In this document: piece after piece, positions 1 to 64,000 of the stretch
How positions within the stretch are numbered: the stretch's first letter is position 1
How the letters are laid out: the number at the start of each line of letters is the position of its first letter
From: Escherichia coli phage NG_S8
Sequence record: LC788711.1
Strand: one strand, 5' to 3'
DNA: 64,000 bases
Program-made: the position numbers and the translations under genes
The notes under the pieces: generated by a model
What the model saw: the letters and a program-made list of their open reading frames with translations, nothing else
The model's database searches: none
What the model was told of the DNA's origin: nothing

Positions 1-216
1 TTCATACTTGAGCGTTGATCTTTGAAGTTGTGTTGGTACTACCAACGACCTTTTGTTTTTACGTGTCAGATTAAATGTCTGATGTAATAAACATAATCTC
101 CAATAGATTATACTTTATAGTATGGTCAGCGGTCTTATTTAACCTCGTATTTCAACCGCTGCTGCGAGGTAAGATGCTTGGGCTTTCGTCTACCGATTTA
201 CTAGTCTTTTAAATTA

Positions 217-855
217 TTACTCTACTTCGATAAAAGTAGAGGCGTTGGACTCAGACAGAACAAAGTCAACGTTGGTTGCAAAGTCCTGGTACTCTTCGTC
301 GTGTTGCTTGATCAGCTTTTCCAGCTCCAGCGGATCGATCAGGAACGGAGTGTTCTTGAGTTCCAGCAGGTTAAGCTGCATCTTAACTTCATCCTCGGAA
401 GTCTTCTTGTCACGGGTAGCCATGGTATCCTGCAAACGCTCATACTTGGCATCAAACTGAGCCTTTTGAGTGTTAAACTTAACAGTAGCAGCATGGAACT
501 GCTTACGCATGTTAGCCAGCAACTGAGCTTTGAGTTCCATAGAACGCTTAGCTTCGATTGCTTCCGCAACAGTCATAGAGCGGGAACCGATCTCTACAAC
601 AGTTTCAGCATTGCTCTTGATCAGCGCTGCTTTCAGATGATCACGCTGGGTCATCATATCCAGCAGAGACTGGAAATCAGTTTTAATACGAGTAGACAGA
701 GCATCTACTTCGATTGCAGCACCAACGACAACTTGATTCTTGTCTTTACCTTCACCAACAGCAATCAAAAGCTGTTGTTCAGTAGCTTTACGGATTTTAG
801 CTTCCAGAGACTTGATAGTTGCCAGAGCACGAGTTTTAGAGATACGAGTAGTCAT
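217..855 (-). CDS. hypothetical protein, predicted coiled-coil, Lys/Glu-rich
   Basis: 212 aa ORF in the track; compact spacing with neighbouring minus-strand genes; no recognisable catalytic motif. Confidence 0.55.
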   Translation of the reverse strand: MTTRISKTRALATIKSLEAKIRKATEQQLLIAVGEGKDKNQVVVGAAIEVDALSTRIKTDFQSLLDMMTQRDHLKAALIKSNAETVVEIGSRSMTVAEAIEAKRSMELKAQLLANMRKQFHAATVKFNTQKAQFDAKYERLQDTMATRDKKTSEDEVKMQLNLLELKNTPFLIDPLELEKLIKQHDEEYQDFATNVDFVLSESNASTFIEVE

Positions 856-909
856 TATTTGCTTCCTTATATGAAGTTTGAGATTTGAATTTGTTTTAAA
901 AACGGTCTA

Positions 910-1092
910 TTACAGACCGATTGCGAGCAGAGTGCGCAGAACAGTATCAGAACTGTTATCAATATTCGGATTGGCGCGATTCAGTACGTTAAAGATTTTC
1001 TGGATGCCGGACTGACGTTCAGCCATACGACGCAGACCCAGGTTACGTTTTGCTACTTTACCATTTTTACGGACGTTTTTAGATACTGGCAT
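910..1092 (-). CDS. small basic hypothetical protein
   Basis: 60 aa ORF, Lys/Arg-rich; followed on the minus strand by hairpin 903-919 plus T-run. Confidence 0.4.
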   Translation of the reverse strand: MPVSKNVRKNGKVAKRNLGLRRMAERQSGIQKIFNVLNRANPNIDNSSDTVLRTLLAIGL

Positions 1093-1162
1093 AATTGTTT
1101 TCCTTTTGTTGTTCTCTCAAATTTATGAATATATTATACAGAATTTTGGAGCTGAAAGCAAA

Positions 1163-1864
1163 TCAAATTTTGATTTTTTCGATCATGATGGCTACACAAT
1201 AACTTTCAACTAAAGCATCGAATGCGGGATCATGTTTCACTGGATAGATTCCATAACGAATGGTATCCATCTTTTCCATTTTAGCTTTTGCCCAGCTAGC
1301 ACCTTCGGCTTCTAGATCTTTATAACTATAACCAGCTTGCATCCACTGATTACGGAAAGATCGAACGTTACCTAAGTTCCAGAATTTCCATGGAACTATT
1401 TCTTCATGGGTTCCGGCATGGAATGTATTTGCAGAGTAGATAGTCATATCAAACTCTGGGCCATTGCCGTAGTACAGAGCATTATCTCCTAGAGACAATT
1501 CCATAATGTTCTGAGCCATAGAGAAGGCAGCATAATTAGAGCCTACGTCATTAGTGCAGTGATGCTTACCATCACGGAAGGCAATCAGTTTAGGATTACG
1601 ACCATTTAGAGCCTCCATAATATGGAGCGCAGATGGACTGTTTTTAGCTTGATCCATCCAGAATGCAATAGTAGAGGCAGTTACCTTAGCACCCGCATTA
1701 AGCTGATCTTGAACGTCTAGAGTAACGAATACCAGATCAGGATCTTTATCAATTCCGTGCATCGCTACAAAAGAGAAAGAAGGCATTGCAATATGAGTAG
1801 TACCGCAATTTCCTGGAGTACCTAGAGATTCAATGTCCAGCATACCAAAGGGCTTGAATTTCAT
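1163..1864 (-). CDS. hypothetical protein, possible DEDD/DnaQ-like exonuclease fold
   Basis: 233 aa; N-terminal LDIESLGT resembles the Exo I D-x-E motif of 3'-5' exonucleases; later H/D/Y-containing segments; no P-loop. Confidence 0.5.
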   Translation of the reverse strand: MKFKPFGMLDIESLGTPGNCGTTHIAMPSFSFVAMHGIDKDPDLVFVTLDVQDQLNAGAKVTASTIAFWMDQAKNSPSALHIMEALNGRNPKLIAFRDGKHHCTNDVGSNYAAFSMAQNIMELSLGDNALYYGNGPEFDMTIYSANTFHAGTHEEIVPWKFWNLGNVRSFRNQWMQAGYSYKDLEAEGASWAKAKMEKMDTIRYGIYPVKHDPAFDALVESYCVAIMIEKIKI

Positions 1865-1894
1865 AATTATGTCCTTTATTGTTGTAGAAAACTA

Positions 1895-2107
1895 TTAAAG
1901 AGCTGTCTCTTTAATAGACTCCCACTGTTTGGGGTCTTTCAGAGGAAGTTCCTCTTCTTCAAACAGGTCTGTTCCATTTTCGTTAACATCCCAGTTTTCT
2001 TCCATGATCTCTTCTAGAAGCTCATGTTTAGAAAGACGAGTGTAGTCTCTAGCAGATTTATGAGTGCTAGCACGGTTAAAATCATTCTTTGCAACGAAGT
2101 TACGCAT
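1895..2107 (-). CDS. small acidic hypothetical protein
   Basis: 70 aa ORF, co-oriented and tightly spaced in the early operon. Confidence 0.45.
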   Translation of the reverse strand: MRNFVAKNDFNRASTHKSARDYTRLSKHELLEEIMEENWDVNENGTDLFEEEELPLKDPKQWESIKETAL

Positions 2108-2115
2108 AGTTTCTC

Positions 2116-2138
2116 CAAATAAGAGGGGCTTTCGCCCC
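2116..2138 (-). terminator. hairpin attenuator, second copy
   Basis: GGGGCTTTCGCCCC at 2125-2138 with T-rich minus-strand flank, then RBS and start of the next gene. Confidence 0.5.
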
Positions 2139-2148
2139 CTGATTTAAA

Positions 2149-2364
2149 TTACTTGCCCAGCAGTTTAAGGATATTTTCCTTAATAGTTTGAGCAGATTTT
2201 TCACTCTTATTGGTTTCAGCCAGTTTCAGAGCGAGTTCTTCTTGCTGTTTCTGAATATCAGCAGCAGTTTTCTGGTCAGCTTCAATACGAGCTTGAAGTT
2301 CATCAGTAATAGTGGTAAAGGAAGCAACGATTTCAGTAACGGAACGTGGTTTCTTAGAGAACAT
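2149..2364 (-). CDS. small hypothetical protein, coiled-coil-like
   Basis: 71 aa ORF flanked by GGGGCTTTCGCCCC hairpins. Confidence 0.45.
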   Translation of the reverse strand: MFSKKPRSVTEIVASFTTITDELQARIEADQKTAADIQKQQEELALKLAETNKSEKSAQTIKENILKLLGK

Positions 2365-2394
2365 AAAAATATCCTTAATTAGTCAGAGAAAGAG

Positions 2395-2417
2395 TTAATA
2401 TATGGGGCTTTCGCCCC
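2395..2417 (-). terminator. hairpin attenuator, one of two near-identical copies
   Basis: GGGGCTTTCGCCCC (plus strand 2404-2417); the same 14-mer recurs at 2125-2138. Confidence 0.5.
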
Positions 2418-2425
2418 ATCAATCA

Positions 2426-2941
2426 TTACTTCGCTTTACGCTTACGAGCAGGTTTAGCGGATTTACGATCAGAAGCACCAGTAAACTTAATACCGATACC
2501 ATAGCACAGAGCGCGAACGTTGTCACGGCTGTACTCTACACCGAAGATATTCGGTTTAACGGAGCCAAACTGTCCACGCGATTCACGCATTACGTCAGCC
2601 ATTGGCTTACGCTTCTGATTGACTGCTTTTTCGTAGTCTTTCAGAGCCATACCGTTGCGGGCGAACATCTCAGCACCGCCGTTAAAGCTCAGAGTTACCG
2701 GTACAGACTTATGACCTTCACCCTTGATGAACACAACCTGCTTAGCAGTTGCGCGAGTAGAGTTCTTGGCCTTCGGCTTCTGGCGAACCGGAGCCGGAGA
2801 CTTCAGGGCAGTCTGAGCCTGAGCATCAGTAGGATGCTTACGCAGATGACGTTCCAGACGAGCCTTACGATTGGCTTCGGTCTGAGTGAAAGTTTTAACT
2901 GCCGGAGCTGCCTGAGTTTTTGCGTTTTTCTGCTTAGCCAT
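2426..2941 (-). CDS. basic hypothetical protein, possibly nucleic-acid binding
   Basis: 171 aa, very Lys/Arg/Ala-rich at both termini. Confidence 0.5.
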   Translation of the reverse strand: MAKQKNAKTQAAPAVKTFTQTEANRKARLERHLRKHPTDAQAQTALKSPAPVRQKPKAKNSTRATAKQVVFIKGEGHKSVPVTLSFNGGAEMFARNGMALKDYEKAVNQKRKPMADVMRESRGQFGSVKPNIFGVEYSRDNVRALCYGIGIKFTGASDRKSAKPARKRKAK

Positions 2942-3024
2942 TATTTGTTTTCCTTTTTGTTGATCAATTTATGAGATATATTATACGAAATTTTGAAGCG
3001 TTTAGCAAATGAATTTTTTAAAAA

Positions 3025-3303
3025 TTATCTGCCGATCATCTTAGCTTGTTCCTCACTGGAAACGTACTGATAACCACCCTTGTTATATGCAGGAGCAGTA
3101 CACAGTTTCTTGCGCTCAATTTCTTCTTGAGCTTTGCGTTCCCTTTCGGCTAATTCTTCATCTAGGTAAACTAGACGTTGCTCCGGAGGTGGTGGAAGCC
3201 TAGTTTCTGGCTCACCAATATTTGCCTTTCTGATCTGACGCGGAGATTGTGCGCGTTTTCTCAAAGGTTTAAATCCTAATGAATTTGAGTTGTAAATTCG
3301 CAT
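3025..3303 (-). CDS. hypothetical protein
   Basis: 92 aa ORF with poly-Pro stretch and charged C-terminal half. Confidence 0.45.
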   Translation of the reverse strand: MRIYNSNSLGFKPLRKRAQSPRQIRKANIGEPETRLPPPPEQRLVYLDEELAERERKAQEEIERKKLCTAPAYNKGGYQYVSSEEQAKMIGR

Positions 3304-3379
3304 AAAGCCCTCCTCACTTTCAATACGAATATTATACTAAATTCGAGGGCTTTAAGCAAGTGAATTTTTAAATTATTTA

Positions 3380-3868
3380 TTACATCTCAGCAAGTTCTTG
3401 CTCAGTAATTACAGTATTGCATAGAGCATCAACTTCTTCATTACCACGAATACCTGAGTGACCTTTAACCTTAACAAAGGTTGGATTGGTATCATGGAAG
3501 TTAATATACTGTTGAGTTAGTTTAAATGCTTCTTGCCAGAGTTCTAGATTAAGAGGAGTTTCACCATCTCCCTTCTTCCAGCCTTTCTTCTGCCAAGACC
3601 ACATCCAGCTTTCCATACCATTTTTGCAGTAAGCAGAATCAGTGTAGATAATTACTGGACGATTATCTTTCTTAGTAGACCAACGAAGAACTTCTACAAT
3701 TGCAGTAAGTTCCATTTCGTTATTAGTAGTTTTAGGGCTGAAGCCAGATTTAGAGCCAATACGATCATCATTATCATTATAGACAACGAATCCCCACGCA
3801 CCTAAACCAGGATTGCCTTTACATGCACCATCTGTATATATGTGGAAAACCGACATTATTTGCTCCAA
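3380..3868 (-). CDS. rnh: ribonuclease H (RNase HI family)
   Basis: YTDGACKGNPGLGAWG at the N-terminus, NNEMELTAIVE, IIYTDSAY, KVKGHSG...NEEVDALC: the canonical RNase HI active-site layout. Confidence 0.9.
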   Translation of the reverse strand: MEQIMSVFHIYTDGACKGNPGLGAWGFVVYNDNDDRIGSKSGFSPKTTNNEMELTAIVEVLRWSTKKDNRPVIIYTDSAYCKNGMESWMWSWQKKGWKKGDGETPLNLELWQEAFKLTQQYINFHDTNPTFVKVKGHSGIRGNEEVDALCNTVITEQELAEM

Positions 3869-4125
3869 TCAATTTCAAGCCAAAAACCTTCACGCTGTTC
3901 ATACTTAGCTTCTACAACATAACCTAGTTTGCTAAGTTTTTGCATGACGCTATTTCTAGCGTTTTCTGAGTATTCAGTTAATCCCTGGATGTGACAGTTA
4001 AATTCTTTATCTTTAATAGCTTTGTCAATCTCTACGGCAATAAGTGATTCTAGGTCAATTACTTCCTTTTTAATGCTAGCAATAGTATTTTGTTTTGCTT
4101 CTAAAGCAGATAAAAGAATAGACAT
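3856..4125 (-). CDS. hypothetical protein
   Basis: 89 aa ORF; its stop overlaps the rnh start. Confidence 0.45.
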   Translation of the reverse strand: MSILLSALEAKQNTIASIKKEVIDLESLIAVEIDKAIKDKEFNCHIQGLTEYSENARNSVMQKLSKLGYVVEAKYEQREGFWLEIDWSK

Positions 4126-4127
4126 AT

Positions 4128-4706
4128 TTATTCTCCAATTACTAAAACATCATGTTGGGAAGATACACCACACATATAATCTGCACAATGCGTAAAAGCC
4201 AGATCAATGATTTCAAATATATCATCTACATCTAAATCTGTGGCTCGACAATCCGCAATAGCTAAACCTGTACGAATACTGGAAAGTACATCTTCTCCTC
4301 CACAGCCTACACCGGCATATTCAACTTCTAGAATAGAAGCATTAGATTGGAAAATAAAGATTCTTCCTTTGTAGAGCATAATAAATTGTCCCAGATTAGG
4401 TTCAGCATATTTTTCATTTTTCTTTTCGCCAAAATCTTTCTGGTTAAACATATCACGTAATTTAGGTACTATTTCCGTATATAAATATTTATCATCGGAA
4501 ATATCTGCTAAACGTGGTGGTACAGTAAAGCTATGCTCTAGTAATTGTCCCATGTAGAAGGAACTAGTGTATCCGAAGTACAAATCATCAGAGATTTTGA
4601 ATACTTTCGGATTTTTAACCAGCAGTTTCGTATAGCCATTAGAACCCATACGATCACCAGCTAAGTATACTTTATCTTTATATTTAAATGCTACTATGGC
4701 TGTCAT
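4128..4706 (-). CDS. HslV / proteasome beta-subunit-like N-terminal nucleophile hydrolase
   Basis: Begins MTAIVAF (Thr directly after the initiator Met), AGD motif, Lys about 30 residues in, GVGCGG matching the GSGG region of HslV; 192 aa fits the family size. Confidence 0.55.
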   Translation of the reverse strand: MTAIVAFKYKDKVYLAGDRMGSNGYTKLLVKNPKVFKISDDLYFGYTSSFYMGQLLEHSFTVPPRLADISDDKYLYTEIVPKLRDMFNQKDFGEKKNEKYAEPNLGQFIMLYKGRIFIFQSNASILEVEYAGVGCGGEDVLSSIRTGLAIADCRATDLDVDDIFEIIDLAFTHCADYMCGVSSQHDVLVIGE

Positions 4707-4780
4707 TATTAAATCCTTCTGTCAAATTAGAAGTATATTATATTTGAATTTCACTCAGTAAGCAAATGAAATTTAAATAT

Positions 4781-4800
4781 AATAGCCCCGAAGGGCTATT
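4781..4800 (-). terminator. palindromic hairpin terminator/attenuator
   Basis: AATAGCCC-CGAA-GGGCTATT followed on the minus strand by a T-rich tract. Confidence 0.5.
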
Positions 4801-4804
4801 TGAA

Positions 4805-5158
4805 TTAGATTATAATCAAGATTATTAGGGCGTATGTCAGATAATGCAGTAACTGATCAAATCCTAAAGCTATCCAAAACTTAGCATCGCTTATAGCGTA
4901 TTTACAGCGTTGTGCTTTCCAATAATCTATAATAAAGTGTAGAATTAATTCCATAATAGCTAAAGCTATAGACATTCCTGGTGATGTGAATAGGATTAGA
5001 ATTGCAAATGTTAATCCAGCATGTACTAGCGAATGGGTTAATAATGGAAGTTTCCACCCTATTTTATGCGTCTTTCTTAGCATATATGGTGTTTGGAGTG
5101 GATAATCGGCCATAAAATGTTTTAGAAAGAATATGACAAATAATAGTATAATTAACAT
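4805..5158 (-). CDS. small integral membrane protein
   Basis: 117 aa, three or four hydrophobic helices (LIILLFVIFF, GLTFAILILF, ALIILIII). Confidence 0.55.
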   Translation of the reverse strand: MLIILLFVIFFLKHFMADYPLQTPYMLRKTHKIGWKLPLLTHSLVHAGLTFAILILFTSPGMSIALAIMELILHFIIDYWKAQRCKYAISDAKFWIALGFDQLLHYLTYALIILIII

Positions 5159-5161
5159 ATG

Positions 5162-6016
5162 TTACACCGTAAATGGATATGCAATAGCAGGATGGTGTTC
5201 ATAGCCACGAACAGTAAAATCATCCTTACTTACCCACGTTAATACATCATCCAAAGTTCTAATATTTGGATTGATTTCTAAAGTAGGAGGTGCAAAAGGT
5301 TCACGATCGAATTGCTTGTGCTCCATCAGAACATTATACTGATCTTCATAGATATGAAGATTAATAATCTTTTGACGAGCAATACCTGGCTTAAGACCTG
5401 TAATCTGTGCCATAATAGCTAGAAGTGCATAGCATTGCACCATATTAAATACTTGGCCCAGCAAGAAATCATTAGACCTCTGGAAAGAGTTTAGGTATAG
5501 TGTATCACCTAAAATAGAGAATTGATGGGTATGCATACACGGACGTAGGCATCCTTTACGAAATTCCCCAGGGTTCCAAAAAGTTAAAATTTCTCCACGA
5601 TCGTCAATCCCTCTTTTCAAATTATGATAGACTTTGGCTAACTGATCAAATACCATACCATCAGAATTAGTCCAATGACGTCCTTGAACACCATAGACTC
5701 GTCCCATATCATCCTCGCCTTTACGGAATGGATTACCTAGCCAGGCAATATTTTCATTTGCATTAGCATTCCATGTATTAACACCAATAGCGCGGAATTG
5801 TGCTGCTGAGTCGTACCCACGGAGATATCCGATCATTTCCATTATTGCTTGTTTAGCAAATGCTTTACGAGTAGTTACTAGCGGCAGTTCTCCTGCTCCT
5901 ACGTTAAAGGTAAAGTCTGCATCAATAATGGTTAGGCAACGAACCCCTGTTCTAGGATTCGTTACCCATACACCCTCTTCAAGAATACGTTTTCCAGTTT
6001 CAATATATTGCTTCAT
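5162..6016 (-). CDS. thyA: thymidylate synthase
   Basis: [10 protein letters not shown] with active-site Cys, [13 protein letters not shown], 284 aa. Confidence 0.95.
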
Positions 6017-6543
6017 TTAAATATCACCAATTCTTGTAAGAATGAAAGCGTTTTATCTGCATTCTGTCCTGCCACATAGTCCATTCTAGTTGCCATTGAA
6101 TTAGTTAAAGTAATATGATGATGCAGATGTACATCAGCAGATAATGGTGTGGCTGAAGTAATAGTAGAGATATACGCCATATCTAGATGATTTTTGACAT
6201 ACATTTCAAGAAGCAGAGTTGCTCCCCCTAATACTACAGTTACCTCTTCCTTGAGAAAATCAGGCAGACGGTATCCAATGTTGCTTATGCGTGTAGCTGA
6301 TCTTATAGAGTTCGGTAGTGGTCTATTTGCATAAATAAATAGGTCAGAATCTCCTAGTATTCTTTTTTGCAGAGTCTCAGGGAATGCTAACCAAGTTCCT
6401 GCTCCTACAATAATATTGTCAGGTGCCAGAGAATCCAATGTAGCATAGAAGATATCTAGTTCTTCTTTGAAAGAACCCCAGGGGAGCTTACCATTGAGGC
6501 CGAACTCCCCATTCGGCCCAGTTGCATAGATTGCTGCTATCAT
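6013..6543 (-). CDS. frd: dihydrofolate reductase
   Basis: N-terminal [14 protein letters not shown]...KLPW motif, 176 aa, adjacent to thyA. Confidence 0.8.
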
Positions 6544-7688
6544 TAGAACATATCCTCAAATTCGTTGCCAAGATCTTTCAGAGTATCAGCAGAGGTTTCA
6601 GTTACTTGACCTACACGATATGCTGCACCAATCTGAATCTCTTGCGGAGCAGGTTGTAAAGATGTAGTATCCAACCAGTTCATAATCCACGGAATAGGGT
6701 TCTTAGTAATTACAGGTAAGTGGCTTGGCCATTCTACACCAATGTGCATAAATGCGTTACGTCCTACAAAGTAAAGATATTCTTCAAGCAGTTCTGCGTT
6801 CAAACCAATCAGACTACGGCCTTTAAAGATAAAGTGACCCCATTCAATCTCAGTTTTCAGAGTTTTTAGGAGTTGTGCTGGTGCTTTAGCTAATGCTTCA
6901 TCTACCAGATCTTTATCAAACTGCTGAAACATAATCTGGATGATAGCTTTAGACATTTGAGTGTGCAGAGCTTCATCTTTAGCAATTAGTTGCAGGTTCT
7001 TGGCAATACCTTGCAGAATATCGTTCTCTGCTAGAGCAAAGGTACATGCAAAAGATGCGTAGAACTGCATTGCTTCCAGACCGTAGATTGCAAAGTAAGC
7101 ATCTAACAGCTTAGCTTGAGTTTCACGTTTAACTTCAGGGAACTCAGTTTCTGGATAAGTATTATCACCCTGATGATCACGTACTGCAAGGAAATACTGA
7201 CCTAACAGATACAATTCATCAAACAGTTCAACAGAATCTGCGATACGTGCAAATGCTTCTTGGTTTTTAGTTACAGAATCAATAAATTCTGCTGGGTCAG
7301 TCAGAACGTTACGAATAATGTTACTATACGCACGGCTATGTAGATCTTCGAAGTAGCTCCACTGCTTGAGCATACCTTCCAATTCAGGACGGCTTACAAG
7401 TGGCATAATAGCTGCCTCAGGAGCACGACTAATGAAAGAATCTGTTTGAGTTTGCCATGCTAAGTTCAGGAGAGTAATTTCCTGGATATCACGCGGGAGG
7501 TTTGGCCATTGTTTCTTATCAGCTTCCAGACTGATTTCAGTTTCAGTCCAAAATTGAGAACGTTGCAGAAGTGCTAGACGCTCAAGTTCAGGATGTGCTA
7601 CACGAACGTAATCTGCGATACCAAGAGAATCGCCCAGGAAAAGGTCAGCGTTAGTATGATCCCAATTCAGGTTTAGTAAAGTAGTCAT
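6543..7688 (-). CDS. nrdB: ribonucleotide reductase class Ia beta subunit
   Basis: Di-iron ligand motifs (EALHT, FACTFALAE), 381 aa, adjacent to nrdA. Confidence 0.95.
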   Translation of the reverse strand: MTTLLNLNWDHTNADLFLGDSLGIADYVRVAHPELERLALLQRSQFWTETEISLEADKKQWPNLPRDIQEITLLNLAWQTQTDSFISRAPEAAIMPLVSRPELEGMLKQWSYFEDLHSRAYSNIIRNVLTDPAEFIDSVTKNQEAFARIADSVELFDELYLLGQYFLAVRDHQGDNTYPETEFPEVKRETQAKLLDAYFAIYGLEAMQFYASFACTFALAENDILQGIAKNLQLIAKDEALHTQMSKAIIQIMFQQFDKDLVDEALAKAPAQLLKTLKTEIEWGHFIFKGRSLIGLNAELLEEYLYFVGRNAFMHIGVEWPSHLPVITKNPIPWIMNWLDTTSLQPAPQEIQIGAAYRVGQVTETSADTLKDLGNEFEDMF

Positions 7689-7794
7689 TGATTTTCCTCT
7701 TTCTCACTATTTCAGGAATATTATAGCAAATCTGGTAGCGATTAGCAAGTAAAATTTCAAAGAAAAAGGAGACCCGAAGATCTCCTTGTTTTTA

Positions 7795-10185
7795 TTACAG
7801 GTTACAACCACCTGATGCACAACCTGCTGCTTCTTCACCAGCTCCACCACCATTTTCAGTGTTGAAGTTAGCGTAGTACCAAGTTTTCCAACCGTACTTA
7901 ACAGCAGTCATGAAATCACGAACTACTACTGGACCAGGAATGATTTCATTCTCAAACTTGGTGTAGTCATAGTACATATTCGTACTGATAGACTGACTGA
8001 AAAATTTCTGCATGGTTGCTACCCATTTGATCCACTCGATACGATCTACATCATAAGCCAGTTTATAGCTCATTAATGTATCCCAATCAGTTGCACCTGG
8101 AGCAATTGCAATTACTTTATTCACTGCACTACCCTTGATAGATACGATCTTACGAGGCGGTTCAATAGAGTTAGTAACACCTAGCAGTACAGAGGAACTT
8201 TCACCTGGCATCTGAGCAGTCAGAACAGAGTTACGCATACCATATTTCAGAATATCTGCACGCAGAGATTCCCAATCCATTTCTAGACCTACAGTTACCA
8301 GTTCATCAACAGTTTTCTTATACGTGTCGATTACCAGAGTTCCTTGTGAAGGCTTAGTACGATTAAACCAGTCACATGCACCCTGTTCTTTGGCCAGACG
8401 TACAGAGGCTTTGTGCAGGAAGTAGGACAGCTTTTCAGCTTCACGGTGAATCCAGTTACGTGCTTCAACACCTTCGTAAGCCAAACCTTCTGCTGCCATT
8501 GCACCTGCTGCGTTCATCAGACCAATACCAACGTTACGACGTTTCTTAGCCGTGTATTCCATAGTTGGGAATGGATAATCCTGAATCTCGATGATTGTAT
8601 CAACGAATTTCAGAAGGATGTAGCAAGTTTTCTCCCATTCAGCCAGAGATTCCATGCGGCCTAGTACAACACCACCTAAGTTACACAGAGATACTTCACC
8701 AATATCTTCTGGACGCATATCGTCTAACTGATCTTGGGTTTTATACAGTTCCGTAATGTGATGGAATGGACGGGTTGGCTGAGTAATTTCAACACAAAGG
8801 TTGGTCATACGAATCGGGTCAAGGAAGTTACCATGACGGTTAGATTCACCAATGTGATGAGCATACATACGCCCCGTTTCCATACGGATACGCAACCAAG
8901 TATCTAGGATTTCTTTTGCAGAGATTCTAGGAGCTGCTGGAATTGTTTTTCCTTCGTGGTCGATCTTTGTAAGAGATGCCACACGTTTCTCCGCTGCCAC
9001 GTAGATTTCTTCAAACTTAGCCTCATCTTCGCCATAAAACGCTTCATGAACTTCTGGTGCGTAGAAATAGGACATTAGCGTAATATCTTCGCTTTTCAGG
9101 TAACGTTTTAACAGAAGGTTGTTAAAGCTCAGAGAGTAATCCATTTTATCGATTTTATTCTCGTCTGTAGCACGTTGTTGTTTAACCTGCATCAACTGAA
9201 TGATTTCAGGATCGAAGTATGGATAAGACACAGTAGCAGAACCGCCACGGGTTTGCTGAGTGTTAGCTTTTACTGAACGGTCAATGTGTCGATAATATGG
9301 CAGTTTTCCGGAATGCGGGAATGCCCCATTTCGCACCGGATCAGCAATTGATCGGCTTTCAAGATGATACCCGATTCCCGCTCTGGCTGCGACCATTTTG
9401 AAGACGATGTGCTCGGCTGTGTCGATTGAATCCAGCGTGTCAGTGGAATCCACGAGGCAACAACTAGCAAATCCACGGTCACTAGAGCGCAGGCCAACCA
9501 GTGGCGGCGTAGGAACGTTGATTTTGTGGAGCGACATTGCATTGTAGAGGTCGATTGCATCTAGAATTGTCCAGTTAGGTTGAGATAACATCGCCATTGC
9601 CATACCCATGTAGGCAAACTGCGGGGTTTCATAAATTTCACCAGTTGCAATATTACGACGAGAATACTTGTCGAAGAACTGTTTCAGTCCACCACTGGTG
9701 AATAAACGATCGCGATCATGATCAATAACTTGGTTCAGAGCGTCAAACTGATCATCGCTAATCCATGCACTCATGTCTTCCCAAGCGCCAACACGAACCA
9801 TATGATCGTGGAAGAAACGCAGAGAAGGTGGTTCGAAGGAATCATATAGGCGTTTACGCATCTGCGCAAGACGTAATTCCTTTGCTGGCACATCGTATGC
9901 TGGATTATCTTTGATAAGACCTTCAGCGGCTTTAATTAACGCATCCATTAGGGTATCGGAATCTACAACACCTTTAGGTAGAGTTTTTTGAGCAGACATA
10001 GTGATGGCTGACCAGCTCACATCAACTGTTTTGCAGCCATATACTGCCCAACCATTGAGTTTTTCAGGAGCAAAGTCTTCTACAGTACCGTCACGTTTAA
10101 TTACTTTTGTAATTCTAAAGTCCATTGCGGTTTCCTTTTTATAGTTCTCAGGATTTAGATAGTATTCTACTTTGTTTTGAGTCAT
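7795..10185 (-). CDS. nrdA: ribonucleotide reductase class Ia alpha subunit
   Basis: ATP-cone ITKVIKRDGTVEDF, C-terminal Cys pair (GCASGGC), 796 aa; true start may be the internal Met of MDFRITKV. Confidence 0.95.
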   Translation of the reverse strand: MTQNKVEYYLNPENYKKETAMDFRITKVIKRDGTVEDFAPEKLNGWAVYGCKTVDVSWSAITMSAQKTLPKGVVDSDTLMDALIKAAEGLIKDNPAYDVPAKELRLAQMRKRLYDSFEPPSLRFFHDHMVRVGAWEDMSAWISDDQFDALNQVIDHDRDRLFTSGGLKQFFDKYSRRNIATGEIYETPQFAYMGMAMAMLSQPNWTILDAIDLYNAMSLHKINVPTPPLVGLRSSDRGFASCCLVDSTDTLDSIDTAEHIVFKMVAARAGIGYHLESRSIADPVRNGAFPHSGKLPYYRHIDRSVKANTQQTRGGSATVSYPYFDPEIIQLMQVKQQRATDENKIDKMDYSLSFNNLLLKRYLKSEDITLMSYFYAPEVHEAFYGEDEAKFEEIYVAAEKRVASLTKIDHEGKTIPAAPRISAKEILDTWLRIRMETGRMYAHHIGESNRHGNFLDPIRMTNLCVEITQPTRPFHHITELYKTQDQLDDMRPEDIGEVSLCNLGGVVLGRMESLAEWEKTCYILLKFVDTIIEIQDYPFPTMEYTAKKRRNVGIGLMNAAGAMAAEGLAYEGVEARNWIHREAEKLSYFLHKASVRLAKEQGACDWFNRTKPSQGTLVIDTYKKTVDELVTVGLEMDWESLRADILKYGMRNSVLTAQMPGESSSVLLGVTNSIEPPRKIVSIKGSAVNKVIAIAPGATDWDTLMSYKLAYDVDRIEWIKWVATMQKFFSQSISTNMYYDYTKFENEIIPGPVVVRDFMTAVKYGWKTWYYANFNTENGGGAGEEAAGCASGGCNL

Positions 10186-10248
10186 TATGCAAGTACAATT
10201 TTTCAGATAAAAAGAGCCCGGATATTTTCATACCCAGGCTCGTCTGTC

Positions 10249-10491
10249 TTACCATTTAAGTTTATCGGCTTGATCAAGTAATTGCTGTTGTATTTCTTGG
10301 TTAAAGAGAATATCTACAGAAGTACTTAGTTCATTATAATTGAAAGGCCGATTTGGATTAGAGGCTACAATTTTCCACGCTAGGGTAGTCTTAGGACTTT
10401 CTTCCCCTTCCTTACGTGTAATCATATTAGCAGCGCTCAGTGAAGTACGGTGGATCTTAGTTTTGCGGTGCAGATGTACGACGTTTCCCAT
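10249..10491 (-). CDS. hypothetical protein
   Basis: 80 aa ORF between nrdA and phoH. Confidence 0.4.
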   Translation of the reverse strand: MGNVVHLHRKTKIHRTSLSAANMITRKEGEESPKTTLAWKIVASNPNRPFNYNELSTSVDILFNQEIQQQLLDQADKLKW

Positions 10492-10492
10492 A

Positions 10493-11254
10493 TTACACCT
10501 TCCCCATATCCTTAAAGATATCGTAGAATGCTTTAGACTCTGGTGAGCGAACGTTGTCGATCAGTTCGATCATAGAGAAAGGAGAGTTTTCGTACTTCTC
10601 ATAGACTTCCATAAGAAGTGCTAGACCTGAATCACCCTTGATGTCTTTCTGAGCTATATCCCCACAGATAATTAAACGACAATCTTGTCCTACACGAGTC
10701 AGGAGACAGATCATTGCTTCAACGGAGATATTCTGAGCTTCATCGACAATAACATAGGAGTTGTTGAAAGTTCGACCACGGGCATGTTCGATAGCCAGGA
10801 ATTTGATTTTCTGACGTTCGACATATCCTTTGTAGGCGTGATCACCGATTGCCCATTTCATGCCATCGGCTATTGGTTCCAACCAAGGCTCTAGCTTTTC
10901 TGCCAGATCACCTGGGAGCATACCAAGAGATTTACCTAGAGGTTCGTTCGGACGCACGAGGATCACTTGCTCAATATCTGAGTGAATGTCTACGAGTTCC
11001 TGAGCTGCAAGAACGGATGGAATAAAGGTTTTACCAGTACCTGGTTCACCAATACCCACAGTCACTGTATTGTTCTTGATCATATTGATATATGATTTTT
11101 GCTCACGGTTTTTACCAACTAGGGATTTAGCAACTGGATTGGCGTAATCACCAGAGAAATCTGCTTGAATTACGTTACTCTCATACTTGTTGCCACGCTT
11201 TCTTGAACCATTGCGGTTCTCTCTTTTTTGACGTGCTTTTCCCATAAATAACAC
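10493..11254 (-). CDS. phoH: PhoH-like ATPase
   Basis: Walker A GEPGTGKTF, Walker B VIVDEAQN, 253 aa. Confidence 0.9.
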   Translation of the reverse strand: MLFMGKARQKRENRNGSRKRGNKYESNVIQADFSGDYANPVAKSLVGKNREQKSYINMIKNNTVTVGIGEPGTGKTFIPSVLAAQELVDIHSDIEQVILVRPNEPLGKSLGMLPGDLAEKLEPWLEPIADGMKWAIGDHAYKGYVERQKIKFLAIEHARGRTFNNSYVIVDEAQNISVEAMICLLTRVGQDCRLIICGDIAQKDIKGDSGLALLMEVYEKYENSPFSMIELIDNVRSPESKAFYDIFKDMGKV

Positions 11255-11539
11255 TCCTATAGTGTACTTCGCTAACAGAGGATCAACAAAAAGATCTTGT
11301 TTATCAACTTACAAATATATTATACCAATATATACGGGAGAAAGCAACTACAATTTTAAATAAGCCTATGATATTGCATTTAAATAAAAAATTTGCTTGC
11401 TTTTATTGGGAGATGTATGGTACTAGATAATCATTTTATATCGCGTACACGGGTGCGTGATTATACTATTTTTAGTAGAGGTTGGCAAATAAAATTTTTT
11501 GACTCAGATCATGTTACAGAACTTTATAGTAAAATATTG

Positions 11540-11568
11540 TTGACATCCGCCTTCGAATGAGTTATAAT
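11540..11568 (+). promoter_or_regulatory. consensus sigma70 promoter (TTGACA-17 bp-TATAAT) for nrdD
   Basis: TTGACA 11540-11545, 17 bp spacer, TATAAT 11563-11568; GGAGGG RBS before the ATG at 11598. Confidence 0.75.
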
Positions 11569-11597
11569 AGTAGTCTTAGTTAGAGAAGGAGGGTATA

Positions 11598-13472
11598 ATG
11601 AATCGCAATGAAGAACTAAAGTATAAAGGAATGCAGTCCTTGATTCGAAACTGCAAAGAAATTATCGAAGGTTCAGCAGATGAAGAGCTGCTGTTTAATA
11701 ATGCCAATAAGCCCTCAGAACGTTTCCCTACACAAAGGGATATGCTTGCAGGGGAATTGAGTAAATATCTGATTCTGGAAGAAATGCCAATCCAGATTCG
11801 AAATGCTCACATGATTGGTGATATTCACTTCCATGATGCTGATTACGCTGCGTTAGGTATGACTAACTGTTGCCTGGTTGCTTTGGAAGATATGTTGAAG
11901 AATGGTATGAAGGTTGGTAATGCTGAAATCAGTACACCAAACTCTATTACTACTGCGGCTGCTATCACAGCTCAGATTATCACTCAGGTTAGTTCACATC
12001 AATATGGGGGTACTTCTGTAGACCGATTAGATGAAGTATTGGCTCCTTATGTTCGTAAGTCTTATGATAAGAATCATGCGTTTGCAAAGCGTTGGACTAA
12101 GGATGAAGCTAAAGCATCTGTAATGGCTACGGAAATGACTGAGAAAGAAGTTTACGATGCCTGTCAGGGCCTGGAGTATGAAATCAATACGATGTTCAAC
12201 TCTAATGGTCAAAGTCCGTTTATTACCTTTGGTTTTGGTCTAGGAACTTCTTTGGAAGCACGTCTTGTACAGAAAGCAATACTAGAAGTACGTATGGATG
12301 GTTTGGGTATCAATAAACGTACAGCTATCTTCCCTAAACTGGTATTTGTTTTGCGTGAGGGCGTAAACATGAAACCTGGTGATGTTAACTATGATATCAA
12401 GAAGTTAGCTATGAAATGTACTGCTGAACGTATGTATCCTGACTACATCAGTTATGATAAGGTTGTAGAAGTTACGGGGGACTACAAAGTCTCTATGGGC
12501 TGTCGTTCGTTCCTGGCTGCTGCGGAAGATGGTGAAACTTCTGGTCGTAACAACTTAGGCGTTGTTTCCGTAAACCTTCCTCGAATCGCTATCGAAGCGG
12601 AAGGAAATATTGATCTATTCTTCGATCTGCTTGAGCTGCGTGTGGATACCGCGTTAAAAGCATTGGAGTGGAGGGTTGATCGCTTAAAATACATTCAAGC
12701 TAAAGCTGCGCCCATCCTCTATATGTCAGGAGCCTTTGGATTACGTCTGGGGCCAGATGAATATGTATTTGATCATTTCTACAAGCGTGCTTCTGTATCT
12801 CTAGGGTATATTGGTTGCCACGAAATGTTGCAGCTCATGTTTGGTAAAGATGTAGATACAATGTCTGAGTCTTGTATCAAGTTCGTTCAACGTGTGCTAC
12901 AATACATGCGTGATCGTGCTGATCAGAAGAAGGAAGAGACTCAATTAGGGTATAGTCTGTATGCTACACCATCTGAATCTCTATGTGACCGCTTCTGTCG
13001 CCTAGACCGTGAGTATTTCCCAGAGCATGAAGATATTCTGGCTAAAGGATATTACACTAATTCCCATCACCTTGATGTAGAACGTAAGGTTGCTCCAAAT
13101 GTGAAGTTTGATTATGAGTCTAACTTTACTCCTATTGCTTCTGGTGGGTGCATTTCCTATGTGGAATTACCGGATATGAAACGATTCCCTGATGCACTGG
13201 AATGGGTTATTAACTATGCTGCAAGTAAAGTTCATTACTTCGGTATTAATACTCCAGTAGACTCTTGTGGGGAATGTGGGTTCTTGGGTGAAACTATAGC
13301 TTCTGAGGATGGTTTCAAATGCCCAATTTGTGGCAATCATGATCCTGAGACTCTTGAGGTAACTCGTCGAGTTTGTGGATATCTTGGAAATCCAGGTGCT
13401 CGTCCGTTTAACCCAGGTAAACAACATGAGGTTATGGGTCGAGTGAAACATCAAGACATTCGCGCTAAATAA
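11598..13472 (+). CDS. nrdD: anaerobic ribonucleoside-triphosphate reductase (class III)
   Basis: C-terminal glycyl-radical motif RVCGYLG and Zn ribbon CGECGF...CPICG, 624 aa. Confidence 0.95.
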   Translation: MNRNEELKYKGMQSLIRNCKEIIEGSADEELLFNNANKPSERFPTQRDMLAGELSKYLILEEMPIQIRNAHMIGDIHFHDADYAALGMTNCCLVALEDMLKNGMKVGNAEISTPNSITTAAAITAQIITQVSSHQYGGTSVDRLDEVLAPYVRKSYDKNHAFAKRWTKDEAKASVMATEMTEKEVYDACQGLEYEINTMFNSNGQSPFITFGFGLGTSLEARLVQKAILEVRMDGLGINKRTAIFPKLVFVLREGVNMKPGDVNYDIKKLAMKCTAERMYPDYISYDKVVEVTGDYKVSMGCRSFLAAAEDGETSGRNNLGVVSVNLPRIAIEAEGNIDLFFDLLELRVDTALKALEWRVDRLKYIQAKAAPILYMSGAFGLRLGPDEYVFDHFYKRASVSLGYIGCHEMLQLMFGKDVDTMSESCIKFVQRVLQYMRDRADQKKEETQLGYSLYATPSESLCDRFCRLDREYFPEHEDILAKGYYTNSHHLDVERKVAPNVKFDYESNFTPIASGGCISYVELPDMKRFPDALEWVINYAASKVHYFGINTPVDSCGECGFLGETIASEDGFKCPICGNHDPETLEVTRRVCGYLGNPGARPFNPGKQHEVMGRVKHQDIRAK

Positions 13473-13478
13473 TGAATC

Positions 13479-13512
13479 AGCCAGGTTGCTAGTCGACCTG
13501 GCTTTTATTTTA
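13479..13512 (+). terminator. putative intrinsic terminator after nrdD
   Basis: Short GC hairpin (CAGGT...ACCTG) followed by a T-rich tract. Confidence 0.4.
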
Positions 13513-13513
13513 T

Positions 13514-13542
13514 TTGCTTTCGAGCTAAAACTTATGTATAAT
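13514..13542 (+). promoter_or_regulatory. early sigma70 promoter with conserved leader
   Basis: TTGCTT-17 bp-TATAAT followed by TGATTTATAAATTTGAGAGGAGAAAGCT-ATG. Confidence 0.65.
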
Positions 13543-13570
13543 TGATTTATAAATTTGAGAGGAGAAAGCT

Positions 13571-13852
13571 ATGAGCGAATTGCTTCCGAAAGTAGATGTT
13601 TCCCATCTTGGAGAGCCTAGTGAAGAACGTAAGGCTCTAGATTGGTTGGGCGGATTTGATTATCGTCGTGTTGTTGCAACATGGAATGATAAGAAAGTTA
13701 AGAAGTTTCGGGTACATTATGTAGGTAAAGACAAGTGGCTCTGGATTGATTATGAAGAATCGAAGGGGTCTACTAAGGCTGTGAAAATTTATCGTATGTA
13801 TGGGTATTATTATGCTCACTGTGATAAGAATGAATTTACAGTACAGAACTAA
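13571..13852 (+). CDS. hypothetical protein
   Basis: 93 aa ORF directly downstream of promoter and leader. Confidence 0.55.
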   Translation: MSELLPKVDVSHLGEPSEERKALDWLGGFDYRRVVATWNDKKVKKFRVHYVGKDKWLWIDYEESKGSTKAVKIYRMYGYYYAHCDKNEFTVQN

Positions 13853-13861
13853 GGAATAAGA

Positions 13862-14065
13862 ATGAAAAACGTAAAACATCTTAAATATCGCTTAATTTAC
13901 AACGGACGTATGGAAACAGAAGATCTAGCTCAGCTAGCGATCAATTCAGATGAAGTTACAGTTCGTGCTTTGTCCATCGAGAAGCTGCGTGCTTCTTATG
14001 AAAATCGTATTATGGAATTGGAGGAAAAACTTTATGGACTTCTTGAATCAGAATCTAAAAAGTAA
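13862..14065 (+). CDS. hypothetical protein
   Basis: 67 aa ORF; AGGAAT 5 nt upstream of the ATG. Confidence 0.45.
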   Translation: MKNVKHLKYRLIYNGRMETEDLAQLAINSDEVTVRALSIEKLRASYENRIMELEEKLYGLLESESKK

Positions 14066-14228
14066 TTTAGAAAATATGCTTATGGAGCAGTGGAATGCTG
14101 GGTATAATGCTGGAGTAGCTACCTGTATTGCTGGTTTGGATATGCTTATTAAGCAAGAGAAGGTTCGCCCAGAAGAAGCAATTCTGCTCCAAAATATCAT
14201 CGAAGGATTCAAGCAAGGAATCATATAA
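14034..14228 (+). CDS. hypothetical protein (start uncertain; the track begins this frame at 13950)
   Basis: ATG at 14034 (MDFLNQ...) gives a 64 aa product ending just before the Sir2-like gene; overlaps the previous ORF in another frame. Confidence 0.35.
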   Translation: MDFLNQNLKSNLENMLMEQWNAGYNAGVATCIAGLDMLIKQEKVRPEEAILLQNIIEGFKQGII

Positions 14229-15079
14229 TGCGTAGACTAATCGTTGTTAGTGGTGCAGGTTTGAGTGTAGATAGTGGTGTTCGTGCTTTCCGTACTGATA
14301 CTGCTAGTGGGAAATCCTTGTGGGATGAGTACGATCTAGAGGAAGTATGTAGCTTGCCTAACTTTGAAGCTGGCTTCCGTCGCTTCTGTGGTGAAGATGA
14401 TCCTAACTACTTCAGTGCTCGTTTCCCTGGCATTGATAAAGATGGTAACGATCTGTATCTCAAGACTCATGAGTTCTACAACATGCGTCGTCAGGAATTA
14501 CAGACTGTTGAGCCTAACATTGCCCATCTGCGAATTGCAGAATGGTTCCAGCGTTATGGTGCGGATAGCGTGAAGAACTTCACTACTAACGTTGATGACC
14601 TTCTGGAACGTGCTGGTATCCCTCGTGATGAAATCATTCACGCTCACGGGTACTTGAAAGAGGTGATCTATCGTCAGGGTCGCAACCAAATCATCGAAGA
14701 TGTTGGGTATACTGCGATTGCCCCTGAGGATTACGAATGGGTAAAACCAAACGTAACATTCTTTGGTGAGACGGCTCCGTGGTATATGGGTCAGATTAAC
14801 CTGTTTGATACACTTACTAGCAATGATATGGTTATTGTAGTAGGTTGTAGCAACCAAGTAATCGACTTCAACTGGGAGCTATTTCCTGCTGTATGTCGTG
14901 GAACTAAGATGATGGTTGTTAACCCACAAGTTCGTTATGACGAACAGCTTGAGTATGAGAAACGTGGTGTTACTGTATGGCGTGCTGGAGCTGCCGAAGT
15001 TTTTGGTAATAAACACTTTATTGATCAAGTTGAAGCTTTTATGGAGGGAAATATTTATGTCCCAGAAAAGCATGTGTGA
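14228..15079 (+). CDS. Sir2 (sirtuin)-like NAD-binding protein
   Basis: VVSGAGLSVDSGVRAFR (GAGIS..SGIP.FR), TTNVDDLLERAG (TQNIDGLHERAG), HAHG (catalytic His), VVGCS (VVGTS); no CxxC...CxxC zinc ribbon. Confidence 0.8.
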   Translation: MRRLIVVSGAGLSVDSGVRAFRTDTASGKSLWDEYDLEEVCSLPNFEAGFRRFCGEDDPNYFSARFPGIDKDGNDLYLKTHEFYNMRRQELQTVEPNIAHLRIAEWFQRYGADSVKNFTTNVDDLLERAGIPRDEIIHAHGYLKEVIYRQGRNQIIEDVGYTAIAPEDYEWVKPNVTFFGETAPWYMGQINLFDTLTSNDMVIVVGCSNQVIDFNWELFPAVCRGTKMMVVNPQVRYDEQLEYEKRGVTVWRAGAAEVFGNKHFIDQVEAFMEGNIYVPEKHV

Positions 15080-15239
15080 TCTTTTAGTATGGCCAGACGG
15101 TAGTTGGTGCTACCGTTTCGAATTTGCTACTGATGACTTCTCATGGAAGAGTGATGATTTCTGCGTTATCTATGAGGATACAGCAGAATGGAAAGAGTTC
15201 CTTATTAAGGAGGGAGAATATGGTGAAGAAGATTTTTAA
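15055..15239 (+). CDS. small hypothetical protein
   Basis: ATG at 15055 with GGAGGG 8 nt upstream; 61 aa; overlaps the Sir2-like stop. Confidence 0.4.
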
Positions 15240-15405
15240 GGGTATCTGGAAAGGTCTAGTATGGTTTGTCAACCTAATCGGTATGATTACCATTTATTCT
15301 CTGTTCCTATCTGTTATGTGGGGTAAAGGTGAATTGAAGGTTCCAGTTCCTTTTACTGATGAAGTTAAAGTCTGGACGTGGGATGCTACTGGTGGAAATA
15401 AGTAA
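15220..15405 (+). CDS. small membrane protein
   Basis: ATG at 15220 after AGGAGGGAGA; 61 aa with one hydrophobic helix (GLVWFVNLIGMITIYSLFLSVMW). Confidence 0.45.
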   Translation: MVKKIFKGIWKGLVWFVNLIGMITIYSLFLSVMWGKGELKVPVPFTDEVKVWTWDATGGNK

Positions 15406-15899
15406 TACTCCTGTGATTTTCCTGGATATTGATGGGGTGCTCAATTCGAGCATCTCTCACCATCATGCTCCAGATAGTGAGAAGCTATTCTTTGGGGGTG
15501 ATTGGGTTTACAAGCCATTACTCCAGGCTTTTCAGAACTTTCTTGAGCCATCCCCAATAATGATTGTTGGGGTATCTTCATGGTTTTCTGTACGAAATGA
15601 AATGGAGAACGTTCAGATTATGACCGGACTCGGTTTGATCGATCGTTTTCTTGGTACAACAGATTTTACTGGAGGTGGTTTATCTCGGGGGTAATTCTGT
15701 TTTACGTTTTGTCGAAAAATATAAGCTCAAGCATTGGTGTGTCCTAGATGATGCTGGTGCTATGATGTATCAATTTCCTACTGTTATTGTAAACGGCAGG
15801 ACTGGAATAAACCTTCAAGATTTAAACGCTATCAGCTATATGCTGGAGTTTAGTCCAGATCTTGAAATGTGTAAGGCTCTTCAGAAACTTAAGGTATAA
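15359..15899 (+). pseudogene. HAD-superfamily phosphatase-like gene split by a frameshift at a G5 run (15687-15691)
   Basis: HAD motif I FLDIDGVLNS in frame A (15359-15694), motif-III-like VLDDAG in frame B (15651-15899); removing one G from GGGGG joins the frames into one ORF of about 180 aa. Confidence 0.5.
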
Positions 15900-15901
15900 G
15901 C

Positions 15902-16330
15902 ATGTTCAATAATATTTTCATGAAAGAGGTAAATCCTATGCTTCTCAACTTCTGGCGCTCTCTCCCTAATGGTATGTATAATGAAACCATCAATCTCCTT
16001 AAGATTTGGTGTGAGAATAACGATATCTTCCTGTCTTTTAAAGGCCCGCTAGAGGAAGCTCCGTGTATTGGAGTTAGTGTGGATTTAGGCGAGGGAGTAG
16101 AAGAGATTGTAGACTGGAAAGAACTTGATGAAATGGGTCTGGTTTTTGCCTTGAACCATAAGCTGTTTATGCCTGCAAATCACCGTCTTATTGTAAATTA
16201 TCGCACTGGTGAAGCTCCTGCTTTCCAGGTAAATGAACGTGAGGGCTGGTCATACTCGCCCGGGGAAGTAAATGAGGGGATTCAGAAACTTCGTCGTTTC
16301 GGGTATATGATCCCAGGTTTAACTGCTTAA
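15902..16330 (+). CDS. hypothetical protein, paralog A of a tandem pair
   Basis: 142 aa; C-terminal region aligns to the next ORF (W.EL..MGL..ALN...F.P......TGE.P...V.....W.Y...........L.R.G...PGL). Confidence 0.6.
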   Translation: MFNNIFMKEVNPMLLNFWRSLPNGMYNETINLLKIWCENNDIFLSFKGPLEEAPCIGVSVDLGEGVEEIVDWKELDEMGLVFALNHKLFMPANHRLIVNYRTGEAPAFQVNEREGWSYSPGEVNEGIQKLRRFGYMIPGLTA

Positions 16331-16339
16331 GGAGGCAGA

Positions 16340-16735
16340 ATGGAACAAGTATTTTGGCGTCAGATAGATCCTAGTTTGGTAGAGCGTGCTGAGGGGCTCC
16401 TTGCACGTTGGTTGGGGGTTGACAAGGTTAGTGTAACATTTCCGTTTACTTCTGTAACAGACCCTAGTGTAGGAGTCTTTGTGGATGAAGATGAAGATGA
16501 TGGTTGGGAAGCTGACTGGAATGAATTGTCCAGCATGGGCTTGATTGTTGCCCTCAACTTCTCTATATTCCATCCACGTGGCTTAGCCATTACACGTGAC
16601 CCCGAAACTGGTGAATCCCCTTATCTTTTGCAAGTAGAAGATGATATTTGGGAGTACACCGAAGATATTCTCGAAGAAGCTAAAGGTCACTTAAATCGCA
16701 TTGGGATCTATGTCCCAGGCCTAAATGATGATTGA
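16340..16735 (+). CDS. hypothetical protein, paralog B of a tandem pair
   Basis: 131 aa; shares the motif skeleton of the preceding ORF; GGAGGCAGA RBS before the ATG. Confidence 0.6.
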   Translation: MEQVFWRQIDPSLVERAEGLLARWLGVDKVSVTFPFTSVTDPSVGVFVDEDEDDGWEADWNELSSMGLIVALNFSIFHPRGLAITRDPETGESPYLLQVEDDIWEYTEDILEEAKGHLNRIGIYVPGLNDD

Positions 16736-16759
16736 TTTTCATTAGCCCAATCCTGATTA

Positions 16760-16786
16760 CCGAGTCATTTTGGCTCGGTTTTCTCT
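16760..16786 (+). terminator. intrinsic terminator
   Basis: Hairpin CCGAGTC-ATTTT-GGCTCGG followed by TTTTCTCT. Confidence 0.6.
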
Positions 16787-16826
16787 GTGCTCAAAGACAC
16801 TGATAGCACCTTCGGAAAAATTTTAC

Positions 16827-16855
16827 TTGCAGGATGCTCAAAATCTTGATATAAT
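16827..16855 (+). promoter_or_regulatory. early sigma70 promoter with conserved leader, about 500 nt upstream of the next start codon
   Basis: TTGCAG-17 bp-TATAAT then ATTTATATTGAATTGAGAGACATTAG, resembling the other early leaders. Confidence 0.55.
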
Positions 16856-17351
16856 ATTTATATTGAATTGAGAGACATTAGTAAAAATTGATTTTGCTAA
16901 TTTTTCTTGTTTACAATCCGCAATACGGAACAGTTAGGCTGCCCCATTAAGGGTTGTTTTAACTATTACTAGTGTTTATACTGCATTAGTTAATTATCAA
17001 TTAAGTGATCTGCGTACCCTGAATTCGGAAAGGTAAATCCAAACCGTGCATATTTAGCTCGTTATATAGGCAGAGCTTTATATGGGGGTGCGAACGAAAA
17101 GAGCAGCGAATGGTGACACGTCCAGTAGCCACCTACCAATAGGATAGTGAGGGCAATCAGAATCGGCTTAGCGGCCAATGACCTAGGTTCTGATCTGGAT
17201 AAGAGTTAAGAGAGCGCAGCACTGAGGTATGATAACTTATTCATACTGCTTGATGGTGATTAATGTTTGTGTAAATGGTAGTAATAGTTGTTCTATTCTT
17301 TTGAATAGTCCTAAAGAAAGATATCCGAATAACCAACATAGGAGTATTGTT

Positions 17352-20141
17352 GTGTTCTCAATCCTACAAGGTCACGCAGGATTTTCCAGAGATAAAGCCA
17401 CTGGCATCTGGAAAGAGATCAAAGTGGAAGATTACACCTTTGCAAAGCGATTCTCTAAAGAGCATCCAGAAGGTAAACCAGCTTCCATGCCCTTCAAATT
17501 TGATGTACTTGAAGAACTTGACCCGCAAAACCTTGCTGAAATGTTACCTATCATGCGTCGTCTTACCAAAGACCCGCATATTGTAGCTATTCGGGGTAAG
17601 TGTCTAGCTCCAAAAGATAATGTGCGTCGTACCAGAGGAAACTTTAACGTATCCAATCCTAGTCATATTATTGCTATGGACGTGGATGGTATTGTAGATA
17701 CTGGTGGCTATGACAAGTTTAATCTTGTTGGCATGGCACGTCATATTATTAAGATGTTGAATAGTATTAGTGAGGATATGTTTCCTCTTGATGCAGGGTT
17801 TATTGCCCATGCATCGTCTTCGGCTGGATTAAAACCAGGTATCCGAATGCACTTAATGCTAGAATCTAATGTCAAGGTAACGCAGGGACAGTTAAAGTTC
17901 TTATTTACATCTATCAATGATAGTAGTAAGCAAAAGTACGGCTTTGATATTGCTGACTTAGCTTATTATTCTTCTGTTCAGCTTCACTATTTCGCAGATC
18001 CCTTATTTGATGATGGTATAGTCGATCCGTTTAAAGCGGAGAATAAACCACGTCTTGTGTATGTTAAGGGTTCGAAGGTGAATCTACCTAATAACCTAGT
18101 TGACTTTGAAACAACTAGAGGTGAGTTTAAAGAAGAATTCTACTCCTTACTTGACCAAATTAAAGGCAAGAAGGCTGCATCTGATAAAGTGGAAGAAACC
18201 ATCAGCGAACTAGAAGAAGCTGAGGATGGGGTGTACCTGCGTATTATTCCAAAACTTTACCACAGAGCGTTAGAAGATGGTGTTGACTTTACATGGTTAG
18301 AACGTGAGATTAAACCAGCTTTATCTGAATATATTGCAACTAAAGATAATAGTCGTAATATTCAAGATTACTTTAATAACGGTCGTAAGCAGGCTCTCAA
18401 AGCCTTTGTAAATAACTCCAAACGTGAGATTCCACCAAACTTAAAAGGTGTACCATTAAAACGTCTAGACACAGATTCTCCACCAGAAGTTCCATACCTG
18501 AAAATTAACATTGTACCACCAAAAGGACATTTAACATTTGTTAAGGCAAGTCTTGGTACGGGTAAAACTACAGCAGTAACTAAGTGGCTAGATGCAGGTG
18601 TTCTTCCAGGAAACTTTATTGCAATCACAAATACTAGGGCACTTGTATCTTCTAACGCGAAGAAATTCGGTGCTGGTCAGTATGATAAGTCAGTTGATAT
18701 GCTGAACTTCAAACGTGGTGCCATTGATCGTATGTCTTCAACTATTCACTCTATCCATAAGTTCAAGAGCTTTGTGGGTCAGATTGATACGATCTTTATT
18801 GATGAATGTGACGCAGTAATGAATGATCTGTTATTCGCTCCGGTTGTTAAAAACCGTCGTGAATGTATTCAGGTTCTTCGTGATATCCTTATTACTGCTA
18901 AAACTGTTATCTTATCCGATGGTGATATCAGTGCAGAAACGATTGAAGCCTATGGTTCTTTGATTGATTTTGATAAACCAGTCGCATTTTATAATCACCA
19001 CCGTAAAATGCTGGCGAAAGCTCATGCTTATGAATTCCCTGATGAATCCAGTATTTGGGTTGCACTTCAAACATCTTTAGAGATGGGGGAGAAATCAATC
19101 CTAGTATCTGACTGTGGCCCGGATGAACTGAATGAGAAGGGAATGGCATTACGTCGTAATACTGGTGCGTTAGTTAAAGAAATTCACTCAAACTCTACGT
19201 CTGATGTAGATATCCGACGTATTCTGGATTATACAACTAATGAGCTAATTGATCAACAGATTGATTGTTTATTATGTAGTCCATCTGTAACGAGTGGTGT
19301 TGACTTTAACTATTTTGATAACGTATTCGTAATCACTAGAACCTCAAACCAAGCGCCAAACATGCGTTTTCAAGCAATCAGGCGCGACCGTGGTGCTCAG
19401 AACATTTATTATTTTATTGATAAATCTACGAGTGGATTTTCTGCGGGTTCCGAGCAATATAATATTGACGAAGGTTGGATTGAGTTAGCCCAACAACTGT
19501 ACGCACGTCGTCGTGAGCTGGAATCTAGAAACTATACTAGTACTTTGCGTTATTATCTGCTTGATCAGGGTGCAACTATCGATATTTTCAGCGAAAGCTG
19601 GGGAACTATCGAAGGTGCAGGCAAAGAGTATACAGAAGAGCGAATCAAAGCTATTTTGCACTCAACTCCTGAATATTGTGCACCACGTCATGCAGATGCC
19701 TATGAAGCCAAGTTACTTCTGGTTCGCTATTATCATCTGGATTCTATTAAAGATGTAACAGTGGAACACGTTGAACAGTATATCAAGGATAAACCAAACG
19801 ATAGAGCTGCATTCTTCCATAAGATGCACGACATGTTCTGGGAAGATATTAAAAAGTGTTCAAACGTAACAATCAAACCGTTTATCGAAGCTCTTAAGAA
19901 TAAGAAGAAGGATTTCTTCCTTAAGACAGGTCAGAGCGCTAACCCAAAATATGCTCGTATGTATCTTGGCATGATGGGTATCGGTAAAGATCTGGATACG
20001 GAAAAGATTGTGGACTGGTACAGAACTTACTGTAAGATCGAATGTATGCCGATTCCAGTTAAGTTTATGACAGATGAAGAACGTCAGATGCATGAGGAAG
20101 CTCTTGCTGAATTGGGGGCTAGAAATGACAGCGAAGAATAA
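17352..20141 (+). CDS. SF2-type helicase, replication-origin-binding-protein-like
   Basis: Walker A SLGTGKTT, Walker B IFIDECDAV, helicase motif SPSVTSGVDFN; probable GTG start at 17352 preceded by TAGGAG; the track ORF extends upstream to 17229. Confidence 0.8.
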   Translation: MFSILQGHAGFSRDKATGIWKEIKVEDYTFAKRFSKEHPEGKPASMPFKFDVLEELDPQNLAEMLPIMRRLTKDPHIVAIRGKCLAPKDNVRRTRGNFNVSNPSHIIAMDVDGIVDTGGYDKFNLVGMARHIIKMLNSISEDMFPLDAGFIAHASSSAGLKPGIRMHLMLESNVKVTQGQLKFLFTSINDSSKQKYGFDIADLAYYSSVQLHYFADPLFDDGIVDPFKAENKPRLVYVKGSKVNLPNNLVDFETTRGEFKEEFYSLLDQIKGKKAASDKVEETISELEEAEDGVYLRIIPKLYHRALEDGVDFTWLEREIKPALSEYIATKDNSRNIQDYFNNGRKQALKAFVNNSKREIPPNLKGVPLKRLDTDSPPEVPYLKINIVPPKGHLTFVKASLGTGKTTAVTKWLDAGVLPGNFIAITNTRALVSSNAKKFGAGQYDKSVDMLNFKRGAIDRMSSTIHSIHKFKSFVGQIDTIFIDECDAVMNDLLFAPVVKNRRECIQVLRDILITAKTVILSDGDISAETIEAYGSLIDFDKPVAFYNHHRKMLAKAHAYEFPDESSIWVALQTSLEMGEKSILVSDCGPDELNEKGMALRRNTGALVKEIHSNSTSDVDIRRILDYTTNELIDQQIDCLLCSPSVTSGVDFNYFDNVFVITRTSNQAPNMRFQAIRRDRGAQNIYYFIDKSTSGFSAGSEQYNIDEGWIELAQQLYARRRELESRNYTSTLRYYLLDQGATIDIFSESWGTIEGAGKEYTEERIKAILHSTPEYCAPRHADAYEAKLLLVRYYHLDSIKDVTVEHVEQYIKDKPNDRAAFFHKMHDMFWEDIKKCSNVTIKPFIEALKNKKKDFFLKTGQSANPKYARMYLGMMGIGKDLDTEKIVDWYRTYCKIECMPIPVKFMTDEERQMHEEALAELGARNDSEE

Positions 20142-20358
20142 AAAGTGGGAAACAAGGAAGTTTTCCGTAAAAGAACGGAAAACTTCTGTTTACGATACTG
20201 CGGAGAAACTATGTAGGGTTGTACCACCTCGTCTCGCTGGCATCCCTAACGTCTCCATATGGTTACTTAAACAACGGAAGACTCGTGTGTCTCTTCGCAT
20301 TGGCTTTGAGTTAGATAAAGTCTATGCTGAACTTGCTTCTTTGCTCAAAGAATCGTAA
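20125..20358 (+). CDS. small basic hypothetical protein
   Basis: ATG at 20125 (MTAKNKKW...), 77 aa, overlaps the helicase stop. Confidence 0.4.
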   Translation: MTAKNKKWETRKFSVKERKTSVYDTAEKLCRVVPPRLAGIPNVSIWLLKQRKTRVSLRIGFELDKVYAELASLLKES

Positions 20359-20366
20359 AAATTTAT

Positions 20367-20395
20367 TTGCTTTTAGGAAAATTTTTCTGTATAAT
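20367..20395 (+). promoter_or_regulatory. strong early promoter, near-identical to T5 PN25 as I recall it
   Basis: TTGCTT-17 bp-TATAAT embedded in AAATTTATTTGCTTTTAGGAAAATTTTTCTGTATAATAGATTCATAAATTTGAGAGAGGAGTTTAAAT-ATG. Confidence 0.8.
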
Positions 20396-20426
20396 AGATT
20401 CATAAATTTGAGAGAGGAGTTTAAAT

Positions 20427-21131
20427 ATGGCTGGTTCTCGTAGAAAGAAACTTATCCATGAAATCCCTGATGAAACCTTTAAAAAGGTTATTGAACATCT
20501 GGAGAATGGTGGTACTAAGAAAGCAGCATGTGAAATGCTCGGTGTTTCTTCTAACCCAACTATGGAACGAATGATCGAAGAATGGAGAGATCGTCAGGTT
20601 CAAGTTGCGGAAATGAAAAAGAAGAAGCGTGGAACACTGATTGAGGGTGTTGAGCTTGCAAACGTAATTGAACAGTATCTTTCTGGTGATTCTTTTGAAG
20701 AAATTGCTGATCGTAACTATCGTTCTGTAGCGATGATTAAATCTGTTCTGGAACGTTATGGTGCTCTGCTTCGTTTAAACGATATTGTTGATCCATTGAA
20801 TCCTCCGTTGATTCCTGATGATGCAATGGCAGAAGAATTTGAAGTTGGTGAACTTGTTTGGGTTCCTGGCTATCAGTGTATTGGTGAAATCAAGAAAGCA
20901 ATGACTAACCCAGTTGGCTGCTACCGTGTTTGGTTGTTATCAGAAGGTAAACAACAGAACGTTCACTATATGCACTACGAATTAGCTTCTGTTAAACATC
21001 TGGAAAAGCTGGGTGTTGATGTTAAGGCTCTGGGCTTTAAGTGGAGTCGTGAAGAAGTTATCACGTTGGTTAATGAAGCTGTTAAAGCTGCCCTGAAACT
21101 AGATAAAGAGAAAGGAAAACGTCGTGAGTAA
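20427..21131 (+). CDS. putative helix-turn-helix DNA-binding protein
   Basis: 234 aa; N-terminal HTH-like segment TKKAACEMLGVSSNPTMERMIEEW; Lys-rich C-terminus. Confidence 0.65.
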   Translation: MAGSRRKKLIHEIPDETFKKVIEHLENGGTKKAACEMLGVSSNPTMERMIEEWRDRQVQVAEMKKKKRGTLIEGVELANVIEQYLSGDSFEEIADRNYRSVAMIKSVLERYGALLRLNDIVDPLNPPLIPDDAMAEEFEVGELVWVPGYQCIGEIKKAMTNPVGCYRVWLLSEGKQQNVHYMHYELASVKHLEKLGVDVKALGFKWSREEVITLVNEAVKAALKLDKEKGKRRE

Positions 21132-21360
21132 ACTAACTGATCTGTTAAAAGCTGGAGACGTAAAATATCTCCAGCGAACTAGTTGGGAAAATAATAAAGA
21201 TTACACAGTAATCCTGAAATTCTTTGTAGATAGCAATACCGTACGCCAGTACGTGTGGATGCCTTTTGATACATCATTATTCCCAAGTGATGAAGTGTGT
21301 GAACTAACCCTAGAAGAAGCCCTGGCCGACGATTGGGAGATCGTTGAACTAGATGTGTAG
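21124..21360 (+). CDS. hypothetical protein
   Basis: 78 aa, start overlaps the previous stop. Confidence 0.5.
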   Translation: MSKLTDLLKAGDVKYLQRTSWENNKDYTVILKFFVDSNTVRQYVWMPFDTSLFPSDEVCELTLEEALADDWEIVELDV

Positions 21361-21380
21361 CAGTTACTGAAAAATTTCAG

Positions 21381-21409
21381 TTGCTTAATCCTGTAATTCT
21401 TGATATAAT
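21381..21409 (+). promoter_or_regulatory. early sigma70 promoter
   Basis: TTGCTT-17 bp-TATAAT. Confidence 0.6.
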
Positions 21410-21467
21410 ATTCTCATAGTTTGAAAGAACTATTCTGTTTAATTCTTAATTAAGGAAATCGAAAAAT

Positions 21468-21878
21468 ATGACTACTCCAACTCAGTGGACTGATGAACTG
21501 TTCGAAAAAATGTCTTCCGACTACGTTGCTCGTATGGAGCAATTCCCAGAAGATGAGCGTCCGGGCGTTAGCATGGAAATTGTTAGCGAAATTGCTCAGG
21601 AAAATGGTGTAACTCCGAACGGTTTCCGTATGAAGCTGACCAAAGCAGGTCTGTATATCAAGAAAGCTGCTGGCTCTACTTCTAAATCAAGCGCATCTAC
21701 TGGAGAAAAAGCTTCTGGTGGTTCTCGTACTTCCAAAGCTCAGGCTCACTCCGATCTTCGCTCCGCATTCTCTGATGCTGGCTTAGCCCCGGACTTCCTG
21801 GACGACGCAATCATCGACAAGCTGACCGGTAAAGCAGCTGCTCATCTGGCAGAAGCTATCCGAGCTATCACTAAGTAA
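21468..21878 (+). CDS. hypothetical protein
   Basis: 136 aa; GGAAATCGAAAAAT-ATG. Confidence 0.55.
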   Translation: MTTPTQWTDELFEKMSSDYVARMEQFPEDERPGVSMEIVSEIAQENGVTPNGFRMKLTKAGLYIKKAAGSTSKSSASTGEKASGGSRTSKAQAHSDLRSAFSDAGLAPDFLDDAIIDKLTGKAAAHLAEAIRAITK

Positions 21879-21914
21879 TTCTTAGATAAATCCACCAACA
21901 CAAGGAATACAGTT

Positions 21915-22211
21915 ATGAATAAAGCTGAAATTATTGCTCAATGCGAAAAATTTGGTGAGTTTTATCTTCATTACGAAAAACTTCGTCAGAAAGGAACCAC
22001 GTACCTTCAGGGTACGATGGAATTTGATCCAGCTCAGGATAAATACCTGGCTGAGCGTATTAAACGTGAGCGCATCCGTAAGCCGAAAGAAGATGAAATC
22101 CTCGTTTTCTCTCGTACTAACGATAGCTTCCGTTTCATTCCTGTTGCGAAAGTTCGCCGTGTGACGAGCCTCCAGTCAGAGTTAGATCGTGCTTCTCCAG
22201 TAGGCCGATAA
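21915..22211 (+). CDS. hypothetical protein
   Basis: 98 aa; followed by the terminator at 22222-22245. Confidence 0.55.
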   Translation: MNKAEIIAQCEKFGEFYLHYEKLRQKGTTYLQGTMEFDPAQDKYLAERIKRERIRKPKEDEILVFSRTNDSFRFIPVAKVRRVTSLQSELDRASPVGR

Positions 22212-22221
22212 GAAACCAATT

Positions 22222-22245
22222 AGCCCCTATATGGGGCTTTTTGTG
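22222..22245 (+). terminator. intrinsic terminator
   Basis: AGCCCC-TATAT-GGGGCT followed by TTTTTGTGTATTT. Confidence 0.7.
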
Positions 22246-22261
22246 TATTTGGGATATGTAA

Positions 22262-22570
22262 ATGAGCGATCAGGTAAATCAAAACTATGAAGGACACGTT
22301 GACGACCAGTCCATCATGCTTTGGGAGAAGGAGGGGGAACAAGTAAGACTAACCGTATCTGAATTTCGTGGGAATCTATACATGGGAATTCGTTACTGGC
22401 TCCAAGATATTACTGGAGAGTGGTTTCCAACGAAATCCGGCTTCTCTTTTCCTTATACCCTAGAAACTACATCACAGCTATTCTACGCTTTTACGCAAAT
22501 CCTCAGTGAATCCGAGGTCTTGCATGAAGTACAGAAACGAGCTGAAGAACTCAAAGCCAAGAATGCCTAG
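22262..22570 (+). CDS. PC4-like single-stranded DNA-binding protein
   Basis: RLTVSEFRGNLYMGIRYW...GEWFPTKSGFSF matches the PC4/Sub1 C-terminal ssDNA-binding fold pattern; a PC4 homolog is described for T5. Confidence 0.65.
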   Translation: MSDQVNQNYEGHVDDQSIMLWEKEGEQVRLTVSEFRGNLYMGIRYWLQDITGEWFPTKSGFSFPYTLETTSQLFYAFTQILSESEVLHEVQKRAEELKAKNA

Positions 22571-22588
22571 TTCTTGGCTTTTTCTTTA
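22555..22588 (+). terminator. intrinsic terminator overlapping the PC4-like stop
   Basis: GCCAAGAA-TGCCTAG-TTCTTGGC then TTTTTCTTT. Confidence 0.7.
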
Positions 22589-22597
22589 TAAATGTAC

Positions 22598-22626
22598 TTG
22601 CTTTCGACTCAGTTTTCATATATAAT
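22598..22626 (+). promoter_or_regulatory. early sigma70 promoter with conserved leader
   Basis: TTGCTT-17 bp-TATAAT then ATTTATATAAATTGATGAGAGGATCAATT-ATG. Confidence 0.7.
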
Positions 22627-22655
22627 ATTTATATAAATTGATGAGAGGATCAATT

Positions 22656-22856
22656 ATGGCAATGACAATAACACTTCCAAAGATTCAAGCAAAACTTAAT
22701 TTGCTCTCCATAGCAAGAATCAATTACCAGGATAGTATCGGCACTCCAAACCAGAAAGCGTACAAAGATGCGTGGTTGAAAGAAGCTGCTGATTTAGCTG
22801 GTATGGCTGCTCAGTATAATAAAGAACTCAAAATGGAAATCGCAGACGATGAATAA
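22656..22856 (+). CDS. small hypothetical protein
   Basis: ATG at 22656 after the GAGAGGA RBS (the track start at 22638 lies inside the leader); 66 aa. Confidence 0.5.
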   Translation: MAMTITLPKIQAKLNLLSIARINYQDSIGTPNQKAYKDAWLKEAADLAGMAAQYNKELKMEIADDE

Positions 22857-23820
22857 TGTAAAAGACTTTATCAAACGTTGTCAAGAAGCGTACTACCAGG
22901 GAATGAGTCTTATTTCCGATGAAGAATATGATCGTCTGATTAAAAGATTCCCACTAGAGGAAGAAATCGGACCGAAAGGTGATATCCCTCATTTGTATCG
23001 TATGTATTCTTTACAGAAAGTCTATTACGATCGTGGTGATAAAGCTCCATTTAACCCATTAGGTCAGGTTGAAACTGATAAGTTAGATGGTTGTGCGATT
23101 TCTCTATTATATATTAATGGTGAATTTGTTCAAGCGTTAACTCGTGGTAACGGTATTCTAGGGAATGATGTAACGCATAATGTTAAAATGCTGAACATTC
23201 CCAAAACTATTTCCCAAAAAGTACCAACTCAAATCACTGGTGAAGTTCTCATTACTAAAGAAGTAGAGAACAAACGTAACTACGCTTCGGGTGCTATTAA
23301 CCTGAAAGATAGTGATGATTTCATGCAACGTATTGGTGAAGGTGGTTTAATCTTCGTTGCATATGGTATCCAGTGTTCAGCGGAAACAGTCGGTATTACA
23401 GAAGCCTATTTAAAAGATATGCTTTGGCTAGAGAATGAGAACTTCTTGACAGTTATTAATGTTCGTTCCTTCTTTAAATGGATTCCGACAGATGGTAAAG
23501 TTGTTCGCATTAACGACAACAATAAATTCTTCCGTGAAGGTTGGACTAATAAATTTCCTCGTGGTGCATTTGCTATTAAAGAGGATGAAGAAGGCGAAAT
23601 TACCACACTTGTTAAAGTTGAATGGCAAGTAGGGGCTTCTGGTAAAGTAACTCCAGTTGGTTATTTCGAACCGGTGATTATTGATGATGCCACAATCGTT
23701 AAAGCAACTCTTAATAACGTTGATTATATTAACGCTCTCGATTTAGAGATCGGTTGCCAGATTCGAGTGATTCGTGCTGGTGGTGTAATCCCTTGTATAG
23801 TAGAGCGAGTATACGACTAA
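22849..23820 (+). CDS. lig: NAD-dependent DNA ligase, N-terminal adenylation/OB part (separate polypeptide)
   Basis: KLDG adenylation lysine motif (TDKLDGCAISLLY), RGNG...DVT; 323 aa; the Zn-finger/HhH/BRCT part is encoded by the next gene. Confidence 0.9.
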   Translation: MNNVKDFIKRCQEAYYQGMSLISDEEYDRLIKRFPLEEEIGPKGDIPHLYRMYSLQKVYYDRGDKAPFNPLGQVETDKLDGCAISLLYINGEFVQALTRGNGILGNDVTHNVKMLNIPKTISQKVPTQITGEVLITKEVENKRNYASGAINLKDSDDFMQRIGEGGLIFVAYGIQCSAETVGITEAYLKDMLWLENENFLTVINVRSFFKWIPTDGKVVRINDNNKFFREGWTNKFPRGAFAIKEDEEGEITTLVKVEWQVGASGKVTPVGYFEPVIIDDATIVKATLNNVDYINALDLEIGCQIRVIRAGGVIPCIVERVYD

Positions 23821-23870
23821 TTCGTAACCCTTTGCTACCCGTTTACCATGTCGGAATTATAAAGTGGTTA

Positions 23871-23899
23871 TTGACATTTTCGCCGCTTAGGTATATACT
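23871..23899 (+). promoter_or_regulatory. sigma70 promoter in the ligase spacer
   Basis: TTGACA-17 bp-TATACT. Confidence 0.6.
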
Positions 23900-23963
23900 A
23901 TTATCATTCAGTTGAGGGATAGAAAGTTATGGCGAGGGTAAGCAAAGTTAGTTAAAATTGTAG

Positions 23964-23992
23964 TTGCTAAATGCTTAAATACTTGCTATAAT
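23964..23992 (+). promoter_or_regulatory. early sigma70 promoter with conserved leader
   Basis: TTGCTA-17 bp-TATAAT then ATTTATATAAATTGATAAGGAAGAAATTTG-ATG. Confidence 0.65.
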
Positions 23993-24022
23993 ATTTATAT
24001 AAATTGATAAGGAAGAAATTTG

Positions 24023-24802
24023 ATGAAAATCGAAATTCCAACACAATGTCCCTCTTGTGGTTCTAAGCTAGATCTTGTCAACGGGCAATTATTCTGTAGG
24101 AATAAGTCCAACTGTCCAGCGCAATCAAGTAAGTTAATCGAGAACTTCTGCACAAAAATGAAGTTAAAGGGCTTTGGCCCGAAAACTATTGAGAAGCTGG
24201 AGCTGACTAAGATCTCAGAACTGTTTTACCTGACCGAAGAAGATTTGGTCGGAGCTGTGGGTAGCAAGGTTGCCGCTAAATTGATTAGCGAGTTAAATAC
24301 TAAGGTTCGCGGAGACATTAACTTTGGTTCAGTTCTCGGTTCTTTAGGAATTCCTCTTATTGGAGAGGTTGCAGCAAAGAAACTGTCCCAAAATTGCACT
24401 AGCTTCCACGATGTGAAGGCTGACGGCAAGGCTGGAGAAAATTACAAAACCTGGCTAAATTCCCCACAAGGCAAGGATGTTATTGAATTACCGTGGAAAT
24501 TCTCAACGGGTATTCGAGGTGCTAAAGCGGATATCATCATTACAGATGATTTAGTTGCCCAGCCAAATGGAATCACGGTCTGTATTACCGGATCTTTGCA
24601 AGATTTTGCAAATCGAACGGATGCAACAAACTATTTAGAAAGTCTAGGATATACGGTTAAGAAGTCCGTTACCAAAGACGTCAAATACCTAATCTGTGAG
24701 GATGAATCAAAACGTTCTTCCTCATCTTATAAGAAAGCCGAAACGAATGGGATAGAAATCCTGTCGATTAAAGAACTATTGGAGAAAAATAATAATGTCT
24801 AA
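24023..24802 (+). CDS. lig: NAD-dependent DNA ligase, C-terminal Zn-finger/HhH/BRCT part (separate polypeptide)
   Basis: Cys4 finger CPSCGS...CRNKSNC, GIPLIGEVAAKKL helix-hairpin-helix, BRCT-like VCITGSL; 259 aa from the ATG at 24023. Confidence 0.85.
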   Translation: MKIEIPTQCPSCGSKLDLVNGQLFCRNKSNCPAQSSKLIENFCTKMKLKGFGPKTIEKLELTKISELFYLTEEDLVGAVGSKVAAKLISELNTKVRGDINFGSVLGSLGIPLIGEVAAKKLSQNCTSFHDVKADGKAGENYKTWLNSPQGKDVIELPWKFSTGIRGAKADIIITDDLVAQPNGITVCITGSLQDFANRTDATNYLESLGYTVKKSVTKDVKYLICEDESKRSSSSYKKAETNGIEILSIKELLEKNNNV

Positions 24803-25562
24803 ACTGAACTGGAACGTAGAAGGTGTAACCGAGTCTCTGAAAGCAAAAGCCACTGCTCTGGGTGTTGCTGTAATCTCTCAAGAACAAGTAGCTGCTATCG
24901 CTGCTGAACTGGCTACCGAGACTGGTAAAGACGTTACCGCTCGCTCTGTTGGCTCTAAGCTGCGTAAAGAAGGTTTCGAAGTACAGAAAGCAAACGAAGT
25001 ACAGAAATCCCCGTGGACTCCTGAGCAGGAAGCTGAACTGGTTGATTTCCTGAACGCTCATGCTGGTCAGTATACTTACGCTGAAATCGCTGCTGCTGTA
25101 GCTGGTGGTCAGTTCGGTGCTAAGCAGGTACAAGGTAAGATCCTGAGTCTGGAAATGACTGCTTCTGTTAAGCCAACCGAAAAAGCTGCTGCTGTTCGTT
25201 CCTTTACTCCTGACGAAGAAACTGATTTCGTTAATCAGGTTGTTGCTGGTGCTACTATTGAAGCTATCGCTGCTCACTTCGGTCGCAATATTAAGCAGAT
25301 CCGTGGTAAAGCTCTGAGTCTGCTTCGTGAAGGTCGTATCGCTGCTATGCCGGTACAGGAAACTTCAAGTGCTAAAACTCGTGAAGATCTGTTAGAAGGT
25401 CTGGATCTGGCTAACATGACTGTTGCTGAGATCGCTGAGAAAACTGGTAAGTCTGAGCGCGGTGTTAAATCTATGCTGTCTCGTCGTGGTCTGGTTGCTA
25501 AGGACTATGATGGTGCCGCTAAGCGTGCTAAACTGGATGCAAAAGCTGCGGCTGCTGAATAA
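24795..25562 (+). CDS. Ala/Lys-rich DNA-binding protein, probably the T5 D5-type early DNA-binding protein
   Basis: 255 aa, internally repetitive HTH-like segments; position upstream of helicase, primase and polymerase matches the T5 D5 locus. Confidence 0.5.
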   Translation: MSKLNWNVEGVTESLKAKATALGVAVISQEQVAAIAAELATETGKDVTARSVGSKLRKEGFEVQKANEVQKSPWTPEQEAELVDFLNAHAGQYTYAEIAAAVAGGQFGAKQVQGKILSLEMTASVKPTEKAAAVRSFTPDEETDFVNQVVAGATIEAIAAHFGRNIKQIRGKALSLLREGRIAAMPVQETSSAKTREDLLEGLDLANMTVAEIAEKTGKSERGVKSMLSRRGLVAKDYDGAAKRAKLDAKAAAAE

Positions 25563-25578
25563 TCTGGTAAATTAAACC

Positions 25579-25613
25579 TAAGGGGAGGGGGCTATGCTCC
25601 TTCCCCTTTTTGC
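25579..25613 (+). terminator. intrinsic terminator
   Basis: GC-rich hairpin AAGGGGAGGGGGCTATGCTCCTTCCCCTT then TTTTGCATTT. Confidence 0.6.
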
Positions 25614-25644
25614 ATTTAGAAGGCACGAAAGCGTGCAAAGGAGA

Positions 25645-27117
25645 ATGACCTTGTTTAACGTGCAAGCTGTAGTGTTGAAGATGCTTCTCGCTTCTGGACA
25701 GAAGCAAATAGCATTGGAAACATTCTCAAAACTGCATAAAGATCATTTTAATGACGCTTTCTCCTCAATTTACCAAGCCGTCCAGAATTATTATAAGAAA
25801 TATAACGCAATGCCGTCCATTGACGCACTGATGCTTGAGGCCAATAGGAACGCCCGCCTTTCTCAAGCTCTTGTCGTCTTAGCTAACACTCAAATTCCAG
25901 AAGTGAGCATGGAACAGGCGCTTGAAGTCCTAGAAGCCGAATATACACAGGATCTATTCCTGAAACTTCTAGAAACAGACGTGCTTCAAGATTTAACAAT
26001 GCTGGATCAGGGAGAAATTCTCAACCGAGTTGCCTCCCTTCACTTAAAATTAGAAGAGAAAGTAACGAATACTGGAAAGGTATTCAACGCAGACACAATG
26101 CGTATTTTCCAGAGAGAAGAAGATACCAAACTGAACTTGATCGCTCTTGGTATTTGTAATGAGTTCGACGCTCAAATTGGTTTAGCTCGCACAGAAACGT
26201 TACTGCTTGGTGGTTGGCGTGGTACTGGTAAATCCATTATCTGTTCAAACATACAGGTTCAGCAATATTTGAATGGAGACATTGCTCCATATTTCTCAAT
26301 TGAGATGAAAGAGCACGAAGTGTTTAGACGTAATCTGGCTATGTTAGCTGGAGTATCTGCATTAGCAATGCGTAACAACACTCTTGAAGGTGCTGCTCTG
26401 TTGAGATTAGCCAGAACTAGGGCTAGGATGTTTAATGGTGGTGAAGAGCTTTTCGATAACTTCGTTAAGCAATACACTATGGCTAAAATGAGTGACTTCT
26501 ATGATATGGAAAGTAAACTCCTTGAAGGCTATGAGCTTCACACTCCTATGATCATCGTTTACGATCCTGAACTGTCTATTACGACGGTTGACGTAGAATT
26601 AAATAAACTAGTTGCTAAGTATGGTGATAAGGTTACTGTAGCTCTTCTAGACTATATTAACCAAACAAGACTTCCAGATTCAAAGACCATTGATATGTAT
26701 GACTGGAAAGAACAGATGGTTGTTAGTTCATCTTTCAAATCTATCTGCCAGAAACATAACGTGGCTGGTGTTGCCCCTTACCAGATTGACCAAGATGGTA
26801 GAACGCGTATGTCTAAAGGGATTCTTGATTCCGCAGATATGGCTGCTAATCTTAATGCTGCAAAAGCTGATAACGGTCAAGGTGCTATTATGTTTGACTT
26901 CGTTAAGACTCGTTCCTCTGATAGTGTGAAGTTTATGCCTAAGATGAACTGGGAAACTCTACGAATGGATAACACTACCAACCTAGCAATGGAAGATATT
27001 GCGCAAATGGAAGCTGAGTTCGTTATTCCTATTGAAAAGGATAAACCAGCTCAACCTAAACGTGCTAAGAAAGACAAAGCTGAAAATTCAACAGGTGAAC
27101 AGGCCAGCGATATATGA
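25645..27117 (+). CDS. DnaB-like replicative helicase
   Basis: Walker A LGGWRGTGKS; ATG at 25645 after AAGGAGA (the track ORF starts upstream at 25594); about 490 aa. Confidence 0.75.
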   Translation: MTLFNVQAVVLKMLLASGQKQIALETFSKLHKDHFNDAFSSIYQAVQNYYKKYNAMPSIDALMLEANRNARLSQALVVLANTQIPEVSMEQALEVLEAEYTQDLFLKLLETDVLQDLTMLDQGEILNRVASLHLKLEEKVTNTGKVFNADTMRIFQREEDTKLNLIALGICNEFDAQIGLARTETLLLGGWRGTGKSIICSNIQVQQYLNGDIAPYFSIEMKEHEVFRRNLAMLAGVSALAMRNNTLEGAALLRLARTRARMFNGGEELFDNFVKQYTMAKMSDFYDMESKLLEGYELHTPMIIVYDPELSITTVDVELNKLVAKYGDKVTVALLDYINQTRLPDSKTIDMYDWKEQMVVSSSFKSICQKHNVAGVAPYQIDQDGRTRMSKGILDSADMAANLNAAKADNGQGAIMFDFVKTRSSDSVKFMPKMNWETLRMDNTTNLAMEDIAQMEAEFVIPIEKDKPAQPKRAKKDKAENSTGEQASDI

Positions 27118-28004
27118 GTAGAATAACAGAACTACTTGATCTGAAAGGCATTGAATACAAAGACACAGGTGGGGACATCCTCATCTGTTGTCTCAATCCA
27201 GATCATGATGATAAACACCCAAGCTTGCGTATTGACCCTGAATCAGGTATTATGCATTGCTTGAGCTGTGGCTTCGGTAGAGGAATACCGAGCATTTACC
27301 ATTATTTTAATGAGACTCAGTACAGACAGTCACCAAGATTGTCACAAGTACGTAAAAAGATTTCAGAGATTAGGAATGGATCTACGAATCTTGCAATTCC
27401 TGAATCTGCTTACCTTTTCGAAGGTGATTTCCGAGGTATCAGTTCTAAGACCTTGAAGAAATATTTTGCTTTCCAACATCAAGCAGACTGGGAAGGCAGA
27501 ATTGTATTCCCAATAACAGATGCTGTTGGACGCAATATCCTATTTCTGGGACGTTCTATAAACAGTTCTGCCCCTCCTAAATACTTAGTAAAACCAAAAC
27601 AAGTTTCACCACCGATTTTCCCTGTACGATATAATACACCAGTTCTTGTTCTAGTTGAAGGTATCTTTGATATGTTAAATCTAGAAGATAACGGTGTGGA
27701 TTATGCTTCTTGCTGCTTTGGTACACATCAGTTTACATCTGATAACATTGCTGATAAGTTCAGTCCTTACATTATTGCTGGGGTAAGAGTAGTAGTTATC
27801 CTATTAGATAATGATGCCTCTGGTAATAAAGCTGCTCAAGCACTAGCGAAGCTAATTCGTACAAAAACACGTTTAACACCTGTAGTTGGTAACTTCCTTC
27901 TTCCAGAAGGCAAAGACCCAGGTGATTTAAATAAAGAAGAGATCGATATGTTGGCTCAACGTATTGAAATTTTAGTTGCCGAATCGCTCAAAGATTTGGT
28001 ATAA
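27114..28004 (+). CDS. DNA primase (zinc-finger plus TOPRIM)
   Basis: CCLNPDHDDKHPS...HCLSCGFG zinc-binding motif, 296 aa, translationally coupled to the helicase. Confidence 0.8.
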   Translation: MSRITELLDLKGIEYKDTGGDILICCLNPDHDDKHPSLRIDPESGIMHCLSCGFGRGIPSIYHYFNETQYRQSPRLSQVRKKISEIRNGSTNLAIPESAYLFEGDFRGISSKTLKKYFAFQHQADWEGRIVFPITDAVGRNILFLGRSINSSAPPKYLVKPKQVSPPIFPVRYNTPVLVLVEGIFDMLNLEDNGVDYASCCFGTHQFTSDNIADKFSPYIIAGVRVVVILLDNDASGNKAAQALAKLIRTKTRLTPVVGNFLLPEGKDPGDLNKEEIDMLAQRIEILVAESLKDLV

Positions 28005-28005
28005 T
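27976..28005 (+). promoter_or_regulatory. putative sigma70 promoter upstream of the polymerase gene
   Basis: TTGCCG-18 bp-TATAAT overlapping the primase 3' end. Confidence 0.45.
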
Positions 28006-28066
28006 ATATTGGTAAGTTAGAGAAGAAACACTGAAGTTATACTTACTTACCAAAAGGAGACTAAAT

Positions 28067-30634
28067 TTGAAAATTGCAGTAGTTGATAAAGCTCTAAATA
28101 ACACTCGTTATGATAAACACTTCCAGCTTTACGGTGAGGAAGTTGATGTATTCCATATGTGTAACGAGAAGTTATCTGGCCGTTTGCTGAAAAAGCATAT
28201 TACAATCGGAACTCCAGATAACCCGTTCGATCCGAACGATTACGATTTTGTTGTACTAGTTGGTGCTGAACCTTTCCTGTATTTCGCAGGTAAGAAAGGT
28301 ATCGGTGATTATACTGGTAAACGTGTAGAGCATGGCGGCTATGCCAATTGGATTGCAAGTATTAGTCCAGCTCAGTTACACTTTAAACCTGAAATGAAAC
28401 CAGTTTTCGATGCAACTGTAGAAAGTATTCACGATATTATTAATGGTCGTGAGAAGATTGCAAAAGCTGGTGATTATCGTCCTATTACTGATCCAGATGA
28501 AGCTGAAGAATACATCAAGATGGTGTATAACATGGTTATCGGTCCTATCGCATTCGACTCCGAAACCTCAGCTTTGTACGCTCGTGATGGTTATCTGCTT
28601 GGTGTTTCTATATCTCACCAAGAGTACCAGGGTGTTTATATTGACTCTGACAGCATAACCGAAGTAGCTGTACATTATCTCCAGAAAATTCTGGATAGCA
28701 AGAATCATCAGATCGTTTTTCATAACTTGAAGTTCGATATGCACTTTTATTCCTATCACTTAGGACTTTCCTTTGAGAAAGCACATAAAGAGCGTAGACT
28801 TCATGATACCATGTTACAACACTATGTTCTCGATGAACGTCGTGGTACTCACGGCTTGAAATCTCTGGCTATGAAGTATACTGACATGGGCGATTACGAC
28901 TTTGAACTGGATAAGTTCAAGGATGATTATTGCAAAGCACATAAAATCAAGAAAGAAGATTTCAGCTATGATCTGATTCCATTTGATATTATGTGGCCTT
29001 ATGCTGCAAAAGATACCGATGCTACTCTGCGTCTGCATAACTTCTTCTTACCGAAAATTGAGAAGAATGAAAAACTTTGCAGTCTATACTATGATGTTCT
29101 GATGCCTGGTTGCGTATTCCTGCAACGTGTTGAAGATCGTGGTGTACCAATTTCTGTTGATCGCTTGAAAGAAGCTCAGTATCAGTTAACTCACAACCTG
29201 AGCAAGGCTCGTGAAAAGCTGTATACTTATCCAGAAGTCGTTCAGCTAGAGAAAGATCAGAACGAAGCGTTTAACCCGAACTCTGTTAAGCAACTTCGTG
29301 TTCTTCTGTTTGATTATGTTGGTCTGACTCCAACGGGTAAATTGACGGATACAGGTGCAGATTCTACAAACGCAGAAGCTCTGAATGAATTGGCTACTCA
29401 GCACCCGATTGCGAAAACTCTGCTAGAGATTCGTAAGCTGACTAAGCTGATCTCTACTTATGTTGAGAAGATTCTTCTGAGCATCGATGCAGATGGTTAC
29501 ATTCGTACTGGTTTCCACGAACACATGACTACTTCTGGTCGTCTGAGTTCTTCTGGTAAGCTAAACCTGCAACAGTTACCGCGTGATGAATCTATTATCA
29601 AGGGTTGTGTAGTAGCTCCCCCTGGATATCGTGTAATCGCATGGGACTTAACAACTGCGGAAGTTTATTACGCTGCTGTACTGTCTGGTGACAGAAACAT
29701 GCAACAAGTATTTATCAACATGAAGAATGAGCCTGATAAATACCCTGACTTCCACTCAAACATCGCACACATGGTATTTAAACTGACCTGTGAACCACGT
29801 GATGTTAAGAAGCTGTTCCCAGCTCTGCGTCAGGCTGCTAAGGCAATTACCTTCGGTATTCTGTATGGTTCTGGCCCAGCTAAAGTAGCTCATTCTGTTA
29901 ACGAAGCTCTTCTGGAACAGGCTGCTAAGACAGGCGAACCGTTTGTTGAATGTACCGTTGCAGATGCGAAGGACTATATCGAAACTTACTTCGGTCAGTT
30001 CCCTCAGCTTAAGCGTTGGATTGATAAGTGCCACGATCAGATCAAGAACTTTGGATTCATCTATAGTCACTTTGGTCGTAAGCGTCGTCTGCACAACATC
30101 CATTCCGAAGATCGTGGTGTTCAGGGTGAAGAAATCCGTTCTGGATTTAACGCAATCATTCAGTCTGCATCTTCTGATAGCCTGCTGTTAGGTGCTATTG
30201 ATGCTGATGAAGAAATCCTATCCCTGGGTCTAGGAAAAGAGATGAAGATCGTCATGTTGGTTCACGACTCCGTGGTTGCTATTGTACGTGAAGATCTGAT
30301 TGATCAATATAACGAGATTCTGATTCGTAACATCCAGAAGGATCGTGGTATTAGTATCCCTGGCTGCCCAATCGGTATTGATTCTGATTCTGAGAAAGGT
30401 GGTTCTCGTGACTACTCTTGTGGTAAGATGAAGAAACAGCACCCATCAATCGCTTGTATTGATGATGATGAGTATACTCGTTATGTTAAGGGTGTATTAC
30501 TCGATGCAGATTTCGAGTATAAGAAGTTAGCTGCAATGGATAAAGAGCATCCAGACCACAGCAAGTACAAGGATGATAAGTTTATTGCTGTATGTAAAGA
30601 TCTGGATAATGTGAAAAGGATTTTAGGTGCTTGA
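28067..30634 (+). CDS. DNA polymerase, family A (T5 type), with 3'-5' exonuclease domain
   Basis: 855 aa, the length I recall for T5 DNA polymerase; TTG start after AAGGAGA; polymerase palm motifs in the C-terminal half. Confidence 0.9.
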   Translation: MKIAVVDKALNNTRYDKHFQLYGEEVDVFHMCNEKLSGRLLKKHITIGTPDNPFDPNDYDFVVLVGAEPFLYFAGKKGIGDYTGKRVEHGGYANWIASISPAQLHFKPEMKPVFDATVESIHDIINGREKIAKAGDYRPITDPDEAEEYIKMVYNMVIGPIAFDSETSALYARDGYLLGVSISHQEYQGVYIDSDSITEVAVHYLQKILDSKNHQIVFHNLKFDMHFYSYHLGLSFEKAHKERRLHDTMLQHYVLDERRGTHGLKSLAMKYTDMGDYDFELDKFKDDYCKAHKIKKEDFSYDLIPFDIMWPYAAKDTDATLRLHNFFLPKIEKNEKLCSLYYDVLMPGCVFLQRVEDRGVPISVDRLKEAQYQLTHNLSKAREKLYTYPEVVQLEKDQNEAFNPNSVKQLRVLLFDYVGLTPTGKLTDTGADSTNAEALNELATQHPIAKTLLEIRKLTKLISTYVEKILLSIDADGYIRTGFHEHMTTSGRLSSSGKLNLQQLPRDESIIKGCVVAPPGYRVIAWDLTTAEVYYAAVLSGDRNMQQVFINMKNEPDKYPDFHSNIAHMVFKLTCEPRDVKKLFPALRQAAKAITFGILYGSGPAKVAHSVNEALLEQAAKTGEPFVECTVADAKDYIETYFGQFPQLKRWIDKCHDQIKNFGFIYSHFGRKRRLHNIHSEDRGVQGEEIRSGFNAIIQSASSDSLLLGAIDADEEILSLGLGKEMKIVMLVHDSVVAIVREDLIDQYNEILIRNIQKDRGISIPGCPIGIDSDSEKGGSRDYSCGKMKKQHPSIACIDDDEYTRYVKGVLLDADFEYKKLAAMDKEHPDHSKYKDDKFIAVCKDLDNVKRILGA

Positions 30635-31124
30635 TTTCAAATTGCCCGTATATGCTTTACGGGCGTTTGTATCAATTGAGCAGGAAGGTGATTATTCCGT
30701 AATTACAACAAGATATAATAAATATGTGCTAGATAACAGGGAGTTGCCTGGCACATTCTCTCAACGTAGGTTAGCCTTATTTGAGAAGCGGAAAGAATTA
30801 CCTTATAAGCTCTATCCTATTCGTGGTAGAATATCAATGTTGTCCCAATTAGTTGGGTCAAAGCGTAGCCAGTTCATAGATTCTGATGGAAATCTCATTA
30901 ACTGGAAGAAAACTACGTTCTATGATGTTATCACGTCTAAAGTTCTGCATTCTGCAAGAATTTATAATGGAAAGTATCAATGCTATGTGGCTAAAGTCCC
31001 GTATCCATTCGTGCTATCCTATGTTCCAGCTTATATAAGCTATATTCTGGTAAATAATAGCCCTGTTATTTATCAAGTCCATCAAGAGGAGCCTGAAATT
31101 CCTAGACTTAGAATAAAATTATGA
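30627..31124 (+). CDS. hypothetical protein
   Basis: 165 aa, overlaps the polymerase stop and is coupled to the next helicase. Confidence 0.5.
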   Translation: MLDFKLPVYALRAFVSIEQEGDYSVITTRYNKYVLDNRELPGTFSQRRLALFEKRKELPYKLYPIRGRISMLSQLVGSKRSQFIDSDGNLINWKKTTFYDVITSKVLHSARIYNGKYQCYVAKVPYPFVLSYVPAYISYILVNNSPVIYQVHQEEPEIPRLRIKL

Positions 31125-32473
31125 AGGTTGTTATATCTAATAAAGCCTATTTCAAGCCCGATGATGAACTCTGGGATTATTGTAGTAAGCAAACCACTTA
31201 TCACATCGAGACAATGACTAGTAAATACCCTATTATGTATAAGAATAGTGGTGTTGTTGCTAAAGAGATTAAGTGGATTCCCATTACGCGCCTGGATTTA
31301 CTAGATGCTAAGGGAGTAAAATACGAATTAGTTGATAAACGCACATTAGCTCCGGTAGAAATACCAGAACCTCAGTTCAAGCTACGTGAAGAAGATCAGC
31401 TTCCTATATATGAAGAGTGCGATGATACCTGTATTATTAATGGTAAGCCTGGATTTGGTAAAACTATCCTAGCTCTAGCTCTTGCATATAAGTTTGGCCA
31501 GAAAACTCTGGTAATCTGCACTAACACATCCATTCGTGAAATGTGGGCTGCAGAAGTTCGTAAATGGTTTGGATTCGAGCCGGGTATTATAGGTTCTGGA
31601 AAGTATAACATTGATCCACCAATCGTGGTCAGTAATATACAAACAGTGAACAAACATGCGAATAATCTTTCTAAGGTATTCGGTACTGTTATAGTTGATG
31701 AAGTTCACCACTGTGTAGCTACAACTTTCACTAATTTCCTAGAGATCTCATGTGCTCGCTACAAGATCGGTCTATCAGGTACATTAAAACGTAAAGATGG
31801 GCTACAAGTTATGTTCAAAGATTTCTTTGGATATAAGATCTTTAGTCCCCCTGTTAATAACACTGTTCCACCCACAATCCATAGGTACTCCGTACCTGTC
31901 GAGTTATCAGGAAACCAGAACGTACCATGGGCACTACGTGCTAATGATGTATATAATCATCCTGAATATCGGGAAACTATTATAAACCTAGCACATTTAT
32001 ATGTGTCTATGGGGCATAAGGTTCTCTTTGTAAGTGATAGGACGGAACTAATCCAAACAATATTAGAAGCTCTCGCACAACGTGGTGTTACAACCTATGA
32101 GATTATAGGTGCAACTCCTTTGGATGACCGATTGAGAATCCAGAAAGATGTAGCGGAGGGCGGACCCTGTGTGCTTGCAGCAGCTCAGAGTATCTTCTCA
32201 GAAGGTATTTCTCTTAACGAGCTGTCTTGTTTAATAATGGGAAGTCTCATTAATAATGAATCTCTCATAGAACAGTTAGCAGGCCGCGTTCAACGTATTG
32301 TTGACGGAAAGCTAGATCCGATTGTTGTAGATTTAATTATGAAAGGAGGTACTGGTTTAAGACAGGCTTCTGGACGTATGGCCGTGTATCGCAATAATGC
32401 ATGGAAAACTATTACTATGACTCCGGAGAAAGCAGTACAATTAGCTAAAATTGCATTTGGCAACTACTCATAA
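31121..32473 (+). CDS. SF2 DNA helicase (T5 D10-like)
   Basis: Walker A NGKPGFGKT, DEAH-like box VDEVHH, 450 aa. Confidence 0.85.
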   Translation: MKVVISNKAYFKPDDELWDYCSKQTTYHIETMTSKYPIMYKNSGVVAKEIKWIPITRLDLLDAKGVKYELVDKRTLAPVEIPEPQFKLREEDQLPIYEECDDTCIINGKPGFGKTILALALAYKFGQKTLVICTNTSIREMWAAEVRKWFGFEPGIIGSGKYNIDPPIVVSNIQTVNKHANNLSKVFGTVIVDEVHHCVATTFTNFLEISCARYKIGLSGTLKRKDGLQVMFKDFFGYKIFSPPVNNTVPPTIHRYSVPVELSGNQNVPWALRANDVYNHPEYRETIINLAHLYVSMGHKVLFVSDRTELIQTILEALAQRGVTTYEIIGATPLDDRLRIQKDVAEGGPCVLAAAQSIFSEGISLNELSCLIMGSLINNESLIEQLAGRVQRIVDGKLDPIVVDLIMKGGTGLRQASGRMAVYRNNAWKTITMTPEKAVQLAKIAFGNYS

Positions 32474-32485
32474 TTATTGTATAAT
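32457..32485 (+). promoter_or_regulatory. early sigma70 promoter, first of a tandem pair
   Basis: TTGGCA-17 bp-TATAAT then conserved leader CATAAATTTGAGAGAG. Confidence 0.55.
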
Positions 32486-32556
32486 ATATACATAAATTTG
32501 AGAGAGAAAGTTTCGGATTGATAAGAAAGTCCGAAGCAGAAAAATAAAAATTGTAC

Positions 32557-32586
32557 TTGTCAAATCCTCCCGATTTAATGTATAAT
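32557..32586 (+). promoter_or_regulatory. early sigma70 promoter, second of a tandem pair
   Basis: TTGTCA-18 bp-TATAAT then ATATACATAAATTGATGAGAGACAAAA-ATG. Confidence 0.6.
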
Positions 32587-32613
32587 ATATACATAAATTG
32601 ATGAGAGACAAAA

Positions 32614-32976
32614 ATGAAATTCTTTGATTACGAGAGAATTTACCTCTTAGCTAGAGGAAACTCCGACCTGATTGTCAAGCTATTTAATAGAATGCTTGCA
32701 GAGCCTGATGCTTACCAACTACTGGTCGGTTCTTCATTCATCTTGAATGAATCAACTATTGTTGATAACCCTTACAAATTGTCTAATAGACAACTGGCAG
32801 AATATCTAGGAATTCTAAGTCTACGAAATTATGCCGAATATAAGTTTACAAACGATCCGAGTTTGGACATGCAATATGTCCCCATATGGATACCACGTTC
32901 TGTAATCGACACTAACCCACTAATTGCAATCAATAAATCGAAGATAATCTTTAAAGAGGAAATAAAATATGGCTAA
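32614..32976 (+). CDS. hypothetical protein
   Basis: 120 aa downstream of the tandem promoters. Confidence 0.55.
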   Translation: MKFFDYERIYLLARGNSDLIVKLFNRMLAEPDAYQLLVGSSFILNESTIVDNPYKLSNRQLAEYLGILSLRNYAEYKFTNDPSLDMQYVPIWIPRSVIDTNPLIAINKSKIIFKEEIKYG

Positions 32977-33742
32977 GTCTTGGGGCGAAACTACTGGCGG
33001 TTCTAACGATAAAATCGACTTCCTGAAATTCAACAACGGTGTAACTCGTGTTCGTATCGTTTCTGGTGTTCTTCCACGTTATGTATACTGGCTGACTAAC
33101 AAAGATGGTAATGCAGCTCCGTTTGAGTGCCTGCGTTTCAACCGTACTAAAGAGAGCTTCGTTCGCGGTAAAGCTGACCCGATTCACGAAATGGGTTTCT
33201 TCGAGAAAGAGCTGGACAAAGATGGTAATCGTGTTCCGCTGAAACCGAAGAAAAACTACATCGCTTTCGTTATCGACCGTTCTGATAACAAACTGAAAGT
33301 TATGGAAGTTAAAGCTACGATCCTGAAAGGCATCCAGTCTATCATGAAGCAGCTTGAACTGGCAGATCCATTCGATATCGATATTTCTATCGAGAAGAAA
33401 GGTAAAGGCTTCGATACTGAGTACGATGTACAGCAGATCGCAGCAATGCAGTTCCAGATGAAACTGAAAGATCCTACCAGTGCTGAGTCTAAACTGCACG
33501 CCGCTGATGTTGATATCCTCGGTGAAGCTATGTGTGATGATACTGGTGAGTTCATCAAGTTCGAAAAAGTTCCTTCTCTGGAAGAAACCTACCCGGTTCC
33601 GTCCTATGAAGAGCAGAAAGAAGCTATTCTCGCCTTCATGGAAGGTCGTGAGAAGCAAGAAGGCGGTGACGCTAAGTCTGGTGGAGATGCTGGTTCTCAG
33701 AAAGGCATCGACGCTGAAGCTGCTAGCGATCTGGACGACTAA
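32969..33742 (+). CDS. putative single-stranded DNA-binding protein with acidic C-terminal tail
   Basis: 257 aa; C-terminus EAASDLDD is acidic like SSB tails; sits in the replication/recombination cluster. Confidence 0.4.
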   Translation: MAKSWGETTGGSNDKIDFLKFNNGVTRVRIVSGVLPRYVYWLTNKDGNAAPFECLRFNRTKESFVRGKADPIHEMGFFEKELDKDGNRVPLKPKKNYIAFVIDRSDNKLKVMEVKATILKGIQSIMKQLELADPFDIDISIEKKGKGFDTEYDVQQIAAMQFQMKLKDPTSAESKLHAADVDILGEAMCDDTGEFIKFEKVPSLEETYPVPSYEEQKEAILAFMEGREKQEGGDAKSGGDAGSQKGIDAEAASDLDD

Positions 33743-33748
33743 TAAACC

Positions 33749-33777
33749 AAGGGGAGCTACGGCTCCCTTTCTTTTTA
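33749..33777 (+). terminator. intrinsic terminator
   Basis: GGGAGC-TACG-GCTCCC followed by TTTCTTTTT. Confidence 0.7.
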
Positions 33778-33781
33778 ACTT

Positions 33782-34759
33782 ATGAGAATACTATTTAGTG
33801 CTGATCATCATATCAAATTAGGACAAGATAAAGTTCCAAAGGAATGGCAGAAGCGTCGCTTCCTGATGCTAGGAGAACGGTTAAATGACGTATTCCATAA
33901 TCATAACTGTGATCTGCATATTGCTGGTGGTGATATTCTTGATGTTGCCGACCCATCGTCGGAAGAAATAGAACTTCTTGAACAGTTCATGTCAAGACTT
34001 GACCATCCAGGCAAGATCTTCACAGGGAACCATGAAATGTTAACTAAAACTATTTCATGTCTGTATCACTATGCAGGAGTTATTAATAAAGTAACAAACG
34101 GAAATTGGGAAGTCATTACTAAACCATATCGTTCTCCTGAATTTGATATTGTCCCTTATGATGAGATCCACAAACCAAAGTGGAAACCATCTGAGTCAAA
34201 ACTATGTTTCACGCATGTTCGTGGTGAAATCCCTCCACATGTAAAACCAGAGATTGATCTAACGAGGTATAACTGTTATGACACTGTAATTGCTGGCGAT
34301 TTACATTCTTATACTAATAGTCAAACTGTTGGTTCTACTAGACTTCTTTATCCAGGATCTCCATTAACTACATCGTTCCACAGAGAACGCACAAAAGGTA
34401 CAAATGGTTGTTTTATCATTGATACCGACACATTAAAAGTAGAATGGATTGAACTCGGTGACTTACCACAGCTGATTCGTAAAACAATCGGAGTTGGTGA
34501 GGAAATGGAGCCTAGTGACTATGACCGTGTAATTTATGAAGTCACTGGTGACGTCGTTCAGTTAAAGTCTATTAAAGATTCCGATCTCTTAGATAAAAAG
34601 ATTAACCATCGAGTTACTAAAGATGCTAAGTTAAATCTTGTTGATCTTGATATGTTAGGCGAACTTGAACTTTACTTCCGTGAAGTTGAAAAGCTGTCTC
34701 AAGACGACATTGATAGAATCTTAGCTAGAGCTGCTAAATATGTCAAAGATTATAATTAA
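33782..34759 (+). CDS. SbcD/Mre11-like nuclease (T5 D12-like)
   Basis: Calcineurin-like phosphoesterase motifs ILFSADHH, GGDILD, GNHE; 325 aa. Confidence 0.9.
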   Translation: MRILFSADHHIKLGQDKVPKEWQKRRFLMLGERLNDVFHNHNCDLHIAGGDILDVADPSSEEIELLEQFMSRLDHPGKIFTGNHEMLTKTISCLYHYAGVINKVTNGNWEVITKPYRSPEFDIVPYDEIHKPKWKPSESKLCFTHVRGEIPPHVKPEIDLTRYNCYDTVIAGDLHSYTNSQTVGSTRLLYPGSPLTTSFHRERTKGTNGCFIIDTDTLKVEWIELGDLPQLIRKTIGVGEEMEPSDYDRVIYEVTGDVVQLKSIKDSDLLDKKINHRVTKDAKLNLVDLDMLGELELYFREVEKLSQDDIDRILARAAKYVKDYN

Positions 34760-36578
34760 GACACTAAAATTCAGCAACGTTATGTCTTACGGTAAGGATA
34801 TTGTAATTCATTTCGATAAGAATCCAGTTACTCAGTTAATCGGAGGAAACGGTCTAGGGAAGTCCACTATTGCTACTGTTATTGAGGAATTGTTTTATAA
34901 CAAGAACTCACGTGGTATCAAGAAGGACGCCCTATTCTCTTGGGGTTCTCCGAAGAAAGAGTACGATATGCACGCTTACTTCTCGAAAGATGAAGATGAG
35001 TATGAGTTGCATAAAGTAGTTAAATCAACTGCTAAGGTTACACTGATTAAGAATGGAGAAGATATCAGTGGACACACAGCAACTCAAACGTATAAGATGA
35101 TTGAAGAGATTATGGGTGGTGACTTCCAAACATTCACTAAACTGATCTATCAATCTGTAGGTTCCAACCTAGACTTCCTCAAAGCAACTGATGCGACACG
35201 TAAAGCTTTTCTTGTTAATCTGTTCAATCAGGAACAGTATAAAGAGATGTCAGAAACTATTAAGGCTGATCGTAAAGAAGTGGCAAGTACGTTAAGTAAC
35301 TTGCAAGGCCAGATGGCCGTAATTACGAAGATCCTCAATGGAAAAGGTAATCTCGGAAGTTTACAAGAGCCAGTTGAAGTTCCAGAGTTTGATGAAGAAC
35401 CGTTAGCACAAGAACTTACTGAGTCGAAAATTAAGGCGGCATTAGCCAAATCACAAGAGGCTAATATTACTAAACTCCGTAATTTGGACAAAGCTGTACA
35501 AGTTGCCGAACAATCTTTCGAGCCTTTCAAAAATTTCCCTGCGCCCACTGACCAATCTGAAGAGATCTCAAGTGTTACGCGTGACCTAACGATTGTTACC
35601 TCACGTGCGGGAGAAGTCAAGAAACGTTATCAGAAGTTCAAGCAAGAGGCTTCAAATACTGAATGTCCTACTTGTGGCACTCATCTTGATACAACTGCTG
35701 CTCAAAAAGCAATGGATATGGCTAGAACAGAGTATGATCCTCTATTTAAAGAGAAGCAATCTCTTGAAGCTACGCTAGAGCAGTTGAAGAAAGAACAAGT
35801 CGAGTACACTGCGTATACTAGAGCTAAGGATGCTTTGGATAAGGCAATAGCAGCTAGGGACGAGTTCAAAAATTCAATGAGTGATGCTTCTTTTGAAGAA
35901 CTCAATGTGCAAATCCTACAGGTGCAAATCCGACAATTAGAACAGGAAATCGCAGATGGACGTTCTAAAGTTGCAATTGCCAAAGAGCATAATGCAAATG
36001 TCGAGTTAGCCAATGCAAAGTATAAAGCGAAACTAGAACAGATTGAGAAAGCTGAGGCAGAAATGTCTGAGATAACGTCCAAACTGGATGGAGTATCAGA
36101 AGCTGTCGCTGATCTTGATATTCTGATAGCTGCATTGAAAAATCTGGTAGGATATAAACTAGAGCATAGTGTGAAAGTATTTGAGGAATTGATTAATAAA
36201 TATCTTTCTATTATGACTGGTGGTAAGTTCGCACTTGGATTTGAGCTTGATGAAACTAAATTACAAGTAGTAATCTTCAATGATGGAAACCGTACCAGTA
36301 TGGAGAACTGCTCTACTGGTCAGCAGAGTAGAATTAACCTAGCAACTCTGTTGGCAATTCGAATGCTGTTAACATCTATCAGCAAAGTTAATATTAATCT
36401 TCTATTCCTTGACGAAGTTATTAGCTTTATTGATACGAAAGGACTTGATACTCTTGTTGAACTATTAAATGAGGAAGATAGTCTGAACTCTATCATTGTT
36501 TCTCATGGGCATACGCATCCATTAGCCCATAAGATTACTGTCAAAAAAGATGCAGAAGGATTTTCCTACTTAGAATAA
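34740..36578 (+). CDS. SbcC/Rad50-like ATPase (T5 D13-like)
   Basis: Walker A GGNGLGKST, long coiled-coil with CPTCG zinc hook, Walker B/D-loop LLFLDEVISFID; 612 aa. Confidence 0.9.
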   Translation: MSKIIIKTLKFSNVMSYGKDIVIHFDKNPVTQLIGGNGLGKSTIATVIEELFYNKNSRGIKKDALFSWGSPKKEYDMHAYFSKDEDEYELHKVVKSTAKVTLIKNGEDISGHTATQTYKMIEEIMGGDFQTFTKLIYQSVGSNLDFLKATDATRKAFLVNLFNQEQYKEMSETIKADRKEVASTLSNLQGQMAVITKILNGKGNLGSLQEPVEVPEFDEEPLAQELTESKIKAALAKSQEANITKLRNLDKAVQVAEQSFEPFKNFPAPTDQSEEISSVTRDLTIVTSRAGEVKKRYQKFKQEASNTECPTCGTHLDTTAAQKAMDMARTEYDPLFKEKQSLEATLEQLKKEQVEYTAYTRAKDALDKAIAARDEFKNSMSDASFEELNVQILQVQIRQLEQEIADGRSKVAIAKEHNANVELANAKYKAKLEQIEKAEAEMSEITSKLDGVSEAVADLDILIAALKNLVGYKLEHSVKVFEELINKYLSIMTGGKFALGFELDETKLQVVIFNDGNRTSMENCSTGQQSRINLATLLAIRMLLTSISKVNINLLFLDEVISFIDTKGLDTLVELLNEEDSLNSIIVSHGHTHPLAHKITVKKDAEGFSYLE

Positions 36579-36581
36579 AAC

Positions 36582-37064
36582 ATGGCCGTAGATAGTAGAG
36601 AGAAAGGTAAACGTGGTGAATATCAGGTAAGAGATATACTGCGTGAACGTACAGGTCTTGAGTGGGAACGTGTTCCAGGCTCTGGTGCTTTTGGCCAGAG
36701 CCATGGACTGAAGGGTGACATCTACCTTCCACCACAAAGCGGACACATTAGTAAATACTGCTTCGAAGTTAAGTGGTATAAAGATGATAACATATCAAGT
36801 AATTTATTTAACGTTGGTGAATCCACTCTAGAGAAGTGGTGGCAGCAGTGTTCCCGTGAAGGTGAACAGATGAACTCCAAACCAGCCTTAATATTCAAGA
36901 AAGACAGAGGACAGTGGTTAATTGCTTTGGATAGCTCAGACCCGATGGTTGACAACTTAATGAGTCGCACCCATATGGTATTAAATAAGAAAGACATGGA
37001 AATCGTAATCGGGTTATTCGAACCGTGGTTACATCACGCATCTGTTGAGGACTTAATTAAATAA
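36582..37064 (+). CDS. putative PD-(D/E)xK nuclease, possible Holliday-junction resolvase (T5 D14 position)
   Basis: 160 aa; GKRGEY...GDIY...FEVKW fits a D...E.K nuclease core. Confidence 0.45.
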   Translation: MAVDSREKGKRGEYQVRDILRERTGLEWERVPGSGAFGQSHGLKGDIYLPPQSGHISKYCFEVKWYKDDNISSNLFNVGESTLEKWWQQCSREGEQMNSKPALIFKKDRGQWLIALDSSDPMVDNLMSRTHMVLNKKDMEIVIGLFEPWLHHASVEDLIK

Positions 37065-37939
37065 TGAGTAAATCCTGGGGAAAATTTATTGAAGAGGAAG
37101 AAGCTGAGCTGGCTTCTCGTCGCAACCTAATGATTGTTGATGGAACTAACTTGGGCTTCCGCTTCAAACATAATAATAGTAAGAAACCTTTTGCTTCTAG
37201 TTATGTATCAACGATTCAATCTTTGGCGAAATCTTATTCTGCTAGAACTACAATTGTTCTTGGCGATAAAGGAAAGTCTGTATTCCGTTTAGAGCATCTT
37301 CCTGATTATAAGGGCAACCGTGATGAAAAGTATGCTCAACGTACAGAAGAAGAGAAAGCACTAGATGAACAGTTCTTTGAATACCTTCGTGATGCTTTCG
37401 AGTTGTGTGAAACCACATTCCCAACCTTCACTATTCGTGGCGTAGAAGCAGATGATATGGCAGCTTATATTGTTAAGCTCATTGGTCATTTATATGATCA
37501 CGTTTGGCTGATCTCTACTGATGGTGACTGGGATACTCTATTAACTGATCGAGTTTCTCGCTTCTCCTTCACCACACGTCGTGAGTACCATCTTCGTGAT
37601 ATGTATGAACATCATAACGTTGACGATGTAGATCAGTTTATCTCTTTGAAAGCAATTATGGGAGATCTCGGTGATAACATCCGTGGTGTTGAAGGCATCG
37701 GTGCAAAACGTGGTTATAATATTATCCGTGAATTTGGTAATGTTCTGGATATTATTGATCAACTCCCTCTGCCTGGGAAACAGAAATATATACAGAATCT
37801 GAACGCATCGGAGGAGTTGCTTTTCCGAAACTTGATTCTAGTTGATTTACCGACCTATTGTGTAGATGCTATTGCTGCTGTGGGTCAAGACGTATTAGAT
37901 AAGTTTACGAAAGATATTTTGGAGATCGCAGGACAATGA
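37064..37939 (+). CDS. flap endonuclease / 5'-3' exonuclease (T5 D15-like)
   Basis: 291 aa, the length I recall for T5 D15; N-terminal LMIVDGTNLGFRF motif; C-terminal H3TH region. Confidence 0.9.
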   Translation: MSKSWGKFIEEEEAELASRRNLMIVDGTNLGFRFKHNNSKKPFASSYVSTIQSLAKSYSARTTIVLGDKGKSVFRLEHLPDYKGNRDEKYAQRTEEEKALDEQFFEYLRDAFELCETTFPTFTIRGVEADDMAAYIVKLIGHLYDHVWLISTDGDWDTLLTDRVSRFSFTTRREYHLRDMYEHHNVDDVDQFISLKAIMGDLGDNIRGVEGIGAKRGYNIIREFGNVLDIIDQLPLPGKQKYIQNLNASEELLFRNLILVDLPTYCVDAIAAVGQDVLDKFTKDILEIAGQ

Positions 37940-38382
37940 TTAAAATTAAACTAACTCATCCAGATTGCATGCCGAAAATTGGTTCTGATGATGCCGCAGG
38001 TATGGATCTGCGTGCATTCTTTGGTACTAACCTTGCGGCAGATTTACGTGCTATTGCACCAGGCAAATCCCTTATGATCGACACCGGTGTCGCGGTGGAA
38101 ATTCCGCGAGGTTGGTTTGGTTTGGTAGTTCCTCGCAGCTCTTTAGGTAAGCGTAAACTGATGATCGCAAACACCGCAGGAGTGATCGACTCAGACTACC
38201 GTGGTACTATTAAGATGAACCTGTTTAACTACGGTTCTGAAATGCAAACTCTGGAGAATTTCGAGAGACTTTGTCAGCTAGTGGTACTACCACACTACTC
38301 AACCCATCATTTTGAAATCGTTGACGAACTAGAGGAGACTGATCGTGGAGAAGGCGGCTTTGGAAGCTCAGGAAGTAAGTAA
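37936..38382 (+). CDS. dut: dUTPase
   Basis: AAGMDL, VIDSDYRG, C-terminal GGFGSSG; 148 aa. Confidence 0.9.
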   Translation: MIKIKLTHPDCMPKIGSDDAAGMDLRAFFGTNLAADLRAIAPGKSLMIDTGVAVEIPRGWFGLVVPRSSLGKRKLMIANTAGVIDSDYRGTIKMNLFNYGSEMQTLENFERLCQLVVLPHYSTHHFEIVDELEETDRGEGGFGSSGSK

Positions 38383-38611
38383 TTTTGCTGATCCTAATAT
38401 GGTAGGGGTAGATGTAGACCAACCTAATTTTTGCAAGATTGATATTAAATACGTTGAACCTGAGAAAATAGTATTGAGGGTTGATGTATCTGGTGTAGTA
38501 GAACAGTGGGATGAAGAAGGATTTATCGCACTTTGCACTGAATCTCAAGATCATATGCTTAAAGCCATGCTAGCAGTATATAACTTAGGTAGTATTGCAG
38601 GTAGTAGATAA
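38345..38611 (+). CDS. hypothetical protein (start uncertain)
   Basis: 88 aa track ORF overlapping the dut 3' end; last plus-strand ORF before the convergent terminator. Confidence 0.35.
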   Translation: MEKAALEAQEVSNFADPNMVGVDVDQPNFCKIDIKYVEPEKIVLRVDVSGVVEQWDEEGFIALCTESQDHMLKAMLAVYNLGSIAGSR

Positions 38612-38618
38612 TAATAAA

Positions 38619-38650
38619 CCCCAGTGGACAATCCACTGGGGTTTTCTCTT
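38619..38650. terminator. bidirectional intrinsic terminator between convergent early and late transcription
   Basis: CCCCAGTGGA-CAA-TCCACTGGGG followed by TTTTCTCTT on the plus strand and by TTTATTATTAT on the minus strand. Confidence 0.8.
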
Positions 38651-38694
38651 ATTTAGTAAGGAGTTGTTTTACTAATTCCTTTATTTTATTAATC

Positions 38695-38710
38695 TTTTTT
38701 TTTTTTTTTT
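38695..38710. repeat. T16 homopolymer tract
   Basis: 16 consecutive T on the plus strand in the non-coding region. Confidence 0.95.
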
Positions 38711-38734
38711 GAGAGGATGCAAAACGAACCTCTT

Positions 38735-38762
38735 GCATTTTGCATTTTGCATTTTGCGTTTT
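38735..38762. repeat. tandem heptamer repeat (TGCATTT) x4, last copy degenerate
   Basis: TGCATTT TGCATTT TGCATTT TGCGTTT; an upstream ATGCAAAA forms an inverted repeat with the array. Confidence 0.9.
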
Positions 38763-38898
38763 CATATTGTACATAAGAACAGCCTAAGAATCAGCGAACT
38801 GTTAACATAGCAGAACACGCGTTGCGTTGCTAGGATAATCAATGTTCAGGCTTGTTTCGCAGCAATATTTTTCAGTGACAGATTGCACTCCACTTATA

Positions 38899-41850
38899 TT
38901 ACGGTAGTTCTGTAATTGTTGGAGCATTTCCGTTAAGCATTGATTTTACAAGATTTTTCAGTTCATATAACTCATTGCGTAATACGTTAATTTCCTCCTG
39001 TTGATTATCAATCTTTGCTTTTTGCTCTTTGAATGCGTTAACAAGAAGTGCGACAACACCATTATAGTTAATGCCTTTGATTGCCTCGCCTTTTGGGTCT
39101 AGCTGACCATCGTTATTCAAAGAATGAACCGCTTCCGGCAAAACCCTTTCAACATCTTGTGCGATCAATCCAGCCTCAATACTATAAACGCTGTTTTCAT
39201 CTTCAATTAGATTGTTGCGCTTGTAGTAAGTATAACCAGTTAGATAATCAATTTTGTCGGATGCCGTTTCGATCTCTTTTAGATGTGCTTTTAATCTAAT
39301 GTCAGACCTGCTAACCCAATTTGATGCGCTACCATTTCCAGCACTATCAAAAATAAATTCAGCGCCCTTAACATAAAGATGTGTTTCAGCGCCGCCAGAA
39401 GTCCACGGAACAACATCCATGCCAGCTATCCAATCTTTCCCCCAATAAACAGATTTAAATATGGCAACCGCAGAATCAAATCCAATGTGCTCAACAAGCA
39501 ATCCAGACGCACGACTACGCCAGTCGGCAAATGAACCACCCTCAACTTGACCAGCAATAAGAGCGTTTGGATCACCGCGCCTAACTCCATTTACATACAT
39601 ACCCCTTGCGTTATCATCAACATAAGATGATATGACCCTGTAAGTGTTTATTCCTGATGGAGTCCATGCAAATATTCTCGCTGAATCAGCAAACGCGCTT
39701 ATGTGACCATCACGATCCCATTTAAGACCTGAATCATAATCCCCAATTGCTATAGAGTAATCACCAAGAGCCGATTGAGCATCCGGACTTAATAACATCA
39801 ATTGCCTATCAGATCTTGCTATCCTGTACCATCCACCCCAAGAGCCAGCACTGCAAATGATACCCCATTTATTACCGTTCATTGTGGTTGCAACAATATT
39901 TCCATACTCAACATGACCGTTTGCATTTTTACCGTGAACATGCAATTCATACATCCACCAACCAGAGGCTTCAGGTGGTTGATATGTAACAAGTTCTCCA
40001 CTTGAGTAATAACCGCTTTCTGCGTATGTTGACATAAACCCAAGAATGTTTGAATTATCAGGAATAATAATTGCTTGACCACCAACAGGAGTATTTAAGT
40101 TCTTTCTTGCTCCAACTTCAGTATTAGATCCAGTGCCGCCAGCATCAATTGAAAGAGGAATCCATCTTCCAGTTTCATCAGTCCAAACACCCCACGCCGC
40201 ATCAGGTCTAATTGTGATTCGATAAGGTGAGTTACTCCCTGGTGCATACATCATAGTTTCTGTTTCTGTTTGCTTTAAACGATCAATGCCAAAGTTTATT
40301 TTTGCGCCCTCAACGTTTTCAGCACCAGTACCGCCAGCACCAATAGAAAGCGCAGATGTGCTGTTATTGTCATTACGCGCAACGCGCCATTCCCCATTGT
40401 TAGCGATCCGTAATTCATAAGTCCATGCAGGATTACGAAAAGAATTATAAGCGCCAGCATATTGATCTTTTACAGAATTAACAGCCTCAACTTTTAGCGC
40501 CTCCCTTGCAAGGTCTTTGTTTGCAAGATCATTAAGGTTCTGATCCTTCTTTAACGACGCTTGCATAACCTGTTCTGCTGATGCAGCCGCTGTCTCCGCT
40601 CTATCTGCTGCACTGGTGGCATTAGTAGCTTTCTCTCCTGCTATTGTAGCGCTACCAGCGGCCTCCAGGGCCTTGTCTGTTGCTGTCGTTGCAGCAGTAG
40701 TGGCGGTATTTTTAAATACCTCTGCTTCGTCTCTGTAGCCTTTGGTTGTGGTCATCGCTTGCGTAGCTGTATTCGCACTACCTGATGCACTTTGCTGAGC
40801 TAGCTTAGCAGCGTCTTCACTAGCTTTTGAGTTAATTTCACTAGTCTTTGTATTAGTTTCTGAGTTTTTTGCTGCTAATGCTGATGTGGAGGCTTGTGCA
40901 GCGAATGCTTCTGCTTCATCCCTGAATCCTTTGGAGTCAGAAGCAGAGGCAGCGGAATCAGCAGCATTAGTCTCACTAGTTTTTGTTGCTGCTGCATATG
41001 CTGCTGCATTAGTCTCACTAGTTTTTGCATTAGTCTCACTAGTTTTTGCATTAATCTCACTAGTTTTTGCTGCAGCTGATGATTCTATAGCAGTAGTTTC
41101 ACTAATTTTTGCTGCAGCTGATGATTCTGCAGCTTTAGTAGCGGATGCAGCAGATTGAGAAGCAGAAATAGCAGACTGAGAAGCAGAAGCTTCAGAAGCT
41201 TCAGCAGAAATAGCAGATTCATTCTCAGAATTCTTAGCATTAAGTTCTGAAGTCTTAGCAGCTATCTCGGAGTCTTTTGCAGTAGTAGCGTATTCTCCCG
41301 CCTCTGTAGCAGAACCAGCAGCAGCAATAGCCTGATTGGTAGACTCAGTAGCAGATGTAGCAGCATTTTGTTCAGAAGTAGCAGCAGCAGTCTTAGCAGC
41401 CTCAGCGTCCTTCTTAGCTTGTTCAGCTAATAGACGACTCTGTTCAGCATTTTGTGCAGCAAGTTCAGCAGAATCACGGAATCCTTTGGATTCCTCAGCT
41501 GACGTAGCAGAGGCATCAGCACTATCTTTAGATAAACCAGCTTGTCTCTCCGCTTCAGTAGCAGAAGCAGCAGATTGAGTTGCAGAAGTTTCTGAAGAGT
41601 TAGCGTAAATTGCAGCTAGGTTCTCCGAGTCCTTAGCATTTGTTTCAGATTCTTTTGCTGCAATTTCAGAATCTTTTGCTGCCGCAGCAGAAGCAGCAGA
41701 GGCCTCAACAGCCCCTGTTAGTTCACTAGCAGTAATAGAACTAATAGAAGTACCTAAAACTACCGTATACTTAGGATATTTACTAGCAGTAGTTGTAGTG
41801 TCATCTATGTTCAGAATCTGCTGTACAATAATTTTAGTTTTAAGTGCCAT
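38899..41850 (-). CDS. ltf: L-shaped (side) tail fibre with C-terminal intramolecular chaperone domain
   Basis: 983 aa; Ala/Ser/Thr-rich repetitive N-terminal shaft; C-terminal SDIRLKAHLKEIE...GLIAQDVERVLPEAV matches the auto-cleaving peptidase S74 chaperone domain. Confidence 0.85.
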   Translation of the reverse strand: MALKTKIIVQQILNIDDTTTTASKYPKYTVVLGTSISSITASELTGAVEASAASAAAAKDSEIAAKESETNAKDSENLAAIYANSSETSATQSAASATEAERQAGLSKDSADASATSAEESKGFRDSAELAAQNAEQSRLLAEQAKKDAEAAKTAAATSEQNAATSATESTNQAIAAAGSATEAGEYATTAKDSEIAAKTSELNAKNSENESAISAEASEASASQSAISASQSAASATKAAESSAAAKISETTAIESSAAAKTSEINAKTSETNAKTSETNAAAYAAATKTSETNAADSAASASDSKGFRDEAEAFAAQASTSALAAKNSETNTKTSEINSKASEDAAKLAQQSASGSANTATQAMTTTKGYRDEAEVFKNTATTAATTATDKALEAAGSATIAGEKATNATSAADRAETAAASAEQVMQASLKKDQNLNDLANKDLAREALKVEAVNSVKDQYAGAYNSFRNPAWTYELRIANNGEWRVARNDNNSTSALSIGAGGTGAENVEGAKINFGIDRLKQTETETMMYAPGSNSPYRITIRPDAAWGVWTDETGRWIPLSIDAGGTGSNTEVGARKNLNTPVGGQAIIIPDNSNILGFMSTYAESGYYSSGELVTYQPPEASGWWMYELHVHGKNANGHVEYGNIVATTMNGNKWGIICSAGSWGGWYRIARSDRQLMLLSPDAQSALGDYSIAIGDYDSGLKWDRDGHISAFADSARIFAWTPSGINTYRVISSYVDDNARGMYVNGVRRGDPNALIAGQVEGGSFADWRSRASGLLVEHIGFDSAVAIFKSVYWGKDWIAGMDVVPWTSGGAETHLYVKGAEFIFDSAGNGSASNWVSRSDIRLKAHLKEIETASDKIDYLTGYTYYKRNNLIEDENSVYSIEAGLIAQDVERVLPEAVHSLNNDGQLDPKGEAIKGINYNGVVALLVNAFKEQKAKIDNQQEEINVLRNELYELKNLVKSMLNGNAPTITELP
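41006..41068 (-). repeat. 3 tandem copies of a 21 bp unit inside ltf, plus a second 23 bp direct repeat at 41064-41086 and 41106-41128
   Basis: GCATTAGTCTCACTAGTTTTT x3 (third copy with one change); encodes TSETNAK heptad repeats. Confidence 0.9.
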
Positions 41851-42272
41851 TATTGAGTTACTCCATCGCTGATGTATACTTTACCTTCCATAATACGGAA
41901 AGAATTGACTTCAGAGCCAATTACATCACGAGTCATTAGGATATCATAATAACCAGCAAAACGTTGTCTTGGGTTATACTTATCACGTTCTTTAGATGCT
42001 TTTTCACCAATATTAGTAGTGTCTGCAATGGAAAGACTAATTGCAGCAGCACCTTGAGCAGCATCAATAACATGAGTTTTAAAATTAGCTAGAACCTCGG
42101 CGTTCTCATCTAAACTAGATTTAATAGTTCCTCTGAGTGAATACCCTGTCAAGTTAACAGGAAATTCTGTTGGCGGATATACGCTATCATCAACATCCAT
42201 AAATTGCATGATAAGACTATAAGGCACTTTCTCATCAACAACAATATCAATAACTCGGTTTTCTGTACTCAT
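41850..42272 (-). CDS. tail collar protein (T5 p132-like)
   Basis: 140 aa (T5 p132 is 140 aa as I recall), between ltf and pb4. Confidence 0.7.
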
Positions 42273-42277
42273 TATAA

Positions 42278-44335
42278 TTACCTTATATGGATATACCCAC
42301 TATTTAGGTCTATCTTCATCTTGTAGTATGCTTCAGGGTTTCCTGATAACGCAGCATTTCTATCATAGATTATATTAACACCTATTTGTGATAAGAAGGC
42401 ATTTCCTGCCACAATCTTATCAGCAGTTACAGTTCCATTAACAATCATGTTGCCATGAAGAACCATTGCAGGGTTAATCCATCCAGCCCCGTTCCATTGA
42501 CGGGTAAATGCTGTTTGTGGAGCATTACTGTTAAATTGTGTTAGAACATCGTATTTAACCGGAGGTTTTCCAAAGTTATTTTGAAAGAATGCGTTAGCTT
42601 GTCCATCATCCCAACCGCCTAATCCAGGAATACCCATGGAGTACATCCCAGGACCACGCTGTCCATCATGTCCTATAGTACCTTCAGTACCACTCCATTG
42701 AACCACATCAGACCAGCTAGTACCTTCAAGAAGTTTGTTAGTAACTGGATCAAGTGTACCTGTAGTCGCATAGATATTTTGTGTCATATCTGTACGATTA
42801 GGTGGAGTTTTTGACCAACCAGGAGGTGGATAATCTTGTTCTAACGGTTTGGCCGGTAAAGATGTTGCTAACTTATAAACAAATACTGTTTGCTTACCTT
42901 GTAAACCAGTTCCAATATCTACGTCACCATTTGGTGTTCCAATTACTACACCACTAGAAATACGCAGAGTAGTACCATCATAACGTATCCATTGTGTAGC
43001 ATTACCAATGTCTAACTTAGCTTTGGCAGAGGTATTATCCATACCCATCCAAATACCAGAGTTATTATCTCCCCAAGATTTACCTTGAGTATAAATTGCT
43101 GGATTATCTTTACCAGATAAGTTAGTCATGATAAAGTTCGCAGCATTAATATCTCTAGTAATTACTTTACCATCGACGTTAACAACACGATTTATAGGGT
43201 CGAAAGAAATAGGTGCTTTTCCTTCTTCATCTAGCAGACCAATGTTAATAGCACCAGTAGCTGCATCAATTAAGAATGTCTGTCTCCAGATTTCTCCATC
43301 TTTCATACTACCCTTAATAAAGGCATAGTTAACATCAATACCAGTCTCATTGACAAAACTATTATCTAGAGGAGTATCTTCATTCAATATAAATGTTACA
43401 GGAGCTGATTCTGTTATATCTTGCTTATTTGGTCCCCAGGCAATTGATGAAACCTTAAAGGTATGTTCAACTTTCCATGGGAATGATATAATCGTTGCAG
43501 CTCTAGCAGCACCCACGTTTATCTTTTGAGCTTTAGCCCATCCGGTTTTAGCGTATTCCTCGGAGTTTATATAAGTAACCAAGAACTCACGAACGTTAGC
43601 ACCAGCACCACGTTCCCATTCCCACTCAATTCTAACATCATATCGTTCTTTACCATCAGCAATTCGTGCAGCTTTAAAAACAATATCGATAGGTGCAGTA
43701 GGTGGAACAAAGTTATAAGCTACAGTTAGAATATTAGGAAACTCGTAGTATCCTGAAGAATCAACTGTAACACCATCAGGCATAGTTACTTGACCAGATA
43801 TTCTGATCTTATAGTCTCCGATAGGAACTCCACCAAATTTAATAGTAGAACCTAAAGCCCCAATATAATATTTAGTCCAAGGACTGTCTTCAGTGGCTGT
43901 ACTTTTTAACTCAATAGTACAGTAACTTGCTTCACCAGTTGTTTCCACAACAACTATCGGTGCGCCCACCCCAACATCCACAGGTTCTGACTCAGATCTT
44001 GCTGCGACAATTATTGGCTTCTCTTTTGTTTTAAAGTTAGTTTCATTAGAGAGGTTAATACCAATTTTTGCATTTAAAAGTTCTGAGTCAATAATCGAGT
44101 CATAAAAAGCTCCCTGAACCTGATAGGTAGTTGAGGGAGTTAAATTATTGATCATAACAAAGAAAGTGTCGATTCCAGTGAAATCTCTTCTATCCACTTC
44201 TTCGCCAAGTTTAAGCCAGAATGATCTACCGATAACATCGTAGTCGGTATAGATAGAATGCTGGATATACGCCATCGTATACCCAGTCATAATACTATTT
44301 AAGACCATCTTGGCTGGTGCATTATTCGAAATCAT
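42278..44335 (-). CDS. baseplate/central fibre protein (T5 pb4-like)
   Basis: 685 aa, synteny collar-pb4-pb3. Confidence 0.75.
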
Positions 44336-47185
44336 TTAAATAGATGCCCAATCCACAGATTGCTCGCCATTATCACCTTCTGCTCTTATACGGAAGCGTA
44401 ACTTCCTATTAATACCTAGAGCATCCTCGTTATGAAGAGCATAGTCTGCCTTATTGTATATCAGTAGATAATCGTAGACATACTGATCTTCAATTCGTAC
44501 ACTTCTTAATAAACGATCTAGGTTATCGTAGATTTCGAGAGTGTAGAAGATTCCATCAATGATATCTTCTTCTGGAATTCTATCCCAGGCCAACTTAACG
44601 TCTGGTCCTACAAACTCCGATGCATCTCCTGAAGCTGTGTTAGTAACCCTGAAATTACTAACGACGCTTAAGTTTTTAGCAGAGTTAAGTTCTACTGATA
44701 GTGTTACAGGAGAACTTCGTCTACCATTAATATCTACAGCTCTAATCTCAAAGACTGCTAAACCAGCAGGTTCTCCAATAATTTCTTGGATCATTCGTAG
44801 ATTTGGATTAGTTTCTAGTTGCTGTACTATATAAGGATCAGCATGCCCAGAGTGAACGATGGAGTAATAAACAACGTTATTAGTTAAGCTAGGAAGCCAA
44901 GATAGCTCACCATTCTTACCAATAGATCCTACTTGTCCACCCGGTGTTGGTGTATACATAAAGTCTCTAGGAGGCAGTACGTTATTACTAACATCAGGGA
45001 TATCGTTACCACTATTATCAACCTGCTCGGAGTTAATGAATACATCCTCACCGTACTCTTGCAGTGTAATATTAATCTTACCTTCTCTAGAGTTTTCAAC
45101 TTCATCAACTAGGAAGTACTTCTTATCCCAACCATAACGACCATATGTAAAAGCAATTGGATCGTTAGGCTCAATGCCTATGAAATGATATGGTAATGAG
45201 AATGTGAGAGTTCGTGAGTAACGAGACTTTTTCAGTTCTCTATCTGCAAAGCTACGCGCAGTATAGTAGTTAGTGATGTTTGCAAAAGAAAGCTGAAGTT
45301 TTTTATCTAACCCTTTATCTTGTTCTTTAAATACAGAATTAAAGAATGTGATAGAGTTAGTTTTCCAACTTAATGCAGGATCTAATATAGAGGCTTGTAC
45401 TGAGTTGAATTTATTTCTGCCAGTAGTATCTGACAATTCCAGATCACCATAGGTATCTAAGAAGTCAATCTCCAGTGGAGTATTCGAGAACTTCTCAACA
45501 GTTATTCTATACTGACCAGATAAGTTGTTGATAGCACCCCCATAAGACTCTATTAATCCCTGCACGTTTTTAAATACTGACTCAGAGGTATCGAGAATAG
45601 TGTTCATTTGAACTATTTGTCTATTCTCTCCTACAGCATCAGTCCATCCAACGTATCTCCAGTAGGGTTGCCAAGAAACCTGATAGGATTCATCAATTAT
45701 ATCCAGAATAGCTGCTTCTTGAATAAGTTGCTGGAGAGGGAACTGATCAATAGTGATATTAGCACCATAGCGATTAGAGGTTAGGTAGTCCAGAGTTTGC
45801 CAGATACCATTTAAGCTAGTCTTATCAGCAGTTACTTTACCATCTGAATGATAGATCTTAATCTTCTTACCTTGAACTTCAGCGCTAACTTCTGGAATTT
45901 CTGTTCTGTTTTCATTAATAGTAAAGCGAACAATAGCGTAAGCAGTATCTAACAGTTTATAACGAGAGTCCCAGTATTCTGGTCCATTCTCATTCATGTT
46001 CTGTAGATAGAAACCTTTCTCTTTTGCAATGTTAACTAGAACATCAGCAGCAGATTGATCAGCCTTACCATGATAAGTCCAGATACGGATATCGCCATTA
46101 CCATCATTATACTTATATTCCTGTCCATGAACAGAAGGTTCAGAGCTTGGTTGACCAGAAGCAATACGTTGCATGGTATCACCAGCTACTTTCTTAGTAC
46201 CAAAGCAAGTACGAGACTTACTATCATTAGGATCAATACAGATCATTGGTACATCACCAAAGTAAAAATCTAGGAACCCATCAATCTCACCCTCACAGAA
46301 AGCGTATACTACATATACGATATTAGGATTATGCAGTTCAGTATCTGCAAATACTGGGATTCCAGGAATTTTCTGAACTCCATATACTACTGGCAGGAAT
46401 TTAGCAGCTAAGTTAAAATCAAGATCTACTTCCTTAGTTACAGTCTCATAATATTTCTTTAGACTATAGCTTCTAGAAAGACCAAATAATTTTTTCTTAG
46501 ATTGTAACTTATAACGTTCTTCCTGAACCTGATACTTAGCAAGAATAGAGATACTCTTGTTAGCGTGGAAGAACCCGTAGTCTTCTTGATATTCAGGTCG
46601 CTTAGCACCATTAGACGGAACTAATTGGCCGGCAACAATCTCAAGCCCTCTATGGTCAGCATCATCTGTGAAACGTCCATTTACTCTATCAAAGTCATAG
46701 AATTGGTTTGAACAGTTCCATGTAATAACGGATGTACTAACTCCAGAAGTACCAATGTTATCCTTAATACCACCACCAGTAATTTTACCACGGAAGTAAA
46801 GTAAAGGACCATTAGTGTCTGGATCTACAGGAAGAATATTACCTTCTTCATCAATAACCGCTTGATGGATTGAAATAGATCTATCTAGGAAGGATACACC
46901 ATTTTGGACTAGTTTTAATACTTCATCCTCAGCAGTACCTGTGATAGTAAAAGAAAGGCTACCAATGGAAAGTTTTCTATTTTGTTTATGTGTTGTTATA
47001 GACTTAACTTTACCGGATGTGTAAAGAATACCATTATAAATTACATCCCTAAAATAGTCTGTAAGATAAATGTACGCAGAACTTGATCCGGTAGAGCTTG
47101 GCAATTCAAGAGTAATAAGGCATGCAGTTTTTATTTTATTATTGGTTCTTAAATACTCTCTTGCACTGTCAAGAATTTTCTTCAT
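44336..47185 (-). CDS. baseplate hub protein (T5 pb3-like)
   Basis: 949 aa, the length I recall for T5 pb3; synteny. Confidence 0.8.
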   Translation of the reverse strand: MKKILDSAREYLRTNNKIKTACLITLELPSSTGSSSAYIYLTDYFRDVIYNGILYTSGKVKSITTHKQNRKLSIGSLSFTITGTAEDEVLKLVQNGVSFLDRSISIHQAVIDEEGNILPVDPDTNGPLLYFRGKITGGGIKDNIGTSGVSTSVITWNCSNQFYDFDRVNGRFTDDADHRGLEIVAGQLVPSNGAKRPEYQEDYGFFHANKSISILAKYQVQEERYKLQSKKKLFGLSRSYSLKKYYETVTKEVDLDFNLAAKFLPVVYGVQKIPGIPVFADTELHNPNIVYVVYAFCEGEIDGFLDFYFGDVPMICIDPNDSKSRTCFGTKKVAGDTMQRIASGQPSSEPSVHGQEYKYNDGNGDIRIWTYHGKADQSAADVLVNIAKEKGFYLQNMNENGPEYWDSRYKLLDTAYAIVRFTINENRTEIPEVSAEVQGKKIKIYHSDGKVTADKTSLNGIWQTLDYLTSNRYGANITIDQFPLQQLIQEAAILDIIDESYQVSWQPYWRYVGWTDAVGENRQIVQMNTILDTSESVFKNVQGLIESYGGAINNLSGQYRITVEKFSNTPLEIDFLDTYGDLELSDTTGRNKFNSVQASILDPALSWKTNSITFFNSVFKEQDKGLDKKLQLSFANITNYYTARSFADRELKKSRYSRTLTFSLPYHFIGIEPNDPIAFTYGRYGWDKKYFLVDEVENSREGKINITLQEYGEDVFINSEQVDNSGNDIPDVSNNVLPPRDFMYTPTPGGQVGSIGKNGELSWLPSLTNNVVYYSIVHSGHADPYIVQQLETNPNLRMIQEIIGEPAGLAVFEIRAVDINGRRSSPVTLSVELNSAKNLSVVSNFRVTNTASGDASEFVGPDVKLAWDRIPEEDIIDGIFYTLEIYDNLDRLLRSVRIEDQYVYDYLLIYNKADYALHNEDALGINRKLRFRIRAEGDNGEQSVDWASI

Positions 47186-47796
47186 AGACTTTCCCTCAAG
47201 GAAAGTGAAATACCAGTATATGTACCATTACTATTTAACGTAGAGCCAAAACTGTCTCCGTTCATTAATTTAGTTCTAAACAGAATACCATTAAATACCG
47301 GTTTCTCACTACCCGTAGTAGTAATGAATAGATCAGGATAAACACTTATATTCCAAGTATTTCCTACTGTGTTGATAGAAGTGATTTTATACACTTTTGG
47401 ATGATTGGACAACTTAAATAAATCGCCTGGTTTAGGCAGTCCACGAAGTGTACCTTTAGTGTCCATAATAACTGTTGAACCTTTTTGTCCAGCAGGAATA
47501 TTTACAGCACTAGTATCACCACGAACTCGGAAGGCTTCATATTGTGGTAATAACACATCAATATAGCTACCTGTTCTTTTATAATCTAGAATGAATGAGT
47601 CTAATTTAGCAAATTCATCTGGGAACAATTCTGGATAAGAGATATTAATACCCCAATATTGAGCAGACACCTTAACCTCCCTAACTTTACCATTAGGTAA
47701 TTCATCACGAATCATAGGGTCATTGTCTACTAAGTTAACGCTTTCAAAACCTAACCCTGATAGCTCTGGGTTCGTGTATGGGTCTGGTAGTCTCAT
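47182..47796 (-). CDS. distal tail protein, Dit (T5 pb9-like)
   Basis: 204 aa, the length I recall for T5 pb9; immediately downstream of the tape measure gene. Confidence 0.75.
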   Translation of the reverse strand: MRLPDPYTNPELSGLGFESVNLVDNDPMIRDELPNGKVREVKVSAQYWGINISYPELFPDEFAKLDSFILDYKRTGSYIDVLLPQYEAFRVRGDTSAVNIPAGQKGSTVIMDTKGTLRGLPKPGDLFKLSNHPKVYKITSINTVGNTWNISVYPDLFITTTGSEKPVFNGILFRTKLMNGDSFGSTLNSNGTYTGISLSLRESL

Positions 47797-47822
47797 AGTT
47801 AATTTCTCCTCTTAATAACAAT

Positions 47823-47851
47823 ATTATAATAGGATTGGAAAATTTTATCAA
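47823..47851 (-). promoter_or_regulatory. sigma70-like promoter on the minus strand upstream of pb9
   Basis: Minus strand reads TTGATA-17 bp-TATAAT, then AGGAG 9 nt before the pb9 ATG. Confidence 0.5.
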
Positions 47852-47859
47852 GAAATTTT

Positions 47860-47897
47860 TATTTTTCCATAAAGAAAAGGAGGACATAAAGTCCTCC
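47860..47897 (-). terminator. intrinsic terminator/attenuator after the tape measure gene
   Basis: Minus strand: GGAGGAC-TTTAT-GTCCTCC followed by TTTTCTTTATGG. Confidence 0.6.
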
Positions 47898-47904
47898 TCC
47901 AGTA

Positions 47905-50900
47905 TTAAGAATTACCAAGTGATTTCAGGGTGGTTCCATTCTCATTAAGAGCCTGTTCCACGGCATCCCTGAAAGCAGCACTGTTGCTCGAAGCAAAGTC
48001 TCGGAAGCTAGCCGCATCCATCGTACTGATGTTCAGCACAATAGGTCTACCCGATGTACCCTTTGAAGATCCTTTGAGTTCATCAGTAGGAGTAGCCTTC
48101 ATCGGAACCATAGGAGTGATTACTTCGGTACCATGCTCACCCATCTGGTAACTAACTCCAGGATACATATTACCACCTTCTGCACGAGGTACGAAAGAGT
48201 TAGCATTACCAATCCCTTGATCCCCTCGAATATAAGAAAGTTCTCCTGCGTTAGCCGACATAGAAACGTCTACGTTCTTCTGGCGCTCTCCAAGAGTTAA
48301 GTAACCAGCTGTCTCAGCACCAGAGTCCCCAATAGAAGACATACCAGATGCAGAGGATGCTTGAGCAAGAGCCATAGCACCTGCTAAACCAGCCGCAACC
48401 ATCAGAGGAATAGAAAATGGGTATGGAACAGCTGTTGCTGCTTGCATCACCGCTACTGCCGTCTGGATAATGATTTGCTTCTTAGCTGCATCTTGCTGGA
48501 TCTTGAGCTTTTCAGCCTCTAACTTCTTGATCTTAGCTTTGGATTGCTCAGATTTACCATCACGTTTCTGTTCTGCTGCAATAGCTGCATCAATAGCACT
48601 TACCTGTTGACCAACACTATACTGAATCATTGAAGACACAGTTTGCATACCAGCAGCAACTAAAGATGTAGTATCCAGAGATCCCTGAGAGAACTGAATC
48701 ATAGCATTAGTTAGGTTACCCATACTTTGTGCCACTGCAGTTGCTTCAGAGTTCAGCTCGGATAGTTTAGAGATAGCCTGGTCATAGGATGCCATTCTAT
48801 TCTGCATATCCGCGAAAGCTTTGTCATCTCCAGATAGTCCAGTTGTAGGTGTATATGTAGCTCCTACAGATGAACCTACTTGTTGTTGCATTTGAGCATT
48901 TCTTTGGGCTGCTAATGCGGACATTTGTGCTTGAGTTTTTGATATCTCAGAATTCCATCGCATCTGTTCATCCGCATTACCTTTAGTAAACTCTTTCATT
49001 TGTTTATAGAATTCTAACTGCATTTCCATCTTTTGCATTTCCCCTGCTAGAGGGTACATGCCAGTTAATGTATTCTCAAATGCTTCCTGTCTTTTTGCTG
49101 CAACTCTGGATATATTATCTAACCTAGCTTTCCAGATTTCACGCTCAATCTGTGCCTGAGCACGTCTTGATTGTTCAGCTTCCTTCTGCTTATCAATCTG
49201 CTTGGAGTACCACACATACTTCTCTTTCTCGATAGTCAGTTCAAGGTTCAACTGAGCTAAACGATATTGAGTATCTGTCATAGTACGGTTATTCAGGAGA
49301 GCTATTTCACGATCAACACCAAGAATCTTATCCGTATAGTCCTTAACTTTCTTCTGAGCTTCCATGTCCTGGTTAGTAATTTTTATACGTTCTAACTGAA
49401 CCTTAGCTATTTCATTCTCAATTGCCTTGTTACCCTTGTTAGTTTCTAGGACACGCTTAAGAGCTGCTTCCTGTTCTTCTAACTGTTGGATTTCTAGACG
49501 TCTACCCGCTTCCTGTGCTTTCTCTTTATCCTTGGTCTGGTTGTACACTTCGGCAATCTTCTGCTGAACTTCTAACTGATTCTTAGTCTCATTACCAGTT
49601 AATTTTACGTAACCAGCAAGAGCTTGTGAAGCAGTCTTCATCTCACTAAGAGTATTATACCCTAAGTTCAGGCTCTTAACATACTCATCAGCATTTTTAC
49701 CAGTACCCGCAGAAAGAGACTCAATAGTCTTAATCGTATCTGATAGGGATGCACTAGTTTTAGCCGCAGTATTAGTATTCTGAGCGATGTTCTGGATATC
49801 GTTAGCTAAGTCACTGGCAGTTTTCTTAGCTTGGTCATACGCTTTCTGCTGTTCTGTCAATCCTTTCAGAGTTGCAGAGTTAAAGTCATAAACCGCATCC
49901 GGGTCATTTGCATCTTTCTGTAGGTTAATTTGCTTCTGGAATGCTGTATTAGATTTGGCTGCGGCAGCACCAGCAGCTTGGTATGCCGATTTCCATGCAT
50001 TAAGATTGCCAGTTGAATCCTCTACTTCCTTATCAAGACGCTCTACCTGGAGAGCTAATGCAGCAGTATCTGCAATGAATTTCTGGTTTTCTTCAGAAGA
50101 TCCTATGCGAACTCCTCCTACTTCAAAACCTCCTGCAGCTAACCCTACCGGTGCACCTTGAGCAACTAAACGAATAGCCCCTGCTGTAGATGCATCTGCT
50201 TGCTGCATACGCTTGTCTAGATCAGCTTTTAACTTATTACGCTTTTCTAGAGATTCTTTGTACATATCAAGAGCTTTATTATATCCTTCCTCAGAAGCGG
50301 AAAGACTTAAAGCTACAGCACCAACGTTAGCTGGGTCAATCTGGCGGTTAGTTTCTTCCTGTGCTCTAGCAGCAGAGGCCGAGATAGATGCTTGAGAAGT
50401 ATAGAACACTGCGTTGATAGAATCAATTACTGGCCCTAAATACTTAGCAGCAGCCTGTTGAACCTTTCTCAGTGCAGCATCAGCATTAGCAGCAAACTGT
50501 TCCCAGGGGGTTGCACGAAGTACATCATCAAGATAGCCGAAACGTTTAGTAGATTCAGCGATAACTGCGTTAGCATATGCTTGTTGCTTCTGGAAAGTAG
50601 AGAGACTATTAACGTTATATGTAATACCTGTGTTAGCAGCATTTAACTGTTTAACGTAGTCTGCGTAAGCATCGTTAAGACGAATAGTAACACCAAGTTC
50701 GTCCAGAAGTTCGATTTCTTGTTTAGATACACCCTTGATTACACGGTTAAGTGCATCAGTCATATCAACACCAAGAACAGCAGCAGCACGACGAGCTACT
50801 AGACCAAATTTATTAAGTTGTTCAGCATCGAATCCATATGCAGAAGCAGAGGATGCCTGTCTCATTGCTTCTTCGAAGGAGATTGCATAACCAGCAGCCT

Positions 50901-51615
50901 CTTGTAGAGATCTAGCTAGAGTTTGTACAGGAGTACCTGTTTGAGTACCAACAATAGTACCAAACTTCTCAAGACGGTTTAACTGGTCACCCATCTTAAG
51001 TTGTTCGAATGCAGATTGTAGAACGAACACGTTAGACGCGATAGCAGCATACATAAGAGGTAAACTACCACCCACTTTAGCCATTGCTGCGAAGTCACGA
51101 GTAGCACCACGTGCTGAACCAGAAGTATTACCAATTGCACGACTAGCACGTCCTGCGGAGGTAGTTGTATCGTTAAAGCCTCTAGCAGTATTGCCTAGTG
51201 CTCGGTTAGTATCATATAATCTATCTTGAACTTTTTCGGTTGCAGCAGCTACATCGTTACCCATAGCCTTAACAGATTTACCCACATGTGTAAATCCAGA
51301 CTCTAGCTTCTCAGATACTTCGATCATAGCAAGGGCAAGATCATCTAGCTTATCACCAATACCTTCAATGGATTTAGTGATACCAGCCATACCTCTACTA
51401 GCCTGCATTTTAGTTAGACTTTTAGCTGCTCTATCCGCCGCCCTCTCAATGGAGTAAAGAGTTTTGGGCATTTTTCCTAACTGCTCATTAGTCAGTTCGG
51501 AAGCGGCAGCAGCATTTTCTAACGCATCGGAAACGTTCTCGATAGATTTTGCAGTACGGGTTGCCCCTTTCTGCTTTACATCTATAAGTAGTTCTCGTAT
51601 TAGCTTATCAGTCAT
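47905..51615 (-). CDS. tail tape measure protein (T5 pb2-like)
   Basis: 1236 aa, mostly predicted coiled-coil, Gly-rich C-terminal region; position between chaperones and Dit. Confidence 0.9.
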   Translation of the reverse strand: MTDKLIRELLIDVKQKGATRTAKSIENVSDALENAAAASELTNEQLGKMPKTLYSIERAADRAAKSLTKMQASRGMAGITKSIEGIGDKLDDLALAMIEVSEKLESGFTHVGKSVKAMGNDVAAATEKVQDRLYDTNRALGNTARGFNDTTTSAGRASRAIGNTSGSARGATRDFAAMAKVGGSLPLMYAAIASNVFVLQSAFEQLKMGDQLNRLEKFGTIVGTQTGTPVQTLARSLQEAAGYAISFEEAMRQASSASAYGFDAEQLNKFGLVARRAAAVLGVDMTDALNRVIKGVSKQEIELLDELGVTIRLNDAYADYVKQLNAANTGITYNVNSLSTFQKQQAYANAVIAESTKRFGYLDDVLRATPWEQFAANADAALRKVQQAAAKYLGPVIDSINAVFYTSQASISASAARAQEETNRQIDPANVGAVALSLSASEEGYNKALDMYKESLEKRNKLKADLDKRMQQADASTAGAIRLVAQGAPVGLAAGGFEVGGVRIGSSEENQKFIADTAALALQVERLDKEVEDSTGNLNAWKSAYQAAGAAAAKSNTAFQKQINLQKDANDPDAVYDFNSATLKGLTEQQKAYDQAKKTASDLANDIQNIAQNTNTAAKTSASLSDTIKTIESLSAGTGKNADEYVKSLNLGYNTLSEMKTASQALAGYVKLTGNETKNQLEVQQKIAEVYNQTKDKEKAQEAGRRLEIQQLEEQEAALKRVLETNKGNKAIENEIAKVQLERIKITNQDMEAQKKVKDYTDKILGVDREIALLNNRTMTDTQYRLAQLNLELTIEKEKYVWYSKQIDKQKEAEQSRRAQAQIEREIWKARLDNISRVAAKRQEAFENTLTGMYPLAGEMQKMEMQLEFYKQMKEFTKGNADEQMRWNSEISKTQAQMSALAAQRNAQMQQQVGSSVGATYTPTTGLSGDDKAFADMQNRMASYDQAISKLSELNSEATAVAQSMGNLTNAMIQFSQGSLDTTSLVAAGMQTVSSMIQYSVGQQVSAIDAAIAAEQKRDGKSEQSKAKIKKLEAEKLKIQQDAAKKQIIIQTAVAVMQAATAVPYPFSIPLMVAAGLAGAMALAQASSASGMSSIGDSGAETAGYLTLGERQKNVDVSMSANAGELSYIRGDQGIGNANSFVPRAEGGNMYPGVSYQMGEHGTEVITPMVPMKATPTDELKGSSKGTSGRPIVLNISTMDAASFRDFASSNSAAFRDAVEQALNENGTTLKSLGNS

Positions 51616-51621
51616 TTATTT

Positions 51622-51660
51622 TTCCCAATAAAAAAGGCTCTGGGCAAATCACCCAGAGCC
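51622..51660 (-). terminator. intrinsic terminator immediately upstream of the tape measure start
   Basis: Minus strand: GGCTCTGGG-TGATTTG-CCCAGAGCC then TTTTTTATTGGGAAAAATAA-ATG. Confidence 0.7.
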
Positions 51661-51695
51661 AAGCCTCATCGTGGAACGCCCATTGGAGGAAACTT

Positions 51696-52064
51696 TTACT
51701 GAGCTCGAGATCTAGCATGCGGTTTAATGTTCGGAGTACGACCATTAGGTTTACTATGCTTCTCGGCTCTCTTACGAGCTGCATCTACAGCTTTCGAATC
51801 AAATATATTGATGATGTGTAGAACAAACTCTTTCTCTATAGGATCAGTAATCCCATAGATATCAAATAAAACACCTAGTGCACTTTTGTCTTTTCCTATA
51901 AAGATAGGAAAGTCACCTGGTATGAAACAGTCAATAAGACTGTTATAAATATTCATACTAGTAGATACAATAGGTGGAAAATCTTCGAGTTCAACAGGCA
52001 TTGCCTTAGGATCAGGTTCAATACCTAGTGACTCACAAAGCATTAAATATTGTTGTTTTGTCAT
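51696..52064 (-). CDS. putative tail assembly chaperone, distal part
   Basis: 122 aa directly upstream of the tape measure gene; its frame stays open 29 codons upstream of the Met and overlaps the previous gene's end. Confidence 0.5.
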   Translation of the reverse strand: MTKQQYLMLCESLGIEPDPKAMPVELEDFPPIVSTSMNIYNSLIDCFIPGDFPIFIGKDKSALGVLFDIYGITDPIEKEFVLHIINIFDSKAVDAARKRAEKHSKPNGRTPNIKPHARSRAQ

Positions 52065-52125
52065 TTTAGATGCTGAGGATTTAATGCATTTATCTGCAAA
52101 ATCGGCAACAGCATCTAGTAACTGC

Positions 52126-52530
52126 TTACGCTTTTGAGCTACGAAAAGTGTCTAAGTGGAACACTGTCTGGTTGATCCAAGAATCAAACGCAGCAGAGTT
52201 CTGCATAAGCATGATAGCATTATCGCGGCTAAATGGAACTTCAGTAGTAGGATCAGCTTCAGTTTCGATAAGCATCAGCTTCTCAACATCTCCAATCGTC
52301 AAGCCAGTCCAGCCAGCAATTGCAGTATCAACGAAAGCTTCAATAAACTTATCATCATCCTGAACCTGAATCATAGTACCGTTAACCCACTCATCACGCT
52401 TAGCGGAAGAGATAACACGCTTAGATGCAGCACGAGACATGTAGTTCAGTTGCAGCTTGAAGTTAGGCATACCTGGATAAGCCAGCTCAATAGTACGAGT
52501 TTCAAGGGTAATATCTTTTAAATTGATCAT
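52126..52530 (-). CDS. putative tail assembly chaperone
   Basis: 134 aa, acidic, located between the tail tube genes and the tape measure gene. Confidence 0.55.
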   Translation of the reverse strand: MINLKDITLETRTIELAYPGMPNFKLQLNYMSRAASKRVISSAKRDEWVNGTMIQVQDDDKFIEAFVDTAIAGWTGLTIGDVEKLMLIETEADPTTEVPFSRDNAIMLMQNSAAFDSWINQTVFHLDTFRSSKA

Positions 52531-53426
52531 TTCTTTATTTCTCCAAAGAAGTCGATTCTTACCGGATCAGAGTCTGCAGTAGGGATTACATCCCATTCAA
52601 CTCTGTATACATCCGAGAATTGTAGGCGTTTTGTTATACGTGCTGAAGGAAAGTCAATCGAAATATGTTCATTTCGGATGGTTAATGGTATGTCAGTTTC
52701 GGGTTCAATATTATAAAACATATCACCAGCAAATCGCTTAGTGTAGTAAAATGCAATTGTTGCCGAAGCATTCATCTCATTAACATAAGCTCTCTTATTA
52801 TTATATATTTTGTTTATGTCAAATACGCTTTTATCTTCTCTCCAAGAACATTGTTGCTGGAATGACATAGAAGCGGATAAAAGAGCCGGTAAAACGTTAC
52901 TGTTAGTAGATACTCTAGGAGGACTATATGACATAACTTCACCCTGAACAATAGAACCAGCAGGAGTAAAAGTAGACACCTCAGAGAACTTACCAGATTC
53001 AATTCCTACGTTTAGAATAGGAACGCTTTTATCTAGAGAAAAGTCTACAGTAGATACATAGCAATTCTCAAAATACACACAGTTATTATCTTTATTAACT
53101 ATGTATATATTAAACATTGTTGGCTCAATATTTGTACTATAAAGTGGTAGTAGGAATGTGTTACCCTCTCGGTCAAAGCCCATCCATTCAAAGAAGTTAG
53201 CTTCAGTAAGGGTATTACTAAAATTTATAGCCAGCGATATTGAAGATGGAGTTTGTGCATTAATAATAGAGTCAGCATAGTTGGTTCTACGATGGATAGT
53301 CCTACGAAGAGTTTTAAATTCCTCATAGGACGTATTGATATCGTAATTTGACAGGGCATCAAAATGATAAGCCCTGCCATCATACTCAACTATAACTTTT
53401 GACTCCCTCATTAGAGAGTAGTACAT
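52527..53426 (-). CDS. tail protein (T5 p140-like)
   Basis: 299 aa (T5 p140 is 299 aa as I recall); synteny. Confidence 0.65.
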   Translation of the reverse strand: MYYSLMRESKVIVEYDGRAYHFDALSNYDINTSYEEFKTLRRTIHRRTNYADSIINAQTPSSISLAINFSNTLTEANFFEWMGFDREGNTFLLPLYSTNIEPTMFNIYIVNKDNNCVYFENCYVSTVDFSLDKSVPILNVGIESGKFSEVSTFTPAGSIVQGEVMSYSPPRVSTNSNVLPALLSASMSFQQQCSWREDKSVFDINKIYNNKRAYVNEMNASATIAFYYTKRFAGDMFYNIEPETDIPLTIRNEHISIDFPSARITKRLQFSDVYRVEWDVIPTADSDPVRIDFFGEIKK

Positions 53427-53430
53427 TTAA

Positions 53431-54840
53431 TTAGCCACCAGAAGCAGTAACTGTAATGCTCTTAGTACCTTCTACACCAGAACCATCTTTAGCTACAGCT
53501 TTCACAGTAACTGCACCAGTCTTAGAAGCATCAGCGGTCAGTAAACCAGAAGTTGCATCAATAGTAGCAGCAGTACCAGAGGAAATAGACCAAGTTACTT
53601 CCTTATTAGTAGCTTCAGCAGGTAAAACGTCTACAGTCATCTGAAGAGTTGCGCTATTCTCAACGGAAGTTGCATCGCCCGCAGATTTAACAGTAATACC
53701 TGTTACCTTAACCGGAGCTGCTTTACCACCGTCACCAGTTGCAATCAGATTTGCAATAGTAGTTTTGGTGTACTTATTAGAGAAACCAAGATAACCTTCA
53801 TCACCAGTATCCAGATCAGTAGGAATTGCTTTGAACTCTACAGAAGTACCAAGTACATCGTCAGTCTCAATAGTTGGGATGTTAACGTGAGCTTGCTTAG
53901 CAACTAGAACAGCGGCTGGGCGCTCATCGTCATATTCACCGCCAAGTACTAGAGCGATTTCGAAACGGTTAACTACCTTCAGGGTCTTAATCAGATCTTT
54001 ATACAGATCCATAGAACCTAGAGCTTTATCGTTAAGATAAGCGGTCAGAGAACCAGTTAATTCGAATGCACCAGTAAATGAACCGATTGGGATGTTAACA
54101 CGGGACATGACGTTAGGAGTCAGATAGGTGATGTTGTTGTTAATTGTAAAGCTACCACCAGTGATCGGAATGTCATATGCCTTACCAGTATCCATATCCT
54201 TAATTTTGAGGATAGTCAGTTTGTTCTTGATGTAAGAACCCTGGATAGTCATGTAAGTTTCATCATCAATACCCACAGTATCAGGATCAAAGGGAGCAGC
54301 GTCCAGAGGGATCAGCTGGTTACCATTACCCGACCAAGTTACACGACCGATATCTTCGATATCAACGTTTACTTCAGCCTGGTTGATCTGACAGGAATCG
54401 ATGTAGCTCCATGCTTTATCAGTAAGGATGTAAATATGTAGCATTGCCAGCTCGTGGTATGCGTTATCCTTAAAGTTAACCATGAAGTTAGTTTCGTTAG
54501 TGTGAGCACCTGTATCACCATCTAGGTTGATAGGCTTACCACTAGAAAGAGCATGCCACAGCATGTAGTCCGGAACGATCTGCTTACTAGTAGTCTTATC
54601 TAAGTAAGGCAGGATGTAAGTAGAGAAACTCCACTCAGCTGCGTTCAGGGAGTCGTTGAAACGTTTTGAACCACGAGTTGGACGCGGACCAGCTTCGTTA
54701 ACAGTAATATCGGTTGAGTTACTGTCCTGACCCCAAGAAATATCATCTTGAACTAGAATCTCTTGCGTGTTGGTCTTATCGTGACCAGTCTTAACCGTAG
54801 ACACGAAGATTCGAGTATTACGTAATAGTTGTAAAGACAT
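53431..54840 (-). CDS. major tail tube protein with C-terminal Ig-like domain (T5 pb6-like)
   Basis: 469 aa; C-terminal Big_2-like segment (VTVKAVAKDGSGVEGTKSITVTASGG); strong RBS GGAGAA. Confidence 0.85.
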   Translation of the reverse strand: MSLQLLRNTRIFVSTVKTGHDKTNTQEILVQDDISWGQDSNSTDITVNEAGPRPTRGSKRFNDSLNAAEWSFSTYILPYLDKTTSKQIVPDYMLWHALSSGKPINLDGDTGAHTNETNFMVNFKDNAYHELAMLHIYILTDKAWSYIDSCQINQAEVNVDIEDIGRVTWSGNGNQLIPLDAAPFDPDTVGIDDETYMTIQGSYIKNKLTILKIKDMDTGKAYDIPITGGSFTINNNITYLTPNVMSRVNIPIGSFTGAFELTGSLTAYLNDKALGSMDLYKDLIKTLKVVNRFEIALVLGGEYDDERPAAVLVAKQAHVNIPTIETDDVLGTSVEFKAIPTDLDTGDEGYLGFSNKYTKTTIANLIATGDGGKAAPVKVTGITVKSAGDATSVENSATLQMTVDVLPAEATNKEVTWSISSGTAATIDATSGLLTADASKTGAVTVKAVAKDGSGVEGTKSITVTASGG

Positions 54841-54866
54841 TTATTTATATTCTCCTAATCTGTAAC

Positions 54867-55352
54867 TTATCTGCGAAGTGCCCTACGAGGTGGCTGATAC
54901 CTCACTGTTACATTTATTTCCGCTAAACCATATGGGGCCAGTAGACCCTCATCTGTAGCTACTGAGGTGATGCTCATATCAGTTGCCTCACATGGGAAGG
55001 TCGATCCATTAGGTTTACTAACAGTATATTCTAAATTTCCACCTGTGTCAATGACGGTTTTTATGTCAGCTACGAGTTTTTCAAGTTGCTCTTGAATATC
55101 TGTTTTCTCTTTGTCATACACGAAGATTGGAAGTTCTAAAAACATCCACTGTTGGCCTGAAGGAAGATACTGCCCAGTTTCAGTTCCGATATGAACTGCC
55201 ACGAAAGGAAATTCTCGGATTTCCTCGAATTTATAAGTTTGACGAGAAACGTTTCCATAAAGGTTATTGAAATACTCGTCAGGTTGTGAACCATCCATTT
55301 GTGTGGCGATTCGGTCAACCACTGCTTGTGCAATACTTGTTCTGTGATCCAT
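54867..55352 (-). CDS. tail terminator protein (T5 p142-like)
   Basis: 161 aa (T5 p142 is 161 aa as I recall); synteny. Confidence 0.65.
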   Translation of the reverse strand: MDHRTSIAQAVVDRIATQMDGSQPDEYFNNLYGNVSRQTYKFEEIREFPFVAVHIGTETGQYLPSGQQWMFLELPIFVYDKEKTDIQEQLEKLVADIKTVIDTGGNLEYTVSKPNGSTFPCEATDMSITSVATDEGLLAPYGLAEINVTVRYQPPRRALRR

Positions 55353-55355
55353 TTA

Positions 55356-56123
55356 TTAGGTTCCTTGATTAACCTTGATTTTATATCTAGAGTGAATCAG
55401 GTCTCTTGCAGCTTTTGCGATTGCCTCCCCAATAAGTTTTTGAGGGTTTCGAGCGCCAGGGTAAGGTCGTAGAGAAAGTCTTCGATATGTAGAAACTGCG
55501 GGGTTGAACACAGAGTAAGGACGAACCATATAGTTATACGTCACATTCAGCTCTGGAGCACCTTTACTAGTTTCTGCATCACGTAGCATAACGTCTTTAA
55601 TCTTTAAGGAGTTAGCAAAGCGACCAGTTCTGAACTTCAATGGTGCCCCTGCTTTTTTCATATCCTTGATTAAATATTCCTTAGCAACTATCTCAAGAAT
55701 AGCACGCATGTTACTGTTCGATACGAAACGACCGGAAGCACCTGTTACTGCACCAGAATAGCCATCTTCAGTATCTCTAGGATCTCCAAAGTTTACCTGA
55801 ACTCTACCGGTAGAACGTTTTTTACCAGCAGCAGAACGTTTACCTGCTGTTGCTTGAATTAAATTCTCTAGAGCGCCTAAATCACCAGAAAGATCTAAAT
55901 TAGAAGAAACAGCCTTCAGTATAGATGCTGTCCTAACATTTAATAAGTCTTGAGATACTGGTTTTGAGAATTTGAAAGATACCTGTGCAACTGTACCATC
56001 TCTTGTAGGATCTTTCAAACCTGTCTCAACTGTATACACAACAGTATTCTTATTATTCTCAGATCGTCCTGCAGTATCTAGCTGCTCTTTAATAATTTGT
56101 CTAGCTAGATCAGAAAGAGCCAT
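55356..56123 (-). CDS. neck / tail completion protein (T5 p143-like)
   Basis: 255 aa; synteny between head completion and tail terminator genes. Confidence 0.55.
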   Translation of the reverse strand: MALSDLARQIIKEQLDTAGRSENNKNTVVYTVETGLKDPTRDGTVAQVSFKFSKPVSQDLLNVRTASILKAVSSNLDLSGDLGALENLIQATAGKRSAAGKKRSTGRVQVNFGDPRDTEDGYSGAVTGASGRFVSNSNMRAILEIVAKEYLIKDMKKAGAPLKFRTGRFANSLKIKDVMLRDAETSKGAPELNVTYNYMVRPYSVFNPAVSTYRRLSLRPYPGARNPQKLIGEAIAKAARDLIHSRYKIKVNQGT

Positions 56124-56635
56124 TATACTCTCCTGTAGACTTCGATGATTGTACGAATATGCTCTGGAATACCAGACTTAGTATTGTTAAACGTAACTGT
56201 CTCACCACCAATAGTCTTGGCTTGACGATAATCTTGCTTATGCCAGTGGTCTACTAACAGACATGCTGCCAGTTTAAGATCTTCAGGCATTGGATTGAAA
56301 CCACCTTGAGTATACTCTACATCCATATACCCTTCAGGAGGATTAAACTTAAGAAGAATAACACCATCAGGATACAGTTTAAACTGTTCCGGGTCTATTT
56401 CATTCTCGTTAATAGTCATCTTTGTAATAGATGTGGCTGAGGGAGAACTCAGGAAATATTTCCTACGGCTAGGTTTAGTAGTGATTAATTGATCTACCGC
56501 ATCCGCGTCGTCCATACCTAAAAGGCTAGTAATCAGCGTATTGGCAGATTTAATCATCATATCTACTTGAGTTTCAATTTCAGGACGTTTTGCGTTAGCA
56601 TATAGTCTGTAATCTTCAACAGTGATGATTTGCAT
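56123..56635 (-). CDS. head completion / head-tail adaptor protein (T5 p144-like)
   Basis: 170 aa; immediately downstream of the capsid gene and its terminator. Confidence 0.55.
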   Translation of the reverse strand: MQIITVEDYRLYANAKRPEIETQVDMMIKSANTLITSLLGMDDADAVDQLITTKPSRRKYFLSSPSATSITKMTINENEIDPEQFKLYPDGVILLKFNPPEGYMDVEYTQGGFNPMPEDLKLAACLLVDHWHKQDYRQAKTIGGETVTFNNTKSGIPEHIRTIIEVYRRV

Positions 56636-56644
56636 TTATTTTTT

Positions 56645-56676
56645 CCCAATAAAAAAGGAGAGCCGAAGCTCTCCTT
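56645..56676 (-). terminator. intrinsic terminator after the major capsid gene
   Basis: Minus strand: AAGGAGAGC-TTCG-GCTCTCCTT then TTTTTTATTGGGAAAAAATAA-ATG. Confidence 0.7.
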
Positions 56677-56695
56677 ATCGGCTGAAAAGCCTGTA

Positions 56696-58072
56696 TTAAG
56701 CGGCAGCGTAAGCACCAGATACAACGCCGTTTTCGAAGTAACGTTGCAGGTTAACACGCTGGGTAACGTAGTATGCGTCACGCTGTTTGCCAGCTTGGCG
56801 CTCACGTTCAACAGTAACGGCACGCTGACGCGGCATTACAAAGTTATCTTTATAAACAATAACTGCGAATTCAGCGGAAGCAGCTTTAGCTGGGAAGTAC
56901 TCAGAAACTACAACCGGCAGACCGTAAATACGACCAACCTGACCCTGCAGTTTAACAGCATCGTTACCAACCTGGGCAACATCCTGCCATTCTTCATCTT
57001 CCAGCAGATCGTAGTAAGCATCCATAGATACGATCAGTACCAGTTTGCTCAGTTTCAGACCGTGACGGCCCAGTTTACGACGCAGCTTGGAGATAGTCTT
57101 AGCAGTTACCAGAACAGAACCGTCAGCTTTAGCTTCGGTAACAACCTTAGCACCATCATCAGCAGCCAGTTTCAGCAGACCCTTAGGCTGACCAGTACCA
57201 TTACCGGACATGAAAGCTTCTTCGATAGAAACAGCGTGTGCTTCGATCAGACGCTTACGCAGCAGAGGCAGCAGGGAGAAGATTGCATCTTCTTCAGTTT
57301 CATCAGTGATGAAGGACTTAGCAGCCAGCTTGTAAGTTTTGAAGCTGATTTCAGTCAGTTGACCTTTAACTTCGTCACCAACAGTTTCGTCAGTACCGAA
57401 TTTGGAAGCATCTACCCAAGTAGCACGACCAGCTTCTGGTTCAACGAGCATAGTAAGGATTTTGCTGGACATTGGCAGTTCATCGAACAGTGCACCAACT
57501 ACCAGTTCCTTCTGCAGGTCACGGATAATACGGGTAGAGAAGATAGTTTCGTATGCTTCGCTAGACATGGAAACGGAAGAAGAACCGTTAACAGCTTTAA
57601 CGTGAGCCTTACCATGTTCAGTTTCGAATACGTCTTTCTCCATCATATAAGACAGAAGAACCAGTTTCTCAACTTCATCTTCGAAAGCATCCTGAGTGCC
57701 ATAAAGAGCTTTAGCTACGCTATCACCAACGAAGGAACGACCTTCACGAGCTGCCAACAGAGACTTGATTTCGTCCTGAAGACCAACGATGGTTTCCTGC
57801 TGCTTTTCTACAGTCTGTGCAAACAGTTCTGCGCTCTTCTTAGACTTCTCGTCCAGGTTCTTAACCAGATCCAGAGCCTCTTCCAGACGCTTACGGTCTT
57901 CACCAACAGCTTTAGATACTAGGTCATTCATACGAGACAGTTCTTTTTCTTCCTGCTCTTCACGCAGACGCTTAGCTTCCGCAGCTTTCTGAGCAGCAGT
58001 CAGACCTTCCAGAGATTTAGCCAGATCACCCAGACCAAGTTCTTCCTTCAGCTTATTAATATCAATAGTCAT
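56696..58072 (-). CDS. major capsid protein (T5 pb8-like, HK97 fold expected)
   Basis: 458 aa, the length I recall for T5 pb8; N-terminal coiled-coil delta-like domain; follows the protease gene. Confidence 0.85.
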   Translation of the reverse strand: MTIDINKLKEELGLGDLAKSLEGLTAAQKAAEAKRLREEQEEKELSRMNDLVSKAVGEDRKRLEEALDLVKNLDEKSKKSAELFAQTVEKQQETIVGLQDEIKSLLAAREGRSFVGDSVAKALYGTQDAFEDEVEKLVLLSYMMEKDVFETEHGKAHVKAVNGSSSVSMSSEAYETIFSTRIIRDLQKELVVGALFDELPMSSKILTMLVEPEAGRATWVDASKFGTDETVGDEVKGQLTEISFKTYKLAAKSFITDETEEDAIFSLLPLLRKRLIEAHAVSIEEAFMSGNGTGQPKGLLKLAADDGAKVVTEAKADGSVLVTAKTISKLRRKLGRHGLKLSKLVLIVSMDAYYDLLEDEEWQDVAQVGNDAVKLQGQVGRIYGLPVVVSEYFPAKAASAEFAVIVYKDNFVMPRQRAVTVERERQAGKQRDAYYVTQRVNLQRYFENGVVSGAYAAA

Positions 58073-58089
58073 TTTTAAATAATTCTCCG

Positions 58090-58722
58090 TTATTCTTTAA
58101 CGTAGCCTAAAGCTATCGCAAGTTTTTCTAGTTCAGAAAGATTACGTTCTTGAGCTGGGACAGCCTTAGAACTTGTTGCAGTAAAAGATTTGCGCCATTC
58201 AGTGTAATCATGGCCATTCATACTCTTAGCGAGGTTGAACGTTGAGTCCTGATTACAGGGTACAGAAACTACCGAAACTTCGTATAGTTCTAAATCTTTA
58301 ATAATAAATATGTCAGTAGCTTCATCCCATTCTGCGTCTAGGCAGCGGAATCCGATACTGAAGGTTTTCAGTACACCGTTTTTAATTAGTGAAAAGATAG
58401 CTGGATCAGAACTTTCATAAATCTCGCATTCAATTTCGAGACCCATTTCAGTAGGGTTAAGATCAATACACTTGCCGATTGGACGACGATGGTCGTGGCC
58501 GAAAAGAATAATCGGGTTTTTCATGTAGTTAGCAAGTGCATTAGACGTTTTCCATGCCGAAGCAGGAATTACGTCACCAGCGCGATCTTTACTAATTGTA
58601 TTAGCGAATCCACGGATTTTTACAACACCCTCTTTGGATTCGCTATCAATAGACTTAATGTAAGCGTCTAAATGAACCGGTGCTGATTTTAACTTGTTAT
58701 AGTCAATAGCAGCATTTGTCAT
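58090..58722 (-). CDS. prohead maturation protease (T5 pb11-like)
   Basis: 210 aa, the length I recall for T5 pb11; between decoration and capsid genes. Confidence 0.75.
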   Translation of the reverse strand: MTNAAIDYNKLKSAPVHLDAYIKSIDSESKEGVVKIRGFANTISKDRAGDVIPASAWKTSNALANYMKNPIILFGHDHRRPIGKCIDLNPTEMGLEIECEIYESSDPAIFSLIKNGVLKTFSIGFRCLDAEWDEATDIFIIKDLELYEVSVVSVPCNQDSTFNLAKSMNGHDYTEWRKSFTATSSKAVPAQERNLSELEKLAIALGYVKE

Positions 58723-58725
58723 TTA

Positions 58726-59208
58726 TTAAACCTCCGGCGCAGGGTTGATAGTTGTTACACACTCATTAGAAGTAATGGAAGTAGATTTACTATCCGTTAC
58801 AACAACTTTGTAAGTACCAGAGTCTTCTGCAGCAGCTGTAGCTTTGTTGAAATTAGGGCCAGTAACACCACTTAGTGGAGAACCGTCTTTAGTCCAAGCA
58901 TAAGTATATGGTGCAGTACCACCAGTAACTGTTACGCCCAGATTAATTGCTGCACCAGTATCAACAGCTAGAGTTTTAGCCAGATTCTTCGTGAAAGCTA
59001 GAGCCGGAACAACCGGAACAGTAACTTCGTATGCTTCTTTGAACTTATTCCAAACCTTGCGGTTGGTATGTGCAGTGGTCATTCCAAACTCTTTACGTAG
59101 AGTAGCGTAGTTTGGAACGAACTTGTGTGCTGCAACCGTAGCAAAGAAGATATGAGATTCTGGCAGCTTTTCACCAAAAATGGCCTTTAGACCATCATAA
59201 TCAATCAT
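58726..59208 (-). CDS. capsid decoration protein with Ig-like domain (T5 pb10-like)
   Basis: 160 aa; C-terminal Ig-like segment (GTAPYTYAWTKDGSPL...SGTYKVVVTD). Confidence 0.7.
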   Translation of the reverse strand: MIDYDGLKAIFGEKLPESHIFFATVAAHKFVPNYATLRKEFGMTTAHTNRKVWNKFKEAYEVTVPVVPALAFTKNLAKTLAVDTGAAINLGVTVTGGTAPYTYAWTKDGSPLSGVTGPNFNKATAAAEDSGTYKVVVTDSKSTSITSNECVTTINPAPEV

Positions 59209-60422
59209 TCTTTATCCCCATCGGCAGTGCCTTGCGGTCTACCACCTTCTTGACCAGATACACCTGTTGCAGAACCAGCAACGTTAGCAGGAATACGAAT
59301 CTTATTCATCTGCTCATCATCTAAAGGTTCAAGGTTAAGCTCTTCACGAGCCTCGTTACCAGTCATGATACCGTTATTAACCAAAGAGGTTAAATGTTTA
59401 GCCTCAGCTTCTTTATCTGGCGTCAGTGCAGCTACTTCCTTAGTATTAGGAGTAACCTTGTAGCCAAAGAAGAAAGTAAGAGAACTAGTCAGCTTGTTCA
59501 GCATAGGAATGATAGTCATGTAATAGAACAATTCGATGTTTGGTCGAATGTTAGCATTATTACCACCATCAAGTAACACTTGCGGAACACCAAAGGCAAG
59601 ACAGATGGATTTATTAAATCCTTCGATATCTTCCTTGAAGTCTAGATCTTTAAAAGAGGATATTTGGGAGTACGGTTTTGCTTTCATACCACCATCTAGA
59701 ATCAGGACAGTAGACTGACCAGTACTAGGATTATAATCGAGTTGTAATTCTTCTTGTTTACGCTCACGCAATTTCTTGTTCAGGATTTCATCCGTCTCAA
59801 GAATAAGACCAATCACAGTGCCGTTATCGAGGAACTTCTCTTTAAAGTTAAGCATTTTAGAACGCTTCTCAAGAGAGTCAATAACTGTAGCAACACGAGA
59901 TTGTCCAGAAATTTGGGAGTTTGTGCCACACACGTAACTGTTATCCTTTATAAAGATAATCTCATCTACGCGATAGTCTATCTGGTTATTAAATATGAAT
60001 TTTTTGATAAACTTATTGGCATCTGCCTCTACTTGCATTAGTGCAGCAGGGACATGGTAAAGTGCTGTGCCATCCCAATAGATGTATGCACAACCCTCAA
60101 AAAGTAGGTCAGTGACTACAAGTCTACGGAATGTGCTTATATCCATGAATGGATTAGGTCGTACATTTAAGAGAGTGTCTAGAGTCTTTGCCTTGACGCC
60201 ATTAGCGTACGTGACAATATTATATTTATCTCCGACAGTATAAGAACACTCCGCCGCACTATCGATAACCATGTTAGCAGTTCGGTTGAGAATCTCAATC
60301 TTACTGTAGGCTTGTCCAGTGGTAAATGGCTTACGGTTAGTGCGATGACTAACTGGTTCCATGTCTCTTATAATACGTTGACCCGGATTTAGCTTTTCAG
60401 TAATCCAGCTTTTTAAACCCAT
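59205..60422 (-). CDS. portal protein (T5 pb7-like)
   Basis: 405 aa; follows the terminase and HNH genes. Confidence 0.8.
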   Translation of the reverse strand: MGLKSWITEKLNPGQRIIRDMEPVSHRTNRKPFTTGQAYSKIEILNRTANMVIDSAAECSYTVGDKYNIVTYANGVKAKTLDTLLNVRPNPFMDISTFRRLVVTDLLFEGCAYIYWDGTALYHVPAALMQVEADANKFIKKFIFNNQIDYRVDEIIFIKDNSYVCGTNSQISGQSRVATVIDSLEKRSKMLNFKEKFLDNGTVIGLILETDEILNKKLRERKQEELQLDYNPSTGQSTVLILDGGMKAKPYSQISSFKDLDFKEDIEGFNKSICLAFGVPQVLLDGGNNANIRPNIELFYYMTIIPMLNKLTSSLTFFFGYKVTPNTKEVAALTPDKEAEAKHLTSLVNNGIMTGNEAREELNLEPLDDEQMNKIRIPANVAGSATGVSGQEGGRPQGTADGDKE

Positions 60423-60946
60423 TATAAGAACCTTGCGAATCCTGATTTAGTTTCAGTCTTGACTTGTGTCTTTTCTTGAGGATTCTGTAGCTTTTCCTTT
60501 TGTTTAAGAACCCATGCCTTCTGCTTATTAGCAGAAAAAAGGGGAGGTTCCTTAGTGTACACCTTATGTAATAGTTGGTGATGGTGGACACAAAGGGTAA
60601 CAGTGTCATCTACTAGCTCATGCCTATATCTTTCATAGAATGCCGTCCTATTTGAGAGGACTGTTTCTTCGTCAGTGAAATCCAATTGGAGTTCTTTAGC
60701 AAATTTTTTAACTAGTAGAGACACTGTATGGTAATGATGAAGCTCTAATTCTTCACCACAACCACAGATTTCGCAGCGATCGGCTTTTTTATATTGACTT
60801 TTTATACCGTCTCGCATGAGTGATATAGCATCACGTTTATATTTTACATTTCCTGCCACAGTATTCTCCTCAACTGTATGAATATAGTATACATAATCAT
60901 GTCGAATTTGTAAAGGGGATTTTAAAATGCAGGAATGGGATACCAA
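60422..60946 (-). CDS. HNH endonuclease
   Basis: CEICGCGEELELHHYH...N...LCVHHHQLLH: HNH motif with Zn-binding Cys/His pairs; 174 aa. Confidence 0.8.
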   Translation of the reverse strand: MVSHSCILKSPLQIRHDYVYYIHTVEENTVAGNVKYKRDAISLMRDGIKSQYKKADRCEICGCGEELELHHYHTVSLLVKKFAKELQLDFTDEETVLSNRTAFYERYRHELVDDTVTLCVHHHQLLHKVYTKEPPLFSANKQKAWVLKQKEKLQNPQEKTQVKTETKSGFARFL

Positions 60947-60973
60947 CTGAGTAGTATCCCATCCTATACTTAT

Positions 60974-62290
60974 TTATTTCCCACGGGAAATTGAGTAAAT
61001 TCCATAACGCAGTGCGTCACAAAGGTGAGAGTTTGCATCATGACGTGGTTTTTCACGTGATAATTTCTCTTCGCCTTCCTGGAAGTCCCACTTGTAGTTC
61101 GCTAGGGCGTGGATCAATGAGGTACATGAAGCATCTACGATAATCTTACCTTGCTGGAACAGTGCTTGTAGGCATGCCAGACCATCTAGGACAGATTTCT
61201 TAGCAGGAGCAGAAGCGATTTCATGTTCATATGCTAAGTCCTGACGGAACTGAGCAGCAGCGGAGTCTACAAATATACGATCAACATTATAACGATCTAT
61301 GCAGTGTTGGATATAAGCAGCGTGTTGAGCTGTAGTCTTTTCAGCTTGCTGATATTCTTCCAGTACGTAATAAACATCAGTATCATAGTGATACTTGATA
61401 GTAAGAACTGCTGTAGGGTCACGATAACCAACGTCGATACCAAGTAATGTTTCGAAAGCCTCATCATCTTTAAAGAAGTGGCGCATACCTTTGAGGTCTT
61501 TAACATGTTCGATAGCATTGAAGGTGTCAAAGATCTGACCTTCGAATACAGAGAAGTCAGCCTCATATTCTTGACGGAAGTAGTTTTTACTAACAGTACG
61601 ACGCGCTTCTTCGATATCGTTCAGATCAGCACGTGGGTTATCACGATATGTACCATGAATAGATACCCAGTTAGGTAGAGTTTCGTTAAATCCTTTCTCA
61701 TAGAACTCTTTAAACCAGTTACCACCACGAGGTGTGGAAATAAACAGAGCTTTAGAGTTTGGCTTATCTAGAGTAGGACGTAACTGAATATCGAAAGCTG
61801 CACCACCAACGTCGGAAATCGCTGCTTCGTCAAAAATGATGAAGTCATATGAACGACCAACCGCGGAGTCAGCCTGCGCCGCAGAAGCCAGCTTAAAGAG
61901 AGAACCATTCGCTAGTTCAATCTCTTTATCTTTTGCGTTCTCACGTTCAGTCTGTAATCCATACTTCTTAATAAGACCACGAATCTGTGACCAACCTATG
62001 TTAGCCAGTGAGTAGTTAGGTGCAACTACCAGCACCTTCACATTGGGTTCCAGAAGTTTTAGGAACCCAAGTGTATATGCGATGAATGACTTACCTACAC
62101 GACGTGATACACATGCAGTCACGAAGCGGTGTCTTGGGTCTCCCAGCGCATTAATGATTGCAATCTGAGGGGCATTAGGTGTAATTCCCTCTTGAGCTAG
62201 AATGCTAGAGACTGGCAGACGGAAGAATCGTTTGTCAATACCAAAGTCAATAACATCTGTGGTGTTAATATAGTCTCTAGAGACTTTCAT
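60974..62290 (-). CDS. terL: terminase large subunit
   Basis: Walker A RRVGKSF, Walker B DFIIFDEAA, C-terminal nuclease region; 438 aa, the length I recall for T5 TerL. Confidence 0.9.
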   Translation of the reverse strand: MKVSRDYINTTDVIDFGIDKRFFRLPVSSILAQEGITPNAPQIAIINALGDPRHRFVTACVSRRVGKSFIAYTLGFLKLLEPNVKVLVVAPNYSLANIGWSQIRGLIKKYGLQTERENAKDKEIELANGSLFKLASAAQADSAVGRSYDFIIFDEAAISDVGGAAFDIQLRPTLDKPNSKALFISTPRGGNWFKEFYEKGFNETLPNWVSIHGTYRDNPRADLNDIEEARRTVSKNYFRQEYEADFSVFEGQIFDTFNAIEHVKDLKGMRHFFKDDEAFETLLGIDVGYRDPTAVLTIKYHYDTDVYYVLEEYQQAEKTTAQHAAYIQHCIDRYNVDRIFVDSAAAQFRQDLAYEHEIASAPAKKSVLDGLACLQALFQQGKIIVDASCTSLIHALANYKWDFQEGEEKLSREKPRHDANSHLCDALRYGIYSISRGK

Positions 62291-62772
62291 TATCTCTTAC
62301 CTCCTCCTGCTAGAGCGGTAATAAGATTCATATAGTTTTCGTCACCACTTCCAGCAATAATATTATTCTGAATATTAGTCTGGTTAGCCGGAGTACGGGC
62401 TGCTGCCTTCACTTTCTCCAGTTCTACCATCATTTTCATTTCTTCCATCTTCATCTTGTGCGCCTTCCAGAGAATATCCATGATATCCTGGTCAGAACCC
62501 ATGCCAGTTTCTTCGAGTTCTTCCAACTTGCGCTTGATAACTTCATCAAGAACTCCGAATAAGCGGTCACGATTACGGAAGCCGCTTTCCATAAAGATAT
62601 CGTTAAGATAGTTTTTAACTTCCCCACGATTCATTATATCACGGAATGCAATCTCGGACATTCCAAGACTACGAGCGGCGGCAGGAACATCACTACCGCA
62701 CTGTAAATAGGCTTCAATAACATCCATGCCTTCGGGAGACATGAGATCGGGAACTAATACATCATTTGCCAT
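62290..62772 (-). CDS. putative terminase small subunit
   Basis: 160 aa; HTH-like [17 protein letters not shown]; immediately upstream of and coupled to terL. Confidence 0.65.
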
Positions 62773-62782
62773 ATATCCTCCT

Positions 62783-64000
62783 TTAGGTTAGGCGTTGAAC
62801 TGTTACACGTAGTCTTGGCAAGAAAACAGCTGCCGCTTCTGCAGCGTGAATGATAACACCCAACTCAACGTTGCCATTACCAAGGTTTTTAATAGTATAA
62901 ATATATCCGTTCCTACGGAAAGCAAACTCATCAGGCCTACTAGCCCAAGTTTGTGTATAACTATAGGAAGTTGTACTGTGATAAGGTACTAGATATCCAG
63001 GTGGCAGAGTAAGAATCTGGTGGAATACACCATCACCAGCTGTATAACTTTGTTGACGTCTACCCTGTACCTGCCAAGCGCTACCGCCGTAAGTACGCAC
63101 AGGCATTCCAGCAGTATTAAGATTACCCATAATAACTTCAGTAGTTAATATAACAGTAGAGTGAGCATTTGGTAATCCCAACCAAACTGTGGCCAAAGGT
63201 GTGTAGAAGTCACCAGCACCAGGGTAGGATGGAGTTATATCGTCCCCTACATAAGTACTTGCAACGTTGCCTGGGAATAACCTGAGGGGTACAGTACTAG
63301 GACTCCACACAGGTCCATGTTCATTACCAATGGAGTTGGTATTAGTATCTACATACCATTGTTTACCTACACCAAATTTATATAAGCTAATTTGAGAAGC
63401 TGCACCACCATAGTTAACAGGAGACCACAACCCGCCATTACTAGAGCCGATAAATTCACATCGTGCAGTATTATCACCAAAAACTCCGGTATACGCAGCG
63501 TTATTACCAACATACTCCATATCAGGGCGATAGCCTAAGTTTCCGAAAGCATTCTGGTTAATGAATTTATATCCTGTATTTGGTAAACTAACACCTTTAA
63601 TAGTAAAGTTAGATGGAGATATTAGGATATCTGAACCGGTAAATGGATTACCAGAAACTCCCATACTACCATTAGAATAGCGCAGATTTAGCACATACCA
63701 AATAACCTTAGTTGGCGTAACGTTATACCAGTCCTGTACATATACCTTTCTAGCAGACTGAGCAGCCATATTAGAAGTAGAACCTCTACAAACATATATT
63801 TTTTCTGGGTATGCAGGAGATTGGTAAAGAACGTTTACGTTATCTGGTAGTACGCCTTTTTTACCTGCGAAGCCACGAATATTAGAACTACAAACATAAA
63901 ACCAATCATGGCCTCTACCAGCAGAACCAATAGGCGCCTGCCAGTTAGGTTCCCAATAATCTGCGTTACCACCATCTAAAGGAACAGTAGAGACACCAGT
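62783..64000 (-). CDS. Gly/Asn/Thr/Tyr-rich structural protein, 5'-truncated at the window edge (possible receptor-binding or fibre protein)
   Basis: Minus-strand frame is open from 62783 through 64000 (the track Met at 63769 is internal); composition typical of fibre/receptor-binding proteins. Confidence 0.5.

What the first reader, a model, noticed from the sequence alone, without database searches (positions are those of the whole stretch)
4128..4706. HslV/proteasome-beta-like Ntn hydrolase encoded in the early operon
The ORF starts Met-Thr, which would leave Thr as the N-terminal nucleophile after Met removal. It has an AGD motif, a conserved-position Lys and a G-x-G-x-G-G segment matching HslV's GSGG region, and the size (192 aa) fits the HslV/20S beta fold. 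No HslU-like ATPase is nearby, so it may use a host unfoldase or work alone. A phage proteasome-like protease could degrade host defence or regulatory proteins.
Basis: partly seen in the sequence, partly recalled or inferred. Interest (0 to 1): 0.6.

Follow-up and report, generated by a model that had tools for sequence, protein, structure and literature searches.

The report
Phage proteasome-like threonine peptidase gene
The gene is a real proteasome/HslV-type threonine peptidase carried as an optional early gene by a T5-like Salmonella phage, but public databases already label it that way and its role in infection is still unknown.

Summary

Thr2, Asp18, Lys34, Gly45 and Gly134 are invariant across 168 family representatives. 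Gly136 is kept in 167 of them. The residue matching proteasome Ser129 is Cys in this protein and in 64% of the family.

It is not an HslV orthologue. Identity to HslV is 16-19%, no NCBIfam HslV model hits, and the pore loop is about 10 residues longer. The phage encodes no HslU. No neighbouring gene is conserved across 28 loci, and relatives occur in Actinobacteria, a phylum a published survey lists without HslV. It most likely belongs to the phage-associated group I proteasome homologues catalogued by Fuchs, Alva and Lupas (2021), probably AAH.

The window is 100% identical to Epseptimavirus phages. RefSeq already calls this protein "peptidase HslV family". The gene lies in an AT-rich variable slot between thy and rnh, behind a promoter conserved with an annotated T5 promoter. 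T5 itself lacks the gene.

Function is untested, so interest is modest.

The parts
4128..4706 (-). CDS of 192 aa plus stop codon: proteasome-like (T1 family) N-terminal-nucleophile threonine peptidase homologue
4701..4703 (-). Thr2 codon. Predicted catalytic N-terminal nucleophile (Thr1) after host methionine aminopeptidase removes Met1.
   Evidence: Thr in 168 of 168 family sequences, and 161 of 167 homologues start MT. Aligned to Thr1 of HslV and PrcB. Codon position. Met removal itself is inferred from BPH expressed in E. coli (PMC5777263).
4653..4655 (-). Asp18 codon, equivalent to proteasome Asp17
   Evidence: Invariant in 168 of 168. Aligned with the G-D of HslV and PrcB.
4605..4607 (-). 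Lys34 codon, equivalent to proteasome Lys33
   Evidence: Invariant in 168 of 168. Aligned column for column with E. coli HslV Lys33 by hhalign.
4545..4574 (-). Family signature G45-Y-T-S-S-F-Y-M-G-Q54. Gly45 lies in the predicted strand of residues 42-46 and is the likely oxyanion-hole glycine (proteasome Gly47).
   Evidence: Gly45 is 168 of 168. Thr47, Ser49, Phe50, Gly53 and Gln54 are each at least 93% conserved. Strand 42-46 and helix 50-59 are in the model. The exact register against HslV Gly45 differs between alignments.
4299..4307 (-). G134-C135-G136, the counterpart of the G-S-G of HslV, BPH and 20S beta. Cys135 occupies the place of proteasome Ser129 / BPH Ser139, which hydrogen-bonds Thr1.
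   Evidence: Gly134 168 of 168, Gly136 167 of 168. Position 135 is Cys in 108, Ser in 50 and Ala in 6. Aligned to IGSGG of HslV and VGSGS of PrcB. The role of the Ser is from PMC5777263.
4386..4439 (-). Residues 90-107, the 'pore loop' between helix 2 and the next strand. It is 18 residues with net charge 0 and lower model confidence.
   Evidence: Model helix 71-89 and strand 108-112, block pLDDT 70. About 10 residues longer than in E. coli HslV. Family median length 15 and median net charge -1.
4737..4765 (-). Sigma-70-type promoter: -35 TTGCTT (4765-4760), 17-nt spacer, -10 TATAAT (4742-4737)
   Evidence: Coordinates. The segment 4731-4807 is 81% identical to T5 DNA that includes the annotated T5 promoter upstream of rnh. 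The generic scan did not list it because the -35 hexamer matches only 3 of 6 consensus bases.
4714..4718 (-). Shine-Dalgarno AAGGA, 7 nt upstream of the ATG
   Evidence: Read directly from the sequence.
4781..4800 (-). Hairpin AATAGCCC-TTCG-GGGCTATT between the upstream DUF3307 gene and the promoter. It may be a weak terminator or an RNA-stability element.
   Evidence: Conserved in T5. Not called a terminator by the scan because the T-run is short.

Best explanation
The ORF encodes a catalytically competent threonine N-terminal-nucleophile peptidase. It belongs to a large proteasome-like family that occurs in diverse phages and, scattered, in bacterial genomes, alongside but separate from HslV and BPH. 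It is most likely the AAH cluster of Fuchs, Alva and Lupas (2021).

Proposed mechanism:
1. The gene is transcribed early by host RNA polymerase from its own T5-type sigma-70 promoter. This is shown by homology to an annotated T5 promoter.
2. Host methionine aminopeptidase removes Met1 and exposes Thr as residue 1. There is no propeptide. This step is inferred from HslV and BPH.
3. Subunits assemble through the four flanking helices into a homo-oligomer, probably a double ring with internal active sites. This is inferred, because only one homologue exists in the genome and helices H1-H4 are intact.
4. The Thr1 hydroxyl attacks peptide bonds, assisted by Lys34 and Asp18, with Gly45 forming the oxyanion hole and Cys135 bonding the Thr1 amine. 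This is inferred from invariant residues.

The enzyme probably does not depend on a dedicated or HslU-type unfoldase. It would act on peptides, unfolded proteins or a narrow set of targets.

For the phage it is an optional accessory gene, not part of the core programme. Its substrates and its benefit to the phage are unknown.
For: - Sequence: Pfam PF00227 above threshold. The family profile hits HslV at 3e-6, PrcB at 5.6e-4 and BPH at 4e-3. hhalign to E. coli HslV gives probability 84% and E = 7e-6, with Thr2, Asp18, Lys34 and the GxGG segment in register.
- Constraint: Thr2, Asp18, Lys34, Gly45 and Gly134 are invariant across 168 representatives, and Gly136 is kept in 167. 161 of 167 homologues begin MT.
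- Family size: 6925 clusters at 50% identity with E <= 1e-3, and 943 with E <= 1e-30.
- Stand-alone gene: no neighbouring gene family recurs across 28 phage and bacterial loci. There is no second homologue and no HslU in the phage.
- Independence from HslU: relatives occur in Actinoallomurus and Amycolatopsis. The published survey table shows no HslV entry for Actinobacteria or for phages.
- Accessory status: T5 lacks the gene. Window 3897-4730 is replaced by about 15 nt in T5. About 125 T5-like records carry the gene, against 431 that share the flanks. GreteKellenberger carries a different gene in the slot. The slot genes are 32-34.5% GC, against 38-41% for the flanking core genes.
- Promoter.
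- Precedent: Met removal that exposes Thr1 without a propeptide was shown for BPH expressed in E. coli (PMC5777263).
Against: - No biochemical or genetic data exist for this protein or any member of its family. Six literature searches found none.
- BPH, the closest structural match, was inert in standard peptidase and casein assays despite a complete active site. Intact catalytic residues therefore do not guarantee general protease activity.
- The residue that bonds Thr1 is Cys rather than Ser, and the effect on catalysis is unknown.
- Ring assembly and stoichiometry could not be modelled here.
- Assignment to AAH rests only on length, helix content and taxonomic spread, because the published reference sequences could not be obtained.
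- E. coli and Salmonella hosts do have HslU, so its use by this particular protein is not excluded.
Confidence: 0.65

Rival explanations
1. Hijack of a host unfoldase. The phage subunit forms HslV-like hexameric rings that dock onto host HslU, or another host AAA+ unfoldase. This builds a hybrid ATP-dependent protease with altered specificity, or titrates HslU away from host HslV.
For: The hosts, E. coli and Salmonella, encode HslU next to HslV. The phage has no unfoldase of its own. HslV is the best sequence-profile match and the best Foldseek match by E-value. Like HslV, the protein starts Met-Thr with no propeptide. The same phage also carries a ClpP-like gene without an unfoldase.
Against: Identity to HslV is only 16-19%, and no NCBIfam HslV model hits. 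The pore loop is about 10 residues longer than in HslV, so the stretch aligned with HslV's Arg86/Arg89/Lys90 region differs. The position aligned with HslV Lys28, the contact for the HslU C-terminal carboxylate as I recall it, is Ile, Val or Leu across the family. Relatives occur in Actinobacteria, which the survey table lists without HslV. No ATPase gene is linked in any of 28 loci. BPH, the closest structure, lost its HslU interface residues.
Confidence: 0.15
2. A specialised, sequence-specific processing enzyme or transpeptidase, as connectase is, rather than a degradative compartment. It would cut or ligate one phage or host protein.
For: Connectase shows that proteasome-like folds with Thr1, Asp and Lys can act as monomeric, sequence-specific ligases. 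BPH's inertness towards generic substrates suggests that stand-alone homologues have narrow specificity. The family-specific invariant motif G-Y-T-S-S-F-x-M-G-Q near the substrate channel has no counterpart in HslV.
Confidence: 0.1
3. A catalytically dead scaffold or decoy that only binds a host factor. At the extreme, a chance ORF that is not a gene.
For: The Thr1-bonding Ser is replaced by Cys, and BPH shows no activity in vitro.
Against: Every catalytic residue is invariant across 168 diverged representatives, which dead enzymes do not normally maintain. Cys and Ser alternate conservatively at position 135. The ORF has a Shine-Dalgarno sequence and a promoter, an above-threshold Pfam hit and thousands of homologues.
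Confidence: 0.04

Closest known systems
AAH, PPH and CPH: phage-associated group I proteasome-like homologues (Fuchs, Alva and Lupas, Bioinformatics 2021, PMC8665760)
   Same: Compact proteasome-beta-like subunit with no propeptide and no C-terminal H5 helix. Conserved Thr1, Asp17, Lys33 and oxyanion Gly. Found in Caudoviricetes phages and scattered across Proteobacteria, Actinobacteria, Firmicutes and other phyla. Function unknown. AAH fits best in length and in having all four helices.
   Different: PPH is described as about 140 aa and lacking helix H2, whereas this protein has 192 aa and a predicted H2 at residues 71-89. Hits in Planctomycetes fall outside the phyla ticked for AAH in the paper's Table 1.
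BPH (bacterial proteasome homologue; PDB 5OVS, 5OVU)
   Different: 13-19% identity, and the profile E-value is only 4e-3. BPH's pore loop is strongly acidic, whereas this one has net charge 0 and the family median is -1. BPH has Ser at the Thr1-bonding position where this protein has Cys. Whether this protein forms BPH's 14-subunit double ring is unknown.
HslV (ClpQ), peptidase of the HslUV protease
   Same: Same fold, similar size (176 aa for E. coli HslV) and the same Met-Thr start. Thr1, Asp17, Lys33 and the G-x-G-G segment align in register. Best profile E-value among solved structures, 3e-6. Public records label the phage protein 'peptidase HslV family'.
   Different: 16-19% identity. No NCBIfam HslV model hits. 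No hslU gene is adjacent or anywhere in the phage. The pore loop is about 10 residues longer. Cys replaces Ser in G-S-G-G. The published table lists no true HslV in phages.
20S proteasome beta subunit (Pfam PF00227, MEROPS T1)
   Different: No propeptide, no alpha-subunit partner or second paralogue, and no C-terminal H5 helix. NCBIfam 20S beta equivalog models score far below their cut-offs, 14.7 against 191.9 bits.

Membership tests
Proteasome-like family (Pfam PF00227 / MEROPS T1 Ntn hydrolases) | Sequence match above the curated family threshold | tested here: met
   38.5 bits against a 22.4-bit gathering score, E = 1.2e-9, residues 2-189 on profile positions 5-188 of 189.
Proteasome-like family (Pfam PF00227 / MEROPS T1 Ntn hydrolases) | Alpha-beta-beta-alpha sandwich fold with helices H1-H4 flanking two central sheets | tested here: met
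Proteasome-like family (Pfam PF00227 / MEROPS T1 Ntn hydrolases) | Catalytic Thr1 (or Ser1), Asp17 and Lys33 | tested here: met
   Thr2, Asp18 and Lys34 align with the catalytic residues of HslV and PrcB. Each is invariant in 168 of 168 relatives.
Proteasome-like family (Pfam PF00227 / MEROPS T1 Ntn hydrolases) | Oxyanion-hole Gly (proteasome Gly47) | tested here: met
   Gly45 lies in the strand of residues 42-46, before H1, and is invariant in 168 of 168. hhalign places it 3 residues away from HslV Gly45, so the register is not certain.
Proteasome-like family (Pfam PF00227 / MEROPS T1 Ntn hydrolases) | Ser in the G-S-G motif that hydrogen-bonds Thr1 (proteasome Ser129, BPH Ser139) | tested here: not met
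   The aligned residue is Cys135. Across the family it is Cys in 108, Ser in 50 and Ala in 6. This is a conservative variant, not a loss of the motif.
HslV proper (ClpQ) | Match to the curated HslV equivalog model | tested here: not met
   An NCBIfam scan at E <= 10 lists only 20S beta models far below their cut-offs, plus one unrelated ligase model, also far below its cut-off. No HslV model appears. phmmer of E. coli HslV against the phage ORFs gives E = 2.6.
HslV proper (ClpQ) | Partner hslU gene, normally adjacent | tested here: not met
   In E. coli, hslU lies 9 nt downstream of hslV. tblastn with HslU finds nothing in the window or in the first 100 kb of the identical phage. No AAA+ unfoldase is annotated. 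No linked ATPase appears in 28 loci.
HslV proper (ClpQ) | Short H2-to-strand linker with the basic cluster Arg86/Arg89/Lys90 at the pore | tested here: not met
   An 18-residue loop with net charge 0, about 10 residues longer than in E. coli HslV. The HslV feature is described in PMC5777263.
HslV proper (ClpQ) | Dodecamer of two hexameric rings, with peptidase activity that depends on HslU and ATP | not testable with these tools
   No multimer modelling or biochemistry is available here.
BPH | No propeptide, with Met removal exposing Thr1 or Ser1, and no partner unfoldase | tested here: met
   Met-Thr start, which 161 of 167 homologues share. No linked ATPase.
BPH | Elongated, highly acidic pore loop | tested here: not met
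   The loop is elongated but not acidic. Net charge is 0 in this protein, and the family median is -1 with a range of -5 to +4.
BPH | Tetradecamer of two heptameric rings | not testable with these tools
   Only monomer prediction is available.
PPH (Fuchs et al. 2021) | About 140 residues, lacking helix H2 | tested here: not met
   192 aa, with helix 71-89 predicted at high confidence. Relatives that BLAST covered only partly are in fact 174 to about 320 aa.
AAH (Fuchs et al. 2021) | Clusters with the AAH reference sequences (for example WP_035979212) | not testable with these tools
AAH (Fuchs et al. 2021) | Compact group I subunit found in Alphaproteobacteria, Actinobacteria, Firmicutes and many phages | tested here: inconclusive
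   Relatives occur in Devosia, Leisingera, Actinoallomurus, Amycolatopsis, Paenibacillus and Oceanobacillus, but also in Planctomycetes and Deinococcus. They are present in many phages. This is consistent with AAH but not specific to it.
20S proteasome beta subunit | N-terminal propeptide removed autocatalytically, an alpha-ring partner, and a C-terminal H5 helix | tested here: not met
   No residues other than Met precede the Thr. No second proteasome-like ORF exists in the phage. The model ends with a strand at residues 185-190.

The most novel reading that the evidence does not exclude
The phage subunit assembles into rings that capture a host AAA+ unfoldase such as HslU. Alternatively it acts alone with a narrow specificity set by its family-specific G-Y-T-S-S-F-x-M-G-Q motif and Cys135. 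Either way it would selectively destroy a host regulator or anti-phage defence protein early in infection. That would make it the first functionally defined viral proteasome-like protease, and an anti-defence or host-takeover factor.
Probability: 0.12. Interest if true: 0.75.

Novelty: already known. Interest (0 to 1): 0.3.

Why it matters
Proteasome-type proteases encoded by phages have been catalogued, but none has been characterised. Nobody knows whether they form rings, need an unfoldase or have defined substrates, or what they do for the virus.

This copy sits in a tractable system. The T5-like phages that carry it infect E. coli K-12. Natural carriers (BASEL phages IrmaTschudi and TrudiRoth) and a natural non-carrier (GreteKellenberger) are available for comparison. 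The gene is therefore a convenient entry point for experiments.

As a genome-scan finding it adds little. The identical protein is already labelled 'peptidase HslV family', 'proteasome subunit-like' or 'threonine-type endopeptidase' in public records.

What this analysis adds:
- The HslV label is too specific. The protein belongs to a separate family of thousands of clusters.
- The Thr1-bonding Ser is usually Cys in this family.
- No partner gene is conserved next to it.
- It is an optional gene in a variable, AT-rich slot that T5 has lost or never filled.

Tried and rejected
- Literature. Eight full-text searches were run. They combined HslV, proteasome homologue, phage, T5 and Epseptimavirus, and looked for papers citing the 2021 survey. 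Only the 2021 catalogue and the BPH structure paper were relevant. No functional study of a phage homologue turned up.
- Defence-system link. A PADLOC scan found no family.
- Conserved partner gene. An all-against-all BLAST of ORFs around 28 phage and bacterial homologues found no recurrent neighbour. The only recurrences were antisense shadow ORFs and a PhoH-like gene 3-6 kb away in three phages, which is probably coincidence.
- The 89-aa ORF immediately downstream (3856-4125) as an obligate partner. Rejected. It occurs in 223 phage records, against about 125 T5-like records that carry the peptidase, and it is present in GreteKellenberger without the peptidase. The small ORFs next to the homologue in Erwinia, Vibrio and 121Q phages are unrelated to it.
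- PPH identity for relatives that BLAST covered only at residues 1-136. Rejected, because those genes encode 174 to about 320 aa.
- Domains in the C-terminal extensions of some relatives. Pfam found nothing.
- A second paralogue or an HslU in the phage. None found.
- Assignment to a named cluster of the 2021 survey. The paper's supplement holds no sequences. Cluster look-ups gave no matching accessions. The AFDB fold library was unavailable.
- Generic promoter and terminator scan. It did not list the promoter, because its -35 hexamer matches only 3 of 6 consensus bases, and it found no terminator. The promoter call rests instead on homology with the annotated T5 promoter.

Full report
**1. What is in the sequence**

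Window 4128-4706 holds one ORF on the minus strand. It encodes 192 aa and ends in TAA. The ATG at 4706-4704 is the first start codon after the upstream in-frame stop. It is preceded by AAGGA at 4718-4714, so the Met-Thr start is not in doubt.

**2. Where the window comes from**

The 2-kb neighbourhood is 100% identical to several Salmonella phages of the genus Epseptimavirus (Demerecviridae, T5-like), for example phage 3-29 and OSY-STA. Window position plus 33245 gives the position in NC_048145.

RefSeq already names this protein 'peptidase HslV family' (YP_009818963.1). Other depositors call identical copies 'proteasome subunit-like protein' or 'threonine-type endopeptidase', and UniRef calls it 'ATP-dependent protease'.

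**3. Is it really a proteasome/HslV-type Ntn hydrolase?**

Yes.
- Pfam PF00227 (Proteasome) matches residues 2-189 at 38.5 bits, against a cut-off of 22.4.
- PHROG 1040 'peptidase HslV family' matches at E = 1.9e-21.
- A profile built from 17 homologues finds HslV (3e-6), bacterial and archaeal 20S beta (5.6e-4) and BPH (4e-3) among solved structures. Thr1, G-D, Lys33 and G-S-G are all aligned.
- hhalign against E. coli HslV, taken from the MG1655 genome, gives 84% probability and E = 7e-6. It pairs Thr2 with Thr2, Asp18 with Asp18, Lys34 with Lys34 and GCGG with GSGG.
- An AlphaFold2 model built from the alignment is confident (pLDDT 90.3, pTM 0.88). It shows the expected order of strands and four helices and ends in a strand, with no fifth helix.

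**4. The family and its constraints**

An exhaustive profile search finds 6925 clusters at 50% identity with E <= 1e-3, and 943 with E <= 1e-30. I aligned the query with the 167 sequences retrieved.
- Thr2, Asp18, Lys34, Gly45 and Gly134 are invariant.
- Gly136 is present in 167 of 168.
- The stretch G-[YF]-T-[ST]-S-F-[RY]-M-G-Q is a family signature that HslV does not have.
- 161 of the 167 homologues start Met-Thr, so the family has no propeptide.
- At the position of proteasome Ser129 (BPH Ser139, which hydrogen-bonds Thr1), the family has Cys in 108 sequences, Ser in 50 and Ala in 6. The query has Cys135.

This pattern is what purifying selection on a working active site would produce. The Cys is a family peculiarity of unknown consequence.

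**5. It is not HslV proper**

- Identity to HslV structures is 16-19%.
- No NCBIfam HslV model hits, even at E <= 10.
- The loop between helix 2 and the next strand, the 'pore loop', has 18 residues and net charge 0. The family median is 15 residues and charge -1. It is about 10 residues longer than in E. coli HslV. In HslV this loop is a short linker beside a basic cluster, and in BPH it is long and strongly acidic. This protein resembles neither.
- The residue aligned with HslV Lys28 is Ile, Val or Leu across the family. From memory, not tested here, Lys28 contacts the C-terminal carboxylate of HslU.
- tblastn with E. coli HslU finds nothing in the window or in the first 100 kb of the identical phage. 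The annotation lists no AAA+ unfoldase.
- There is only one proteasome-like ORF in the phage.

**6. Which known group does it belong to?**

Fuchs, Alva and Lupas (2021) catalogued many new proteasome homologues (PMC8665760). Their group I, made up of HslV, BPH, AAH, CPH, PPH, RPC and DPH, is compact, and the members other than HslV have no propeptide. PPH, AAH and CPH occur in phages, while true HslV is not listed for phages or for Actinobacteria.

PPH is described as about 140 aa and lacking helix 2. This protein has 192 aa and a confident helix at residues 71-89, so PPH does not fit. Phage hits that BLAST covered only over residues 1-136 turned out to be genes of 174 to about 320 aa, not short PPH-like genes.

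A scan of one genome per bacterial species for the signature motif found relatives in:
- Devosia and Leisingera
- Actinoallomurus and Amycolatopsis
- Paenibacillus and Oceanobacillus
- Planctomycetes, Polyangiaceae and Deinococcus, among others

This spread fits AAH ('alpha-proteobacterial and actinobacterial homologue', also common in phages) better than any other named cluster. I could not obtain the reference sequences, so the assignment remains an inference.

BFVD holds about 30 viral cluster representatives with this fold. They include Gordonia, Caulobacter, Pseudomonas, Vibrio and jumbo Erwinia phages.

**7. Genomic setting**

The gene lies in the T5-type early region, with the order nrdA, nrdB, frd, thy, a DUF3307 membrane protein, this gene, an 89-aa ORF and rnh, all on the minus strand.

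Thirty-one nucleotides upstream of the ATG is a promoter: TTGCTT (4765-4760), a 17-nt spacer, then TATAAT (4742-4737). A GC-rich hairpin precedes it at 4800-4781. Segment 4731-4807 is 81% identical to T5 DNA that includes a promoter annotated between thy and rnh. This is the basis for calling the gene 'early'. The generic promoter scan missed the site because its -35 hexamer matches only 3 of 6 consensus positions.

T5 itself has no such gene. Window 3897-4730, which covers the peptidase and most of the 89-aa ORF, is replaced by about 15 nt. T5 still keeps a relic of roughly 40 nt from the 3' end of the 89-aa ORF in front of rnh.

Among phage records, 431 share the flanking DNA, but only about 125 T5-like records carry a copy that is at least 90% identical. 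The BASEL phage GreteKellenberger has an unrelated 84-aa ORF in the slot. Erwinia phage KEY has a 51%-identical homologue flanked by different small ORFs.

The three slot genes are 32-34.5% GC, against 38-41% for the flanking core genes. The gene is therefore an optional cargo gene in a variable slot.

**8. Search for a partner**

ORFs around 28 homologues, 5 from phages and 23 from bacteria, share no recurrent neighbour. The adjacent 89-aa ORF (phrog_13270, function unknown) is more widespread than the peptidase, with 223 records, and it occurs without the peptidase. It is not an obligate partner. PADLOC finds no link to known defence systems.

**9. Most likely mechanism**

Shown:
- the fold
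- a complete and invariant catalytic set
- no propeptide
- a single copy in the phage
- its own promoter
- accessory status
- no linked ATPase

Inferred:
- Host methionine aminopeptidase exposes Thr1, as was measured for BPH made in E. coli.
- Subunits form homo-oligomeric rings through helices H1-H4.
- Hydrolysis proceeds by the Thr1/Lys33/Asp17 mechanism, with Cys135 in the place of Ser129.
- The enzyme works without HslU.

The last point rests on four observations: relatives occur in Actinobacteria, which the survey table lists without HslV; the pore loop and the Lys28 position are unlike HslV; BPH is the closest structure; and no ATPase is linked.

I put 0.65 on this package. The weakest parts are ring assembly and independence from an unfoldase. 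BPH is inert in standard assays despite a perfect active site. That is a warning that substrates may be narrow or that a cofactor may be missing.

**10. Rival explanations**

- Hijack of host HslU or another unfoldase: 0.15.
- A sequence-specific processing enzyme or ligase like connectase: 0.10.
- An inactive scaffold, or not a gene at all: 0.04.

**11. Novelty and score**

The identification is correct but already in the databases, and phage-encoded proteasome homologues were described in 2021. No functional work was found.

This analysis adds four things:
- a more precise placement: not HslV, but a separate large family
- the Cys-for-Ser observation
- the absence of any conserved partner gene
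- the variable-slot context, with natural carrier and non-carrier phages on E. coli K-12

Interest is 0.3 and the novelty class is 'already known'. The most novel reading still open is a host-takeover or anti-defence protease, possibly through a captured host unfoldase. I give it about 0.12 probability, and it would deserve about 0.75 interest if true.

Noticed in passing
window 3856-5158 (minus strand), compared with L003 (T5), L033 (GreteKellenberger) and L004 (Erwinia phage KEY): The gap between thymidylate synthase and RNase H is a variable cargo slot in T5-like phages. T5 has only a promoter there. GreteKellenberger has an 84-aa plus an 89-aa ORF. This window has a DUF3307 membrane protein, the peptidase and the 89-aa ORF. 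KEY has other small ORFs around a 51%-identical peptidase. The slot genes are 32-34.5% GC, against 38-41% for the flanking core genes.
   Followed up: partly
window 3856-3896 compared with L003:8890-8930 (T5, upstream of rnh): T5 keeps a relic of about 40 nt from the 3' end of the 89-aa ORF directly in front of rnh. This suggests that the T5 lineage lost the peptidase and the 89-aa ORF by deletion, rather than this phage gaining them.
   Followed up: partly
window 3856-4125 (minus strand): An 89-aa ORF (phrog_13270, no Pfam hit) starts 2 nt after the peptidase stop codon and overlaps the RNase H start. It occurs in 223 phage records, more than carry the peptidase. Function unknown.
   Followed up: partly
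window 4805-5158 (minus strand): A 117-aa multi-pass membrane protein (Pfam DUF3307; PHROG 2470, 'moron / host takeover' category) lies just upstream of the peptidase. It is absent from T5. Function unknown.
   Followed up: no
L005:4001-5454 (Aeromonas phage 2L372D): Two different proteasome-like genes lie side by side. gp210 (183 aa) belongs to this family. gp211 (294 aa) is the core PHROG 1040 type with a C-terminal extension. This hints at a hetero-oligomeric phage 'proteasome'.
   Followed up: no
proteins P0031, P0036, P0046, P0051 and relatives (metagenomic homologues): Some family members carry an acidic C-terminal extension of 70-200 aa that ends in a shared motif resembling ...K(Y/F)PHNIG..(K/T)L..K(I/L).... 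To my eye it looks like a helix-extension-helix (Rho_N/SAP-like) DNA-binding tail. Pfam found nothing.
   Followed up: partly
L002:11072-11671 (phage 3-29, outside the window): The same phage also encodes a ClpP-like protein annotated 'ATP-dependent protease'. It therefore has two compartmental-protease-type subunits and no unfoldase of its own. Phage 121Q likewise has a ClpP-like gene two genes upstream of its homologue (L007:3065-3673).
   Followed up: no
window 217-855 (minus strand), and the small ORF at about window 10249-10491: RefSeq labels these early-region ORFs 'tail fiber protein' and 'tail length tape measure protein'. Given their size and their position among nucleotide-metabolism genes, these look like mis-transferred family names.
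   Followed up: no
window about 14228-15898 (plus strand): The identical RefSeq record annotates two separate ORFs here as Sir2 (NAD-dependent deacetylase). A Sir2-like gene also sits next to the homologue in phage 121Q (L007:4820-5572).
   Followed up: no
window 3380-3868 (minus strand): The mechanical ORF call for RNase H starts at a TTG (162 aa). RefSeq starts it at the ATG 12 nt downstream (158 aa), which overlaps the stop codon of the 89-aa ORF in an ATGA-like junction.
   Followed up: no

What the first reader, a model, noticed from the sequence alone, without database searches (positions are those of the whole stretch)
11540..32586. Family of at least ten near-consensus early promoters sharing a conserved leader
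TTG-N17/18-TATAAT promoters sit at 11540, 13514, 16827, 20367, 21381, 22598, 23871, 23964, 27976, 32457 and 32557. Most are followed by a leader of the form ATTTATA(T/A)AAATTGA(T)GAGAG(G)A that ends in the ribosome-binding site. The 20367 copy matches the T5 PN25 promoter as I recall it, which anchors the phage family. This motif means early promoters in any related genome can be found by pattern, and it exposes the promoter in front of the non-coding region at 16827.
Basis: partly seen in the sequence, partly recalled or inferred. Interest (0 to 1): 0.4.

Follow-up and report, generated by a model that had tools for sequence, protein, structure and literature searches.

The report
Known T5-type early promoter family

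Summary
TTG-N20-TATAAT (17-bp spacer) occurs 18 times in the window against 1.2 expected (0/100 shuffles). All eleven listed sites exist; 23871 has TATACT rather than TATAAT.

The window is 99% identical to Salmonella phage SH9 (Epseptimavirus, Demerecviridae). Every listed site aligns one-to-one with a promoter annotated in the T5 RefSeq record:
- P-N25, P-N26, P-K28b, P-K28a, P31A and P31B
- the nrdD, T5.100, T5.108-upstream, ligA and pol promoters

The family is larger than reported. Seven more copies lie on the minus strand at 1133-11488, diverging from about 11500.

The shared leader is real: 15 of 18 sites exceed the 95th percentile of 61 other TATAAT sites in a leave-one-out test. It equals the N25 initial transcribed sequence, which published work shows speeds promoter escape. 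It doubles as the ribosome-binding site at only 9 of 18 sites.

The same architecture recurs in Pectobacterium, Klebsiella, Proteus and Vibrio T5-like phages.

Verdict: correct but already known, low interest.

By-product: the promoter at 16827 heads a conserved, covarying, roughly 490-nt structured RNA with no Rfam match. This deserves separate follow-up.

The parts
11540..11568 (+). Early promoter of nrdD: TTGACA-17-TATAAT, a 12/12 consensus match. The leader is 23 nt to the ATG at 11598.
   Evidence: orthologue of the T5 promoter at 53884-53958
13514..13542 (+). Early promoter placed directly after the terminator hairpin at 13479-13503. The leader TGATTTATAAATTTGAGAGGAG contains the Shine-Dalgarno sequence; ATG at 13571.
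   Evidence: orthologue of the T5 promoter at 55708-55782
16827..16855 (+). Early promoter placed after the terminator at 16759-16779. It heads the 496-nt untranslated stretch before the origin-binding helicase gene.
   Evidence: orthologue of the T5 promoter at 58999-59073, 94.6% identical over 75 nt
16856..17351 (+). Transcribed non-coding leader, predicted to be a structured RNA, ending at the GTG start codon at 17352.
   Evidence: z = -3.94; covariation on 8 sequences from 4 genera; no Rfam match
20367..20395 (+). Orthologue of T5 P-N25, upstream of D2. The discriminator AGATTC and the initial transcribed sequence ATAAATTTGAGAGAGGAG are identical to T5.
21381..21409 (+). Orthologue of T5 P-N26, upstream of D3; 52-nt leader.
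22598..22626 (+). Early promoter placed after the terminator at 22553-22581, at the position of the T5 ligA-operon promoter.
23871..23899 (+). Orthologue of T5 P-K28b: TTGACA-17-TATACT, the upstream member of a tandem pair.
   Evidence: 100% identical to T5 over 74 nt
23964..23992 (+). Orthologue of T5 P-K28a, upstream of ligB.
   Evidence: 100% identical to T5
27976..28005 (+). Orthologue of the T5 pol promoter (Ppol). It has an 18-bp spacer, lies inside the 3' end of the primase gene, and has a 55-nt leader.
   Evidence: Ppol was shown to be early by primer extension in T5 (PMC7472727)
32457..32485 (+). Orthologue of T5 P31A, the upstream member of a tandem pair, inside the 3' end of the D10 helicase gene.
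32557..32586 (+). Orthologue of T5 P31B; 18-bp spacer; ATG at 32614.
1133..1161 (-). Leftward early promoter, at the position of the T5.087 exonuclease promoter.
2980..3008 (-). Leftward early promoter, orthologue of T5 P-H207.
3331..3359 (-). Leftward early promoter upstream of rnh.
4737..4765 (-). Leftward early promoter at the position of the thy-operon promoter.
7720..7748 (-). Leftward early promoter upstream of nrdB, at the position of the T5 promoter at 50061-50135.
11319..11347 (-). Leftward early promoter upstream of phoH; 58-nt leader.
11460..11488 (-). Leftward promoter that lacks the shared leader; a GC-rich hairpin follows the -10 hexamer instead.
   Evidence: leave-one-out leader score -47.8; annotated as a promoter in T5 at 53776-53850
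47823..47851 (-). Orthologue of the T5 late promoter P-G25. It has the same hexamers and spacing but a different leader (ATTGTTATTAAGAGGAGAAATTAAC), so it is not a member of the early class.

Best explanation
These sites are the sigma-70-dependent early promoters of a T5-like phage. They are read by unmodified host RNA polymerase once the second-step-transfer DNA has entered the cell.

Each promoter is a roughly 75-bp module with these elements:
- an A/T block (AAAATTT) just upstream of the -35, resembling a proximal UP element
- TTGCTa at -35
- a 17-bp (twice 18-bp) spacer
- a perfect TATAAT
- an A/T-rich discriminator (ATaTtc)
- a start at A
- an initial transcribed sequence ATAAATT(T)GA(T)GAGAG

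The modules subdivide two divergent early gene blocks, leftward from about 11490 and rightward from 11540. Several sit directly behind terminator hairpins.

The shared leader is the initial transcribed sequence, called the downstream sequence region in Bujard's work. For P-N25 it has been shown to speed promoter escape. Its purine-rich end also serves as the Shine-Dalgarno sequence where the gene starts 21-25 nt downstream.

Shown here: the pattern, its statistical excess, positional orthology to annotated T5 promoters, and conservation across genera. Taken from the literature: sigma-70 use, early timing, and the escape function of the N25 sequence. Inferred: that the escape function applies to the other members, and the UP-element role.
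For: - Excess over chance: 18 hits against 1.2 expected.
- Strand polarity matches gene orientation on both sides of about 11500.
- One-to-one alignment with 18 promoters annotated in T5 NC_005859, including P-N25, P-N26, P-K28a/b, P31A/B and P-H207.
- Position-specific conservation of the upstream A/T block, -35, -10, discriminator and +1 to +20.
- Leader conservation validated by leave-one-out against the other TATAAT sites.
- The leader motif stays at a fixed distance from the -10 even where the start codon is 32-490 nt away. This ties it to initiation rather than only to translation.
- The same architecture appears in My1, Roth39, RP7 and PG07, with consensus AAAAATTTTAnTTGC...TATAATATTTnTATAAATT.
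- Klimuk et al. 2020 (PMC7472727): T5 early and late genes have strong sigma-70 promoters, early promoters share an ATATT discriminator, and Ppol is early by primer extension.
- JBC 2025 (PMC12464699): replacing N25 +3 to +20 lowers productive RNA about 10-fold, and the native sequence accelerates escape.
Against: - No transcript data exist for this phage.
- The exact ATATT discriminator is present in only 3 of the 18 sites; most share only the leading AT.
- One annotated member (11488-) lacks the leader entirely.
- The escape-promoting role has been measured only for N25.
- The original papers could not be read here: Gentz and Bujard 1985, Kammerer et al. 1986, and Wang et al. 2005, which was not looked up. 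Their content is cited second-hand or from memory.
Confidence: 0.9

Rival explanations
1. The conserved +1 to +20 sequence is mainly a class-specific regulatory signal rather than an escape-optimised sequence. It could be a DNA or RNA target through which a phage factor (for example gpT5.026 acting at the discriminator, or the D5 protein) switches early transcription off. Alternatively, the -10-like TAAATT at +2 to +7 could act as a sigma-70-dependent promoter-proximal pause site.
For: - The motif is kept at a fixed distance from the -10 regardless of where the gene starts.
- It is kept from Vibrio to Salmonella phages.
- The late promoters P-G25 and P-J5 lack it.
- Klimuk et al. propose that the early-specific discriminator underlies differential regulation by gpT5.026.
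Against: - The gpT5.026 effects measured in vitro were small, two-fold or less.
- The native N25 sequence speeds escape rather than holding polymerase.
- No binding protein for the +1 to +20 sequence is known.
- The site at 60886-60914 in the late region carries an early-type leader.
Confidence: 0.2
2. The shared leader is primarily an RNA-level translation signal: an A/U-rich 5' end plus GAGAGG as ribosome-binding site, giving uniformly short and efficiently translated early mRNAs.
For: At 9 of 18 sites the start codon lies 21-25 nt from the start site, and the purine run is the only Shine-Dalgarno sequence.
Against: Eight further sites keep the motif although their genes start 32-490 nt downstream and, where a start codon follows, have a separate Shine-Dalgarno sequence. 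By leave-one-out score the long-leader sites match the motif as well as the short-leader sites, with means of about 11 and 12 bits.
Confidence: 0.15
3. The sites are recently duplicated or mobile repeat cassettes, or chance matches in A/T-rich DNA, rather than promoters maintained by selection.
For: The genome is 60% A+T. The general consensus scan finds no excess of weak promoter-like sites, 40 found against 48 expected.
Against: - The exact pattern is 15-fold above chance.
- Spacers and flanks differ between copies, while each copy is conserved at its own orthologous position in T5 and in other genera.
- Orientation always matches the downstream genes.
Confidence: 0.02

Closest known systems
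Bacteriophage T5 early promoters P-N25, P-N26, P-K28a/b, P31A/B, P-H207 and Ppol (Gentz and Bujard 1985; annotated in NC_005859)
   Same: Same genomic positions relative to orthologous genes. Same hexamers, spacing, upstream A/T block, discriminator and initial transcribed sequence. P-K28a/b are 100% identical over 74 nt, and P-N25 differs at one base between -35 and +25.
   Different: Host and genus differ (a Salmonella Epseptimavirus rather than E. coli T5). There are small substitutions, and P31B and the thy and nrdB promoters are only 65-76% identical.
N25 initial transcribed sequence, also called the downstream sequence region (Kammerer et al. 1986; Hsu laboratory)
   Same: The shared leader ATAAATTTGAGAGAGGAG is that sequence, and it is identical in the window's N25 orthologue.
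   Different: The escape function was measured only for N25. Here it is a family-wide consensus, also kept in other genera.
T5 late promoters P-G25 and P-J5
   Same: Sigma-70 type. The P-G25 orthologue in the window also has TTG-N20-TATAAT and an upstream A/T block.
   Different: The discriminator and leader differ (ATTGTTATTAAAGAGGAG), and these promoters belong to the late class.
T4 early promoters and their terminator-promoter cassettes (from my own knowledge)
   Same: Strong sigma-70 phage promoters with conserved positions beyond the two hexamers, often placed directly behind hairpins.
   Different: The consensus is different, there is no shared initial transcribed sequence of this kind, and the phage family is unrelated. 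Not tested here.

Membership tests
T5-type sigma-70 early promoters | -35 TTGnnn and -10 TATAAT separated by 17 +/- 1 bp | tested here: met
   18 exact sites with a 17-bp spacer and 2 relevant sites with an 18-bp spacer; 23871 has TATACT
T5-type sigma-70 early promoters | A/T-rich block upstream of the -35 (the -43 region, UP-like) | tested here: met
   AAAATTT gives 0.8-1.45 bits per position across the 7 positions, computed on 19 sites (the 18 early-type sites plus 47851-). The same block is present in four other genera.
T5-type sigma-70 early promoters | Early-class discriminator ATATT (Klimuk et al. 2020) | tested here: inconclusive
   In the 19-site matrix (the 18 early-type sites plus 47851-), A at the first position in 17 and T at the second in 15. 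The full ATATT occurs in only 3 of the 18 early-type sites; the other sites have variants such as ATTTA and AGATT.
T5-type sigma-70 early promoters | Shared initial transcribed sequence (+1 ATAAATTTGAGAG) | tested here: met
   By leave-one-out score, 15 of 18 sites are above the 95th percentile of the control TATAAT sites; 11488- fails.
T5-type sigma-70 early promoters | Positional orthology to mapped T5 promoters | tested here: met
   All 18 sites align with promoters annotated in NC_005859.
T5-type sigma-70 early promoters | Transcript 5' ends at these sites, appearing early in infection | not testable with these tools
   Available only by analogy with T5: Ppol primer extension, and in vitro work on N25, N26 and K28.
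Shine-Dalgarno / translation initiation region | A purine-rich run 5-10 nt upstream of a start codon | tested here: inconclusive
   True for 9 of 18 sites, those with 21-25-nt leaders. Not true for the nine with 32-490-nt leaders.
Any Rfam RNA family (for the stretch 16856-17351) | A covariance-model match | tested here: not met
   No match at gathering score across the whole window, and none at E <= 5 for 16750-17450.

The most novel reading that the evidence does not exclude
One member of the family, at 16827, may not simply be a gene promoter. It launches a roughly 490-nt structured RNA (16856-17351) that has no Rfam match and is kept upstream of the UL9-like origin-binding helicase gene in Epseptimavirus, Tequintavirus, Myunavirus and a Klebsiella T5-like phage. 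A structured gap of similar size is present in Proteus and Vibrio relatives.

Its last helix pairs the GUG start codon. It could be a new cis-regulatory leader controlling the replication initiator, or an RNA involved in starting replication. T5 origins have never been defined at the molecular level.
Probability: 0.5. Interest if true: 0.55.

Novelty: already known. Interest (0 to 1): 0.15.

Why it matters
For the promoter family itself there is little new. T5 early promoters have been textbook material since the 1980s, P-N25 is a standard tool for expression vectors and for promoter-escape biochemistry, and the T5 reference record already annotates every orthologous site.

The practical value is modest:
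- A matrix covering the promoter plus the initial transcribed sequence would let annotators mark early transcription units in the hundreds of T5-like genomes that currently carry no promoter features.
- The family-wide, genus-crossing conservation of the initial transcribed sequence, at a fixed distance from the -10, is a usable comparative argument that this sequence is under selection beyond N25.

The more valuable lead is the by-product: a covarying structured leader RNA in front of the putative replication initiator gene.

Tried and rejected
- **First pattern searches.** These used a literal TTG-N17/18-TATAAT and found only chance-level hits.
- **General consensus promoter scan.** It shows no excess of weak sites, 40 against 48 expected. 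Only the strict family stands out.
- **Search for hidden members.** A two-block weight matrix over the whole window found no further early-type site in 33-47 kb. It found only 47851- (the P-G25 orthologue) and 60914-.
- **tRNA and Rfam scans.** Both were negative.
- **Original papers.** Gentz and Bujard 1985 and Kammerer et al. 1986 are not held in the library. A further literature search gave nothing useful.
- **Literature on T5 replication origins and non-coding RNA.** The searches found only that multiple internal origins were seen by electron microscopy. Nothing was found on the 16856-17351 region. The Rad anti-retron factor is a protein encoded elsewhere in the genome.
- **Bacterial genome scan.** The most conserved 20-mer of the leader RNA gave 15 scattered hits in 596 Gb, about what chance predicts by my estimate. 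There is therefore no host counterpart.
- **Technical limit.** Some fetched loci (L002, L004-L006) were never exported to the script machine, so they were analysed through DNA alignment and the DNA search instead.
Full report
**Observation**

With the correct form, TTG-N20-TATAAT, the window holds 18 exact matches against 1.21 expected; none of 100 dinucleotide shuffles came close. The 18-bp-spacer form adds 27976 and 32557. All eleven coordinates in the finding are right. The only slip is 23871, which is TTGACA-17-TATACT.

Seven more copies lie on the minus strand at 1133, 2980, 3331, 4737, 7720, 11319 and 11460. Leftward and rightward promoters therefore diverge from a 250-bp region around 11500, in step with the orientation of the genes.

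**Anatomy**

The sites were aligned on the -10 hexamer (18 early-type sites plus 47851-). Conservation extends well beyond the hexamers:
- an AAAATTT block ending about 4 nt before the -35 (0.8-1.45 bits per position)
- TTGCt at -35
- a frequent GC about 5 nt into the spacer
- an invariant TATAAT
- A-T at the first two discriminator positions
- ATAAATT(T)GA(T)GAGAG from the start site onwards

I tested the leader independently of the hexamers. A leave-one-out matrix of the 22 nt after the -10 puts 15 of 18 sites above the 95th percentile, and 11 above the maximum, of the 61 other TATAAT occurrences in the window. The exception is 11488-, where a GC-rich hairpin follows the -10.

The statement that the leader ends in the ribosome-binding site is only half right. 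Nine sites have 21-25-nt leaders in which the purine run is the Shine-Dalgarno sequence. Eight further sites have 32- to 490-nt leaders, with their own Shine-Dalgarno sequence where a gene follows, yet keep the motif at the same distance from the -10 and with similar scores. The motif is therefore tied to the promoter and not only to translation.

**Identity**

Window 11000-24000 is 99.0% identical to Salmonella phage SH9 and 98.8% to LVR16A (Epseptimavirus, Demerecviridae). It has matches in 568 phage records.

The T5 RefSeq record NC_005859 carries regulatory features at every orthologous position:
- rightward: nrdD, T5.100, upstream of T5.108, P-N25 (D2), P-N26 (D3), ligA, P-K28b, P-K28a (ligB), pol, P31A and P31B
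- leftward: the corresponding set, including P-H207

A 36-sequence alignment pairs each window site with its T5 counterpart. Identity over 75 nt ranges from 65% to 100%; K28a and K28b are identical. The 20367 copy differs from P-N25 by one base between the -35 and +25.

**Mechanism**

- Klimuk et al. 2020 (PMC7472727) state that all T5 classes use sigma-70 holoenzyme and that early promoters share an ATATT discriminator. They also report that Ppol behaves as an early promoter by primer extension in vivo, and that TATAATAGATTCAT is -12 to +2 of N25. That fixes the start at the A located 7 nt after the -10.
- The Hsu laboratory paper (PMC12464699) summarises the older work. N25 forms a very stable open complex and is rate-limited at escape. 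Replacing +3 to +20 (Kammerer et al. 1986) cuts productive RNA about 10-fold, and the native sequence evolved for fast escape.
- The shared leader is that sequence. My inference is that the whole family is built on the same plan: strong binding through the UP-like block and a perfect -10, balanced by an A/T-then-purine initial transcribed sequence that eases escape.
- The late promoter P-G25, whose orthologue is 47823-47851 (-), has the same hexamers but a different leader. This is consistent with class-specific downstream sequences.

**Reach**

I fetched about 40 kb around the D2 homologue from four distant relatives:
- Pectobacterium phage My1, 69.5% D2 protein identity
- Klebsiella phage Roth39, 68.2%
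- Proteus phage RP7, 47.5%
- Vibrio phage PG07, 36.4%

The window-trained matrix finds 11 sites in My1 against 0 in shuffles. The bare pattern finds 10, 19 and 12 sites against 0.5, 1.1 and 0.6 expected in the other three. With two exceptions in RP7, their strand polarity follows the genes. Their joint consensus is AAAAATTTTAnTTGC...TATAATATTTnTATAAATT.

Of the 15 loci with two or more matches, 12 lie on contigs of 104-128 kb, the size of T5-like genomes, including T5 and My1 themselves. Single matches occur on many other contigs. Pattern search therefore works within the family, but a single hit is not diagnostic.

**Verdict on the finding**

The finding is real, correctly interpreted and already known. 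I rate novelty as already known and interest at 0.15.

**By-product: the non-coding stretch after the 16827 promoter**

- Position: 16856-17351 lies between the promoter and the GTG start of the UL9-like origin-binding helicase gene. The start is confirmed by the conserved AGGAG and by ATG at the same position in My1 and Roth39.
- Database searches: there is no tRNA and no Rfam match, even at E <= 5.
- Folding: the sense strand folds to -140 kcal/mol (z = -3.94), against -106.7 kcal/mol (z = -2.54) for the antisense strand.
- Conservation of the gap: a gap of 470-800 nt is kept in T5, My1, Roth39, RP7 and PG07. In T5, My1, Roth39 and RP7 it is headed by a family promoter. The RP7 and PG07 gaps also fold unusually well, with z = -3.67 and -3.75.
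- Two versions: among 441 matching phage records, 161 match over only about half the query, in two pieces. In the representatives I aligned, the two ends and an internal GGCTTAGCGGCC island are kept while the central module has a second sequence version.
- Covariation: RNAalifold on eight sequences from four genera predicts 83 pairs, 29-30 of them with compensatory changes.
- Controls: 90.9% of cells are paired against 38-48% when partners are slid. Thirty pairs show double changes, against 13.9 +/- 2.4 in shuffles (0/500) and 7-13 when slid. The covariation score is 0.296 against 0.06-0.10.
- Start-codon helix: the last helix pairs AACAUAG with the GUG start region and leaves the GGAG in the loop.
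- Host counterpart: the most conserved 20-mer has only chance-level hits in 596 Gb of bacterial genomes.
- Caveats: there are only eight sequences, and the structure was derived from the same alignment that was scored.

I regard this as a probable new structured leader RNA. Its function is open: translational control of the initiator, or a role in replication start.

Noticed in passing
window 16856-17351 (+): A conserved, covarying structured RNA of about 490 nt lies between the 16827 promoter and the GTG start of the origin-binding helicase gene. It has no Rfam match. The sense strand folds with z = -3.94. Thirty of 83 predicted pairs carry compensatory changes across four genera. The last helix pairs the start codon.
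   Followed up: partly
window about 16985-17265; loci L010-L013 against L002, L008 and L009: The central part of that leader exists in two very different sequence versions among Tequintavirus and Epseptimavirus phages. In 161 of 441 records only about half the query aligns; in the aligned representatives the ends and a GGCTTAGCGGCC island are kept. The predicted helices are maintained across both versions.
   Followed up: partly
L005 (Proteus phage RP7) about 16860-16945: In RP7 a second family-type promoter (TTGACA, 18-bp spacer, TATAAT) sits between the structured stretch and the helicase gene. The structured RNA may therefore be a separate transcript in that phage.
   Followed up: no
L006 (Vibrio phage PG07) about 15700-15870: The corresponding non-coding gap in PG07 contains a direct duplication of about 55 nt (GACTATCACTTTGTAGCCTCAATCCTCGGATTGTGTGAGTCAGTTAACTTCTGTCG, present twice, the copies about 110 nt apart).
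   Followed up: no
window 11319-11568: Three promoters are packed into 250 bp at the divergence point. These are two leftward promoters (11488 and 11347) and one rightward promoter (11540), which is a perfect 12/12 sigma-70 consensus. The 11488 promoter lacks the family leader and instead transcribes a GC-rich hairpin (11440-11461) immediately after the start.
   Followed up: partly
window 47798-47851 (-): This is the orthologue of the T5 late promoter P-G25. From my own knowledge, its leader ATTAAGAGGAGAAATTAAC is nearly identical to the synthetic ribosome-binding site used in pQE-type expression vectors.
   Followed up: partly
window 60886-60914 (-): A promoter-like site in the late region (TTTACA-17-TATACT) carries an early-type discriminator and leader (ATATTCATACAGTTGAGGAG). 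The T5 stretches I fetched annotate no promoter between P-J5 and the oad/lpp promoters, which is where I estimate this site maps.
   Followed up: no
window against T5 L002 (for example between the helicase gene and D2, and between D6 and the primase gene): The HNH homing endonuclease genes annotated in T5 (hegH, hegI, hegJ) have no annotated counterparts in LVR16A, which is 98.8% identical to window 11000-24000. They account for most of the length difference in the early region.
   Followed up: no

What the first reader, a model, noticed from the sequence alone, without database searches (positions are those of the whole stretch)
13571..17351. Accessory island between nrdD and the replication genes: Sir2-like, small ORFs, broken HAD phosphatase, paralog pair, long non-coding tail
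Conserved core enzymes lie on either side (nrdD upstream, helicase downstream). In between, about 3.8 kb carries no replication or nucleotide-metabolism function I can recognise: three small ORFs, a Sir2-like protein without a zinc ribbon, two tiny overlapping ORFs (one membrane), a HAD-like phosphatase split by a frameshift, two tandem paralogs of unknown family, then about 600 bp of promoter-driven non-coding sequence. Phage genomes often put host-takeover or counter-defence genes in this kind of early island. A Sir2 domain next to a phosphatase fits manipulation of NAD or ADP-ribose pools, but that is inference.
Basis: partly seen in the sequence, partly recalled or inferred. Interest (0 to 1): 0.7.

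Follow-up and report, generated by a model that had tools for sequence, protein, structure and literature searches.

The report
T5-like early operon plus structured leader
This stretch is the well-conserved but functionally untested "Sir2 / phosphatase" early operon of a T5-like phage, and its long non-coding tail is a conserved, folded RNA leader in front of the phage's replication helicase gene that no RNA database describes.

Summary
The window is a T5-like Salmonella phage (Epseptimavirus, 99.8% identical to phage SH9). The block is not a strain-specific island. It is the homologue of T5 genes T5.100-T5.107: one promoter-to-terminator unit in the same order in 28 of 28 fetched Tequintavirus/Epseptimavirus loci, with mosaic alleles and one natural deletion.

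The Sir2 protein resembles E. coli CobB, keeps all catalytic motifs, and lacks the zinc cysteines across its whole family. Its pairing with a HAD_SAK_2 phosphatase in T5-like phages is already published (Iyer et al. 2022), where NAD-dependent RNA-end repair is predicted. Nobody has tested this.

The HAD frameshift is a private +1 G in a G-run. It is absent from 188 of 188 related records, so it is probably a sequencing error or a very recent lesion.

The two paralogs are DUF7415 proteins, a phage-only fold with no solved relative.

The new result concerns the 616-bp tail. It holds a terminator, a promoter and a roughly 490-nt leader of the D2 helicase gene. The leader has covariation-supported long-range helices and a CUUAGCGG hairpin conserved across at least five Demerecviridae lineages. 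Rfam has no match.

The protein part is ordinary. The RNA is a candidate new structured RNA.

The parts
13479..13503 (+). Intrinsic terminator after nrdD
   Evidence: 10-bp GC-rich stem followed by a T run. T5 and AKFV33 annotate a terminator at the same place.
13514..13542 (+). Early promoter of the operon: TTGCTT, 17 nt, TATAAT
   Evidence: Read directly from the sequence. It matches the T5 promoter consensus TTGCTT(N17-18)TATAATA quoted in the AKFV33 record, and a promoter is annotated here in T5 and AKFV33. The simple scan did not list it.
13571..13852 (+). ORF of 93 aa, unknown function (phrog_7953). Present or absent among T5-likes; T5 itself has an unrelated 126-aa ORF, T5.100, here.
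13862..14065 (+). ORF of 67 aa, unknown function (phrog_5236, T5.101 homologue). 85-100% identical in all 28 loci.
14034..14228 (+). ORF of 64 aa, unknown function (phrog_5827). Alleles range from 33% to 98% identity, and the ORF is absent from L016.
14228..15079 (+). Sir2-family protein of 283 aa. CobB/SIRT5-like, with no zinc cysteines.
   Evidence: PF02146 at 77.7 bits and phrog_2162. The alignment to E. coli CobB 1s5p keeps GAGxS, FR, TxNxD, HxHG and the FYNxRR (YxxR) motif, but has no Cys at the zinc sites. The same holds across 29 homologues. The AF2 model has pLDDT 84.7 and its best Foldseek match is CobB at 2e-15.
15057..15239 (+). ORF of 60 aa, unknown function (phrog_5116). Allelic, 53-100% identity.
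15220..15405 (+). ORF of 61 aa with one predicted membrane helix (phrog_11166). Present or absent among T5-likes.
   Evidence: The hydrophobic stretch GLVWFVNLIGMITIYSLFLSVMW was read from the translation.
15383..15899 (+). HAD_SAK_2 phosphatase gene (T5.105 homologue), interrupted by a +1 frameshift. The extra G lies in the run 15687-15691 and creates the stop TAA at 15692-15694.
   Evidence: The repaired protein hits PF18143 at E 4.7e-18. Motif I is FLDIDGV. The single-base insertion is seen relative to SH9 and Stitch. The gene is full-length in 26 of 28 relatives at 88-100% identity (L016 truncated; L013 scored in another frame, about 1 nt offset, not followed up). The extra G is absent from all 188 matching records.
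15902..16330 (+). DUF7415 protein, paralog 1 (142 aa, T5.106 homologue)
16340..16735 (+). DUF7415 protein, paralog 2 (131 aa, T5.107 homologue)
   Evidence: PF24187 at E 3e-28. 31% identical to paralog 1, E 5e-20. The pair is present in all T5-likes and in Sugarlandvirus.
16759..16779 (+). Intrinsic terminator that ends the operon
   Evidence: 9-bp stem followed by TTTTCTCT. Annotated in Stitch and T5. The loop varies (TTTT or AAAA) while the stem is kept.
16829..16857 (+). Promoter of the D2 helicase transcript: TTGCAG, 17 nt, TGaTATAAT (extended -10)
   Evidence: Read from the sequence. Nearly invariant in 17 aligned tails. Annotated as a promoter in T5 and AKFV33.
16865..17351 (+). Structured 5' leader RNA of the D2 helicase gene, about 490 nt. 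Hairpin 1 is 16870-16908 and hairpin 2 is 16913-16957. A closing long-range stem (16960-16993 with about 17258-17290) encloses a domain of about 330 nt. Inner helix: 17005-17015 with 17214-17222. Hairpin with the conserved CUUAGCGG: 17157-17193 (motif at 17167-17174). Small 3' hairpin: 17293-17308. A further hairpin over the SD and start codon spans 17335-17356.
   Evidence: The MFE z-score is -4.5. RNAalifold and pair counting give 22 pairs with compensatory changes, against 2-3 in the slid controls, with 99.9% of cells paired. Many G-U pairs occur on the + strand only. CTTAGCGG occurs once per leader in five lineages. The model of the 5' part hits My1 at E 2e-6 and Roth39 at E 0.03, both at the homologous site. 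There is no Rfam match.
17352..20141 (+). D2 helicase, also annotated as 'replication origin binding protein' (T5.108 homologue). It lies outside the finding but is the gene served by the leader.
   Evidence: The GTG start with the AGGAG SD at 17340-17344 is conserved. Weak PF02399 hit at 22 bits. The T5 orthologue was characterised as a bipolar helicase and proposed initiator (PMC3632103).

Best explanation
The region holds two transcription units of a T5-like phage.

**Unit 1 (13514-16779).** This is the conserved early operon equivalent to T5.100-T5.107. One T5-consensus promoter and one terminator bracket nine tightly packed, often overlapping genes.
- Its enzymatic core is a CobB-like sirtuin without zinc cysteines plus a HAD_SAK_2 phosphatase. 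The two travel together and are lost together.
- The most likely role, which is inferred, is the one predicted by Iyer et al. 2022. The sirtuin would use NAD+ to remove or transfer onto a terminal or 2'-phosphate on cleaved RNA, as KptA/Tpt1 does. The HAD would trim terminal phosphates or the ADP-ribose-phosphate by-product. Together they would heal phage or host tRNA/mRNA cut by host nucleases, which makes the module a dispensable counter-defence.
- The DUF7415 pair and the five small ORFs are phage-only proteins of unknown role in the same operon.
- The HAD frameshift is a private homopolymer +1 G. It is a sequencing error or a very recent knockout, not a designed feature.

**Unit 2 (16829 onward).** This is a strong promoter followed by a leader of about 490 nt. 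The leader folds into two 5' hairpins and a closed multi-helix domain of about 330 nt carrying an invariant CUUAGCGG hairpin. It then runs into the D2 helicase gene, whose SD and start codon sit in a conserved hairpin. The most likely role, again inferred, is cis-regulation of translation or stability of the replication-initiator helicase mRNA through binding of a protein or ligand.

Shown here: identity, boundaries, conservation, motifs and covariation. Inferred: every biochemical activity and the regulatory role.
For: **Identity and synteny.** The region is 99.8% identical to SH9. 553 phage records match, and 206 cover at least 80% of the query. Gene order is the same in Stitch, SH9, T5 and AKFV33 and in 24 IMG/VR loci.

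**Operon boundaries.**

**Sir2.**
- Pfam hit and motifs.
- Structural neighbours are CobB, Sir2Af and SIRT5. No defence NADase appears in the top 50, and PADLOC gives no hit.

**Linkage of Sir2 and HAD.**
- They are adjacent in Markadamsvirinae and My1.
- They are rearranged but still neighbours in Pantoea phage AAS21.
- They are deleted together in L016.
- The HAD is the most conserved protein of the block at 88-100% identity.
- In a T4-like Aeromonas phage, a HAD_SAK_2 homologue sits three genes upstream of RNA ligase rnlA.
- The published prediction of RNA repair names T5-like phage SP15 (PMC9503650 section 3.7.3).

**Frameshift.** It is private to this sequence.

**Leader RNA.**
- The promoter and first roughly 110 nt are nearly invariant, while the adjacent DUF7415 protein is only 64-73% identical.
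- 22 compensatory pairs, against 2-3 in the slid controls.
- Three-state covariation in the stem under the CUUAGCGG hairpin.
- Architecture and motifs recur in Sugarlandvirus, My1, AAS21 and Priunavirus.
- No terminator lies between the domain and the start codon.
Against: **Biochemistry.**
- No biochemical or genetic data exist for any gene of the block. Searches for the T5.10x gene names and for DUF7415 found nothing, and no experimental follow-up of the RNA-repair prediction was found.
- I found no RNA ligase or 2H/CPDase in this block, so a complete repair pathway would need host RtcB or other phage genes.
- The sirtuin's best matches are true protein deacylases, and it keeps the YxxR motif of desuccinylases. 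That fits a protein substrate equally well.
- Sugarlandvirus keeps Sir2 without the HAD.
- I could not confirm the RNA-ligase neighbourhood claimed for rV5-like phages with Pfam.

**Leader RNA.**
- The structure was predicted on the same alignment that was used to count covariation.
- The compensatory events come from few independent lineages.
- Cross-genus hits of the hairpin model are marginal (E 0.13-0.32).
- Hairpin 2 overlaps an open frame that keeps a short peptide motif.
- No transcript data were available.
Confidence: 0.5

Rival explanations
1. The Sir2 is an ordinary protein lysine deacylase, a phage copy of host CobB, class III and desuccinylase-like. It would reset acylation of host or phage proteins early in infection. 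The HAD would be an unrelated nucleotide or sugar-phosphate phosphatase that belongs with the neighbouring nucleotide-metabolism genes.
For: - The best sequence and fold matches are E. coli CobB, Sir2Af and SIRT5.
- The catalytic His and the YxxR motif (FYNxRR) are invariant in the family.
- The block lies between nrdD and the replication genes.
- In T4-like Aeromonas phage Ah1 the HAD homologue directly follows thymidylate synthase.
Against: - The zinc-binding module that shapes the peptide cleft in deacylase sirtuins has lost all four cysteines across the whole family.
- Sir2 and HAD are linked, rearranged together and lost together, which argues for a joint function.
- The HAD belongs to the HAD_SAK_2 family defined on RNA-repair proteins.
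Confidence: 0.22
2. The Sir2 consumes NAD+ or ADP-ribose derivatives and the HAD dephosphorylates the products. The pair would manipulate NAD/ADP-ribose pools or destroy ADP-ribose-derived immune signals, acting as a counter-defence against NAD-based systems.
For: - A Sir2 fold with intact NAD-binding motifs.
- Loss of the zinc module. I recall, but did not test, that defence NADase SIR2 domains also lack this module.
- Mosaic, dispensable genes in an early operon.
- Iyer et al. note that phages widely carry enzymes against soluble ADP-ribose derivatives.
Against: - No similarity to any PADLOC defence SIR2 model.
- No NADase-type structures among the top 50 fold matches.
- An NAD-depleting enzyme would hurt a phage that itself encodes an NAD-dependent DNA ligase (T5 ligA/ligB).
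- The published analysis places this sirtuin clade with RNA repair, not with signal degradation.
Confidence: 0.13
3. The tail is, or contains, a replication origin of the phage. Transcription from the strong promoter would make a folded pre-primer RNA, as ColE1 RNA II or the T4 oriF/oriG transcripts do. Alternatively it would open the DNA for the adjacent D2 initiator helicase. The near-invariant first 110 bp would be protein-binding origin DNA.
For: - The tail lies immediately upstream of the gene for the proposed replication initiator (PMC3632103).
- In T5 it lies at 58.9-59.5 kb of 121.75 kb, the middle of the genome. T5 is reported to use internal bidirectional origins (Bourguignon 1976, as cited).
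- The first 110 nt have almost no substitutions although neighbouring proteins differ by 27-36%. That is more than a helix needs.
- The RNA is G-rich: GC skew is +0.22 at 17000-17300.
- The length of 615-622 nt is preserved.
Against: - No iterons, AT-rich unwinding block or DnaA boxes were seen.
- Covariation with G-U pairs points to RNA structure rather than duplex recognition, although an RNA II-like primer would also show that.
- The RNA type (A or B) tracks only weakly with D2 sequence.
- Origin mapping at sequence resolution does not exist for T5, as far as I could find.
Confidence: 0.2
4. The HAD frameshift is biologically real and functional, either as programmed ribosomal frameshifting or as a deliberate split gene.
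For: The shift lies in a slippery-looking G run directly before a stop codon.
Against: All 188 related records lack the extra G. 26 of 28 relatives, including genomes 99% identical to this one, give a full-length match.
Confidence: 0.03

Closest known systems
T5 early genes T5.100-T5.107 with the downstream terminator, promoter and T5.108 (D2) (GenBank AY543070, Wang et al. 2005 annotation)
   Same: Same gene order. The flanks (nrdD and D2) match, and the terminators and promoters sit at the same places. The HAD is 90%, the DUF7415 pair 68-73%, and D2 94% identical.
   Different: The first ORF differs: 93 aa here against the unrelated 126-aa T5.100. This phage carries the other Sir2 allele, 52% identical with a 26-residue insert. 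T5 has no match to the 61-aa membrane ORF. The HAD carries a +1 G here.
Sirtuin + 'Swiss-army-knife' HAD neighbourhood of phages typified by Escherichia phage SP15, predicted to be NAD-dependent RNA repair (Iyer, Burroughs, Anantharaman, Aravind 2022, PMC9503650)
   Same: It is the same module. SP15 is a T5-like phage whose HAD and DUF7415 genes match this window. The sirtuin is not paired with a Macro domain.
   Different: That work is computational and covers only the Sir2 and HAD. It does not discuss the DUF7415 pair, the small ORFs or the leader RNA.
E. coli CobB / human SIRT5 (class III sirtuin deacylases)
   Same: Rossmann core, GAGxS, TxNxD, catalytic HG, YxxR and FGE motifs. Best sequence match is E 1.7e-16 and best fold match is E 2e-15 with target TM 0.81.
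   Different: No zinc cysteines. The beta-hairpin of the small domain is kept in the model, but without metal ligands. A variable insert of 26 residues follows helix 3. The substrate is unknown.
KptA/Tpt1 RNA 2'-phosphotransferase
   Same: The proposed chemistry only: NAD+-dependent removal of an RNA 2'-phosphate, giving an ADP-ribose cyclic phosphate.
   Different: An unrelated fold and no sequence similarity. The resemblance is a functional hypothesis, not family membership.
Long structured bacterial and phage leader or primer RNAs (large riboswitch and T-box leaders; ColE1 RNA II; T4 oriF/oriG transcripts)
   Same: A promoter-proximal, several-hundred-nucleotide folded RNA placed in cis before a gene or origin, with conserved helices and loops.
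   Different: No sequence or structure match to any Rfam 15 family. The ligand or partner is unknown. The central domain exists in two very divergent versions with the same outline.

Membership tests
Sir2/sirtuin family (PF02146) | Profile match above the curated threshold | tested here: met
   77.7 bits against a cut-off of 24. phrog_2162 at E 2.5e-107.
Sir2/sirtuin family (PF02146) | NAD-binding motifs GAGxS...FR and TxNxD, and the catalytic His of HG | tested here: met
   SGAGLSVDSG..FR, TTNVDDL and IHAHG align with CobB. They are invariant in 29 homologues.
Sir2/sirtuin family (PF02146) | Four-cysteine zinc-binding module in the small domain | tested here: not met
   No Cys at the CobB zinc positions. 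No conserved Cys pairs in that region in 29 homologues. The model keeps a beta-hairpin at residues 141-158.
Class III (CobB/SIRT5-like) sirtuins | YxxR motif that binds an acidic acyl group | tested here: met
   In FYNMRR, residues Y84, R87 and R88 are invariant. Assigning this motif to acidic-acyl recognition rests on established SIRT5/CobB knowledge.
Class III (CobB/SIRT5-like) sirtuins | Lysine deacylase activity | not testable with these tools
   Needs an enzyme assay.
Defence-type SIR2 NADases (ThsA, DSR, SIR2-HerA, etc.) | Similarity to defence SIR2 profiles or structures, and an associated sensor domain or partner | tested here: not met
   No PADLOC hit at E 0.01. The top 50 fold matches are all deacylase sirtuins. 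The protein has a single domain.
HAD superfamily, HAD_SAK_2 (PF18143) | Profile match above threshold and motif I DxDx(T/V) | tested here: met
FLDIDGV is at residues 13-19 and a DD motif lies in VLDDAG (translation).
HAD superfamily, HAD_SAK_2 (PF18143) | Intact reading frame in this genome | tested here: not met
   A +1 G at 15687-15691 splits the gene into fragments of 111 and 82 aa.
KptA/Tpt1-type RNA repair pathway | Presence of a ligase, a cyclic phosphodiesterase and a 2'-phosphotransferase acting on RNA | tested here: inconclusive
   No Pfam RNA ligase or 2H domain was found in the nine ORFs of the block. The assignment rests on the published gene-neighbourhood argument.
DUF7415 (PF24187) | Profile match; two repeats per protein | tested here: met
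Any Rfam 15 RNA family | Covariance-model match at or near the gathering score | tested here: not met
   The only hits are sub-threshold and sit at the terminators: 21.6 bits against 56.4, and 28.7 bits against 100.
Structured functional RNA (generic) | Compensatory base changes that keep helices across relatives | tested here: met
   22 pairs with double changes against 2-3 when the partners are slid. 0 of 500 shuffles reach the observed score. Caveats: few lineages, and the structure was predicted on the same alignment.
Replication origin | Iterons, an AT-rich unwinding element, and initiator binding | tested here: inconclusive
   The repeat search found only short two-copy matches. Binding and initiation cannot be tested here.

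The most novel reading that the evidence does not exclude
The closed multi-helix domain of about 330 nt in the D2 helicase leader, with its invariant CUUAGCGG hairpin and its two strongly diverged but iso-structural versions, may be a new class of large functional phage RNA. It could be the pre-primer or origin RNA that starts T5-type replication. It could instead be a sensor of a ligand or protein that gates synthesis of the replication initiator.
Probability: 0.3. Interest if true: 0.75.

Novelty: new member of a known kind. Interest (0 to 1): 0.45.

Why it matters
The protein part adds little. It is an annotated operon with a published, untested prediction. It does mark a cheap experimental target, because a sirtuin + phosphatase pair that phages can lose may reveal a second NAD-dependent way to repair nuclease-cut RNA.

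The RNA part matters more. The replication origin and the control of replication initiation have not, as far as I could find, been defined at sequence level in T5. Here a conserved, folded 490-nt RNA sits directly in front of the initiator helicase gene in several genera. It gives a concrete element to delete, probe and map.

It also warns annotators. Several records place hypothetical proteins on this leader, or mislabel the HAD as Sir2 and the DUF7415 proteins as exonuclease or tail tube protein.

Tried and rejected
- **Rfam and tRNA scans.** Rfam scans of the region and of five divergent homologous loci gave only sub-threshold noise at the terminators. The tRNA/tmRNA scan found none.
- **Known RNA classes considered from memory.** I considered a group I intron, RNase P-like RNA or another known ribozyme because of motif resemblances (ACAGAAC..GGCU, AUAGUCC). 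I rejected them: Rfam gives no hit, the motif order is wrong for RNase P, and there are no exons.
- **PADLOC.** No hits for any of the nine proteins.
- **HAD against solved structures.** The sequence search gave only His-tag artefacts.
- **Hairpin model R1.** It hits the right place in Priunavirus and Sugarlandvirus, but only at E 0.13-0.32. This is suggestive, not proof.
- **Initiator/origin specificity cassette.** I tested whether the RNA type (A or B) travels with a distinct D2 allele. The link is weak: D2 differs mainly at residues 1-100 and 350-400.
- **Pfam on rV5-like neighbours.** Scanning the genes next to Sir2 in a Phapecoctavirus recognised nothing relevant, so this did not verify the published RNA-ligase context.
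- **Literature.** Searches for the T5.10x gene names, DUF7415, T5 ncRNA, T5 origin and experimental tests of the sirtuin RNA-repair idea found nothing beyond PMC9503650 and PMC3632103. Bourguignon 1976 could not be read.
- **Repeat search in the tail.** It found no iterons.

Full report
**What the sequence is.** Window 13400-17500 is 99.8% identical to Salmonella phage SH9 and about 99% identical to Stitch and many other Epseptimavirus genomes. 553 phage records match it, and 206 of them cover at least 80% of the query. The annotated records show the same gene order as the window. That order is nrdD, two or three small ORFs, a Sir2-like protein, two small ORFs, a 171-aa protein, two proteins of about 135 aa, a terminator, about 600 bp without genes, and then the 'replication origin binding protein'. 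Phage T5 itself has the same layout as T5.099 (nrdD) through T5.108, with annotated terminators and promoters at the matching places. AKFV33 does too.

**Check of the observation.**
- Three small ORFs (13571-13852, 13862-14065, 14034-14228) each match a PHROG family of unknown function.
- The Sir2 gene (14228-15079) scores 77.7 bits on PF02146.
- Two overlapping small ORFs follow (15057-15239, 15220-15405). The second has one hydrophobic helix.
- The next gene is a HAD_SAK_2 phosphatase (PF18143, E 4.7e-18 on the intact SH9 version).
- The two tandem genes (15902-16330, 16340-16735) are 31% identical (E 5e-20). Both are DUF7415 proteins with two repeats each.
- The tail (16736-17351) has no tRNA and no Rfam match.

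**The operon.** A terminator follows nrdD (13479-13503). A T5-consensus promoter, TTGCTT-17-TATAAT, lies at 13514-13542. A second terminator follows the last DUF7415 gene (16759-16779). The nine genes are packed with short overlaps, so they form one early transcription unit.

**The frameshift.** Alignment with SH9 and Stitch shows a single extra G in the run at 15687-15691, which creates a TAA stop.
- The gene is full-length in 26 of 28 related loci, at 88-100% protein identity. L016 is truncated and L013 scored in a different frame (about 1 nt offset, not followed up).
- A 96-nt query around the site matched 188 records. Every listed best match (99.0%) spanned 95 bases, and none of the 188 reached the >=99% band that a full 96/96 match would give.

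The lesion is therefore private to this sequence and sits in a homopolymer. A sequencing or assembly error is the simplest reading, and a very recent inactivation is the alternative.

**How variable the block is.** Across 28 T5-like loci the order is fixed but the alleles are mosaic.

| Gene | Pattern across loci |
|---|---|
| 93-aa ORF | Present, or replaced |
| 64-aa ORF | 33-98% identity (absent from L016) |
| Sir2 | Two alleles, 51-52% versus 98-100% |
| 60-aa and 61-aa ORFs | Vary, or are missing |
| HAD | 88-100% |
| DUF7415 pair | 68-76%, or 98-100% in the Epseptimavirus-type loci |

One genome, L016, has a deletion that fuses the 64-aa ORF to the C-terminal part of the HAD. It removes Sir2, both small ORFs and the catalytic DxD motif. 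The module is therefore dispensable, and Sir2 and HAD were lost together.

At family level the nrdD-to-helicase interval differs between lineages.

| Lineage | Content of the interval |
|---|---|
| My1 | Sir2, HAD_SAK_2 and one DUF7415 |
| Pantoea phage AAS21 | HAD and Sir2, in the other order |
| Sugarlandvirus | Sir2 and two DUF7415, no HAD |
| Priunavirus | Three unrelated small ORFs |
| Vibrio phage Athena | Almost nothing |

'Accessory' is therefore fair for the family but not within T5-like phages.

**The Sir2 protein.** Its closest solved relative by sequence is E. coli CobB (1s5p, E 1.7e-16).
- The alignment keeps GAGxS, FR, TxNxD, the catalytic HG and the FYNxRR (YxxR) motif. The zinc cysteines of CobB are replaced.
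- In an alignment of 29 phage homologues these motifs are invariant, and no cysteine pair is conserved in the small-domain region. Zinc loss is thus a family trait.
- The AF2 model (pLDDT 84.7) matches CobB, Sir2Af and SIRT5 best. No defence NADase appears in the top 50, and PADLOC finds nothing.
- The family occurs in 980 phage records, including rV5-like and Phapecoctavirus myoviruses, KVP40-like phages and jumbo phages.
- This window's allele is closer to Sugarlandvirus (about 64%) and to those myoviruses (58-60%) than to T5 (51%). I read that as suggesting gene exchange.

**What is already published.** Iyer, Burroughs, Anantharaman and Aravind (2022, PMC9503650, section 3.7.3) describe a distinct clade of phage sirtuins in three conserved neighbourhoods. 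[quoted passage not shown] They propose that the sirtuin acts like KptA, removing RNA 2'-phosphates with NAD+. SP15 is a T5-like phage whose HAD and DUF7415 genes match this window. The core idea of the finding is therefore known and carries a different proposed function. I found no experimental test of it.

There is some independent support. In T4-like Aeromonas phage Ah1, a HAD_SAK_2 homologue lies three genes upstream of RNA ligase rnlA. It also directly follows thymidylate synthase, which fits a nucleotide role equally well.

**The tail.** I aligned 17 distinct tails of normal length.
- The terminator, the promoter (TTGCAG-17-TGaTATAAT, 16829-16857) and the first 110 nt or so of the transcript are almost invariant. 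The neighbouring DUF7415 protein, by contrast, is only 64-73% identical.
- Tail length is preserved at 615-622 nt.
- The central 300 nt or so exist in two very different versions: type A (window and T5) and type B (five loci). They have the same length and share short islands: GAUCUGCGU, GGCUUAGCGGCC, AGCGCAGC and the two arms of a closing stem.
- The window's leader folds much better than shuffles (z -4.5).

RNAalifold predicts two 5' hairpins, a long closing stem around a multi-helix domain, a hairpin presenting GGCUUAGCGGCC, a small 3' hairpin, and a hairpin over the SD and start codon. Pair counting gives the following.
- 99.9% of cells are paired.
- 22 pairs have changes on both sides, against 2-3 when the partners are slid by 1-3 columns.
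- 0 of 500 shuffles reach the observed covariation score.

Examples of compensatory change are CUGCG/CGCAG in the window against CUGUG/CACAG in T5, and three different states of the stem under the conserved hairpin. Many pairs are G-U on the + strand, which would be C-A on the other strand. The structure therefore belongs to the + strand, in line with the promoter direction.

There are caveats. The structure was predicted on the same alignment, and the events come from about three lineages.

**Wider conservation of the leader.**
- A non-coding gap of about 590-715 nt upstream of the helicase gene exists in Sugarlandvirus, My1 and Priunavirus.
- The octamer CTTAGCGG occurs exactly once in 32 of the 33 loci that hold such a leader (T5's 17-kb locus also has two minus-strand copies outside it), always on the + strand. 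It lies 168-185 nt (Markadamsvirinae, Sugarlandvirus, My1, AAS21) or 281-285 nt (Priunavirus) before the start codon.
- It is absent from loci that lack the leader and from the Vibrio phage. In the 64-kb window it occurs three times, with about one expected by chance.
- In each lineage it sits in a hairpin with a different, complementary stem. My1 changes GGCU..GGCC to GACU..GGUC.
- A covariance model of the first 95 nt, built from T5-like sequences only, finds the homologous site in My1 (E 2e-6), Roth39 (E 0.03) and AAS21 (E 0.34). In AAS21 the small CAG/CUG stem becomes CGG/CCG.
- Single-sequence folds of My1 and PSTCR5 also show a long closing stem around about 300 nt.
- No Rfam family matches any version.
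- No terminator separates the domain from the start codon, so the RNA is a 5' leader.

**The downstream gene.** It is the orthologue of T5 D2 (AY692264 51489-54275, same GTG start). That protein was characterised as a bipolar SF2 helicase and proposed as a replication initiator (PMC3632103). Its 'origin binding' label rests on a weak PF02399 match of 22 bits.

**What the leader might do.**
- I favour cis-regulation of D2 expression. The SD and start codon lie in a conserved hairpin, and the domain is directly upstream.
- A role as an origin or pre-primer RNA is a serious rival. The element lies mid-genome in T5 and next to the initiator gene, and its first 110 nt are more conserved than structure alone requires. 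Against this, no iterons were found, and the RNA type tracks only weakly with D2 sequence.
- A short open frame over hairpin 2 keeps the peptide Y(G/R)TVR(L/P)(P/L)H in five lineages, with about equal numbers of synonymous and non-synonymous changes. A uORF cannot be excluded.

**Verdict.** The frameshift is most likely an artefact. The part worth following up is the structured D2 leader, which appears to be an undescribed RNA family.

Noticed in passing
L017 about 4730-4830, L025 and L028 about 4565-4660 (the equivalent site in the window is about 16908): A 97-bp insertion flanked by a duplicated TTTTTCTT sits between leader hairpins 1 and 2. It occurs in three phages that carry either type A or type B leaders, and it is absent from the window. 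It looks like a small mobile insertion.
   Followed up: partly
L004/L015 (AKFV33), L009, L026, L016; Salmonella phage S132 (H69): Insertions of 0.5-0.6 kb, annotated as a homing endonuclease in AKFV33 and S132, lie between the operon terminator and the D2 promoter. They replace the first roughly 115 nt of the tail but leave the promoter and leader intact.
   Followed up: partly
L016 3171-3560: A natural deletion fuses the 64-aa ORF to the C-terminal two thirds of the HAD. It removes Sir2, both small ORFs and the HAD catalytic motif in one step.
   Followed up: yes
window 15383-15899, 15902-16735, 17352-20141 and the public records: Annotation errors have spread through public records. The HAD is labelled 'Sir2 (NAD-dependent deacetylase)' through phrog_18062. 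DUF7415 proteins are labelled 'exonuclease' or 'tail tube protein'. D2 is labelled 'U3 small nucleolar RNA-associated protein' or 'DNA primase C'. Hypothetical proteins are called on the leader.
   Followed up: partly
window 16887-16949: An open frame (TTG...TAA, 20 codons) overlaps leader hairpin 2. The same frame is open in T5, Roth39, My1 and AAS21 and keeps Y(G/R)TVR(L/P)(P/L)H, but its flanks, lengths and start codons differ. It may be a uORF or a by-product of RNA conservation.
   Followed up: partly
window 16888-16917: A second promoter-like site, TTGATT-18-TACAAT, lies inside the leader and overlaps hairpin 1. It is invariant in all T5-like tails.
   Followed up: no
L024 (IMGVR_UViG_2974607751): This genome shows a recombination breakpoint. 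From the 93-aa ORF to DUF7415 paralog 1 it is 96-100% identical to the window (apart from a divergent 60-aa ORF). DUF7415 paralog 2 is only 69% identical, and the leader's central domain is type B.
   Followed up: partly
window 14228-15079: This Sir2 allele is closer to those of Sugarlandvirus (about 64%) and of rV5-like and Phapecoctavirus myoviruses (58-60%) than to T5's (51%). It shares a 26-residue insert with them that T5 lacks.
   Followed up: partly
L038 (Aeromonas phage Ah1) 3968-6296: In this T4-like phage a HAD_SAK_2 homologue lies directly after thymidylate synthase and three genes upstream of RNA ligase rnlA.
   Followed up: partly
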